Origin: Asterionella formosa | Taxonomy: Eukaryota | NCBI GenBank assembly: GCA_002256025.1 | Contig: NKIB01014885.1 | Span: forward strand, 1 to 39,721 | Direction: 5' to 3' | Length of the DNA: 39,721 nucleotides | Shown: positions 1 to 39,721 of the stretch, one piece after another | Layout: each line of letters opens with the position of its first letter | How positions within the stretch are numbered: the first letter of the stretch is position 1 | The notes under the pieces: generated by a model | Database searches by the model: none | What the model was told of the DNA's origin: nothing | The model's input: only the letters and a program-made list of their open reading frames with translations | Position numbers and translations under genes: made by a program

Positions 1-1201
1 TAACAAACACACCTTCCAATCTCCTTTTGAGCTTGTCAGGTTAGTTATCGGACTCCCCTCCTCCCTTGTCTCCTTGTTCATCGACCTTGTCAATCTCCCT
101 CGTCCCCTCCTTCACTGCACGATCAAGCTCAACAAGCTTGCTTGTCAATGTGAAACCATTGGTCATCTAGGCATGGATCTGCAATGTTCAACACAAAATA
201 GTTCATAGATAAACCAAATCACTATGTCCTCCTGCACTGCTTGATGTGTTGATGGTAAGCAATGCTGCTCATGGCAGAGATAGTACATACCATATTTCTA
301 TTTCAAATGGTGGCTTGGGAGGTTGTCCTGTTGCTGAGTAGAGCCACAGAATATTACCAACCTGGTCAATGTGATTTTAACAAGCCAAATGAGGCACAAA
401 ATATTATATACAATAGGGTCAGCAGGAGGGGTTTTGCTAATTCTAGGATTATGGGGTCTACCTGGTGGCTGACACCAGAAATTGCATCCTGTGATACGCG
501 AGGATTGACAATGTTTTGGATGGCGTGTTTTCCTTAGTAATAGGGAAATTGACTATGAGAAAATCATAGGACTCCAAATGAACCCAGAGAAATTTTAAGG
601 ATTGACGCAATCATTGTTTTCGCCCAGCACAGGGAGTATACTACCAGTACCCACCTACGATAGTTTTGTGGTGGTAAGCCTGGACACTTCAGCCATTACA
701 TTCTTCCCAACGGACAAGTGATTTACTGGGAGCTAGTTGACGTCACCACGGCTGCTTGACGATATGATGAAGTGCTGAGCAGGAGCACGTTCGAGAAAGA
801 GTTGCGTCATCATCCCCGACCCGGGATTGAGGTGCGAATCGTCGCAGGGGGGGCGAGCGAGCAGATGCTTACTGGTAGTACAATTTGGTATAATGTGCGT
901 AGAATATTTTTTATATCTTCCAGGCAGAAGTGAAGAATTTGGTACGTTGCATTTGCTTCGATTCTCTGTTTGTATTTTACCGATTCCCTTTAGCCCTCGG
1001 GGAGCAATGAAATTACACAAGCACGTGCAGGTCGACGGAATGCCAAAAAGAGGTTGTATTGGTTGATGGAGAACTGCAATTCTGGTTCCAGTGATGGACT
1101 GCCAAAAGACAGTCCATCAACCATCATTTTTCGCCCATGCACCATCACAAGCGGTCTCATATTATTGCAAGGAGCCATCACAATCAAACAAAGTACTAAC
1201 G

Positions 1202-2654
1202 ATGATGCGATTCGCTCCTGTTCACGCCGCCAGGGCCCTTGCGTTTGCAAGAAGTGCGCCTACGTTTCGTTATGCTACGGGTCAAACATGCTTGCGCATG
1301 ATGAGCACAGCTGTGCCTACCATCAAGGTAAGTTGGAATCAATTGCAGAGATTCGCATCTTTTAGCGAGCCTGGAAACAAGCATCACCTACGATCAAATC
1401 TTTCGTAAAATCATTGGTTCAGTGTATTGTTTCTGACTTGGCAAGGGGACTGGAGTTTGATGATGACCACAGAAAGTTTCATTTTTCTTCACCTCGATTG
1501 TTGGCGTTTCTAACGGATATATATCTTCGCTTTACCAGCCAACGAACCCTCAGTTTTCCTCCGGACCTTGCAAAAAGCGTCCTGGTTACGACATCAGCAC
1601 CCTTTTTAATGGTACACTTGGTCGTTCTCACCGATCCAAGATTGGAATGAAACGTCTCGGCTTGGCCATATCTGAAACCAAGGCTATTCTCGGTGTTCCA
1701 GACGACTACCTGATCGGTATCGTCCCAGCGTCTGACACTGGTGCTTACGAAATGGCCATGTGGAACATGTTGGGTGCTCGCAACGTCGATATCTGCCATT
1801 GGGAGTCCTTCGGAAAGGGTTGGTTCGGAGACGCTGTCTCGCATTTAAAGCTTCGTGACATTGTTGAAGTCACTGAGTTTACTTCAGGATATGGTGAACT
1901 TCCCGACCTTTCCAAGACAAATCCGGATCACGATATCTGCTTTACTTTCAACGGTACGACTTCGGGCGTGCGTGTACCAGATGGTGCTGAATTTATCTCG
2001 GACAGCCGAACTGGCCTGACTTTTTGCGATGCCACATCTGCTTGTTTTGCCATGAGGATGCCGTGGTCCAAGCTTGATGTCACTACATATTCCTGGCAGA
2101 AGGTATTGGGCGGTGAGGGTGCTCACGGTGTTTTGATCCTGAGTCCCCGTGCTGTCGAGAGATTAGAGTCGTATGTTCCCAAGGAACGTCCACTTCCCAA
2201 AATCTTTCGTATGGTAACCAAGGGCAAACTCGACGTAGGCATATTTAAGGGACAGACTATCAACACACCTTCCATGCTAGCTGTTGAAGATTACATCGAT
2301 GCCCTTCAGTGGGCCAAAGATATCGGAGGCCTTGAATCGCTCATCAAGCTGAGCGAGGATAACCTCGGAGTTCTAGAGAAGTTTGTCGCTGAGAACGATT
2401 GGATTCAGTTTTTGGCCAAGGATCCCAAAACAAGATCCTCCACTTCTGTTTGCCTAACTCTGGACTTGACAGCGGACCAAATCAAGAAGTTTGTCTCCCT
2501 ACTGGACGAACAGGATGTTGCTTACGATATTGGTGGCTATCGTGATGCACCCCCTTCAATTCGAATCTGGTGTGGATCTACTGTTGAGAAGGCTGATTTG
2601 GAGGCACTCATGCCATGGCTGAAGTGGGCCTTCGAAGAAGCCAAATCCTCATAA
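1202..2654 (+). CDS. serC: Phosphoserine aminotransferase, alphaproteobacterial/Methanosarcina (SerC type 2) class; exons 1202-1327 and 1539-2654, about 413 aa; probable mitochondrial presequence
   Basis: Donor AAG|GTAAGT at 1327/1328, branch CTAAC near 1510, acceptor TTTACCAG| at 1538. Exon 2 is in frame with ORF 1647-2654 and adds PTNPQFSSGPCKKRPG...LGRSHRSK. Family motifs: GIVPASDTGAYEMAMW, NGTTSGVRVP, DATSA, PLP-lysine motif SWQKVLGGEGAHG, YRDAPPSIRIWCG. Confidence 0.93.
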
Positions 2655-3278
2655 ACAAGCGATTTCACTGCTGAGTTTAGCCCTTGACATTACGAACCCC
2701 ATAATCAGCGCACTCTTTTCATGTTTCCTCAGTTGCATTATCTTCGAAGAAATTCCCATAAAGTACGATATTGATATTTAGATGAGTCACAATGTTGTTC
2801 AAACGGCAGATCTGGTGCATCAATTATGTAGGACTTTTAAGGTTTGTTTGTTTTATTTGCTGCATTGCTCAAGTCGGGATAGCGCCCTTTCCATTTGTTC
2901 CCAAAGAAGTAGGACCATTACATTAATGGTGATGAATGAAAGCAGATGTCGCCCGAAACAGCAGAGCGAAGATAACACCATAGGTCCATTCCGACGATTC
3001 AACCATGTCAATAAGATAATTTCAATTACTCCACACAAAGCAGCTAACACAAACGCTTGCGTTACAATGAAAAGTTCACCAAACTGTAGAACAATTCAAG
3101 GACAAATAACTAGAGTAAAGTATGTTTAAATGAATAGTCGTGCATTCGACGAAATGATTATTTGAGTAATAATGCCAGGTACACGGGGCTATGTGGATGG
3201 ACGATTGCGGTTTTAACAAGCAACGAGATGGTATGTGGAATGATTTTCAACATAATTAAATATTTTTCATGTCTTCCA

Positions 3279-3920
3279 TTAAACGAGAATCGCTTCCTTG
3301 GTAGCCATTCTCGACGATGCAGTCTTGGATCGGGATCTCGTCGAAGTTCTACTGCGGCTTCGATTTCGTTTGGAATTACTGCGAGATCTAGAGGACTTCG
3401 GACTCTCATTGTCATCGTCCATCAACTCATAGTTTGAGGAGGCCCTGTTACGGGATTTTGATCTGGAGCGCGAGCGACCTGGATTGCTCTTGGATCGTGA
3501 GCGGCGGCTACCTCCACCATCAGAACGATCAGATCTCGAGCGATCTTTAGATTCACGTTTGACTTCACCAACACTTGCGGCTCTGCTGCGCTGAAATGAT
3601 CGGACAATTAGAACAAAGAGGACGATTCCACTCAACAGAACAAATACTTTCAAGGTGGTAGCGAGCGCGGTGGATCCGCCGCCTCCGTTCCTCTTTCCTC
3701 TCCTGATTCTGTCGTCGTCGCCTACTTGATAGTATTTGTCATACACACCGCTATTGTAGTCTGACATGGATTTATCATCGTCAAACCATCCAGCACGATG
3801 CCGCCAGTAGCTGACACTTTCATCAAGACGCCTGGGTGCTCTCAAATTCCCAGATTTCCCATCGAGAAAAAGTGTCATTTCCTCTGGTTCATTGCCAAGC
3901 AATGGTACTTTTGCCGGCAT
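3279..3920 (-). CDS. Hypothetical single-pass membrane protein with Arg/Ser-rich C-terminal tail (about 213 aa)
   Basis: Long open frame whose first in-frame ATG is at 3920 (the track start at 3995 is TTG). One hydrophobic segment VFVLLSGIVLFVLIV is followed by RSRSRSKS repeats. Confidence 0.7.
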   Translation of the reverse strand: MPAKVPLLGNEPEEMTLFLDGKSGNLRAPRRLDESVSYWRHRAGWFDDDKSMSDYNSGVYDKYYQVGDDDRIRRGKRNGGGGSTALATTLKVFVLLSGIVLFVLIVRSFQRSRAASVGEVKRESKDRSRSDRSDGGGSRRSRSKSNPGRSRSRSKSRNRASSNYELMDDDNESPKSSRSRSNSKRNRSRSRTSTRSRSKTASSRMATKEAILV

Positions 3921-4380
3921 CGATCTGCTTCTTTGCCGAGTAGTTGTTCGATTCTTCTTGCACGATGGGTTATCACTACAGATGGCCAGAGTCAAAGCCG
4001 ATGATCATTTGCCCTACTCAAAATAACAGAGAAACGAGACGTTGCAAGCAAACCTTCAGTAAACGCCAATGCGCTTGCAAAATGTGTCGTTTGCGGGCAA
4101 TACGAATAAAAAATGTGAGATTTTCTGTCTTAAGTAAATAGAGCGAGGTGTGCGAACAAGGCCAACATTCAAAAGAATTTTTATAACCAATGCTGAATAT
4201 TAAAGAATCATTTGGGAGGTATACTGAAATTGCAGATCAAGCGTCGCCGGCTCGATCATTCCTTTAATCTACAATACTACAAACGGATGCAGTTAAATCA
4301 CAACGTTAACTTTGTAGATGTCCGTAGATTGAGGTAACCCATCAGACGAAGCACATAGTGGGAACATGCATGAATAATTA

Positions 4381-4471
4381 GGTACCAGGTACCTGGTGTA
4401 GAGCACTAACTTTAATACCAGGTACCTGGTACTGCTGCGCTGGTACCAGGTAGAGACCATGGAGTACCAGG
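4381..4471. repeat. TA-CCWGG-TA motif array between the divergent genes at 3920(-) and 4991(+)
   Basis: ggtaccaggtacctgg...taccaggtacctggtac...tggtaccaggta...gtaccagg; further single motifs at about 4666, 4840, 4894 and 4932. Confidence 0.9.
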
Positions 4472-4990
4472 AAACCAACCCGTAACAAGTATGAACAATG
4501 TAACATACCGTTATGAACATTGAACAGATGAACACATGCACACATACATCAATAAATGCAAACATGATTTATTTAATAAGTTGGAAACGGACCATGGGTG
4601 TAGAGCGAGGAAGGTAGTACATACGGCCCCTTGTCCAACTTGGTACCTACTGGCTACAGGCTATATACCGGTATTTCATTCTACATTGGGGCGGGTAGAA
4701 TCAATCCACCACGTGTCAGGAGCGATTGAATCCAGCAGCCAGGCAGCAGTTATTTGTTTGTGCCTCGGTTAAGCCAGAGTGGGCGGAGGGAGTGGGAGGA
4801 CGAAGTATTTTGTGAGCTACTTGTACTCACTGGATCGGAGTACCGGTGCATATGTATGGTTTCTCCTCGTTCTTCTTTCGTCATTCAAACTTACTACCAG
4901 GTACTGTATAAACATTAAATATGACACCACATACCGGGTAGACACATTCAGAAAACTTTAGAGATTACAAAACCTACATGAATCACAAAA

Positions 4991-6256
4991 ATGACATTGC
5001 AACAAACGCTGCTCCTCGCCTTGCTGACCTCACAGGTCCTTGCCTTCCATCTGGCGCCAGCCTGTCAACGACGCACCAGACTCAACTCATCTACCGGCAA
5101 TGGCCCTCCACCTCCTCCCGACAAGAACTCTGGCGAATGGGATGACTTTTTGAATCCCCAAAACCAAGAATCTGAGAATTTGCGACGAGCTCGTGAATAC
5201 ATGAGTGACGAGAGTCTCCCGATTTCATTTGAACGATCAAATCAGGCGGAAGCCACGCCTTTGTCGCCTGAAAGCAAAACAGAGGTGCCAGCAACATCTG
5301 ATTTAGTTATCGGATCTACTGCTGCTGCTGCTGAATCTCTTCTCGAAGAGCCTTCTGCTGAGATGCTGGCAAACAATCCGTACATGATGGTTGTCGCCAA
5401 CTTGGCGCCATCCGACATTATTTCTAAATTCACAAAAACAGCTCACCCTCGTGTTCAAAATGCTGTTCGAGCCACTATTCTTGGCTTGATCGGAAACTTG
5501 CCCAAAATGGCATTCGAAACCAAAACAGTCACAACTGGGCAGCGTCTAGCATCGCTCATGTTTCAACTACAAATGACGGGCTACATGTTTAAAAATGCGG
5601 AGTATCGATTGAGTCTCTCGCAGAGCCTAGGCATGAATTCGAATCCTGCGCTAGGGCAGTCGTCGAGTTTTCGCTTGACCGGATCGGAGGGTGACGATGG
5701 CGACGAGGGTTATGTAGCTATCGATGGGAAGGTACGCGGTAAAATAAAGATTCGCTATGGAGGATATGATGCTAGCGATTCCAGTGGCGAAGTGGATGCA
5801 AATACTGAAACAGAAGGCGCCGGGTTGGAAATGGAGGTCGACGCCGCTGCATTCACATCCGAGCTTCGGTCTGAGGTGGTAAAATTGAGGGAAGAATTGA
5901 CTATGAAACGAAACGAAAAGGATGAAGCCTTGAGAAAAGATCTTTTGCTCTACATTCGCACTCTGCCGGATCAAGAGATGCGCTCTCTTACCAGCACAGT
6001 GACTCAAGATGTATTGGTCGCAATGAAGGGGCTTGTCAATGTCGTCATGTCGGGGATAGGCGAAGGTAGCATTGGACCGGAGACAGTTACAGAACAGAGT
6101 GGCGAAGCCATGGCGCAACTTTGTATGTGGCAGCTTGTAGTAGGGTACAACTTGAGAGAATTGGAAGTACGGGAACAGATGAAGAATTCTCTCATGAAAT
6201 CATTCGGAGATAGCGATGAAGGAGTGGACTTTTCTGAGGTAGGCATTCTCGAATAG
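4991..6256 (+). CDS. DUF760-family protein with two DUF760-like domains, predicted plastid-targeted
   Basis: Intronless 421-aa ORF. Signal peptide ends VLA-FHL (ASAFAP-like). Motifs ILGLIGNLP...LASLMFQLQMTGYMFKNAEYRLSL and LLLYIRTL...LAQLCMWQLVVGYNLRELE-like second domain resemble DUF760. Confidence 0.8.
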   Translation: MTLQQTLLLALLTSQVLAFHLAPACQRRTRLNSSTGNGPPPPPDKNSGEWDDFLNPQNQESENLRRAREYMSDESLPISFERSNQAEATPLSPESKTEVPATSDLVIGSTAAAAESLLEEPSAEMLANNPYMMVVANLAPSDIISKFTKTAHPRVQNAVRATILGLIGNLPKMAFETKTVTTGQRLASLMFQLQMTGYMFKNAEYRLSLSQSLGMNSNPALGQSSSFRLTGSEGDDGDEGYVAIDGKVRGKIKIRYGGYDASDSSGEVDANTETEGAGLEMEVDAAAFTSELRSEVVKLREELTMKRNEKDEALRKDLLLYIRTLPDQEMRSLTSTVTQDVLVAMKGLVNVVMSGIGEGSIGPETVTEQSGEAMAQLCMWQLVVGYNLRELEVREQMKNSLMKSFGDSDEGVDFSEVGILE

Positions 6257-7043
6257 GTACACTTGCAATATTTAAAAAAAGTATAGATTTGCAAAGTGTC
6301 ATGGCGAAAGCAATGAATCATACAGGTGGATCGATTGTTCATCACCTATAAAACAAAAGTGGAACATGGAAACGAATTCTGCTCATGAACCTAATAATCG
6401 TAGAACCTACAAAACAATATATTTCTAGCATAGAATAAGATGCAAATGCATGTACACTCTGGGAAATAGTATTGAAGGAATGAAGAAATCAAGTTGAGCC
6501 ACCAGTCTGCCTTTCCTGTTTACTAGCAATCATGATGGAAATTCAATTGATTATATAAGCATTTTGAGCTTAAAACGATTTTTGTTTAAATTTTCTGTTT
6601 TGTATAGCAAGATGGAGAAAATGTTGTTGAAGCTGTTTTGCTCATAATGATGACTGATCAAAAGTTGCCTTGGTTGTGAACCCTCAACGTGGATAATATG
6701 GGCTACCACAGGTACCCTGTGCATGAATCAACCAAAAAGGAATATGATATATTACAGGCAATACATTGTTGTTTACGTCACCTTATGTTTACTGGTATGT
6801 AGTGTCATTAGCTACAGTATGCATATGTAGGTGGTGGTTGTGATGGCAGCTGGATTGAAATGATGATGTCACACAAAAAGCAAAATTTCTACTTCAAGCA
6901 AACCAACTTTCTTCAGAAAATGGCAGAATAAGTAAAACAGATTTGCTTGACTCAATATTTTAGGCTAAATTAGATTTAAGCTAAATATAATTGGAAACAA
7001 CAAGCCGGCTGGGTTGGTTTATTAAATGGAAATCAAAAAGATC

Positions 7044-7322
7044 CTCTCTCTGTTCCAGTATAGTTGCAACACCACTCTAACGACTAACCTGGCTTGATCC
7101 ACATCCTTCAAAGAAGCCCTCTGTAAAGGCAATATGCATATTCTACACAAGACGATGCAGGCTATGGATACATCGGCTCTTAGATTTGTGTATTTAGGCG
7201 AGTACAACACTAAATAGCGATACAGGTGGATGGTTTTGGGCTCTTGATTTGAGAAAATCATAAGAGTCAAAATGGGCCCGGAAATTTTGAATTATCGATG
7301 CAACTATTTTTTTCAGAGGGAG
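7044..7322. mobile_element. Stowaway-like (mariner-type) MITE, about 280 bp
   Basis: Left end ctctctctgttccagtatagttgca is inverted relative to right end tgcaactatttttttcagagggag, which is followed by TA. The left about 175 bp is homologous to 26133-26310. Confidence 0.75.
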
Positions 7323-7469
7323 TAACAGTTAAATACTTCATTGAGCTTCTATTTAACTAGTACACTCGATCAATTTGTATGACTAAACACTGACATATTC
7401 ATTTCAATCATCACAGATGTTTCAGATCTTCATGAGAGCTAGGGGACTATGATTGGACAAATTATTCAA

Positions 7470-7986
7470 CCAGATTCCATCGACAATTTAAGCTAGGATT
7501 GATTTTTAATGATGAATTTATCCATTATAGAGGTTCAAAGCGATGTATAAAAATATCGTAGAATTTATTTAGACTTAATAGGGAAAATGGATTGCAACAT
7601 TTCAGAATGAGTATTTGCCATCAATTACCGATACTACATACACTTGGAATTATTTTTACTATGGGGATAAATAAGTTTATGTGCAATCTTAATTAATCTA
7701 GTACGATAATAAGACTTACCTAAATCATGTAGTATGCGTACATATACCACCGGCATACTCAGAGGAAGTGGTAAACAGCTATTTTGTTCAACTAAGGTTG
7801 ATCGACACTTTCCCGTATATATACATATATGTATATCATACAACTGAATTTTCAGTGTAGCTCCTTCGCACAACCTAGAGAAGCTCAAGCTACAGAACGA
7901 TCGCTCTAGATTTGTAAACAATTTGAAATTCGTGACAAAACATGCATGTCATTCGATGTATAAAGGTTCAAAGCAGTTTTAACTGG
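7470..7986 (+). mobile_element. Right-end fragment of non-autonomous DNA transposon family A (second copy at about 21850-22389)
   Basis: Shares atttatccattatagaggttcaaagcg, tactacatacacttgg, ttcagtgtagct and gaaattcgtgacaaaac with 21.9-22.3 kb; ends caaagcagttttaactgg. Left boundary approximate. Confidence 0.7.
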
Positions 7987-9654
7987 TTCTTGGTACTCTC
8001 TTTAGGTGAATAAAGGTGCATCGAATGTCAGAACACTTAGTGTCAGGCAGCTTATTTTAGGACCGATTACGTGGACAACATGCCTACTTTATACGTTAGG
8101 GTCATCTTACTCGAAAAAATGCCGTGAGTATAAACTTGCAAATGCTAAAGAATAATATTCATTCCCTACACGTTCTACAGTTGTTACATTTACATTGACC
8201 ACACAACAGCCGTATATATAACGGTTCCGATGATCAAAACAAGCATAACATTGTTTTCGTCCAATGCATCCTCATCGCTACTTTCGCGGTTGCGCATTCC
8301 ACAATCAAATTCAAGTTGCCGTTGTTCTACCATACTGTATATCCTACTTTGTATGTACTTATTCAATGAAACAACATTCAACTTCCTGGGTTACTTGGCT
8401 GTCCTCTAATAATTATACTACTTTTGTACCCCACCTGCGGCCATTCCCATGGCGCTGCTGCTGCTGCTTCCATCACCCTGACCATGGAGCTTTCAGCCAA
8501 TGCTGCTCCTCCTGATATTTCTATGGCTGACTCTGTCTCTTTCACTGATGAATGCAAATCCTCTCGCAAATCCTGCAAATCGACATTTGAAACTCAGGTC
8601 GAAACTGGGAAGCCCTACTTGGGTGCATAATTCCACTGTAATTCAATCTTTTTTACCCTGTCTTGCCCAACTGACCCTCTGACCACCGCTCTTGACCCCC
8701 TTCATAGATCCAAACTTGACGCTTCATTTCACAGCAACAAAAAGCGCTCATCTCATCCCTCTACTCCAAATGACACCTTCACTAACTCCCTTGACACTAC
8801 TGCTAGATCACTGTTATAACTTGGCGTGAACTTGCCACCCCAATGCAACCACAATAGCACTCCTCTCAGCCCCCAACAGCATTCCACCAGGTGTGATCTT
8901 ATCTTAGTAGTACTCTTCCGCCGCAATTGCCTGCCAGGATTTTACAATTCAAATTCACCAAAATGGCAATACAGTTTTCCATATACTTTCTGAGTCTCTC
9001 AAGAGCCTTCTCTTGCTCTCACCTAATGTCTTCATCAGGCTACCACTTTTATTGATTCTTCAAATTCTGGACTCTCAATTTAAAGGTTTCTCCCAAAATG
9101 GCCATGCAGTTTCCATATTTTCTTTCTACTACTTGATTCGCCTTCCTCCCTGCCCTGAGTTCCTACCTATACTGGCTGGTCTACACACACTCTAAGAGCC
9201 TGATATAGGCTCCTTGCCCTTGTTTGCCATCTCTATGGTTGTTTCCTAGTCTGCAATCCCTAAGAGTCTCTGAACAGACTTGCCCTCACTTGTCATTTCT
9301 TTGGGGTCCATTTGTGCCCTAGTTTGACTCCACGAACTCTATTAGATTCAAGTTTCGCTCAATAAAATTGTACTATGAACTTTTATTATTCCACTGTCCT
9401 CCTTCTTATGTATGTTGAGAATAGGTGGTGGTTTGAAGAAAAATGGGTCCTCATGCATCTGCATTTTGCTTGAGATGGCCTTAAGTGAAAATCGAAAAAG
9501 GCCAACAAAGTTTTTTAAAACATCATAGTTGCCAACTCAAATTGATTACATACACATTATGCATTTATCTGTAGCTCGGAGAAAGGCGCAAATTAGGGCA
9601 ATTGAGCCAGAGAAATCATCGGTGTTGAAATGGCCTTGGACAAATGTTAAGAAT

Positions 9655-9683
9655 CAATACAACTATTTTGTCCAGAGGGAGTA
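9655..9683. mobile_element. Isolated Stowaway-like right terminus, abutting TA-CCTGG-TA
   Basis: tacaactattttgtccagagggag|ta|cctggta matches the terminus at 7300-7324. No matching left end recognised. Confidence 0.55.
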
Positions 9684-10148
9684 CCTGGTAACTGTCTTCA
9701 TATGTACTCATGTACTTTTTTACATAGCATGATGATGTTGAGCAAGCGTTGAGGCAACAAAGAAGACAATTATTATAAGTGACATGAACTCAACAGGACA
9801 TGGTGACTCTATAATGGATAAATACCGCATTATAAACGATCATATCTTCCATTGTCAATGGAATCTGGTTGAGTTGGTACTCGCCTAAATGTAAAGACCA
9901 ACGTAACCATAGTCTGCTGACACTAGTGGTGCTGGCGATTTGAGGCCATTCCCCAAGAGAGAGTAACGGTACTAGGTACATACTTCCTAACTGGCTGCTG
10001 CACCACTGCTCTGTGTTTGGCGCTTAATGATGTGATGCATTTAGCAAGCCTTCGCGTGGGTCGAGTAACTTTCTATTGGCAAGGTTGACACGTGGAAGTA
10101 AGTCAAAAAAAGCGAGTAAACAGCCGACAACCAAAAAATTCTACGATC

Positions 10149-10176
10149 GGTACCTGGTACCAGGTACCAGGGTACC
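10149..10176. repeat. TA-CCWGG-TA array about 190 bp upstream of the gene at 10364
   Basis: ggtacctggtaccaggtaccagggtacc. Confidence 0.9.
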
Positions 10177-10363
10177 GACAATTGAGCGAAACAATAAAGT
10201 CGAGTGTGTCAAAAATGCATGGGCTGCTTGCTGCTGATGACACCTGATCAAGGAGCATACCGGGATGTATGGAGTCTACCGGTGTTGGTATATGCGTTAC
10301 TGATATTGAATCGTCAAAACGCTTCCATCAACGTTAAGAATTCGACAAGGCAGATTTGTTATC

Positions 10364-10867
10364 ATGAGAACACGACTTCACATTCCGGAGATGGCACTGT
10401 GCGTTATTCTGTTCATATCTAGCAGCAATGCATTCGTAATGGGAGCAAGCCTTGCAAAACAATCAACAGAGTTCCAATATCCCACAGCAGTCCTGAGATT
10501 AGGCGGTAGAAGCTACTTCGACGACGATGAAGAAGAGATGGAGCGAGAGTTTGCCAAAGTGCGGAGGGGTGGGAGGAGAAGAAACGACGAATACGAAGAC
10601 GATTTTGAACCCGATTTGTACCGAAAGGTCGACGCTTACCTCTCAGATAAAGAAGCAAACGATGACAGGGAAGACGTCGGTAAAAAGGTCGGGATTATTC
10701 CCAACGCTTTATTGGACAGCATTGACCCTGAAGGCGCTGGCGAGCGTTTTCCTGAATTGATCAGAGATCCCAAGTTTTGGATTGATATTGGATTGTTCTT
10801 CCTTTTGTTGAACTTTCTGGACAATATTGCTGTCCTTGATGCATCTCCATTTGGTATGGCTTTCTGA
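10364..10867 (+). CDS. Hypothetical protein, probably plastid-targeted, with C-terminal TM helix (167 aa)
   Basis: Hydrophobic N-terminus ending SSNA-FVM (ASAFAP-like), acidic/basic middle region, C-terminal hydrophobic FWIDIGLFFLLLNFL. The start could instead be the second Met (MALC). Confidence 0.72.
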   Translation: MRTRLHIPEMALCVILFISSSNAFVMGASLAKQSTEFQYPTAVLRLGGRSYFDDDEEEMEREFAKVRRGGRRRNDEYEDDFEPDLYRKVDAYLSDKEANDDREDVGKKVGIIPNALLDSIDPEGAGERFPELIRDPKFWIDIGLFFLLLNFLDNIAVLDASPFGMAF

Positions 10868-11077
10868 CTGTAACCAAACATGAGTCAATGCTGATCCAGG
10901 ATAACGAATAAGGGCGACAATAAACAGAATACATGAGGGCCGTCGAATCAATTTCTCAATTGGGCGTGCTAGTCTCCAAGCCTGCACATAAAAGTGCAAT
11001 CACAATGTGAAAGCATGCTGTTATAAGCCTGAGCGTCTCAATCATTCTACATATGAGCAAAGGAAACAGACAGATCT

Positions 11078-11350
11078 ATGTTTTGCATATAATATTTTAG
11101 CCATTTCGATAAGGGCATGATTGTATAGAGAATGTAATTTTCTGTCCTATTTTAGCAAAATCAAGATTTAGCAGTTACTACTTAGCCAATACCCATGCGC
11201 TTCTCAATTATTCAATAGGGGAGCCAATGAAGCACACCAATATTTGTTTTGAATATAAAATTTTATCCATTTCTACAAGGGCATGATGCTACAAAAGGAA
11301 GCAATTTTCTGTAAGGTGTTTTTGCAAAATTAAGATTAAACAGTTACTGC
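11078..11350. repeat. Degenerate direct duplication (about 100-bp unit, offset about 168 bp) in the 3' flank of the TPR gene
   Basis: gttttgcatataatattttagccatttcgataagggcatgat...gcaaaatcaagatttagcagttact (11078-11180) vs gttttgaatataaaattttatccatttctacaagggcatgat...gcaaaattaagattaaacagttact (11244-11350). Confidence 0.75.
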
Positions 11351-13452
11351 TATGCCCCTGGAGCACACTGGGAGGAGACAATGCCCCTACAAACTTCCTT
11401 GATTGACTCAATTGAACGCGTTAGGGTTCCACCATATCGTGCACTGGCTACCTGTAAGCATTCAAACACTTTCAGAAGGACCTCGTTGGCTTGTACAGGT
11501 TCGCAAGACTCGTGCAAGAGCGATGCAGTCATCAACAATGCCTTAGAAAAGTCTTCCGTTGCCTTCATGTCCATCTCAAATGAGAAAGAATTGGCCACTA
11601 AGACACACGAACGTAATGCATCACAAGACTGGTATGAATGCCGCAAGGCCTGATTCAGATCACCTTTGGAGTGAAAGAGGTCTGCAATCTCAAGAAATGT
11701 ATTTCCCAGCGCATGTGTGCTGTGAATTGATTCTTGGACATTGGCCATCTCTTGAAAGGTCATCAATGCGCCGTCGATGTCACCATGGGATTTTTGTAGT
11801 TTTGACAATTTTTGCAAACTATTCATTGCGTGCTGTGGGTCGTGTCCAAAGCCTCGCAACCTCTGGATGCGAAGGGCTTGGCGCAAGGCGAGCGATGCCA
11901 GCTCTACCTGTTCCTGTTCCATCTGGAGCGTTCCAATGTTGTACCACAAACAAGCCACATCAGGGTGGTCACCTCCAAGTAAAGCCATTCTCAATTCCAG
12001 CGACATTTGAAAAGCAGAAATTGCTTCTGTCCGTGATCCCATGCGATCGTATATTAGTCCTAAGTTGTACCAAATGGTGGAAAAAAGGTTTTTTGTGTCA
12101 TCGGAAACATTAGGATCCAAAGGTAGGTTTGCGTGGCCTCCAGCAAACGAAGATGCGAAATCGTGTTCCGATCCACTGGCCAGGTCAGACTTGAGGGCTT
12201 GTTGATAGCAACCGATTGCTTCAGGAAGTTGGCCAAGCTCCTGAAGGATTCTTCCAATGTTGTTGTAGGTGACACTGACATTGATGCTTGGTTCGCTTCT
12301 GCCAAGCCTCTCCTCGAGCCTCAGTTCCTCTTTGTAAAACAAAATGGCAGACTCTAATTCGCGGCGATGAAAGAGAATTGTGCCAATGTAGTTGAGAAGC
12401 GAAGCAATTTCGGCATGTTCAGCACCAAGGTCATCTCGTTTATCTTGAAGGCCACGGATGGCGCGGACTAGCTCATGAGAGACAGCGTCGCATTTTTCTT
12501 CGTTCTCCATAAGGACAATGTAGGCAATGGCAGGAATAGGATCCAAGATGCGCTCATTGTTGGTTACAGACGAAGCCGAGAGGTATGCTCGTAGGTGCTC
12601 AGTTGCGAGCCCCTTATCATGTTGGGCATATGCCATGATGCCGAGGTTGTACCTAGCACAGGCAATATCAATGTGCCCTTCCGGAAGGACTGATGAGCGT
12701 AACCGAAGAACTTCCCGGCAGAGTTCGTAGGCTTCATCATCGACACTACCAAGCATCCATTTTGTCCGACCATAGTTAGACATGCAGGTTGCACGAATGA
12801 GCCTGGAAGAATGGTCATCCGCTACCGTTTTCTGGGACCACATCCGCGATTGCGCAAAGTGATACTGAGCTGATTCTTCTCTGCCAAGGCAATAGAAGAG
12901 CTGTCCAATGTTGTTGTGCAGGATCATTCCCACATGAGAGAGCCACTCTCCGTCAGTAGTTGCTATCTCCCTCTGTGCAGTCACAGAAAAAAATCTGGCG
13001 CATTCTTCGTAGAAACCTAAAGCCTCTTCAAGCTTGAAACTTGATTGCAACACAATTGCAGTATTGAAGAGGACAGCAAGTTGCAGAGACTGTTCCTTGG
13101 GCGCAACGACGAGATGGAGTGGAGACCGAATAGGACGAGGACCAACGTCGCACTCCCCTTCGAGGTAAGTGTCGGGAGGGTAATCAAGATAGTGCAATCC
13201 GTTGCAGCAGTCCGCCTTTGGCATTTTGACTCTGACATGAAGTTCTCCCTCTGACGACCTAGCGGTGAATAAGGGGGTAGTCAATCGAAGCGCCTTTAAA
13301 GCAGATTCAAAGATAGCAAGCGCTTGACCTTGATGACCAGCAAGGTAGAGTTGGGAACCAAGATCATTCAACGCAATCACCGTCGACCTTCGATGGTGAC
13401 TACACAAACTTTCTGAGCCAATGTTACAGGAATTGGTTGGCAGTGCAGGCAT
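11350..13452 (-). CDS. Tetratricopeptide-repeat protein (kinesin light chain/NPHP3-like TPRs), 700 aa
   Basis: Intronless ORF with repeated TPR signatures: HIDIACARYNLG, HAEIASLLNYIG, VSVTYNNIGRILQELGQLPEAIGCYQQAL, HPDVACLWYNIG. Confidence 0.88.
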   Translation of the reverse strand: MPALPTNSCNIGSESLCSHHRRSTVIALNDLGSQLYLAGHQGQALAIFESALKALRLTTPLFTARSSEGELHVRVKMPKADCCNGLHYLDYPPDTYLEGECDVGPRPIRSPLHLVVAPKEQSLQLAVLFNTAIVLQSSFKLEEALGFYEECARFFSVTAQREIATTDGEWLSHVGMILHNNIGQLFYCLGREESAQYHFAQSRMWSQKTVADDHSSRLIRATCMSNYGRTKWMLGSVDDEAYELCREVLRLRSSVLPEGHIDIACARYNLGIMAYAQHDKGLATEHLRAYLSASSVTNNERILDPIPAIAYIVLMENEEKCDAVSHELVRAIRGLQDKRDDLGAEHAEIASLLNYIGTILFHRRELESAILFYKEELRLEERLGRSEPSINVSVTYNNIGRILQELGQLPEAIGCYQQALKSDLASGSEHDFASSFAGGHANLPLDPNVSDDTKNLFSTIWYNLGLIYDRMGSRTEAISAFQMSLELRMALLGGDHPDVACLWYNIGTLQMEQEQVELASLALRQALRIQRLRGFGHDPQHAMNSLQKLSKLQKSHGDIDGALMTFQEMANVQESIHSTHALGNTFLEIADLFHSKGDLNQALRHSYQSCDALRSCVLVANSFSFEMDMKATEDFSKALLMTASLLHESCEPVQANEVLLKVFECLQVASARYGGTLTRSIESIKEVCRGIVSSQCAPGA

Positions 13453-13594
13453 GGTTTACAAATTGAACTCGGTTGTGATTTGTGCTAGGATTTATGACAA
13501 TACATTAACACTTCAGCGTACCGGTAGTAATAATCAATGGAAATATGCAGATGGTCCTCGGTGAGCGAACTACGATGTGTCATACAATTGGCAG

Positions 13595-13631
13595 CTGGAA
13601 CCAGGGTACTAGTACCTGGTACACCCGGTAC
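13595..13631. repeat. TA-CCWGG-TA-type array about 145 bp upstream of the TPR gene
   Basis: ctggaaccagggtactagtacctggtacacccggtac; also gtaccggta at about 13519. Confidence 0.8.
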
Positions 13632-14197
13632 GAGGGTTCTGAGGAAATCGTTTTTGATGAAACAAGCTTGTCAGCGTTGCACGAACGCCATTATTATTGA
13701 GTCAGAGCCAGTTCTCCTACATATGTATTGCCTCCTTCTCGCTTTGTTTTATATAAAATCCGTGACTATTCATTCACCTGTTCCGAATTTGCCACGCACG
13801 AAATACGGCACTTCTCCATGTCCCGCCTGCTTGTCGTCGCAGAATCTGAGGCTGGTTTTCCCAGGCTTTTCAAGGCAACGACACATATGAAAAGAAGATT
13901 CGATGGGAAGAAAGGAGGAGCAGACCGCACCATCCAGTGCAAGGCGATCTATACGAACGTTATTTCCAAAACAAAGTCGATGACGAGCGGAGGCCACGTC
14001 GTGCTCATAATTGTATTTTACCAATAGTAAATGTAAGGTATTGATGTAAGCTTCAAGTCCAGTAAATCAAAGAACTCGTTGTTCTTTACAATTCTATGAA
14101 GAAGGCTGCATGTTCAATCAGCGACTCGCCTGATTCACATTTTAGTGAACACGTCGCCTTTGATGTCAAAGCTTCCTTCGACTCTTCCCATTCCAGC

Positions 14198-14272
14198 ACC
14201 TGGTACCTGGTACCTCGTACCAGTACTGCAACTTCGTCATCATAAAACGAATCTCTGTGTACCAGGTACCGG
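14198..14272. repeat. TA-CCWGG-TA array at the left edge of the transposon cluster
   Basis: acctggtacctggtacctcgtaccagtac ... gtaccaggtaccgg; a Stowaway-like left end (ta|ctccctctg) follows at 14300. Confidence 0.85.
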
Positions 14273-14414
14273 TTGAAACGGTATGTAGCGTATGCCTGTT
14301 ACTCCCTCTGGGGGTTGTTGAAAAGTGTTCGCATATTAAGGATTATGTGGCCATCATACTATGTTTCTACGTGAGGGTCCACATACTCGAAAATATCTGT
14401 TTGTTACTAGTTAA

Positions 14415-15915
14415 GGTTGCTGCCCCGGCTTAACCCTAGTTCGAAAAAAAACCCCGCTGGGGTTGTAAAAACGGCGTGGAACAGGGAGTTTCCTACTATG
14501 AATTCCCATGATTCGAGTGTCCATTTGAATATTTGAATTAAATAGGAATCGGGGCCAGGTTGATAGAGTTCCATTAAAATTAAAATAATGACATTTAAAC
14601 ATTTATACTTTTTGTACATTGCTGGATGTAGAAATAATTGTACTCAACACCAAAACATATATAAATTAGGAGTATGCCAACATATATGCCCATGGCTCTT
14701 GTTTATGCGCTAATATTGAATCTATGTTGCTGAATGTAGTTTCAATATCACTCCACGCACAAAGGTATATGCTGGAATGAAAATCAGTACCAGAGTCCCT
14801 GAGTACCAGTAACGGTATTTTGGTACTCGGAGTACCAGGTAGCACATAATCTTGGTTCATCATCATGGAAGACAGGATGAAACTACTGGGACTGATTTTA
14901 CCAACCAGTATTCAGTACAACTAATACGTGTGGTTCAAGTGTGGCTGGCGAGATTTTACAGAACCGGGATAGTTCAGCAAATCTAGAGTAGGTGAATAAA
15001 TTCAATTAAACCAATCAGAATATGTGTAGTGACGCGGGAGCTTACCCTGGAGTCTTTTCGGACTGAGAATTATTCAGCAAAACATTCCTATGCAAGACTC
15101 TAAGTATCATAAGAGAACGATTTTGCACGTAAAATTCTGATTCTAATATTTTGGCGACTGATGAAAGAGCCGATCAGGCCGACTTTTTGGAGGAGGATTG
15201 CTCTACATTTACGGGGTTTCATGAAGAATGAAATATATAGCCTTGTACCCTATAACTTCAGGAGTTAACTTCTGCAGAGAAGTGGCAGTTATCCCTCGTA
15301 CATTTTGTAAATAGCTTGATGGTCCCCTTTTTTGACTTTTATTTGGATAGTTACAATTCCAAGAGGGATAACTGCCACTTCTCACAAGAAATGATGTCCT
15401 TACCATTTCTGAATATAGAACATACCCCTAAGTCGAGGAATGACTGTATCTAAGCATAGGCAAAGTGGTCGTATTGGTGAAAGCTAATTTACCTATAACT
15501 ATTTTATTTAGTTGCATGCACTGTGTGGATTGAGGTGCATAATAAAATTATTTTGGAAAAAACAGACCTCGTGATGTGTAACTGCGGGGCCGCAACCTTA
15601 AATGCATTTAAACATATTCTCTGTTTCTGTAATTAAGGTTCCTGCATTTCAACCCGAAGGCAAAAATTAAAATATTGCTTAGGGTTGCCGAAATTCCCTG
15701 GAACTAAGAATTTATATGAGCTATTTTTGAATTACATGATTCCATTAGACATATTCAAATTAGTGGAATATACAGGTATAGATTGTAAATCTCTCTGTAT
15801 ATACTGGCATACGGAAAAGAATCCTGCAGATGTCCTAAGAACAAAAAATGTCACAGAAAAAATTATGGACAAGCATGGATACGCGATCCAAATGTGTAAC
15901 TGCAGGGCCGCAACC
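14415..15915. mobile_element. TTAA-flanked non-autonomous element(s), Kolobok-like; probably two units, 14415-15597 and 15637-15915
   Basis: Left ttaa|ggttgctgcccc (14411). Right ends ggggccgcaacc|ttaa (15597) and agggccgcaacc|ttaa (15915), both preceded by atgtgtaactgc. A weaker second left end ttaa|ggttcctgc lies at 15633. No coding capacity seen. Confidence 0.6.
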
Positions 15916-16000
15916 TTAACCTCTTTCTCATCTACACGTATTCTACTGCTGATGTGACCTAAGCAACTTGGTTTATCTCGAGTAAACTCGGATACCGGTA

Positions 16001-18102
16001 CCAGATAAAAATGGCTTGGAGCCACTCAACGATATAATATTTACAAGCAATGTATACATAGATTTTTCTAATTTTCCAGTTATGACAGTTTTTAGTATGA
16101 CAAAGTTGTACCTTATGTTGAACCAGATACAACATATCTCGTTGTCGATTAGGTTATTTGTTTCAGATAATCAGATAAATTTGTTCGAAAGTAGAGATCG
16201 GCCCAAAAGTGGCAAAACAAACTATACCATTGAGCCAGCATCTCCCGGAAATACATGTATACATTTTTGTACACAATTTGATATATATTTAGTTGCCTTT
16301 AACCGCCATGGACCATGTACTATACCAATAAATGAATCAATTAGTCACTCTAAGTTAATGAATGCAATATTTCTTTAAGGCAAAAAATGGAGCCATGTTT
16401 TCATGTCAGAGACCGTAATTCAAAGCAGAAAATGCTTCTGACACACCAAAAGTTAAATCAAATCGCAGGCATCTCATTAACAACGATTAAACTTACAGCA
16501 AAAAAAACAGCCTCAACTACCCAAAAAGTACGAGGTGATGCCTATACTTTGGATAAGACTGTAGTGTCACTTATTTAAAAATATATATATAGTAATGGAT
16601 TTGGAAACTTTGAATGGCAAATAACAATGGCAAACTACTATCAAACTACTGTGTGGTGCAATATCGAATATTGTTGCATCAAAGGCGGCTACACTGCCTT
16701 GGAAAACAAAACCTAGTCCAGGAACATTTATAGAAGCTTAATCAGGCGGGAAAGGCAACTAGCTAATTCACTTGTGCAATTACATGCTACTATGACAAGA
16801 AATGATTCACAGCCGTTGGCAGGACATATTTATTAATCTCTATTCTGACTATAAATTCAAGTTTAAAGATCCAACTCACGAAATACAAGAGACACTTACT
16901 CGCCCATAAGGAAAGGCGCCATGTTGCATTGGCTGTTGAACAGAAAGATATTGTTGACCTGATGTTGAAAGCATGGGATGAATCATTTGGCCATATCGCT
17001 AAAAACCAAAAAGCTGTTGCTGAAAGGCAGAGGTTGGGGTCCATTGAATTACAACTTGTTGCCCCATCCAGAAATTCAACTGACAAGTACCTCAAATCTT
17101 CAAACAGAATCAAACAATAATCAACCCGCCTCTTACCTTCCCCCTTCCGGTCTAAACTTGAGCCAAGGCATCACTGGAACCCTTGTTGATCAGGTCTTAC
17201 AGTATCGCAATCGTCAGGACGCTAGAATGGGAATAAATCTGAACAAACTTACCTGCCAACGAAAAAATCAGTGCCAAGAGCGATTGCAAGCAATAAACGA
17301 TACACAGCCGGTCTTTCTATCTCCGCAGGCAGTTACTTGTTAAGTTTTGAAGTGGTGGATGAACAACTAAAAAGGAAGAGGCACGCGGAAGAAGTGCAAA
17401 GTGAGCGAGAGAATAAGAAAACAGATGCAGAAATGGCGCTTGCATACAAGGCTAATGCAATCAGACCGCTTAACAAATAGCCAGCTGAGTGGATAGTAGC
17501 ACAAACGAAAACAATGGCAACTGGGTAGAAGCAAGCAGGAAACCTTCCATTTCCAACAACAAAACAACTACTACTTACCAGATTCCATGACACCATGCAT
17601 GATGTGTGGCGTCGCTGCAGTATCAGTTGCAACTGCTGTAATGGCTGATGCCACTTCCTCATCACCCTTTGGTTGGCTGCTCCTACTATAACAAAACAAG
17701 ATATGATGGGAGGACCACAAGTCTGAGGATGATGCAGCAACTACTGCGAAAAAATATGAGGAGACAGAACTGACAAGAAAACCATCAGTCTAAAAATGAT
17801 GCAACAACTGCGAAAAAACGTGCAAACGAGATAATACTTTCTAGCCGTCGCCTATGAAAATAACTACATGTAGGGTAAAATTTTAATCATTGGTTTTGAG
17901 CCACTTCGACCGGTTTTGTCACTTTAAAGAGGACAGATCTCAATTAATATATGTAAAAGTATAAAAATGATCTAATTCTCATGTAGCTCAATGAACTGAC
18001 TAATATCGTGCCAAAGGGCGAAAGAGGGAAATGATTTTTGCATGCTTCAAGAATGATTCGGAAAACGACATAAAACCATGGCTCAAAGTCATTTATAATT
18101 GG
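16001..18102 (+). mobile_element. Internally deleted pogo-like Tc1/mariner element with TIRs of about 25 bp and TA target duplication
   Basis: Left TA|ccagataaaaatggcttggagccac; right catggctcaaagtcatttataattgg|TA. Frameshifted transposase-like C-terminal relic at about 16860-17595: DIVDLMLKAWDESFGHIAKNQKAVAER / GWGPLNYNLLPHPEIQ / KQAGNLPFPTTKQLLLTRF. Confidence 0.78.
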
Positions 18103-18431
18103 TACCGGTATGTGCCAAATGCTGGTATGTAAGTTCCGTTCTTATCATTTTTTCATGTACTGCATCACGAAATTTGAAAATTTTTGAAAATGTATAAGCA
18201 ACGGCAACTCGATTTGAACTGAATTTCATTCATTCCAAAATTGACACTGTGTCACTAATTCGTGATCACATTGTATCATGGAGTAACATGGATCTTCAAC
18301 GGCAACTGGCTGGCGAAGATCAGGTGTATATCCTTCCAGAATATATTGATGGTCTTGATATCAAGCAGCAGCATAAAATATAATTATTGGTAAACTATAA
18401 ATTATTTTAAAAACACACCATTGTATGAATC

Positions 18432-19670
18432 ATGCCGTCACCATTTGATTTACTTGATGATAATGATGATGACAGCAGTGATCTTGAATTTTTCTTCCTC
18501 TGTCATTTAGCTAAGGAAGCGGAGGAAAAAGAACACTCATCCAAACGACAGAGGTGACAGTGTAAACGGAAGCATCACTCATCCATATGACGACGACAAA
18601 AAAGGCACAAGTGACACCATGAAAGAATCTCCTGGCAATCACATGTCAAGAAACTCAATCACGAGATTGCTTTCGAGAAGACATACAGAATGTCACACAG
18701 AGCATTCAAAAAACTCATCTCCATGCTGGAAATTCAGATTGCAGGGAATTATTTCAAATGCGGTACTTCTGAGCCCATTATTCCCAAAATTGTGGTAGCC
18801 ATTGGTTTGCAATGGTTGGCTGGTGGCAGTTACATCGACATTTGTCATGCTTACAGTTGTAGCATTGCTTCACTTTATCGATGTCATGATTTGTTCATTG
18901 ATGCTGTACTAAACTGTGAAGAACTCAAGATTATTTTCCCAGAAGAAAAAGAAGAATTTATCAAATTGGCTTCCAGCTCTGAATGCAAAAGCTCCGAGGG
19001 CATGATAAGAGGATGTGTTGGTGATATTGACGGCCGGTTTCATAGCCACACTCAACCGCCCAACTTTAGTTTAAAGTGGCAAAAACCCTGGTTCATTTTT
19101 TTTCGGTCACTACATGACTTATGGAATCAATGTTCAGGCTGTTTGTGATGCTGACTCAAGATTTTTTATTTTGGTGTGATTGCACCGGGAAAATACAGTG
19201 ACCAAGTAGCTTTTGAACGAACTTCCATTTTCAATCGAGTTGCAGCACTCAATAGAGGTTTTTATCTGGTCGGCGATGCAGCATACACATTGTCTGATGT
19301 AAAGCTTGTTCCCTTTGTTTTCTCACCACGTGATGATTTAACACAGGATACATTTAACTTTTTCCTTTCACAGCTGAGGATAAGAATAGAAATGGCATTT
19401 GGTCTTCTTCAGAAAAAATGGTGTGTTCCTAAAACAACCTATGGACAAGCTTGGAAAGATCTGCACGCAATCTTGATCCATGTGCTCGACTTCATAATTA
19501 TGTGATTAATAAGAAGATAATTTTGATAACAAGATTTTGGATGTTAATCAAATACTTGCAGAGATGATTCCAGTCAGTTTGTCACCCCTTGGTTGGGGCT
19601 ACTTACTGACTGTGGAACCATTGTGTATATTTCCTGGAAGCTCTGTGATGCGAGATGTGATTCTTACCAG
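18432..19670 (+). pseudogene. PIF/Harbinger (HARBI1-like, DDE_Tnp_4) transposase pseudogene
   Basis: Motifs across frames: FEKTYRMSHRAF, GLQWLAGGSYIDI, GCVGDIDG, YGINVQAVCDADSRF, YLVGDAAYTLS, FNFFLSQLRIRIEMAFGLL, CARLHNYVIN. Several stops and frameshifts. Confidence 0.85.
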
Positions 19671-19678
19671 ATCGGTTC

Positions 19679-20076
19679 ATGGGAGGACCACAAGTCTGAG
19701 GATGATGCAGCAACTACTGCAAAAAAATATGAGGAGGCAGAACTGACAAGAGCACCATCAGTCTAAAAATGGTGCAACAACTGCGAAAAAACATGCAAAC
19801 GATATAATATTTTGTAGCCGTCGCATATGAAAATAACTACATGTATCATAAAATTTTAATCATTGGCTTCGAGCCACTTCGACCGGTTTTGTCACTTTAA
19901 AATGGATAGATCTCAATTAATATATGTTTAAGTACAAAAATGATCTAATTCTCATGTAGCTTAATGAACTGACTAATATCGTGCCAAAGGGCGAAAGAGG
20001 GAATTGATTTTTGCATGCTTCAAGAATGATTCGGAAAACGATATAATAACGTGGCTCAAAGCCATTTATAACTGGT
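19679..20076 (+). repeat. Second copy of the 3'-terminal about 400 bp of the pogo-like element (direct repeat of 17706-18102), ending in TIR + TA
   Basis: Both copies start atgggaggaccacaagtctgaggatgatgcagcaactactgc and are collinear to ...ggctcaaag(t/c)catttataa(t/c)tgg|ta, with scattered substitutions. Confidence 0.92.
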
Positions 20077-20355
20077 ACTTTTCCCTTTGTTGGTGCCTGG
20101 GTAATCGCACATTCAGGGAACTCCATGCTGCATGCATGCTGTTCTTCAGTGTATAACGTTCTATTCCTATAACTAGACTATTCTACCGGAAAACTATAAT
20201 TGTTGAAAGCGTGTCTAAGGAAGTAATCTCTTAGAGAGGACGGTAGCTACACCTTCGAGGAGGACCAGCAAAAGCTAGGAACAACGTGCTTCGTTATTGT
20301 GTATATATTCACTTTCAGACGCTCAGTTTAAAAAATAGCTAATTTCACATTCAAA

Positions 20356-21453
20356 TCACATTGTCGGCTGCCTCATAGGTTCAGTCTCTCCGCAACTCGC
20401 CACAGTCACATCCAATTGATCGCTCTGCGTCGTTCCTTGAAGATGCAATTTAAGCCGGGATCGATGTGCCATAAAACTAATCACGGTATCCCATACGATG
20501 TCAGTCACATTCATGGCTAGAGTTCGAAATGTCAAGGGCAGGAAGCGAAAGCAGACAAATTCCAGTGGCATTAATATCAACGAAGTCGCCCAACTAGCGC
20601 GCAGGGTTGGCACATAGTCGGCCTGAATCTGAGGCCAAATATCCTTTTGAAGTCGATAGCCTTCCATCAACCCCGTCATAATAAACGCAGATCCCACAAA
20701 AATTGAATCCAATATAATTGAGTCTGCAACTACATGAGCCATGGCAGCAGCACCTCGATGCGCACCATTGGTTGGCACGAGTATCTCAAAGAAGTTATAT
20801 CCAAAATGCATCAATGGACCAGAAATAATCAACCCATCTGCCAAAATAGCTAGACCTCGTCGCAAGTCGTAGGTCCTATGAATTCTCAATACATCCTTCC
20901 ACGTAAATGACTGAGTCGTTGGAACTCGACTTCCCAGCTTGAATTCAAACCACTGTGCCAAGTAGTCTCCGCAAATGCCGAGCACACCTGACGTGATGGA
21001 TTTGGTAATCAAAGGAGCAGAGTCAAGACGCATCATATACCACGACATGGAACAACTTGAAACATGGCCTAGGATATGTAATGCATGGCCACCAACGGAT
21101 TTAAGCAATAAAAGTATAGTCAGGACTACAAACTGCCACGGAGAAAAAGTAGAACTACTTGATCTCGCCAATGCGGAGACGCTTGAAGCGACAGCAGGTT
21201 GCACCAGTCGAGAATCTACGAGAAAGTTTTTACCGAGAAGTATCCAAGGCATTCGGCTGTTGGGTTGCTTGCTTTGTATGTCGGCAGATTCACTCGGTAG
21301 ATTCATGGAACTACGCATATGTATTTTTGGACGTTGAGAACTTCTTATCGTTTGTGGAATAGTCAAGCCATTGGAAGCTGATAGCAATAAGCTAAAGATA
21401 ATCAGCAGAAAGTAAACACAGTTGCTCGTCTTGGAATGCATTGCAAGGTGCAT
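20356..21453 (-). CDS. Mpv17/PMP22 family membrane protein with N-terminal signal peptide and extension
   Basis: Motifs PLITKSITSGVLGICGDYLAQ, YDLRRGL, GPLMHFGYNFFE, PTLRASW, FRFLPLTFR...IVWDTVISF. ATG at 21453 or 21441 (the track start is non-ATG). Hydrophobic leader ends SASNG-LT. Confidence 0.88.
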   Translation of the reverse strand: MHLAMHSKTSNCVYFLLIIFSLLLSASNGLTIPQTIRSSQRPKIHMRSSMNLPSESADIQSKQPNSRMPWILLGKNFLVDSRLVQPAVASSVSALARSSSSTFSPWQFVVLTILLLLKSVGGHALHILGHVSSCSMSWYMMRLDSAPLITKSITSGVLGICGDYLAQWFEFKLGSRVPTTQSFTWKDVLRIHRTYDLRRGLAILADGLIISGPLMHFGYNFFEILVPTNGAHRGAAAMAHVVADSIILDSIFVGSAFIMTGLMEGYRLQKDIWPQIQADYVPTLRASWATSLILMPLEFVCFRFLPLTFRTLAMNVTDIVWDTVISFMAHRSRLKLHLQGTTQSDQLDVTVASCGETEPMRQPTM

Positions 21454-21625
21454 CAACAGCTGCTGGATCAACGCAATATCGGAGACAAAGAAAATTTACC
21501 CCGAGGGCTGATGTGCGTGTGTGCAAAAAGTGAGACTATACTTGTAGCTAGGTGTTTTGCTAGGTACATACCGGGAAACGGACCAGCTACCAGTATTTGT
21601 ATTACACAGGACGAACCAGAAGCGT

Positions 21626-21663
21626 TACTGGTAACAGGTACCTAGTACCCTGGTACCAGGTAC
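21626..21663. repeat. TA-CCWGG-TA array about 175 bp upstream of the Mpv17 gene
   Basis: tactggtaacaggtacctagtaccctggtaccaggtac. Confidence 0.85.
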
Positions 21664-21849
21664 TATGTTTGATGTTTGCATGTTATACGAGTATGTTGCA
21701 TAATCCTCAGAAGTCTCAGTTCTCTTTGGTGGGAGGCGTGGTGCTTGTGGCTGCTGATGGTGAAAAGACTATGCAGTCCGTCCATCGCCCAACCGCCCAA
21801 GGTAAAAACAATGCATCCCCTTGCCTGCTTCGTCCTCATTGTTTCAGTC

Positions 21850-22389
21850 AGGTTCTTCCATTGACAACGGAATATATGATTGTTTGTATTGATGCATTTA
21901 TCCATTATAGAGGTTCAAAGCGGTATATTGAAATGTCTTGATAGTGTAGAATTAATTTGTGTTCTATGGGGAAGACGGATTATAATGTTTCATAATGCAT
22001 ATTCGGGATCAATTTCCTGTACTACATACACTTGGTATGATTTCTACTATGGGGCTGAACAAATCAATGTGCGATCTAAATAAATATATGATAATAAGGT
22101 TTACCAAATTCATGTATGTGTACATATGCCTGTTTACTCCGAGGTCGTGGCAAACCGCTAATTTGTCCTAAAAAGGTCGATTGACACTTTCACGTATAAA
22201 TATTGATTACACAAATGAATGTTCAGTGTAGCTAGTTCATACTCAGAGAAGCGCTACATGCTCAGCTACAGATGGATCGTTACAGATTTGTAAACTATCA
22301 GAAATTCGTGACAAAACGTGTTATTCTACGTATAGTGGTTCAAAGCAGTAAAATAATTTCGATAGAGGTGCAAAGCAGTTTTTAGGTGG
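21850..22389 (+). mobile_element. Family A right-end fragment (homologous to 7470-7986); first unit of the TA-linked chain
   Basis: Shared blocks with 7.5-8.0 kb; subterminal ggttcaaagc(a/g)g repeats; ends caaagcagtttttaggtgg|TA. Confidence 0.7.
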
Positions 22390-22391
22390 TA

Positions 22392-23128
22392 CCAGTTAAA
22401 AACTGTAAGCCACCGCTAAATGGAGTAAATGCAAGGTTTGAGCTTAGTTTTCAAGAAACGTTAACTATTGTGACGAAGGAGTTGTTCAGATTTGCATAGC
22501 GAGTAAAAACATACGACTTCGTATTGTTGCTTTGTGTAAGTTGTTAAATACTTATTACGGCCCAAAGGTTGCTGTCGACGCGAAATTACGAAAGATGAAT
22601 ATTTTCACGTTTAATCTGCTCATGAGCTGGCATCGCCTTTTATATATGTATACCGGTATATGCACAAGAATAATAATGTTCTTCGGATAGAATTAATTTA
22701 GTATAATTAATTGGGGGTAGTACGAGATCATCATGCTTTCGAATACGCTATGCGTCAGAAGCATTTGGTGATGATGCAAGTGCAAAAAGCACATTGTATC
22801 GCGCCTAACAGGTAAACTGATACGAAAAGAATTTCTGTAGTATAAACGGAGTAAAAGTAATCACGGTTTGGGGGGGGGGGAATATACTCATGTATGGATA
22901 GAAAATATGCACTGTAGGCCACCGCTATGCAACAATCTTAGTGACTTTGAAAAAATTAGATCTTCATGGCTTTATAAACTGAATCGTAACTGATTACTTA
23001 TTCGTTGAGTAGAGTGCATCGTTTAATATACTCTTCTTACTTACATCAGATTTCGATTGATAAATTACTTAAATATTTTTTAGTCGGAACATGGAGTAAA
23101 ATAACGGTGGCTTACAGTTTTTAACTGA
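22392..23128. mobile_element. MITE family B, copy 1 (about 740 bp, TIR about 27 bp, TA-flanked)
   Basis: TA|ccagttaaaaactgtaagccaccgcta ... taacggtggcttacagtttttaactga|TA. Confidence 0.85.
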
Positions 23129-23130
23129 TA

Positions 23131-23885
23131 CCACTTTAAGACTGTAAGCCACCGCTACAACGACTTTTGAACTGTAAGCCACCGCTAAACGGAGTAAACG
23201 CACGATTTGAACTTAGTTTTTAAGAAACGTTAATTATCGTCATGAAGGAGTTGTTCAGATTTATATAGCGATAAAATACGTAGTAAGTACTTGTATTGTT
23301 GGATTGTGTAAGTTGTTAACTATTTATTACGGCCCAAAGGTTGCTGTTGACGCGAAATAGCGAAAAATTGAAAATTTCACGCTGACTCTATTGAGTTGAC
23401 ATCGTCTTTTCTACACGTGCACATGTACATGGACAAAAATATTCTTCCCATAGAATTAATTTAGTATTATTAAATGTGTGTACAATGTCATTGTGCTTTC
23501 GAATATATTGTGCATCAGAAGAATTCGGTGATGATGCAAGCGCAAAAAGCATACTGCATTGCGCCAAAAAGGTAAAGTAATACGAAAATAATTTCTTTAG
23601 TATGAACGGAGTAAAGATAATCACGGTTTGGGGGGGGGGGAACTCATGAGTGGATAGAAAAATATGCACTGCAAGTCACCGCTATGCAACAACTTTAATG
23701 ACTTTGAAAAAATTAGATCTTCATGGCTTTATAAACTGAATCGAAACTGATTACTTATTCGTAGAATTGAGTTCATCGTGTAACATACACTTAGTACTTG
23801 CATCAGGTCTCGATTGTAATCTTACTTGAATATTTTTTGGTCGGAAGATGGAGTAAAATAACGGTGGCTTACCGTTTTTAACTGG
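23131..23885. mobile_element. MITE family B, copy 2, head-to-tail with copy 1
   Basis: Left end has a doubled actgtaagccaccgcta; interior is collinear with copy 1 (ttacggcccaaaggttgctg, atcacggtttgggggggggggaa, tttgaaaaaattagatcttcatggctttataaactgaatcg); ends cggtggcttaccgtttttaactgg|TA. Confidence 0.85.
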
Positions 23886-23887
23886 TA

Positions 23888-25368
23888 CCACCTAAAAACT
23901 GAGAGTCATCCTTATTTTACCCTAAGTTACTATTCAAATTATTTTAGTCCGATTACATGGTAATATTGAAGCAAGTACGAAGGTTATTGTGGCTCGTCCT
24001 CCTGTTGGGTACTACTAGATCTAAATATAACTATGGTGAACTCAATATTTCTTGAGATAAAAAATTTTGTAATGTCATCGTTTTGCCTCATAAGGATGAG
24101 TCTCAGTATATTGGTTTTTAATAAATACATGAGGAAATTTAAATCTTCCATTTTTCCCCAATTACCCATTTTTGCCAGAAAAACTTTTTGATGCCACAAC
24201 ATTATTAGTCCGTTTCAGATTACTATCCTTTATTTATTGTCTCTTTCGACGTTTTCTTTCCATAATAATAGTCGGTTTCGAAGATACTCCACTATTAACA
24301 TTTGGTTTCGGGTCAAATGCAACTTAAGTTAATTACTTTAGTGACGGTTTCGGTAATATTTAATTACGTCTATCGCGTGACAGCCTAACACTTGTTGCTT
24401 GACAATCCTCATACATAAAATATGTAGACCATGCAATAACTGCTGGCGATGAAGCTGTGTACCAGGGTACCTTGTACTGGTACTAGTACCGGGTAATCGT
24501 CATGACAATGTTGCTGATCGACAAAGCCATGACAATGATGAATGACAATTTTGTTTAATTATTGAATTATGAATCAATGATAGTTTTTGAATGTTATCTC
24601 GAGTAGATTATGTTATATCGTAGAACAGCGCATCTGTTCGAAAGTGTCGCGTCTTGATGCGACAAAGAGGGATCGAGAAATCATCGACAGTGTCGAGCGC
24701 CATTGTGAGTTTTCCGATTTTCCATATTCGACTTTATCTAAACGAATATACAAGCTACAATGAAATTCGTTTCAAAATATACTAGCGAATAATCTATTCT
24801 ACTCAGTGGACTAATAATAACATAGCTTCATGCTAGAAAATCAACAATTTTCACTTGTTTTAATGGTTGTAATCATAGTGCCGGCAAAATATCTAATTAT
24901 ACACCGGTGAGATTCTGCCGTCAGTGCGTAGATGCCGGTAAACTGATCACTGCCTTTGATCAATGTGTGGTGAACAGGACGGAGCAACAGCACTCCATGT
25001 GACATTGATAATCAATTGAAGTCAATAAATATAGAAACAAAAGACACTAAATAATTAACAAAGAATCAATAAAAAATTTATTTAGCTGAAATGTGATCTA
25101 ATTGTCAAAAATGCCTTGCCAACTCAACAGGGTAATCTGATTTGATCCAAATTTTTGCGACAGCTACCTTTCGACCTATTTATCTCAAGAAAGGAAGCGA
25201 AAACTCAACTTACAAGTATGACCATTGCTCTTCCATACATTCCAATGAACAACTTTGTCTAAAACAGAATCAATGTATCTCCAATATTCGTCCCAAAACG
25301 TGTGATTACCCTGTTTAAGGATGACTCTCAGTAAAAAAAGAATAACGATGACTCTCAGTTTTACGTGG
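23888..25368. mobile_element. Non-autonomous element family C (about 1.48 kb, TA-flanked, TIR about 22 bp)
   Basis: TA|ccacctaaaaactgagagtcatc ... gatgactctcagttttacgtgg|TA. Subterminal copies gatgactctcagt (25320) and gatgagtctcagt (about 24096). Internal TACC array at 24459-24495. Followed directly by ccaggtaccaggta. Confidence 0.78.
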
Positions 25369-26132
25369 TACCAGGTACCAGGTAGTGTCAGAGCAGCCAT
25401 CATGTTAAAATTTTGATTGAATGATTTCATCAGAAGTTCCAATGATAATAAAACAGCTAAAAAGTTATTCCAATGGTTCACGGCAGTATATACGTTTTTC
25501 TAGATAAATGTATATACATTTTCGAGGATGTATTCCTAGGTCAGCATGTGTCAAAGCACTTTTCATGCATGTTATTGCACACCTTATGAAAAACTGGTAT
25601 TTAATCCCTACCTGGTGTTATACCAGTAACCATACTATATGATGCTGCATGCCTAAATAATTTGCCATATCCGTAGAGGTTAATACCAGGACAAGATATA
25701 TATTGTCACAAATGAGGGAGGGTAAGGTTCAAAAAAATTACGAAAATTTGACATTCATCATCATATATCATCATATGACGTGGAGACTTCTAAGCTTAAA
25801 CTAGTCCGTGTTCTCCATGGTGTTTTGGTAAATCGATCATTTCAGGCAATCTATTGAGATGAACAGCTTGCTCCAAATCTCGAACTACATAGCTGACTAG
25901 ACTACATACTCTCAAAATTTACATTTACATAAGTTTGATATCAAAATATGATATTCTGGGTTCAATGAGTCAGAGCAGTACAAGAATATTGTCAATGGGT
26001 CATGGCAGTTTGTTACAGGTATCAGGATCTCAGAATAGCATGGGACATCCTGGTGTGCAAATAGCATAGCAAGTAGAGGACTGTTGACAAGATCTTAATG
26101 AAAAATAAACTGCTTTGTTGTGGAACTGGGTA

Positions 26133-26310
26133 CTCCCTCTGTTCCGGTATAGTTGTACTAACACCCTCAGCGACTAACCCGGCTCGATCCACATCGTTCA
26201 AAGAAGCCCTCGCTCTGTAGAAGCAACATACATTTTCTACGCGAGAGAGGATGCAGGCTACGGATATCGGATTGATTTGTAGATTTAGGCGAGTATAACG
26301 CTAATTAGTG
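26133..26310. mobile_element. Truncated Stowaway-like MITE (left part of the 7044-7322 family)
   Basis: ta|ctccctctgttccggtatagttg...cgactaacc..gatccacatc..ttcaaagaagccctc..gatgcaggcta..tttaggcgagta, all shared with 7044-7220. Confidence 0.78.
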
Positions 26311-27179
26311 AAAAATGTGTACCTTTTTATTAGGGCTATTGAATTTACTTGAAATTCGTTAGCCAGCATAGTTGTTTGGCTCTACATGGATTGGAATACA
26401 ATGTATCTGGTCATAATGTTGTGCCAGGCAGTATCATTGGTTTTCTTCAAGTCAGCGTTGTTGTCAATGAAATGCCAGACAATGAAGAAGAAGCTATTTT
26501 GCGGTTGTTTTGATGGGGGATAGTGGACACGGCACAAGGGAGGATGGAAAGACTTGTTGTTGTGTTCGTCTGCAAATAAAAACCATCATATTCCTATGAT
26601 GCATCATAGGATCATGATCATCTGATCATAATTTTTCGTTGTATCATCTAATAATTTTGATAAATGCCCTCGTAATTTAAATAGTAACCCTTTTGACTAT
26701 GGAAATTTAATTATTATATGTATTGTTTCTTTTTGGTTCCTTTATTCAAATTTTTTGGTAGGATAAAGTACCAGTTAGAGTAATGTGGTTTGGCTCATCA
26801 TCCTCGCCAGTCCTCACTCTGATTCTTGCAACAACGACAAAGTAGCCATGTCGAGAGGAACAAGTGTTTGTGAAAAAATCTTCATTTGCCGCTCAAGTCA
26901 TAATTGTCTTCGATGAATCATCGTCTACAGTGCATAGTGTGTTCGTGTGCAATCCGTTAAGAGCTTGAAAAGAAATCCGATGAAAACGAAATGGCTCATC
27001 ACACAAGACAAATATTTCCGACCAGTCTGTCACCAGAGCATCAATCAGTGTTACAACCTCAATCATAGCTAAACGGCATCCATTATAGAACAGCACAATC
27101 TACTTCTCCATAACATCGTCTCTCTAACGAGAACATAATACATGTAGAATGGAAATGCAGCATAGCAGATGATATGCAC

Positions 27180-28330
27180 AAAGAAGCAAGAGACTGTCTA
27201 TGTACAGTAACAAAGTGATTCTGGTTTCGTAATTTTCATGTCTCATTAGATTTCATTTGTCATCGGCCGCACTAGTTCCTTACCTTTGAAGACAGGAGCG
27301 TATTCTTTGATGTATCTGGAATGGTTCAATGGATGGCAGCAGTTGGATTTAGACACAAACCTCGACAAAAGCACGACTTTGTAGATGTTCATGAAAAGGG
27401 AGACACTTTGGCCTATGCCCACCAGCCAGTCTATACTGCAAAAATGCAAGAAGCACAAGTTGAAAGACCATTTATGGATTCAAGTTTCAGTAGTGCAACA
27501 ATGTAAAATATTAGAAACCGGAAGTCACATTTTATCTAATTACGGTTTTCAATTTTACTATTATTGATTGAGAGGAAGCAATGGGCGGGGGAAAACACAG
27601 AGAATCCTACTAATTTTTGTCCCCAATGATACCAGTCCCTTCTTGAATGTCACATGCTACAGAAAATGGAGGACAGCCGCCATGATCTGTTGATTGTTGC
27701 TGTATGGTGCCAGTGAGGACCAAAACCTCCAGAAATCTCAATGAGTTGCTTGTTTCTTGACTTGAATGCCCAAGGGATCGAAACCAGTGGAAAAAGCAAA
27801 AGGGAACTAAAAATTATCTGAAACCATCAGGACAACCGTGAAAGAGAAACGAAGGTTGGTGGGGGAAGTAAAGGATTATTGCTGGTCTTGCGAGAACAAG
27901 GATGGATTGACCCAAACAATGTTGACAAATAGATACTTACCGGAAATTCGGCGCGCATCATCAACCTATATACAAGCCTGCGCCACCTGATGTCAATATA
28001 GCTACCTCGACTTCATCAATGAAGAAGTCGATGGGTGGAACATGTGAGAAAAATTGGGGTTGATGTCGTTTTCCTTGACGCCAACGTGCTTGGCTGAACT
28101 TGCAGATGAAGGCATTGAGTAACCTGGGCCTGTGCTGCCAAAGGATAAAGAAAAATCTATGACAATGGCAGGGTACTGAGATAGTGTTTAGGAGCAAAAG
28201 GTATCATAGCTGAACGCATTCGAAAATTTGTATAGACAATATCTGGTAGCATACCATGGCTGCTCTTGACTGACAGTTGCCAAATCAAAGTCAATGCACA
28301 AATACAACAAGGGTGCACAAGAGATGGTCC
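27180..28330 (+). pseudogene. Decayed IS630-Tc1-mariner-type transposase
   Basis: Fragments WMAAVGFRHKPRQKHDFVDVHEK (27.3 kb), KGLLLVLREQGWIDP (27.87 kb) and LTPTCLAELADEGIE*..WAC (28.07 kb) resemble the KGLxxVLxERG and PKxHxELxxIExxW motifs. Many stops. Possible left end ta|ccagtta at 26769. Confidence 0.6.
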
Positions 28331-29679
28331 CATTTTAATCGACCGGATGATACATAGTTCTGCAATGGGATGAACTTTGAGAAAGAATACATTTTTTGCA
28401 TAAAAGTGTCGGAAAATGCATAAACCGATAGTCAAGGGAGTCGGTGATCATTTCCGCAATACGAACCTTTATTCGCGTAAAGAACAAGCAGGGTACTGTT
28501 GAATGGGTGAAAGAATGTCTATAGTAAACTTTCAAATGACCTCATCAAGATTCCATAGAAATATGGACCACGACAATTAGTGCTTACATGAGACTCACTA
28601 GAAAATTCACGCAGAGGATTTTCTTGCATCTTGAAATGTTGTACCCTCTCCAAGAATGCTGTCACTCAAGCTTCTCATCTATTTCAACAAAACATAGAAA
28701 AACCTTATCTAGTCAAAGTTATCAAGCTAATCACCGCGGACTCAATACTGTCTCGTTTGTGGTCATATCTTCAAAGCTGAGCAAATGACGGTCAGAAACA
28801 ACTTCCAGCGCCGATTTCAACTTTTTGTTGTCAATACTAGTGCAAAAAAATTAAAAAATTAAACGATAATCTCGCCTATGTTAGTCTACATACACCTGCG
28901 AAATAGGAATTGCTCATTGTCAATATTCGTGAAGATAATCAACTCCATAATTTCGTCATGGTCAAGATGGAGTTGCTGTCTCATCGACCCCATACCACAG
29001 GCAGCTGTACAAACACACATGCAAGTACTGGTAGTACATACCCAGTATTGTGTATGCATGCCAAGCATATATAATATACATCACTATATACATGTGTTGT
29101 CCCAGCAGTTGGAATTCACATGTAACCCTGTAGGTCTGCTGTCATGCATTACTACTTGGCAGTAATAGTCCACATCATACATCATATTGGCATTATATTT
29201 GGAATTGCTGTATGTATCCATGAATTACTTTTTGTCAAAAGTCGCTCCACAAATAACGAAATGTCTAATTCTTCCAACTCATCTCATAATTCCTCCTCTG
29301 AGGAGGAGGATGATAGCATCTTGCAGCGTTCAGGAGATAGTCCGTCAGATGAAAGGCAGTGCTTCCTCTTCTGGGAAGAAAGTGGTAGATCCTATTAACT
29401 TTTCCATCCTGCCATTGTCACCTGCAGGCGACCCTCCAGCACGCACTGACAATTTTCCTGTTCCCCATGGCGACACTCCTTGGTGCTAGGAGCCGGACTC
29501 ACCAGACTTTATCATACAGACAATGACTGATTACACTTTGCTTAGCTTGTCACAAGGCTGTCAAGAAGATTTGGCCAAATACCGAATTTGCATTTGGAAT
29601 GTGATCTTATCATGCCTGGATTGCATGAATAATTGAAAATAGAGGAAAGTTCAAGAAATACGACAAAAACAAGAAGAGA

Positions 29680-30657
29680 ATGGGTGAAGACTTCGAGGCG
29701 TATAAAAGAAGTCGCTGGATACTACAGCTAGCTCCAATCCTCCGCGATTTGGGACCCATTCACACCAGAATTGAATTGAACAGTTCCAATCTACTTCGTG
29801 GTGGTTTGCCTGCACTCAACAACAATTCAGAGGGCATCAACAGTGGTGATAAATCATTCTTTGCTCACGAGGATTGTTCCAAAGGGGATCTATCATTTTG
29901 CTCCACTTTACACTCATCGGTACACTCGATCAATTTCTACAAGTCGATTTATAAGCTTCTTGAGAAAAGCCAAAATGGAGAAGCTACATTTCTCACAATG
30001 ACATTTGATTTCAAATGTGACGCAATCAGAATTGGAGAGGGTTCACTGTTGATTGCGACATCGTCATTTGTGGACCTAAATATTATGTCCTCTATGCAAA
30101 CAATGCAGTCCCAGAATACTGCAACTGCATTGTAACAGCACAGTCAACTATCCCAATATCGAAAGAGATATCTTTATATCGGAAACACAGAATCAGTTAC
30201 TGCACTAACTGTTATGCAATCATTGATAAAGAAGAACAAAATGCATGATGAGTACAAGCGCCTTCTCCGAAATCCTGAACAGTATTCTGCTAACCACAAA
30301 TTTGATGATGTCCTTTCGCTCACCTGCAGGTTTCACCTTATTGAACCTATTGTGTCCAAGAGTGAAAACGGTGATGATGTTACTCTACCTAATTTTTAAG
30401 GAATTTTGGGAGCGTGTGGATTGGGACCCATTACGATTAATAGCTTGAAAGAAATGGGAAATGAAGATCTCATATCTTGCCATTGTCACACATATTTAGC
30501 AAAGGCGTGGTGTAAACATGCATGTGCTTTTGCATTTGACCGTGGAATTATTTCAACCTTTCCAAAGACAATGCATCCAAAGCCTAGTATTAAGAATAAA
30601 GGTTCTGGACGAATCAAAAATGCGAAACGTGGAGGTAACTTAGATATTAATGGATGA
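29680..30657 (+). pseudogene. Decayed MULE/Mutator-type transposase C-terminal half with SWIM zinc finger
   Basis: PALNNNSEGIN resembles the MULE TNNxxExxN motif; SCHCHTYLAKAWCKH fits SWIM CxC-x(n)-CxH; basic tail GRIKNAKRG. Broken into three or more ORFs. Confidence 0.65.
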
Positions 30658-31007
30658 CTAGCTATATTTAGAAAAGAACTAGTAGTGATTATAATAGTTG
30701 TCAATGCTAGATAGGAATCTCATTAGTTTTCCTATGTCTAACGAGCTCTTCCAGGGCAGACTTAATCGACGCAAATATGAATCTTTGCGCTTTATGGTGT
30801 TCATGGCTTATCACTCCATAAGCAATCATTTTCGTTTGTTGAGCCAAGTTGGTTGCAATCACTGGAAAAACGCCGTTTCCTTTCTTGTGTCAGTTTGTAA
30901 GATGCATCAGAAGATTGGATTGCTCCAGAATTGCTGTCTGTAAGCATTCAGCAACAAATTCTTGGTTGTTAGTACAGCTACCAAAGATTCTTCGTCTGGT
31001 CGACAGT

Positions 31008-31810
31008 CTATGCCAAGTAGGTACATCGAATGTTTTGTGAAATCAAAGATAGTTTCCTTCTTATACGATTAAAGGATAGCAACGATACCTCCCCAGTTAT
31101 TGCCTTGACCATTTTTTTGCGTAAGCGAGTGAGTTGTCGTTTTATGCACTTTTTCAATTTTTCATCAACAGGAATTCCTTTTGCCCTGGCCTCAGCAATG
31201 TAACGTGCTGGTTTCATGTTCAATTTATTTGGGGAAGTAATTAACACAGACTGATAGTATTTGTGAATACGTTTTCTTATGCCATCCTTGACAATATTAT
31301 GTTTTGTGTGTTTTGAATCACCAATCTCAACTGTGGTAAAATTTGTTTTGGTATTGAATATTTTCCGAATTAGTAGCTACAAATTGACATTGGCAGGAAT
31401 GAAAAAATGTGCATCTTTTCTTTGTAACTCTAATGCCATCAGCTCTAAAGTACTATGGAAAATCTTTTGCTAACCACATGAGACTCCCGCCACCTCCAAA
31501 ATTCCGTTGTCCCAAATCGCAAAGGATACCTTCAAAATCCCCAGTCTTGACATCAGTAGGAAAATAATCATTCACGCACACCTGGACTTTAGTTTCATTT
31601 GGTGGATTGACGAGAACACCGTCATCGAGTGCTAAACGAACCTCGCTTTCCAAGATCCCAGGCTCTTCTGTGACACTACCCATTCCACCTTCGATTTCTT
31701 CGATATCATACCAGCTGTTGAAGTCATCCTTGTTACCCTCTTCAGGCTGTTTTTCGATACCAGAACTGTCAGTACTATCACTGTCGCTATGCATGACTGT
31801 GACTGTCATT
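31008..31810 (-). pseudogene. Decayed ORF, possibly an N-terminal part of a MULE-type transposase or a companion gene
   Basis: Acidic N-terminal ORF (31453-31809), then KIFNTKTNFTTVEIGDSKHTKHNIV...KPARYIAEARAKG...KRQLTRLRKK, with stops and frameshifts. Family assignment tentative. Confidence 0.35.
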
Positions 31811-32389
31811 TTCGTCAGCCACTTCTTCGTTTTTGTCTGAGATATCTTCCATCCCAGTGGTTTTCAAACCACCGGGTCAGGATGTAAACAAGTTTTGTCT
31901 CAACATGGAGGAGGGTCTATAATTTAAGTTAATACATAGTTTTCTCCTCTATATCAACACTAACATTCCTTGCTTGGCGGTGTATCTATGTGGGTACCGG
32001 TACATCGCTAGTAAATAAATTTATTACGGTAACACATCTGCTCTTTTTCGCTATTGTTTGATGTCGCTGCATGTGTAGAAAGTGCTCTGTAGTATTTCCA
32101 CGTACTTTTAAGTACCCATGACGATCAATTTCAACGTGGGTACCGGTATCGAAGCCCATAACAGAACATCCTTTGTGCTGTTCGAAGATAAGTACAGCCA
32201 TGGCAGCTGATGGAGTGACCTTGTACGAAAACGAACGTCATAGACCGGTGTCGTTATTCAAATCGAAATACCGAATTCAATTGATGTTGTCGGCGCCAGG
32301 CTATTGTAGAGGCTGTCACGGTCAATGCTGAACTGACTACAGTTGCTTTCGATTATAATTCTTTTGGTCTTGATAGCGCCGAGGCCATC

Positions 32390-32860
32390 AACACAGGTCT
32401 TCAAGGTCGATACTGTTGTGACTACACTTGATCTCAATGGCAATTCAATTGGTGATGATGATGCAAAGGCCATTACCCCATCGAGGTCAATTTCAACACA
32501 GGCCTTCAAGGTCGATACTGTCATGACTATACTTGATCTCAATGCCAATGCAATAGGTGATGATGATGCTAAGGCCATTACGCACCCCATCGAGGTCAAT
32601 ATCAACACAGGCCTTCAAGGTCGATACTGTCATGACTACATGACTAGATCTCAATGCCAATTCAATTGGTGATGAGGATGCAAAGGCCATTGCCCCCTCA
32701 TGGTCAATACTGGATTGAATAACTTGAATTTACTTCTGAGGCAATTAAATTCACGTCAATGCCAATTCAATTGGTGTTGATGACGCCAATTGAATTGGAG
32801 ATGCTCTCAAGAAGGTCAATCCTGTCTTGACATCTTAACAATGCTTTCTCTCAATTGTAA
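32390..32860 (+). pseudogene. Degenerate RNI-like/NLRC3-type leucine-rich repeat array (3 near-identical units of about 105-109 bp plus decayed units)
   Basis: Units start at 32390, 32495 and 32604 (aacacagg.cttcaaggtcgatactgt) and encode KVDTVVTTLDLNGNSIGDDDAKAI. Frame is lost in unit 3; no start context. Confidence 0.75.
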
Positions 32861-34630
32861 TGCAACTGGTATTGATTAACTAATTGAACAGCTTACTATT
32901 AAGTAAGGACTATTAGATATAAATTTACCATCCTTTTCCATAAGAATCGAGCAAAAATGGTGGGCCACATGAATTTCTCGAATGTATATGGTCAATATGG
33001 CTGTCTATATTCATAAATATATGATTTAAACCATTTGAAATTTTGGTGATGACTTCCTTTTGTTAAGGTGCTAAATTAATTCAGCCACTGACATGTAGGT
33101 ACAAGAATTGACACAAAACCAATTGAGAAAATTCAACAGGTTGTGGAAGACTATGAACTCATAATGCATTGTATATATTTGAATTATGTATAATCAAAAC
33201 TGATGAAAGTATACACAGGATGTGCCAGATAATGAGCGTGTTTAAAACTATGCAAATGTTCAACTATTTATACATTCCAACTTACAAATCTTTATATATA
33301 TGTATACATGGCTGAAACATTTAAAATCATGTTTTTATGTTCCTTGTCATGCATACACTTTGCTCCTGAAAACCATTCTTAGCTAAATATAGTTCTAAAT
33401 TTCGATCAATTTCATCCTATTTTAGACAGTGATATCGATGAGAATTACGATCATGCTAAGATAGATGTATGACAAAAGTATACACATCATATGACCATGT
33501 TTGAGTAATTATATGATGAAATGGTATTATAACTATGATAGTCTCATCATACTTCAAGCTCGGTAAAATTTTACTGCATGATCATAATTATATGATACAT
33601 TGATCATATTTTTGATCGAAAAACTATCATATATTTGAAAATCCTGTGCCACTTAGCGTATGATACCGTTGATCATATTTTCATGATATTTTTTATTTAC
33701 AGACGGCCTGCTTCCATCGTCTGTTTTGATCGCTTCCATTGTTGTTTGTTGTTCCTCACTGTAGTTTAGATTCGAGTGTAAGTATCTACACAAGGGCATA
33801 GCTATGGGTGTATCAATGACTACTCTTTGAAGATGTGGTATTTGGCTGTTGTTGATCTTATTTATTGATTTGTATAGTCATTGACCATGCATGATATCAA
33901 TAGTGCCGCCAAGCAATGATGCTTTTCTTGTACTAACGCGCTTGGCTACCTTTCTACTACAAGTTCGTATCACAAGCTATGTATCAATTTTCAGCCAGAG
34001 GGAGTCGATAGTGCTGGAGCAGTCTGGTGAACACGCTCGCTCAGAATGGAATGATCAGGGTTGATTGGTTGTGGGGGGAGGAATGCCTGGTGCGGTGGAA
34101 AGACTGCTACTGGTGTCAGGCTACTACAGCGATGTGAATGGTTGCAGCAACCAGACCATCTACGCTACATAACGATATAGGTCTAAATGGGGTCAGCTTT
34201 TTTCTTCTTATTTTGGTCTTTGATTGAGTGGTGATGGAAAGTCAATGTTGCCTGTGTAAGTACTACAATGTCACAATGCATACGTCTCCATTGAAACTCC
34301 TATTTTTTACTTCATTTCTAACCCAAAACAATTTTTTTATTTCTCATTTGATGATGTTGCATGTTGCAATCATTCTCGTGTGTTTTACGCTTGTTGTACC
34401 CTTTCTATGTATTTTACTGTCATTCTGGCTGTCATGGTAAAATCGGCAATTTTGATGCCGAAAAATTCGATGTGCTCCATATTGCCCCTAAATAAAAATT
34501 ACTTAACAATTACTTAGAGCCTAAAAATTACTTGGAAGTACATACCCGAATGGCACGACGCTAGCTGGAACCGGGAGTTTTGCCTTCAGCGACGCAGATT
34601 TCCATTTTGCATTTATGTGCTGTACGGCTA

Positions 34631-34839
34631 GTACCCCTGGTACCAGGTATCAGAACCACGACCTGTGACGAGCTGCAGCATGTGTGGTACCTGGTACCAG
34701 GTACCAGGGGTGCCGTAACTATGTTTACGATGCATCATTCTCCGAGTAGCAGTAACTGGTACCAGCACCATGCATACGTAAATTTCGATACTGTACTGCT
34801 GGTCGTAGGATCTGACTACCGGTACATACCGATACCAGG
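34631..34839. repeat. TA-CCWGG-TA arrays 150-350 bp upstream of ERGIC3
   Basis: gtacccctggtaccaggta; ggtacctggtaccaggtaccagg; ctggtaccag; taccggtacataccgataccagg. Confidence 0.88.
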
Positions 34840-34986
34840 AGTTTGATTCATGCAGGATGATCAACCTGCATGGATGAGGGAAGTCATTTTTGCGTCGCCC
34901 ATCATCAATTTAGCTTCTTTCCTCCTTCTTCTTGAGCTATAACAACTTTGCGTACGACTCATTCTCTAATCAGAACCTTGTCCGAC

Positions 34987-36495
34987 ATGTCTGACAATGG
35001 AAGCAACTACGCTTCTTATCGAGCTCAATCAAATGCAAATTACTATCAGTCTTATTCACAAGCGGTGAATCCAATTCCTCCCGCCGATGAAGGCCTGCGA
35101 CGGCGGACAGCACCTGCGCCTCCCGGGAGAGCAGCGAAACATCCACCCGCCCCTTCGTCTGCATCAAAAGTCGTTAAGAATCTAGATTTTATGTTCCCCA
35201 AGGTAGAATCCGAGTTTACTGTCCGATCAGAGCGTGGCGGGATGGCCTCGCTGGTAGCCCTGTTGGTTATTGCTGTGCTTGCCCTTGCAGAGATTATGGC
35301 GTGGGTAGCCCAAAATTCAGCAACGACGGAGCACATCTCAGTCAACACAGCCTTGGGTAAACGCATGCGTGTCAATATTAACATCACCTTTCCTGCCCTG
35401 GCCTGTGAAGATTTGCATGTAGACGCGATGGATGTGGCTGGCGATTCTCAAATTGATGTCGAGGACACGTTGGTCAAGAGACAGCTTCGCCCGGATGGCA
35501 CCCTCTATAGCTTCAAAGAGGTTGAGGTGGAGATGAATGCTCATAGACAGGTGCAAGAAGAGAAGGAAGCCATTATCAAGAAAGAACTACCGGAAAAATA
35601 TTGTGGTCCTTGCTACGGGGGCCATGATGAGGAGGATCAATGTTGTCAAACCTGTGATGAGGTCATTGAAGCATACAAGAAGAAGAAATGGAGAACGGAT
35701 CTACTTCAGTACACCGCTGAACAATGCATTCGCGAAGGTCGTGACAAGAAGGAACCCAAGCGAATGACCAAGGGGCAGGGTTGTAATCTTAGTGGTTTCA
35801 TGACAGTCAATAGGGTGGCTGGGAACTTTCATATTGCCATGGGAGAAGGCATTGAGCGCGATGGGCGACACATTCATACGTTTGTACCAGAAGATGCACC
35901 TAATTTTAATGCCTCGCACATAATTCATCAGCTGAGTTTTGGGCCTGGTGAGGAGAACAAGGCCCCCATGAATGGCGTGACCAAGTTTGTCGGGAAACAG
36001 CATGGAACTACTGGATTATTTCAATATTTCATCAAGGTGGTGCCCACCACCTATATTGGAGATGACCTGATTCCATTGGACGCTAAGAAAGCCATGACCC
36101 TTCCTTCCTTGTACCCTGAAGTGGAGGAGAGTGAGAGAACGGGCGTGCTGGAAACGAACCGCTACTTCTTTACGGAGCGATTCCGTCCGCTAATGCGAGA
36201 GTATATTGACGACGAAGACATGGAGGAAGATGATCCCAGAAAAGCTGGCGTCCATGCAGGAGCTACTGGAGGCCATCATCATGTGGATCATCATAAGATT
36301 CAAAACGCCGTCCTGCCCGGAATATTCTTTATTTATGAGATATATCCGTTTGCTGTGGAGGTTACCAAAAACACCGTTCCGTTTACACATTTATTGATCC
36401 GGTTAATGGCTACCGTCGGTGGAGTGTTTACTGTTGCAAGTTGGGCTGACGCTGCACTCTCCGGTCAAAGCATTCGACGACGAGGTGCGTTGTAA
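34987..36495 (+). CDS. ERGIC3: ER-Golgi intermediate compartment protein 3 / Erv46-like COPII vesicle protein (about 502 aa)
   Basis: First ATG at 34987. Motifs LDFMFPKV, N-terminal TM, NITFPALACEDLHVDAMDVAG, YCGPCYG, CCQTCDEV, GCNLSGFMTVNRVAGNFH, FQYFIKVVPT, LPGIFFIYEIYP, HLLIRLMATVGGVFTV. Confidence 0.93.
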   Translation: MSDNGSNYASYRAQSNANYYQSYSQAVNPIPPADEGLRRRTAPAPPGRAAKHPPAPSSASKVVKNLDFMFPKVESEFTVRSERGGMASLVALLVIAVLALAEIMAWVAQNSATTEHISVNTALGKRMRVNINITFPALACEDLHVDAMDVAGDSQIDVEDTLVKRQLRPDGTLYSFKEVEVEMNAHRQVQEEKEAIIKKELPEKYCGPCYGGHDEEDQCCQTCDEVIEAYKKKKWRTDLLQYTAEQCIREGRDKKEPKRMTKGQGCNLSGFMTVNRVAGNFHIAMGEGIERDGRHIHTFVPEDAPNFNASHIIHQLSFGPGEENKAPMNGVTKFVGKQHGTTGLFQYFIKVVPTTYIGDDLIPLDAKKAMTLPSLYPEVEESERTGVLETNRYFFTERFRPLMREYIDDEDMEEDDPRKAGVHAGATGGHHHVDHHKIQNAVLPGIFFIYEIYPFAVEVTKNTVPFTHLLIRLMATVGGVFTVASWADAALSGQSIRRRGAL

Positions 36496-36668
36496 CATTA
36501 GATTACTTATCTATAATGATAATAGGAAAACGGAGAACGATTTTTAGAACAAGAGCAAAGCAATGCTTCCCAAAACCGATTTACAAAATAGAACGGAGTC
36601 CGCGCGACGACTTGCTACATTGTAGATTGATTAACAAGATAGTATTTGCCCAATAACGATAAAGATAT

Positions 36669-37115
36669 TTACTTGGCCATTGGATGAGCAGTAATATATT
36701 CCACGGCATCACTAATACTGGCAATTTTGTCAGCCTCGGCGTCTGGAATTTCGACAGCGAATTCGTCCTCAATCGCCATGACAACTTCCACAGCGTCCAA
36801 CGAGTCTAAGCCCAAATCTTCTGCGAATTTCGATTCAGGGGTGACCTTGTCTTCGTCAACTTTGTCAAAGTTCTTCACAACTTGTACAATACGTTCGGTG
36901 ACTTCGCTGGCATCCAAAAACGACTGAAGTGCGAGAGAGAGGAGGGTGGCAAGGTTGTGAGAATAATCTGGGCTAAAAAGTGTTAATTTTGCACGTCAAC
37001 TTACTCCCCCCGAGAAGTATCGCAGATGATTAGGCTGTCTCACAACAGCAAACGTATTGTTGCTCACGACTGCTCGAGCAGCAACACGGGAGGCGACACG
37101 GGCAGCAGAGAACAT
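36669..37115 (-). CDS. NDUFAB1: Mitochondrial acyl carrier protein (NDUFAB1/ACP1-like); exons 37115-37005 and 36923-36669, 121 aa
   Basis: Exon 1 MFSAARVASRVAARAVVSNNTFAVVRQPNHLRYFSGG is an Arg-rich, acid-free presequence. GTAAGT...CTTCAG intron at 37004-36924. Exon 2 carries the phosphopantetheine motif DLGLDSLDAVEVVMAIEDEF. Confidence 0.93.
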
Positions 37116-37492
37116 GTTCTGAACAAAAGGGGATATAGGAGATGCGCAAATTGTGAGTAACACAGTCTCACGCAAGACGTACAGACCGCAATGAGCATGT
37201 TGTGCTGAATAATAATCTCGTCAATCCGTTGTTGGTGTTGCTTCTTGGACTCTTGTGTCTTCATGGTGCTTGGAACAACAAGTGATAGTTATTGCAGGAT
37301 GCAACGATCCATGGTACAGGATCAGGCACACACCTTTTTGTTTCAACAAAGCAAAAGGTTGCTTCTTGTTATGTGACGCAGTATGCCGTGGTGAAAGAAA
37401 ATAAGGAGAGGATGCATCGAGCAAGCAGTATTATATCATACACGGTAAATGTACGATATGTATCATGCGCAAAGCATCTACCGTGTAACCCT

Positions 37493-37542
37493 TACCTGGT
37501 ACCAGGAACCTTACAGCCTCTATTAGCTATACCTGGTACCAG
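37493..37542. repeat. TA-CCWGG-TA array running into the assembly gap
   Basis: tacctggtaccagg ... tacctggtaccag immediately before the Ns. Confidence 0.85.
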
Positions 37543-38132
37543 NNNNNNNNNNNNNNNNNNNNNNNNNNNNNNNNNNNNNNNNNNNNNNNNNNNNNNNNNN
37601 NNNNNNNNNNNNNNNNNNNNNNNNNNNNNNNNNNNNNNNNNNNNNNNNNNNNNNNNNNNNNNNNNNNNNNNNNNNNNNNNNNNNNNNNNNNNNNNNNNNN
37701 NNNNNNNNNNNNNNNNNNNNNNNNNNNNNNNNNNNNNNNNNNNNNNNNNNNNNNNNNNNNNNNNNNNNNNNNNNNNNNNNNNNNNNNNNNNNNNNNNNNN
37801 NNNNNNNNNNNNNNNNNNNNNNNNNNNNNNNNNNNNNNNNNNNNNNNNNNNNNNNNNNNNNNNNNNNNNNNNNNNNNNNNNNNNNNNNNNNNNNNNNNNN
37901 NNNNNNNNNNNNNNNNNNNNNNNNNNNNNNNNNNNNNNNNNNNNNNNNNNNNNNNNNNNNNNNNNNNNNNNNNNNNNNNNNNNNNNNNNNNNNNNNNNNN
38001 NNNNNNNNNNNNNNNNNNNNNNNNNNNNNNNNNNNNNNNNNNNNNNNNNNNNNNNNNNNNNNNNNNNNNNNNNNNNNNNNNNNNNNNNNNNNNNNNNNNN
38101 NNNNNNNNNNNNNNNNNNNNNNNNNNNNNNNN
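37543..38132. other. Assembly gap (590 N)
   Basis: Run of n characters. Confidence 0.99.
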
Positions 38133-38192
38133 ACCCCCATCAGCTTTCCTAACATTGATCTCAACAATACAACAATAGTCTACTACAGCATA

Positions 38193-39694
38193 ATGAGCGC
38201 AGACGACTTGGAAGGAGACGACATTTGGGGGGAAACCAAAGTAGATGACGCAGTCGCAGCGGAGCAGCCCGTAGCAGAAGGAGCACAAGAGCCGGAGTTG
38301 GAAGATGACGAAACCAGACACATGTCGATCGGCGAATTAAGACAGCGTATTCATCTGCTAAACAATGACATTCGCATCATGAAGTCGGATGTTCAACGTA
38401 TCAACCATGAATCGCGTGGACAACGAGAGAGAATCAGAGACAATCAGGAAAAGGTCAAGCTAAATAAACAACTTCCATACCTCGTCGCTAATGTTGTGGA
38501 GATCCTCGAGCCTGATGCTGAAGATGGTGCGTACCTGCCCTAGACTTTCTACTATACTTGTGACTGCACGCACGCACGCATCCATGCCTTGCACTGCAGA
38601 TCAATACATTTCAAACCAAGCGCTCACTGTAACATTACCTCCTATCGACAGGTCTCGAAGAGGAAGAAAAGGATAGTGGTGAGTCTACTGACGTCGATGC
38701 AAATCGCAAAACACGTTCTGCTGTTGTCCGCACTTCCACTCGTCAAACCATTTTCTTGCCTATTCCCGGGCTTGTCAACTCGGAAGAGCTCAGGCCCTCG
38801 GATCTTGTCGGGACCAACAAGGATTCATACTTGATTCTAGAAAAGCTCCCGGCGGAGTTCGACTCGCGCGTCACTGCCATGGAAGTAGACGAACGGCCCA
38901 CGGAAGAATACAGCGACATCGGAGGAGCAGATCAGCAAATCCAGGAATTGATTGAAGCAGTTGTCTTGCCCATGACACACAAAGAAATGTTTGATGCTAT
39001 TGGGATTCGCCCGCCCAAAGGGGTCTTGCTACACGGACCTCCGGGAACTGGAAAAACGTTGTTAGCGAGAGCTTGTGCCAATCAAACAAATGCCGTCTTT
39101 TTGAAGCTAGCCGGGCCACAGCTGGTTCAAATGTTCATTGGAGATGGGGCAAAGTTGATTAGGGACGCATTCGAACTGGCCAAGACGAAGATCAAGGAAG
39201 GAACATCCAAGGGAGCCATTTTATTTATTGACGAAATTGATGCTATTGGAACCAAACGTTTTGGAGGAGATCAGTCAGGCGATCGAGAAGTGCAGCGCAC
39301 CATGTTGGAGCTCTTGTCTCAACTGGACGGTTTCAGTAGTAATGAAATGATCAAGGTCATTGCTGCTACCAATCGTCCCGATGTTTTGGACCCGGCCTTG
39401 TTGCGCAGTGGGAGATTAGATCGAAAGATTGAGCTACCGCATCCAACCGAGGAAGCAAGAGCCAAAATTATGAGAATTCATGCTCGCAAAATGCATGTGT
39501 CACCTGATGTTGTCTTTGAAGAACTAGCGCGAAGCTGCGAAGACTTTAATGGAGCCCAGCTCAAAGCTGTGTGTGTCGAAGCTGGGATGTTGGCATTGAG
39601 ACGAGAGTCGAGTATCATTATGCATGAAGACTTTGTTGAGGCCATTACAGTTGTAGCGGCCAAGAAGAAGGGATCTTTGGATTATTTTGCTTAG
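38193..39694 (+). CDS. RPT5: 26S proteasome regulatory AAA-ATPase subunit RPT5 (PSMC3/6A); exons 38193-38526 and 38652-39694, 458 aa
   Basis: Exon 1 coiled coil and [17 protein letters not shown]; phase-1 GTGCGT...CGACAG intron; exon 2 [14 protein letters not shown], Walker [27 protein letters not shown], Walker B FIDEID, C-terminal HbYX-like DYFA. Confidence 0.96.
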
Positions 39695-39721
39695 AAACCC
39701 GTTTTCAAGATGATCATTTGG

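Follow-up and report, generated by a model that had tools for sequence, protein, structure and literature searches.

The footprint of Sleeping Beauty reads TAC(A/T)GTA. In the accessible parts of the respective reports, excision of Stowaway/Osmar, ZB and Passer elements is described as keeping the TA duplication together with a few terminal bases, joined by NHEJ (PMC4561436, PMC7913693, PMC9976928). Passer, of the pogo family, has the target AAGTACTT, prefers TSS and promoter chromatin and leaves footprints of 0-4 bp (PMC9976928), and one Triticeae intron records a re-insertion beside an older footprint (PMC1925063). A second set of relevant sequences are the oomycete palindromes TACATGTA (motif-1, M93, AM-20) and TACCGGTA (M94), which are bounded by TA and abundant upstream of genes. 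As far as their accessible text goes, PMC3597505 and PMC3520976 interpret these palindromes as factor sites; the latter recognised TACATGTA as a Tc1 footprint, but dismissed this origin given its abundance and conservation.

Our window, a stretch of 39,721 nucleotides from the diatom Asterionella formosa, contains 20 exact copies of TACCWGGTA, against a mean of 0.13 and a maximum of 2 in 200 dinucleotide shuffles. A whole-genome word count gave 26,886 copies, compared with 902 for the reversed control. We propose, with a probability of about 70% and from sequence comparisons, that the arrays formed by this word are stacked excision footprints of TA-targeting elements of the Tc1/mariner superfamily, chiefly pogo-like ones with CCA ends. 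The repeats that crowd the promoters would most likely be scars of repeated landing and leaving, rather than a required promoter signal. The features of the window are the following (strand given where one is assigned):

4381..4471, TA-separated CCWGG array between the divergent minus-strand ORF 3279-4004 and the DUF760 gene (ATG 4991)
4895..4903, single TA-CCAGG-TA before the DUF760 gene, 96 bp from its ATG, absent from the original prediction
9682..9690, single TA-CCTGG-TA, sharing its TA with a Stowaway-like end CTCCCTCTG (minus strand, 9681)
10149..10176, three-unit array CCTGG, CCAGG, CCAGGG, ~190 bp upstream of the ATG at 10364
13595..13631, mixed array of CCAGGG, CTAG and CCTGG in front of the TPR gene
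14197..14268, two arrays farther upstream of the TPR gene, at 750-810 bp, absent from the original prediction
14824..14841, TA-CCAGG-TA on which TA-CTCGGAG-TA is stacked, the latter being the scar expected from Stowaway-like elements with CTCC ends
15993..18110, plus strand, decayed pogo-like element (16001-18102) with CCA ends, TA-CCGG-TA on both sides and a transposase remnant at 16806-17477
21626..21663, mixed array ~175 bp upstream of the Mpv17 ATG (21453)
22392-23128 and 23131-23885, two tandem ~740-bp MITEs with the TIR CCA(G/C)TT..AACTGTAAGCCACCG, each bounded by TA; a further CCAC-type end adjoins them at 22389
23888..25368, element B, 1.48 kb, non-autonomous, with CCAC ends, next in the TA-separated stack after the tandem MITEs
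24460..24495, five-unit array within element B, its unit number varying among paralogs
25369..25384, TA-CCAGG-TA-CCAGG-TA, joined to the right end of element B as a direct continuation of the element stack
34631..34839, arrays before the ERGIC3-like gene (ATG 34987), 150-350 bp upstream of its start
37493..37542, array in the spacer of the divergent ACP/RPT5 pair, cut short by the assembly gap 37543-38132

All six arrays listed in the original prediction were found at the positions and ATG distances it gave, but its list was incomplete, with 7 of the 20 sites (4895, 9682, 14204, 14260, 14833, 25369, 25376) lying outside it. It also overlooked the sister word TACCGGTA, which is equally frequent (304 versus 342 TACCWGGTA in a 759-kb sample). 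As it had claimed, the nine coding spans of the window contain no exact TACCWGGTA and 8 of the 9 genes have at least one within 1 kb upstream, the ninth, serC, having only TACCAGTA/TACTGGTA, at 642 and 870. For the arrays at 24460-24495 and 25367-25384, which sit within or at the end of a transposon, the nearest gene starts found are 3-4 kb away.

RNA contigs from 4 of 12 runs were compared with positions 6000-25999 of the window. For the gene with its ATG at 10364 they start at 10327-10386 in three runs and at 10502 in the fourth, and for Mpv17 they extend to 21502-21519. Low-depth contigs (strand not determined) span 13431-14027 or beyond in three runs. One contig of run X7 lacks 8 nt at the 13595-13631 array, readable as one TA-initiated unit. 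The arrays at 24460 and 25369 had no long RNA piece among those listed, which is uninformative as to contigs. Short RNA joints linking arrays were rejected as splicing; they are cross-matches of the repeat.

In the 759-kb sample, the density of TACCWGGTA peaks 100-700 bp upstream of starts (1.9-2.9/kb); immediately beyond stops it is 0.1-0.45/kb, and ORFs have 0.03/kb. The upstream profile is a broad plateau that dips within the first 100 bp, and the word has no strand preference (130 versus 108). This substantiates the 5' peak, but beyond the window the claim that the arrays mark nearly every gene fails: only 75 of 150 sampled genes carry the word within 800 bp, and 101 when TACCGGTA is counted too. 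Unique DNA carries 2.2/kb upstream versus 0.35-0.43/kb elsewhere. Of 335 scars, 245 lie within 1 kb upstream, where 26% would be expected. The arrays had also been said to avoid convergent spacers. Within the window this emptiness is not significant, because the three spacers total only 1,279 bp and ~0.9 site is expected from the non-ORF density of the sample, but the larger sample supports the claim: among spacers of 300-3000 bp outside the window, we found 0.15/kb in convergent (2/17 regions with a site), 1.19/kb in tandem (19/42) and 2.21/kb in divergent ones (22/30; p=2e-5). In tandem spacers, the ATG half did not significantly exceed the stop half (46 versus 32; 12 versus 8 regions, p=0.5).

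The birth of units could be followed in indels among paralogous repeats. Inserts of TA plus CC/GG account for 7 of the 87 indels of five bases, 21 of the 104 of six and 7 of the 43 of seven, the chance level at random positions being 0.5-0.9%, and the TA target is duplicated around the inserted bases. Among 40 listed births, 37 have no like unit alongside. In the 21 events with at least four informative paralogs, the insert is the minority state in 16, the majority in 4 and tied in 1, so that in 16 of 21 the unit appears derived relative to the empty site. The births at bare TA are mostly CCGG (14) and CCAG/CTGG (7), exact CCWGG accounting for only 4 of 40, with one more from the comparison of element B copies; CCWGG, the dominant array unit, is therefore less often caught, which speaks against footprints. 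TACCAGTA (203 versus 284 TACCGGTA in a word count) also arises directly, in 7 birth events, and CpG decay may be an added source of it.

At the array site of element B, empty and scarred states are both present among paralogs: 7 of 20 copies are bare and the others have 1, 2, 4, 5 or 6 units. In L204/L205, a CCAC-type element end with an altered junction lies near this site. In a midpoint-rooted tree of element B, the split between bare and filled copies is weakly supported (80/78). Neither a filled, scarred and empty trio at one unique locus nor an excision was seen. Genome-wide, 55% of the 5,576 neighbouring-unit doublets have the same orientation and 2,502 are mixed (AA 1485, TT 1589, AT 1002, TA 1500). 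The predicted mixing of CCAGG and CCTGG is thereby borne out, and W is near-independent between neighbours, which excludes plain slippage, where neighbouring units would be identical.

The inserted bases correspond to the termini of resident TA-flanked TIR elements. Ends of the ~740-bp MITE type occur 263 times genome-wide with at most one mismatch; 33 of 33 ends are at TA, 25 at GGTA and 19 adjoin a unit. Their flank profile (G.88, G.79, T.45, C.67, C.61) equals that of TACCWGGTA at the same positions (.83,.73,.46,.60,.51): CCA-ended elements with a putatively pogo-like protein and scar units occupy one slot, in the window also at 22392-25384. A remnant of the Harbinger-type DDE_Tnp_4 at 19155-19505 was set aside as a source of the units, since the element ends beside units sit at TA.

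The protein in question comes from L217, a 2.9-kb element which has the TIR of the ~740-bp MITEs and carries a broken ORF. Its family has an Atlas score of 0.95 to DDE_1 clusters (187-190 of 256 features), and D241, D390 and D428 are invariant in 45 homologs. It had no match in Pfam or PDB, nor in pairwise comparison with two DDE_1 proteins; the genome has 93 DDE_1 matches. As carriers of this protein, the elements are assigned to a multi-copy family that Pfam does not annotate.

A 97-bp MITE has CCAG/CCTG ends; CCAGGG and CCCGG units match the termini of resident elements less well. This short MITE is enriched upstream of genes (18/30, p=7e-5), in keeping with the suggested promoter-targeted insertion, but no such enrichment is seen for the long elements that survive (9 of 38 ends versus 26% expected, by a loose pattern with some false matches). 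A second family has a predicted word of its own: TACTCSGAGTA, predicted from the CTCC ends of Stowaway-like elements and counted afterwards, occurs 464 times genome-wide versus 86 for the control, and 7 times in the sample versus 0.1 expected, mostly within arrays. TA-duplicating births, element-end context and this second scar uphold the transposition record among the origins first suggested.

Our reading is based on the TA duplication at birth, the unit-wise growth, the element ends with their context and the 5' bias. We infer the chemistry: an element would insert at TA and duplicate it, excision would leave 2-4 terminal bases per flank, and end joining would fuse these remnants into CC+GG, into CCA/TGG around a single central A or T, or into CCAG alone. 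As the scar would recreate GGTACC, the context in which CCA-ended elements are found, insertion could be repeated, the array gaining one unit per cycle with W set independently; slippage and deletion between units would also contribute some change. For the upstream concentration we infer a chromatin preference and selection, in that insertion may prefer open promoter DNA and scars may be purged from coding and 3' transcribed DNA. Against footprints stand the units CCAGGG (43) and CCCGG (30), which are not simply derivable from CCA/TGG ends, and the very high past turnover needed for 26,886 scars when surviving elements number between a few hundred and a few thousand. The unseen excision and trio, the long elements that lack upstream enrichment, the tandem spacers without a significant ATG-side excess, the weakly supported element B tree and the missing Pfam, PDB and pairwise matches also count against it.

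It seems unlikely that the scars were later co-opted, a factor binding them and selection rather than insertion preference giving most of the 5' bias. Promoter enrichment of scars but not of long elements with matching target context, and the upstream excess in unique DNA, would fit such co-option; yet loss of large inserts from promoters gives an equal contrast, the 97-bp MITE is upstream-enriched although short, and arrays differ between the near-identical copies L188 and L189.

Less probable still is that the words are general transcription factor sites, selected as homotypic clusters like oomycete TACATGTA/TACCGGTA, where transposons merely land. The 5' bias with its dip, the sharp consensus (single-mismatch neighbour words mostly 5-30 versus 332), the identity of TACCGGTA with the Phytophthora promoter motif M94 in the accessible text of PMC3597505 and the binding of TACATGTA by PsMyb37 (PMC11134190) are as one would expect of such sites, but TA-duplicating births in repeats far from genes, and the other scar word with its match to another element family, are left unexplained. 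The word is also missing from half of the sampled genes and from all 25 upstream regions of ERGIC orthologs (proteins at most 64% identical, several near-duplicates). These come from other eukaryotes, mostly diatoms, and are those with sufficient upstream DNA among 72 loci of a metagenome scan, none closer than 66% protein identity. Together with the broad plateau and the lack of strand preference, this leaves the general promoter element of the original prediction unsupported; the arrays may be passive marks of open chromatin.

That repair or replication at the GGTACC palindrome (hairpin snap-back, templated insertion, slippage) makes units without transposon excision is very improbable, for although homogeneous many-unit runs occur (C260, C1127, C1637), same-orientation doublets are ~10% above footprint expectation and units such as CCAGGG appear templated, CCGG/CCWGG at bare TA had no template nearby in A+T-rich context (37/40 events) and slippage alone is incompatible with 45% mixed doublets.

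Read as scars, the arrays point to a specific mutational origin of abundant promoter palindromes, which motif-finding programs would call factor sites, and, if this is true, to an unusual route by which a genome acquired promoter-like motifs in the tens of thousands. They would map past insertion sites, and thus possibly open chromatin, at ~27,000 places in a diatom. The dismissed footprint origin of oomycete TACATGTA would be reopened, with bare TA versus motif in paralogous repeats as a simple test. Only tentatively can this be extended to a self-feeding insertion-excision cycle as a general writer of lineage-specific TA-palindrome arrays in stramenopile promoters, whose dialects (CCWGG/CCGG here, TAGCTAGTAC-like tracts in other diatoms, TACATGTA in oomycetes) might record resident element ends, some scars having become factor sites, e.g. 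the PsMyb37 motif.

In the openly accessible full texts searched, we found no description of diatom arrays of such units or of genome-wide stacked footprints; ACCGGT and GGTAC are absent from the main text of PMC11267843, whose binding tables are supplements. Promoter slippage microsatellites resemble the arrays in consisting of short units in tandem whose count differs from copy to copy, but the Asterionella centre base is near-independent between neighbours, unit lengths of 6-9 are mixed in one array and the first unit is template-free. With known Tc1/mariner-superfamily footprints, the units share the retained TA duplication and the few terminal element bases. They differ in their number, tens of thousands, in being stacked as multiple units in promoters and in a scar that recreates the target; ours are deduced from paralogs rather than from an excision assay. 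Oomycetes are another stramenopile group, and their M94 is letter for letter the sister word of Asterionella; the 7-bp stacked form is found in Asterionella and not described in the accessible text of PMC3597505 and PMC3520976. Oomycete TACATGTA is bound by PsMyb37, whereas Asterionella offers sequence evidence of footprint birth.

The window, one entire contig (G000:C14885) of the 68-Mb assembly, holds 20 exact copies of TACCWGGTA (W is A or T), compared with 0.13 in shuffles, and all six arrays listed in the original prediction were found in place. Seven of the 20 copies fall outside these arrays, and the sites at 25369 and 25376 are about 4 kb from the nearest gene start. As predicted, none lies within the coding spans of the nine host genes, which were defined from ORFs and Pfam, and eight of the nine genes have a copy at most 1 kb upstream. 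The putative serC-like ORF (1467-2654), which owes its label to the original prediction, had no Pfam match at E 0.001. The ERGIC3-like protein has its best named relatives in pennate diatoms (Fragilaria crotonensis, 64%), and lake, freshwater and algal samples are the source of the RNA runs in which it occurs. Genome-wide, TACCWGGTA occurs 26,886 times (control word 902) and GGTACCWGGTACC 9,910 times (control 5).

Further observations in the window concern degenerate leucine-rich-repeat ORF fragments (LRR_6) in ~105-bp tandem repeats at 32303-32884, and a repeat-like region without a long ORF at 8321-9328 that is covered by a 1-kb polyA RNA contig (run X5, depth 274). Lower-depth RNA contigs from three runs (13431-14489) extend beyond the 5' side of the TPR gene by 0.6-1 kb, over two arrays, and may represent either a long 5' leader or an upstream transcript. 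The small contig G000:C5307 (L161, L187) duplicates 21840-26180, with 100% identity over the 401 bases searched, and is probably an assembly duplicate or haplotig.

Since the three convergent spacers of the window total only 1,279 bp, their avoidance cannot be judged there alone. Position was analyzed in 759 kb, made up of the window together with 27 contigs, some whole and some in part, with ORFs of at least 200 aa rather than annotation as genes (n=203, of which 160 have an ATG close to where the ORF opens); because 24 contigs were chosen via motif hit lists, absolute densities may be slightly high (0.45/kb versus 0.39/kb genome-wide). TACCWGGTA reached 1.9-2.9/kb between -100 and -700, compared with 0.7/kb between -1 and -100, 0.1-0.45/kb over the 500 bp directly following stops and 0.03/kb inside ORFs; control words had a flat profile. 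Among spacers of 300-3000 bp, leaving out the window and repeat-derived ORFs, the motif was present in 2 of 17 convergent (0.15/kb), 19 of 42 tandem (1.19/kb) and 22 of 30 divergent spacers (2.21/kb; p=2e-5). The upstream peak and this contrast therefore speak against a uniform intergenic density, which would have undone the original prediction, and the feature is real, genome-wide and 5'-biased. Its placement in the 5' flank of nearly every gene holds for the window but not for the sample, where 75 of 150 genes have a copy within 800 bp upstream; 30 of 186 have one within 800 bp downstream. We found no significant difference between the ATG and stop halves of tandem spacers and no strand preference (130 vs 108). 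TACCGGTA is as common and also 5'-biased, but not arrayed.

Split at each TA, the arrays resolve into CCAGG, CCTGG, CCGG, CCAG/CTGG, CCAGGG, CCCGG and CTAG units. At two places in the window, elements stand among the units, in the first as whole elements occupying slots of the string, and all their ends start with CCA:

22376-25384: element end-TA-MITE-TA-MITE-TA-element B-TA-CCAGG-TA-CCAGG-TA (MITE, ~740-bp copy; element B, 1.48-kb non-autonomous element)
15993-18110: decayed element with TA-CCGG-TA on either side

Ends of the 740-bp MITE number 263 genome-wide at up to 1 mismatch. In a flank set from 27 of 29 loci (three dropped or merged as duplicates of the window or each other), all 33 ends follow TA, 25 follow GGTA and 19 adjoin a unit, and the five flanking bases are nearly identical in profile to those flanking TACCWGGTA. 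A 97-bp MITE with CCAG/CCTG ends, whose joined tips would give CCWGG, is commoner and upstream-enriched (18/30), and TA is retained at 25 of 47 ends.

Because shared context alone could reflect elements targeting existing arrays, we compared paralogous copies of older repeats, scoring as births indels that insert TA plus CC../..GG before a TA. This pattern was found in 7/87 five-base, 21/104 six-base, 7/43 seven-base and 2/21 eight-base indels, compared with 0.5-0.9% at random positions, and in none of 221 four-base indels. Of 40 listed births, three only loosely on pattern and some possibly one event counted twice, 37 lack a similar unit next to them; in 16 of 21 with at least four informative paralogs, most paralogs lack the insert. 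At the array site within element B (window 24460), 7 of 20 readable copies (one in the window, the rest from 19 of the 28 other loci) are bare and the others carry 1, 2, 4, 5 or 6 units; between two near-identical copies, the array differs by 24 bases. An RNA contig (run X7, depth 6.5) lacks 8 bases at 13626, which can, weakly, be read as one TA-initiated unit.

The original prediction had left open a promoter element or open-DNA mark on the one hand and a record of transposition on the other. The births at TA favour the latter, whereas the 75 of 150 genes argue against a general promoter element. TACCWGGTA was absent from all 25 orthologous ERGIC upstream regions counted (of 72 loci; several near-duplicates). 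The arrays are best read as stacked transposon footprints. Most likely (probability about 0.72), an element inserts at TA and on excision leaves behind 2-4 of its terminal bases; end joining and re-insertion follow, the latter invited by the GGTACC that the scar creates. Promoter bias would arise if open DNA is the favoured site of insertion and copies elsewhere are lost; the pogo-family Passer is described with a GTAC-centred target and TSS bias (PMC9976928). Several points weigh against the scar reading. No excision was seen; exact CCWGG accounts for just 4 of the 40 births; the model leaves the CCAGGG and CCCGG units unexplained; the long elements that survive show no upstream enrichment (9/38); and support for the element B tree is weak.

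Simple slippage had been held incompatible with mixed CCAGG and CCTGG units, and adjacent W bases are indeed near-independent (AA 1485, TT 1589, AT 1002, TA 1500). Ends of the 740-bp MITE slightly favour T at -3 (15 vs 8 A, n=33), which predicts the order TA > AA = TT > AT; AT is lowest as predicted, and AA/TT exceed expectation by ~10% of doublets, a contribution that slippage would make. A single unit can be amplified in this way, as in the homogeneous (CCTGTTA)n run of one mutated unit at G000:C2578:18196-18270.

Footprint formation also predicts TA-CTC(C/G)GAG-TA as the scar of Stowaway-like elements with the CTCC end given in PMC4561436. Tested after the model was framed, it occurs 464 times genome-wide (control 86), mostly within arrays, once at window 14824.

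A 2.9-kb copy with the 740-bp MITE TIR (L217, G000:C1997:17200-20300) encloses a broken ORF of a multi-copy, ~900-aa family with 98 relatives (P0121-P0218) from diatom-like sequence sets. The family has three invariant aspartates and the motifs DEVGSN, LLLDGHGSR and QVGDSSEQNG, and Atlas features group it with DDE_1 (pogo-type) clusters (0.95); Pfam, PDB and pairwise comparisons gave no match. It may be an undescribed pogo clade. Remnants occur in the window element at 16001-18102, including 16806-17477. Nine equal-scoring DDE_1 matches with the same 367-aa open frame (G000:C63, C213, C396, C3388 (L216), C10964, C14579, C15032, C15145, C15178) suggest a very young pogo-type family, the ends of which were not recovered. 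The window also holds a broken Harbinger-type transposase (DDE_Tnp_4, 18615-19505), enclosed by 300-bp repeat copies (17706-18005, 19679-19978), with a CCAG-type end beyond it at 20075.

Upstream of the same ERGIC match, other diatoms have TA-palindrome tracts of their own (L086, L090; L133, L134), TAGCTAGTAC-type or GTAC-rich; the full-text literature searched yielded no report of arrays of the present kind in diatoms. Sleeping Beauty leaves the footprint TAC(A/T)GTA. In oomycete promoters, TA-bounded palindromes are established motifs (PMC3597505, PMC3520976, PMC11134190), and a Tc1 footprint origin was considered and then dismissed in PMC3520976. Excision footprints and re-insertion next to them are documented at single loci in PMC1925063, PMC4561436, PMC7913693 and PMC1636448, whereas the arrays described here, read as footprints from sequence comparison, are genome-wide.

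Follow-up and report, generated by a model that had tools for sequence, protein, structure and literature searches.

A train of TA-duplicating transposable elements in the Asterionella formosa genome and the probable renewal of its target site

The train, its clan and the candidate transposase

In the window, by which we mean the whole stretch of 39,721 nucleotides analysed here (contig NKIB01014885.1 of a 68.4 Mb Asterionella formosa genome assembly), transposable elements lie end to end without spacer. A diatom is also what the genes present and the closest named homologues of the clan transposase suggest. The question is how one site came to hold them all, and whether such a site is renewed each time it is used. 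Elements A, B1, B2 and C were found to be parted by single TAs and to be followed by TA-CCAGG-TA-CCAGG-TA, and all four junction TAs lie where they had first been read (22390–22391, 23129–23130, 23886–23887 and 25369–25370). The locus and its adjacent gene are organized as follows.

20356–21495, minus strand: Mpv17/PMP22-family gene, adjacent context; first ATG at 21453
21843–22389, plus strand: element A, right 547 bp of a non-autonomous clan family of about 680 bp; left end absent from the window contig
22390–22391, no strand: junction TA between A and B1, GG-TA-CC
22392–23128, plus strand: element B1, 737 bp, derived from an autonomous family by internal deletion; TIRs alike at 25/28
23129–23130, no strand: junction TA between B1 and B2; final G of B1 mutated to A
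23131–23885, plus strand: element B2, 755 bp, same family as B1; independent insertion
23886–23887, no strand: junction TA between B2 and C, GG-TA-CC
23888–25368, plus strand: element C, 1481 bp, non-autonomous clan element without a long ORF
24460–24495, no strand: multi-unit TA-scar array within C; a single TA in another copy of C
25369–25384, no strand: TA-CCAGG-TA-CCAGG-TA, two probable excision footprints; junction TA of C at 25369–25370
25385–26019, minus strand: remainder of host element F (clan family of about 730–770 bp) with its far TIR

All four train elements, A, B1, B2 and C, are non-autonomous and belong to a single TA-duplicating clan. Its common end motif, CCASYTAAAAACTG, i.e. 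CCA(C/G)(C/T)TAAAAACTG, was found at 547 exact ends genome-wide, compared to 2 for the reversed control. Dozens of dispersed copies each of A, B and C were found among the 40 candidates scored per search, with 75–93% identity and unrelated flanks; full copies of A measured 650–730 bp and had both TIRs. Larger elements related to B (2.9–3.7 kb) showed the same ends and contained transposase relics. Both B and F could be aligned to both ends of transposase-bearing copies; for C only about 100 terminal bases were in common, and at 1.48 kb it is long for a MITE. The longest stop-free frames in the train elements were 50–95 aa, and the features expected of MITEs and other non-autonomous elements were all present: TIRs, a target-site duplication (TSD), no ORF, many copies and ends in common with an autonomous element. 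The sequence-only reading had described three different families, stacked rather than nested. A, B and C do have dispersed solo copies of their own, but they belong to one clan with a common terminal motif, and the train is nested, since a fifth clan element, F, contains the whole of it at a single internal TA.

The duplicated target is TA. Empty paralogous sites overlapped by exactly 2 bp in at least five independent insertions, and TA was present on both sides of 35 of 43 two-ended elements. For the 43 elements with two TIRs, direct repeats did not clearly exceed those of shuffled pairs in any other register. A TSD of GTAC, CWG or longer was ruled out by this register test together with the 2-bp overlaps.

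An intact relative of 3532 bp (L178, on contig C14068) was shown to have matching TIRs and an open frame of 779 residues. Among 55 sequences, the triad candidates D310 and D459 were invariant and D497 was at least 90% conserved; the spacing of 37 residues between the second and third corresponds to DD37D. A catalytic role of D310, D459 and D497 is predicted from this conservation. The transposase family gave 273 matches among 8000 candidates scored and had 1,517 representatives at E ≤ 1e-30. None of the 55 family members matched Pfam DDE_1 (PF03184), no match to Pfam HTH_Tnp_Tc5 was found in the clan transposase, and the genome's 116 DDE_1 matches included no clan locus. Besides, a profile comparison of the clan transposase with the DDE_1 pogo proteins of the same genome gave no match (probability 0.25%), and neither did a PDB sequence search. 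In the ESM Atlas, the catalytic part scored 0.94–0.95 to DDE_1 clusters; the whole protein scored 0.86–0.88, with unnamed diatom proteins as the nearest clusters. The nearest clusters with a name were DDE_1. TA duplication, short TIRs around one transposase ORF and a candidate DDD/E triad agree with the IS630-Tc1-mariner group. We call the transposase ITm-type and loosely pogo-like, not proven pogo, because no Pfam DDE_1 match was obtained and the link to DDE_1 comes from ESM Atlas features only.

Target preference and the TACCWGG units

The clan termini were not found in random TA contexts: GG-TA preceded 335 of the 547 exact ends. By comparison, in a background sample of 200 kb chosen without regard to elements, GG preceded 7.3% of 23,330 TA half-sites and CCWGG 1.0%. 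At loci unselected for junctions, TA was kept at 173 of 195 ends, and before these TAs GG was found at 124 ends, another G at 31 and a CCWGG unit at 46; 57 of the 173 ends adjoined a full unit. Where neither a unit nor another end adjoined, G still preceded TA in 54 of 72 cases. A flank profile of 194 ends, which included junction-picked loci and shows aged, post-insertion flanks, gave G at −4 (0.75) and −3 (0.87) and T at −5 (0.48), mirroring the ..TGG end of the element.

The CCG-ended canonical pogo elements of the same genome served as a control. They showed GG at 5 and any G at 19 of 62 ends, counted by eye with a pattern that omitted flanks starting with C. As these elements are unbiased, the bias of the clan is explained neither by how abundant the arrays are nor by CC ends in themselves. 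In relatives on metagenome contigs the bias was weaker, with G at 29 and GG at 12 of 52 ends against a background of 25% and 6%. Several empty paralogous targets were already G-TA-C(C). Insertion at random TAs was ruled out by the flank bias and the pogo control, and the flank counts support a preference for GG-TA-CC, a word that the CC..GG ends rebuild, as had been proposed.

Sequence comparison makes it likely, in our view, that the clan prefers G-TA-C or GG-TA-CC and that insertion and excision both renew the site, building scars and rare trains. The elements would be cut-and-paste elements of the IS630-Tc1-mariner type with CCA..TGG ends, TA duplication and a DD37D-type transposase of about 800–950 aa, and they would insert preferentially at G-TA-C, best at GG-TA-CC. 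On sequence grounds, an inserted CC..GG element would produce xx-TA-CC and GG-TA-yy, so the site would be kept or improved. Excision would leave 3-nt CCA overhangs, and repair would yield TA-CC(A/T)GG-TA and variants; a 5-base CC(A/T)GG fill-in product is predicted because the CCA overhangs of the clan cannot pair. Such scars would supply GG-TA and TA-CC anew. Since the site would be rebuilt by insertion and by scar, each visit would raise the chance of another. Most visits would end as scars, giving TACCWGG arrays, and rarely would several elements stay as a train. The non-selective CCG-ended pogo may seed new sites with CCGG scars.

Judged from their sequence patterns, the TACCWGG units (TACCAGG at the train) are probably excision footprints rather than a plain microsatellite. 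The two-unit word was found at 5576 sites, compared to 2 for its reversed control. Against a third-order Markov expectation, words between consecutive TAs were enriched 27-fold (CCWGG), 13-fold (CCGG) and 26-fold (CCAGGG/CCCTGG). Length variation was one-sided (CCAG/CTGG 186 vs CAGG/CCTG 36; CCAGGG/CCCTGG 40 vs CCCAGG/CCTGGG 2), with the same asymmetries in the 200-kb sample (51 vs 16 and 5 vs 0), which is expected if the CCA overhang is kept and the G's are filled in. Paralogue alignments contained 206 events that add X-TA at a TA.

A different origin, which we regard as improbable, is that the arrays are a slippage microsatellite or promoter-type repeat that existed beforehand and was targeted by the clan, with no units made by excision. 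It agrees with the 200-kb sample, where adjacent units were identical in 17 of 20 pairs, although 22 of 50 pairs scored by eye were mixed (28 identical), and with the near absence of units from long ORFs (2 of 84, against 39% ORF cover), for which selection alone accounts. The identical neighbours do suggest that slippage probably adds units too. However, all 36 C..G-type gains at a TA (including 17 CCGG, 4 CCWGG and 7 multi-unit gains) were not duplications of neighbouring sequence, so units arose de novo at lone TAs without a template beside them. The one-sided length variation likewise argues against slippage, and for one repeat site three states are known: empty, with A inserted, and scarred. 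The one-sided variation and the non-duplicative gains also rule out that unit variants come solely from the decay of a plain CCWGG microsatellite. Among copies of C, the array at 24460 was represented by a lone TA in L060 and by intermediate or longer forms in L035, L040 and L033.

Most lone scars were CCGG, single CCWGG gains being limited to the four mentioned. Of their 72 half-sites, only 25 had G or C as the neighbouring base, far below the clan bias, which would fit seeding by the non-selective CCG-ended pogo.

End-to-end junctions were rare. Allowing at most one mismatch, 11 were found genome-wide, of which four came from the train locus and its duplicate and seven from elsewhere; six of these seven join different families. 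Ends abutting other ends made up about 1–3% (2 of 173 or 16 of 547), and ends abutting a unit were commoner, at the 57 of 173 given above. Five exact junctions were seen, or four without the duplicate contig C5307, where 0.04 were expected for random TAs and 0.5–1.0 under a half-site motif model. Trains thus form the infrequent extreme of the process, with a somewhat higher number than the simple model predicts.

This excess over the motif-only expectation, approximately 4- to 10-fold, is what would be anticipated if sites were revisited and not read, through local hopping or end-bound transposase, with the GG-TA flanks as a by-product of scars. Ends adjoining full units and lone scars with little G/C bias agree with such revisiting. 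Yet G precedes TA at most ends that adjoin neither a unit nor another end, several empty targets were already G-TA-C(C), and the CCG-ended pogo of the same genome is unbiased; as the main explanation we consider revisiting very unlikely. Together with the still greater rarity of a four-element train, the junction excess suggests that something local may add to the preference for GG-TA-CC.

Growth of the train and continuity of the assembly

At the TA of F that corresponds to the train site, 34 left-anchored F rows and 6 right-anchored rows were compared, counts that include alleles. The former were empty in 31 cases, held clan elements in two and diverged in one; among the latter, three were empty, one contained a CCGG unit (L157), one was truncated and one was ambiguous. 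In L136, A is present at the homologous TA of F. L037 (contig C2118) has its flank and private changes in common with L136 and the same TA-GTGG-TA, followed directly by C. This C is the nearest relative of the C in the window (92% over the 686 bases covered; the next showed 85%). L037 represents the state without A, B1 and B2, and C probably arrived first of the four. F would thus be the oldest; an initial event in it would have left GTGG-TA, C would have followed, and A, B1 and B2, with no order assigned among them, would have been added at the TA to the left of C, while visits on the right side of C would have left the two scars. Against the proposed preference and footprint model, the initial event in F used A-TA-G, a site that the clan does not prefer, and GTGG differs from the standard footprints.

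A is truncated at its 5′ end in the window, and its left end was found on contig C10255 (L136). This contig overlaps the window by 127 identical bases and contains the 100 bp of F that the window lacks, next TA-GTGG-TA, then A with its left end intact; its link to the train consists of that 127-bp overlap and the continuity of F, not of one contig. In the window, A is broken at 21843 at a 3-base microhomology, and the contigs of runs X1, X2 and X6 all cease matching at 21845. The stop at 21843/21845 may represent a haplotype-specific deletion or an assembly join. In a search for a second contig extending the unique DNA to the left of 21845, only the window itself was found. Measured across this deletion-like junction, the distance between the train and the first ATG of the Mpv17/PMP22 gene is 390 bp. 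The nearness to a promoter first read from the sequence is one of position only; targeting of promoters is not supported. On the right side, a contig of run X5, from another study, spans C, the units and F (25313–26593), and no joint skipping one unit was present among the joints listed from contigs of four runs. Contig C5307, a second copy of the region at 99.99% identity, was left out as independent evidence.

B1 and B2 were 82% alike, and their nearest dispersed copies showed 88% (B1) and 90% (B2). A recent B1/B2 duplication was ruled out, both being closer to dispersed copies than to each other, and B2 is an independent insertion because it is more similar to a dispersed copy than to B1. 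A single composite element was ruled out by the solo copies of every family, and these copies and the stepwise paralogues show that A-B-B-C does not occur as one unit. That the train arose as a composite element, by tandem duplication or through an assembly error, or that the true duplication is CWG in a NuwaI/Harbinger3-type register, can hardly be maintained and is already largely refuted: the second copy on C5307, a left join at 21843 resembling a graph branch and the possible copying of F and C as a block (L037) speak for it, but the solo copies, the low similarity of B1 and B2 and the X5 contig speak against it, and a 3-bp CWG duplication was found in 0 of 43 two-ended elements, with 2-bp overlaps at the empty sites.

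Known systems and significance

The train is real, and the mechanism first proposed for it was mostly right, with a known precedent. Its self-regenerating target stands as far as insertion rebuilds GG-TA-CC; excision, which probably regenerates the site as well, had been left out. The idea that ends restore the target has already been published for the P element. According to the account of Linheiro and Bergman (2008; PMC2577343), the terminal TIR bases complement and restore the target, insertion regenerates a "safe-haven" and improves the hotspot, and repeated insertions are parted by exactly one TSD. The clan agrees with it in that the outermost TIR bases are those preferred beside the TSD. 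The P element, however, belongs to another superfamily and has an 8-bp TSD and one family, whereas the clan has a TA TSD and several families at the site; moreover, the clan footprint would restore the target too, leading to thousands of short arrays.

Tandem dimers formed by double insertion have been described with one-TSD junctions whose motifs come closer to the preferred target than those of single insertions (McGurk and Barbash, 10.1101/158386). As reported there, the members of such a dimer come from one family, and unequal exchange expands the dimers; in the present train, several families are stacked together with scars. For a Stowaway MITE in the Triticeae beta-amylase gene, re-insertion beside a footprint and repeated gain and loss at one TA were reported (PMC1925063). 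Stowaway duplicates TA like the clan, with footprints of 1–4 TIR bases between TAs; the part of that account considered here concerns one locus and describes no multi-element train and no match between footprint and preferred target.

Sleeping Beauty, along with further Tc1-mariner elements, is reported to cut inside the element, giving 3′ overhangs whose repair leaves 2–4 terminal bases between TAs (PMC6943129). The Sleeping Beauty footprint is TA-C(A/T)G-TA (PMC6943129) and its target an AT-rich palindrome (PMC2577343, Table 1); the clan target is GC-rich. IS630, as tabulated in the same source (PMC2577343, Table 1), is likewise of ITm type, and its short palindromic target around TA contains GC, but it is bacterial and uses C-TA-G with a 2-bp TSD, in contrast to G-TA-C or GG-TA-CC in the clan. 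Ranges given for the pogo superfamily (DD29-56D, 1.2–5.2 kb, 300–977 aa; PMC7386202) include the clan, with DD37D, 2.9–3.6 kb and 779 aa, a TA TSD, short TIRs and one large ORF (PMC7386202, PMC7325037); unlike that superfamily, the clan transposase has no Pfam DDE_1 or HTH_Tnp_Tc5 match. In a literature search that covered few of the subscription journals, neither such trains or arrays in diatoms were found, nor a TA-duplicating clan that stacks families and has a GC-rich target equal to its ends and scar.

The locus provides before-and-after states at single TAs, and one feedback loop would unite three effects known separately: target-restoring ends, excision footprints and the double use of one TSD by insertion. 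With its GC-rich 6-bp preference, this TA-duplicating transposase would stand apart from the AT-rich targets of Tc1, Tc3, Minos, Mos and Sleeping Beauty. Being both large and invisible to Pfam, the family is probably under-annotated in diatom genomes. The chances seem evenly balanced that an unnamed, diatom-wide ITm lineage reads TGG-TA-CCA, a word mimicking its own ends, and that the arrays, which rank among the most over-represented intergenic repeats of this genome, are an autocatalytic record of transposition, seeded by pogo and serving as a landing pad for several types of element. If the preference is true, the intact copy could be the source of a transposase for stacking cargo at GGTACC sites. 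Should the loop hold, a short repeat dispersed over more than 5,000 sites would owe its origin to transposition rather than to slippage.

Clan elements around single units and at the left edge of the train

Two clan elements (TA-duplicating transposons with common CCA..TGG ends) were found separated by a TA-CC(A/T)GG-TA unit in locus L157 (contig C5997, around 721–731), and the same arrangement was present in the marine metagenome locus L217 (around 4001–4007). Such pairs represent either a train that has lost its middle member or insertions on either side of the unit.

The region at window 21843–30842 was shown to be duplicated on contig C5307, which reflects assembly redundancy. The assembly branches at window 21843, where the overlap with C10255, the contig bearing the left end of element A, is exact over 127 bp. 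Where the Mpv17/PMP22-family gene meets A, the junction could reflect either a deletion allele or a join made during assembly.

Clan relic and other repeats in the window

A relic of the clan was also detected elsewhere in the window:

Window 15992–18111: relic autonomous-type clan element, ends CCAGATAAAAATG / CCAATTATAAATG

CCGG-TA was found at its flanks, and residues 502–746 of the intact clan transposase (from element L178) showed 37.5% identity to the relic.

A broken PIF/Harbinger-like transposase (DDE_Tnp_4 match, E 2.6e-9) lies within a high-copy repeat at window 18615–19505. Very high-copy repeats with Stowaway-like ends (TA-CTCCCTCTG) were found at window 7314–7341, 9680, 14283–14310 and from 26131 onward, and one copy of the B family (L028) directly adjoins such an end. 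The 105-bp tandem repeat at window 32387–32709 may resemble decayed leucine-rich-repeat coding units.

Possibly recent families

The clan family with the end CCAGTAAAGAACTG (loci L179–L181, L184 and L191–L195) showed equal transposase-tail scores across about 10 contigs and GG-TA at 8 of its 9 observed ends; it was possibly active recently. Two loci hold canonical DDE_1 pogo elements, whose ends read CCG..CGG:

L333, 364–2832: canonical DDE_1 pogo
L334, 378–2838: canonical DDE_1 pogo

These copies are possibly recent, because copies of equal score are present on several contigs.

Other TA-site gains and CCG-ended relatives

In paralogue alignments of all the A. formosa loci, non-duplicative gains at TA sites were common: 42 events added C-TA or G-TA, and 17 added GC-TA. 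These gains are probably scars of other TA-duplicating families. Five metagenome loci (L255, L257, L259, L265 and L268) carry members of the clan's transposase family that end in CCG instead of CCA, and these constitute a natural cross-species test set for whether scar words track the end sequence.

Follow-up and report, generated by a model that had tools for sequence, protein, structure and literature searches.

A seven-base repeat centred on GGTACC recurs through a 39,721-nucleotide stretch of Asterionella formosa DNA, hereafter the window. The analysis suggests that such repeats precede most genes and are favoured landing sites for transposons that rebuild the motif at their ends. We give an even chance to the reading in which the arrays are promoter motif arrays serving as an insertion target. 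Tips that rebuild their target would explain the head-to-tail piling of elements observed here. Should the arrays prove to be a promoter element general to this diatom lineage, they would offer a concrete and testable handle on diatom transcription and be useful for promoter design. Full-text literature searches found no paper with the array motif and, among the matches listed, neither a diatom GTAC promoter motif nor work linking diatoms, MITEs and footprints.

The seven-base arrays and their position

A sequence-only reading of this DNA had treated 24459..25384 as one span of arrays and had listed their units. The units are all present, in this span or in other arrays of the window, but the span itself resolves into a pair of short arrays separated by about 870 bp, one inside an element called here X2 and the other right after the right end of X2. 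The first (24459..24495) is degenerate, with five units and no canonical CCWGG; it reads TA-CCAGGG, TA-CCTTG, TA-CTGG, TA-CTAG, TA-CCGGG, TA and is a period-13 row for Tandem Repeats Finder. The second (25367..25384) has two units and reads GG-TA-CCAGG-TA-CCAGG-TA. TA-CCTGG, TA-CCGG and TA-CCAG are found in other arrays. Tandem Repeats Finder gives period-7 arrays at 4416-4452, 10149-10176, 14198-14221, 21630-21663, 25367-25384 and 34686-34708, and nearly all the period-7 arrays of the window are built from one heptamer.

The variant units are closely related. CCAGG, CCTGG, CCGG, CCAG, CTGG, CCAGGG and CCCTGG can each be written as a prefix of CCAG followed by a suffix of CTGG, and all unit variants are a single-base insertion or deletion away from CCWGG. 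Most units are bounded by TA, but the outer TA is absent from the terminal CCWGG unit of three arrays (34700-34709, 14199-14203, and 37502-37507). With a spacing of 7 bp, adjacent 10-bp palindromes overlap by 3 bp. The array flanks have only loose matches in common, such as ACTATGTTT. The window contains no tRNA genes and no Rfam families.

TACCWGG/GGTACCW units are far more frequent in the window than expected by chance. Counts, all over the 39.7 kb, were compared with 200 dinucleotide-preserving shuffles: GGTACC is observed 31 times (3.75 in shuffles, maximum 12), TACCWGGTA 20 times (0.15, maximum 2), TACCGGTA 8 times (0.23), and CCWGGTACCWGG 11 times (0.02). TACCATGGTA is not observed in the window, nor is the full join CCATGG between TAs.

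The arrays are concentrated before genes. Upstream windows, taken as the 600 bp preceding the first ATGs of nine ORF-defined genes, cover 13.0% of the window and hold 7 of the 11 array loci (P = 1.3e-4), 20 of the 31 GGTACC, 14 of the 20 TACCWGGTA, and all 8 copies of the decamer CTGGTACCAG. Per base, the DNA ahead of genes holds several-fold more arrays than transposon-rich DNA does. The remaining 4 of the 11 loci, including both arrays of 24459-25384, lie outside the upstream windows, in or beside transposon-rich DNA.

At 4381..4460, arrays are found between divergent ORFs (3279-4004 on the minus strand and the DUF760 gene 4982-6256 on the plus strand). The ORF 10310-10867, with its first ATG at 10364, has the array GGTACCTGGTACCAGGTACCAGGGTACC (10149..10176) 188 bp ahead of that ATG. 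Two minus-strand genes are preceded by arrays: a TPR gene by a degenerate one (13606..13631), 154 bp upstream of the first ATG at 13452, and an Mpv17/PMP22-family gene by that at 21630..21663, 177 bp upstream of the first ATG at 21453. Two GGGTACCGGTA sites (31993..32150) have a minus-strand ORF with first ATG 31809 on one side and a plus-strand LRR gene on the other, and two arrays with an isolated CTGGTACCAG (34632..34765) are 230-355 bp upstream of the ERGIC/ERV first ATG (34987). Two CCTGGTACCAG sites (37494..37542), upstream of a minus-strand acyl-carrier-protein gene, abut an N gap (37543-38132). Finally, a pair of arrays bordering a repeat-rich stretch (14198..14276) falls beyond the upstream windows. 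The arrays at 10149 and 34686, in unlinked promoters of unrelated genes, have an identical 24-nt arrangement, GGTACCTGGTACCAGGTACCAGGG.

Inverted-repeat elements inserted at the same motif

The local elements with CCA...TGG ends between TAs, also noted in the sequence-only reading, are real. Element A (2,102 bp, 16001..18102), with ends CCAGATAAAAATGG.../...CATTTATAATTGG, sits in the middle of the palindrome ATACCGG-TA-CCGGTAT. Element B1 (737 bp, 22392..23128), with ends CCAGTTAAAAACTGTAAGCCACCG..., has a single TA in common with the element end on its left and another with B2 (755 bp, 23131..23885). B2 is 82% identical to B1 (82.4% in the alignment of 22401-23144 with 23170-23901) and adjoins both B1 and X2 via single TAs. 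X2 (1,481 bp, 23888..25368) has the left end CCACCTAAAAACTGAGAGTCATCC..., an inverted copy of it at the right, and TA outside both; extra copies of the motif GATGACTCTCAGT are found in X2 near 24091-24114 and 25326-25340. Taken as a separate 227-bp element, 23888-24114 would have TT, not TA, as its right flank. Two lone right ends of the CCA...TGG type are found at 20075 and 22389. That at 22389, ...CAGTTTTTAGGTGG, closes an older element (21833..22389, left limit approximate) related to 7475-7977 (72.7%); public contigs break at 21845, near this left limit. That at 20075 is the right end of a transposase-bearing element (19679..20075), which finishes ...TTTATAACTGG, then TA, and has 92.75% identity with the last 400 nt of element A. 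Thus A sits in the palindrome, B1, B2, and X2 abut, and an array follows X2, so that arrays, palindromic target at 16 kb, and element train do belong together, as had been proposed.

TA is found outside the eight listed element termini and the right end at 25368, and four free flanks read CCGG, CCGG, CCAGG, and CTTTTCC. The base outside TA is always G on the left and C on the right, so that duplications of TA, of GTA/TAC, and of GTAC all fit. With (G)TA(C) beside each terminus, a TA duplication combined with CCA...TGG ends looks here just like a GTAC duplication combined with CA...TG ends. Directly inside GTAC, elements A and B1 begin with CAG, and B2 and the 20075 end finish with CTG; X2 and the 22389 end are of the CAC...GTG type. 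Two other duplications were considered. A NuwaI-like CWG duplication is ruled out by CAG and CTG being inverted, not direct, at the two ends, and a 3-bp TWA duplication was not found, the flanks being GG-TA-CC or G-TA-C with no TTA/TAA repeat. By our reading, a unit stands directly at the element end at 5 of 9 free flanks (16001, 18102, 25368, 7986, and 9683). The 4 bases to either side of TA are common to the element tips and the promoter palindrome, CTGG-TA-CCAG.

The elements had been assumed to be of the Tc1/mariner type, a premise that the domain searches contradict. A single transposase can be linked to these ends, and its predicted domain, DDE_Tnp_4, makes it PIF/Harbinger-like. It is encoded by a broken plus-strand gene (18615..19746) with one in-frame stop and a frame change, located just before the right end that resembles element A, and DDE_Tnp_4 is matched in 19155-19505 (E = 2.6e-9; 37.3 bits vs. 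a cut-off of 24.8). Full-length relatives of this transposase (430-490 aa) carry PF13359 and PF01609, some with PF04827. No Tc1/mariner or pogo Pfam domain was found in the ORFs of A, B, and X or in relatives of the ORF of A, even at E<=5. A pogo-type DDE_1 lead for the ORFs of element A (Atlas feature search 0.85, below the bar) gained no support from a profile search. The ORFs of A at 16806-17480 belong to an unnamed family, with 33 related proteins at E<=0.001; no Pfam family was found in the ORFs of A or in their relatives at E<=0.01 or at E<=5.

Several features are those of PIF/Harbinger (PHIS) transposons and their Tourist-like miniatures: DDE_Tnp_4, terminal inverted and subterminal repeats, and high-copy short non-coding derivatives. 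The target is also short and palindromic, with conserved bases beside the duplication, as in the ISL2EU and NuwaII groups. According to the available part of PMC4482050, PHIS groups differ in their duplications, with A|AT|T for ISL2EU and C|TNA|G for NuwaII. However, the flanks here are (G)TA(C), and not TWA, AT, ANT, CWG, or TNA, and no PHIS group with (G)TA(C) flanks is described in the portion of PMC4482050 at hand. In the candidate second ORF (16806-17480), Pfam recognises no Myb/SANT or MADF domain. The elements appear to form a PIF/Harbinger-like group with the unlisted target G|TA|C.

Unit order and comparison with other genomes

The sequence-only reading had proposed to ask whether CCAGG and CCTGG follow each other at random or in runs. 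The order of A and T at the W position is not in runs: adjacent W pairs in the window arrays are the same in 4 cases and different in 7 (n = 11), which fits a random order (p = 0.55). In bacterial arrays of the identical heptamer, by contrast, 207 pairs are the same and 22 different (80 loci; Fisher vs. window, p = 4.4e-5). Hence, W order in the window arrays is not in slippage-like runs, and the homogeneous runs of one unit that a slippage microsatellite requires are absent. The decamers nevertheless depart from random W, with CTGGTACCAG, CAGGTACCTG, and non-palindromic forms in the ratio 8:2:4 vs. an expected 1:1:2 (binomial p = 0.010, n = 14). None of the 8 CTGGTACCAG copies is an element junction.

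The bacterial arrays were used as a slippage reference only. (GGTACCW)3GG is found at 110 prokaryotic loci and in no viral contigs, and the control heptamer GGATCCW at 79 loci; bacterial heptamer arrays are therefore generic and silent on arrays without elements. Their unit, (GGTACCW)n, is identical to that of the diatom, but almost all of them are runs of one form, with 207 identical pairs among 229 adjacent ones, whereas the diatom arrays are mixed.

Data on other populations come from short Logan contigs that break at arrays and repeats. A contig of this kind runs across each of three arrays. In run X6, contigs cross 21630-21663 and 13606-13631 with 0 gaps and no length change at 21630-21663; in run X5, a contig crosses 25367-25384 with 2 gaps, whose placement within the contig is not fixed. 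Clear empty, filled, or footprint alleles were not found in the Logan contigs, which, given the breaks at arrays and repeats, is not evidence of absence. One run X6 contig continues for 180 nt past 21845 with sequence unlike the window, and in a contig that comes from a different locus, a B-type right end is connected to an array. Contig joints such as 10176 to 21645 and 22765 to 23524 were rejected as alleles, repeat similarity explaining them.

A metagenome scan with the ERGIC protein gave 59 loci, the best with 62-64% identity; relatives of 80-82% exist outside this set. In another pennate diatom (L002/L005, ERGIC protein 62% identical), GGTACCTGGTACCAGTACCAGGTAC precedes a PPPDE-peptidase ORF by about 315-340 bp. 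TGGTACCA is present in 3 copies each in L002 (6.3 kb) and L006 (7.2 kb). These two loci also have GTAC/CTAG arrays, 58-140 bp before the ERGIC start, and no such arrays were seen in L007 or more distant loci, few taxa being compared in both cases. The cross-species evidence thus comes from small counts in two other taxa. In the intergenic DNA of other diatom loci, short tandem repeats with periods of 6-9 are generally common.

Possible origins: promoter motif, transposon scars or slippage

If the arrays are a promoter motif used as an insertion target, they would be overlapping tandem copies of a GTAC-centred palindrome whose best form is CTGGTACCAG, and in this pennate diatom the palindrome would mark a zone 150-530 bp ahead of start codons. 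Its most likely role would be that of a putative binding site for a dimeric DNA-binding factor. Enrichment, array positions, element anatomy, and junction sequences are directly visible in the data, and from them we infer that a protein binds there and that the motif preceded the elements rather than deriving from them. Inverted-repeat elements would then integrate at the central TA (or GTAC) of the motif. Since element tips read CCAG...CTGG, each insertion would rebuild the motif at both junctions and create new targets, which would account for the head-to-tail train at 21.8-25.4 kb and the insertion in the 16-kb palindrome. The array at 25367-25384 would be the part of the target array that remains on the right side of X2, and that at 24459-24495 an older, decayed array inside X2.

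The concentration of array loci and of every CTGGTACCAG copy in the small upstream fraction of the window argues for this reading, as do the excess of CTGGTACCAG away from element junctions and the common 24-nt arrangement before unrelated genes. The three end units without outer TA point the same way, being unpredicted by stacked TA-bounded footprints. The array type before the PPPDE-peptidase ORF of the other pennate diatom and the gap-free contigs of another population over 21630-21663 and 13606-13631 are also in its favour, together with the TA-flanked termini and their free flanks and with the DDE_Tnp_4 transposase. The arrays resemble promoter tandem repeats and clustered cis-elements in having a short repeated motif with a palindromic core, found in an upstream band common to unrelated genes; they differ in the 7-bp overlap of sites, which is unusual, and in being known here from sequence alone. 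Other observations weigh against the promoter-motif reading. The 3-bp overlap of 10-bp palindromes is odd for selected multiple occupancy and more like a mutational product, and four array loci are in or near transposon-rich DNA. Units at five of the nine free element flanks would be yielded by footprints too, and the variants made of a CCAG prefix and a CTGG suffix are as imprecise tip joining gives. Furthermore, the W-order bias has n = 14, the cross-species support comes from two taxa, and tandem repeats of similar period are common in diatom loci.

It is possible that the arrays are scars of departing transposons, but we regard stacked excision footprints as an unlikely origin. Elements that duplicate GTAC and end in CAG...CTG would leave GTAC-C(A/T)G-GTAC on excision, 3-nt overhangs pairing C:G, A:A, G:C as in Sleeping Beauty. 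Each excision cycle would add 7 bp and one new target, so that arrays would record past visits. The period of 7 is the sum of a 4-bp flank and 3 terminal bases (CAG in A and B1, CTG in B2 and at 20075). Reparsed as GTAC+CWG, the unit also has the canonical Sleeping Beauty form, in which 'cag' or 'ctg' stands between TA copies, as given in the accessible text of PMC5224488; like that footprint, TA-C(A/T)G-TA, it combines a flank copy with local terminal bases and a central A/T. The W order, without runs and compatible with random, agrees with footprints, as do unit-length variants that match tip prefixes and suffixes, units adjoining element ends (25368, 16001/18102, 7986, 9683), the contig in which a B-type right end meets an array, and the fact that 24459-24495, which is the least regular of the arrays, is found in transposon DNA rather than at a promoter.

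The interpretation offered by the sequence-only reading is supported in part: arrays, palindromic target, and element train belong together, units fit the tips, and W order is not in runs, but the upstream clustering, the CTGGTACCAG bias, and the three ends without TA speak against footprints. Neither the 8:2:4 palindrome bias nor the identical 24-nt arrangement at two promoters is predicted by footprints, arrays are denser ahead of genes than in transposon-rich DNA, and elements of the CAC...GTG type (X2 and the 22389 end) should yield units that were not observed. The element ORFs gave no Tc1/mariner or pogo transposase, and no excision allele was seen in the short Logan contigs. Finally, the linked transposase is of the PIF/Harbinger type, which, according to the available part of PMC4561436, generally excises precisely, via cleavage staggered in the duplication. 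Precise excision would leave no arrays.

Seen as a tally, the arrays would count visits by GTAC-duplicating, CAG...CTG-ended Harbinger-like elements, some scars having since become the CTGGTACCAG promoter element. Promoters, as preferred landing sites, would therefore accumulate seven-base units, each renewing the target. We doubt this scenario; if true, promoter sequence in this lineage would be partly written by transposon traffic, and array length would record that traffic in readable form, a novelty. To our knowledge, and with no matches in the literature searched, Tc1/mariner footprints have not been described as stacking into arrays in front of most genes.

Plain heptamer microsatellites are a quite improbable explanation. 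They would arise without function by slippage or unequal exchange in GTAC-rich intergenic DNA, strand switching in the palindromic repeat would mix A and T, and elements would insert merely at plentiful TA/GTAC sites. Arrays of the identical unit do arise without such elements in prokaryotes, as do those of the control heptamer; period 6-9 repeats are common in intergenic DNA of other diatom loci, and the unit variants are all single-base changes in length from CCWGG. However, the W order is sharply unlike that of bacterial slippage arrays, one heptamer lies behind nearly all period-7 arrays of the window, and the upstream concentration and palindrome bias need more than slippage.

In a mixed origin, element ends or footprints would first have seeded the units, which would then have been retained as regulatory sites, and a host factor descended from the DNA-binding protein of the elements might read them. 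Such an origin is very improbable, being conjecture with no Pfam family in the ORFs of element A or their relatives and no host copy of the protein identified, although tips and promoter palindrome match over CTGG-TA-CCAG and the ORFs of A, with their 33 relatives, could encode a candidate accessory DNA-binding protein.

Arrays upstream of genes

The window is nuclear DNA from a eukaryote poor in introns, and the public runs containing it are labelled as algae, freshwater or lake-water metagenomes. By Tandem Repeats Finder, arrays of period 7 stand in six places and the row at 24459-24495 has period 13; degenerate arrays at 13606-13631 and 14823-14835 emerged from a less strict search for GTAC clusters. 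The sequence-only reading had described TA-CCWGG-type units at 24459..25384. These units are present, not as a single array but as two short ones about 870 bp apart. The first, 24459-24495, is degenerate (TA-CCAGGG, TA-CCTTG, TA-CTGG, TA-CTAG, TA-CCGGG, TA) and lies within the inverted-repeat element X2. The second, 25367-25384, has two units (GG-TA-CCAGG-TA-CCAGG-TA) and starts with the last two bases of X2.

The motif is strongly enriched relative to 200 dinucleotide-preserving shuffles of the window, every statistic covering these 39.7 kb alone: GGTACC (31 observed vs. 3.75 shuffled, maximum 12), TACCWGGTA (20 vs. 0.15), TACCGGTA (8 vs. 0.23), and CCWGGTACCWGG (11 vs. 0.02). There are 0 occurrences of TACCATGGTA in the window. 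The most frequent 6-bp palindrome is ATGCAT, with 42 copies, whereas 100 shuffles give 22.2 +/- 4.9 and never as many as 42; copies at 10215, 34730, and 34770 lie shortly 3' of arrays.

As a group, the arrays look like an upstream feature of genes. Taken 5' of the first ATG for each of nine genes defined by ORFs, windows of 600 bp cover 13.0% of the non-N sequence (5,097 of 39,131 bases; a 590-N gap occupies 37543-38132). They contain 7 of the 11 array loci (P=1.3e-4), 20 of 31 GGTACC, 14 of 20 TACCWGGTA, and all eight CTGGTACCAG, none of which is an element junction. Distances from array to first ATG are 154 bp for the TPR gene, 177 bp for the Mpv17-family gene, 184 bp for the ORF with its ATG at 31809, 188 bp for ORF 10310-10867, 230-355 bp for the ERGIC gene, about 380 bp for the acyl-carrier-protein gene (ATG at 37115), and 460-530 bp for the divergent pair at 4.4 kb. 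The remaining loci (14.2 kb, 14.8 kb, 24459-24495, and 25367-25384) are all in or adjoining transposon-rich DNA. Another type of repeat occurs in the plus-strand LRR gene, where a 105-bp unit repeated in tandem (3 copies at 32303-32884 with 86% matches) codes for leucine-rich repeats (LRR_6).

The best named relatives of the ERGIC/ERV-type protein (34936-36495) are from pennate diatoms: a Synedra transcript (64% identity), Fragilaria crotonensis (63%), and Seminavis, Pseudo-nitzschia, and Nitzschia (60-63%). A metagenome scan yielded 59 loci with best protein identities of 62-64%; relatives of the protein at 80-82% are not among these loci. In L002/L005, loci from another pennate diatom, GGTACCTGGTACCAGTACCAGGTAC stands about 315-340 bp before a PPPDE-peptidase ORF, and a CTAG/GTAC array precedes the ERGIC start by about 100-140 bp; in a further diatom locus, L006, a TACTAG/GTAC array is found 58-81 bp before the ERGIC start of that locus. 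L002 and L006 each have three copies of TGGTACCA, where about 0.1 per locus would be expected from base composition. The motif thus also exists outside the Asterionella formosa genome; with so few loci, the arrays cannot be called conserved sites. No similar arrays were found in L007 or in more distant loci, and all compared diatom loci have many short repeats with periods from 6 to 9. At 2347-2371, L007 has a heptamer array without TA, (ACAGGTG)3.6, which precedes its ERGIC start by about 330 bp.

Elements and their targets

A search for inverted repeats, BLAST of the window against itself, and a scan for tip patterns define element A (16001-18102), B1 (22392-23128) and B2 (23131-23885), with 82% identity between the two, X2 (23888-25368), an older element whose end is at 22389, and the right end of a further element at 20075. 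All tips read CCA-NN-TAAAAA-YTG and are flanked by TA. The proposed element train and palindromic target at 16 kb are both real: single shared TAs join the older element, B1, B2, and X2, and A is inserted at the centre of ATACCGG-TA-CCGGTAT. In every case, the base beyond the flanking TA is G on the left and C on the right. Hence, the duplication may be TA, with the elements ending CCA...TGG, or GTAC, with the elements ending CA...TG, and both imply an identical pre-insertion sequence. A second TA-flanked family with Stowaway-like ends (TA-CTCCCTCTG / CAGAGGGAG-TA) is seen at 7324-7332, 9675-9683, and 14302-14310; its tips would not yield CCWGG. After the end at 9683 comes TA-CCTGG-TA.

Contigs of two public runs, X1 and X6, both break at the train's left edge, 21845, and that of X6 extends for 180 nt dissimilar to the window, which may reflect a structural variant at the train. 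Contigs of four runs start or end at 14455, 15490, and 15633. In X1, summed contig depth at 14304-16295, 18288-19615, 22272-23600, and 26256-26900 is about 200 to 2,000x that of unique stretches; the genome is thus rich in short high-copy repeats.

Transposase of the elements

Over its final 400 nt, element A is 92.75% identical to the stretch 19679-20078. Immediately upstream of this stretch is a disrupted gene (18615-19746), in which a DDE_Tnp_4 domain is matched (E=2.6e-9, 37.3 bits, cut-off 24.8). Among 353 longer candidate relatives, 202 match at E<=0.001; the best, full-length and representing 165 member sequences, is 86% identical over 438 aa. The relatives carry PF13359 and PF01609, and some PF04827. 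The transposase linked to the element ends is of the PIF/Harbinger (PHIS) kind rather than Tc1/mariner. Neither the element ORFs nor the relatives of element A's ORF yielded a Tc1/mariner or pogo domain; an Atlas lead to DDE_1 in the ORFs of A (at 0.85) was unconfirmed by domain search. Elements of the PIF/Harbinger type are reported in PMC4561436 to excise precisely as a rule, cleavage being staggered inside the duplication. Thus, the Tc1/mariner excision behavior from which the sequence-only reading started does not extend to the local elements by family membership.

In passages of PMC4482050, individual PHIS groups duplicate TWA, AT (target A|AT|T), ANT, CWG, or C|TNA|G, or make no duplication. 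These passages name no group with the target G|TA|C, though the supplementary TSD tables of that paper might list a TA/GTAC group. The (G)TA(C)-flanked, transposase-bearing element (18615-20075 with 16001-18102) may therefore represent an undescribed PHIS group in diatoms. The overlapping ORFs 16806-17480 of element A belong to a protein family without a name (33 representatives at E<=0.001, some of 300-900 aa, 0 of 33 with a Pfam domain), which may be an accessory protein of the element.

Origin of the arrays

Arrays, palindromic target, and train are indeed linked, as had been proposed, and the simplest meaning of the link is target choice. On this reading, the elements insert at the TA/GTAC of a motif of the GGTACC type, their tips restore this motif, and the trains are thereby explained. 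That the arrays are promoter motifs serving as insertion targets has about an even chance of being right. One passage of PMC12744764 contains a cloning primer only.

It is unlikely that the arrays are instead stacked excision footprints, even if several features fit. All length variants of the unit consist of a CCAG prefix plus a CTGG suffix, a unit stands directly at the element end on five of nine free flanks (by our own reading of the junctions), and one contig, which comes from a different locus, joins a B-type end to an array. With a spacing of 7 bp, the 10-bp palindromes overlap, and this resembles a mutational product more than an array selected for multiple binding. The unit can also be parsed as GTAC+CWG, a 4-bp flank copy plus the terminal CAG/CTG of A- and B-type elements. 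This is exactly the form of the canonical Sleeping Beauty scar, given in a figure legend of PMC5224488 as "cag" or "ctg" between TA copies, and needs only the usual C:G, A:A, G:C pairing, not the one-base A:A overlap first put forward.

The order of CCAGG and CCTGG units, a check that the sequence-only reading had suggested, speaks on both sides. The 11 adjacent pairs (TA 5, AA 3, AT 2, TT 1) comprise four alike and seven different, against 207 and 22 for arrays of the same heptamer in 80 prokaryotic loci with flanking DNA, used as a slippage reference (Fisher p=4.4e-5). The diatom arrays are thus not simple slippage runs, as the sequence-only reading predicted for footprints; yet their order is not neutral, CTGGTACCAG, CAGGTACCTG, and non-palindromic decamers standing at 8:2:4 vs. 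1:1:2 expected (p=0.010), an excess that is suggestive but, at n=14, not decisive. Further points weigh against footprints alone: arrays 10149 and 34686 have 24 identical nt in common, three arrays have a CCWGG end unit without outer TA, and contigs from other populations cross 21630-21663 and 13606-13631 without gaps. Another crosses 25367-25384 with two gaps somewhere along its length.

It is more doubtful still that the arrays are microsatellites without function, and a mixed origin appears the least probable. Prokaryotic arrays are generic microsatellites, since (GGTACCW)3GG is found in 110 loci and the control heptamer in 79. Such seven-base tandem repeats are common in prokaryotes (the control being GGATCCW x3), and are often bordered by runs of related heptamers; a genome can have several, as some assemblies of Gemmatimonadaceae and Acidimicrobiia do.
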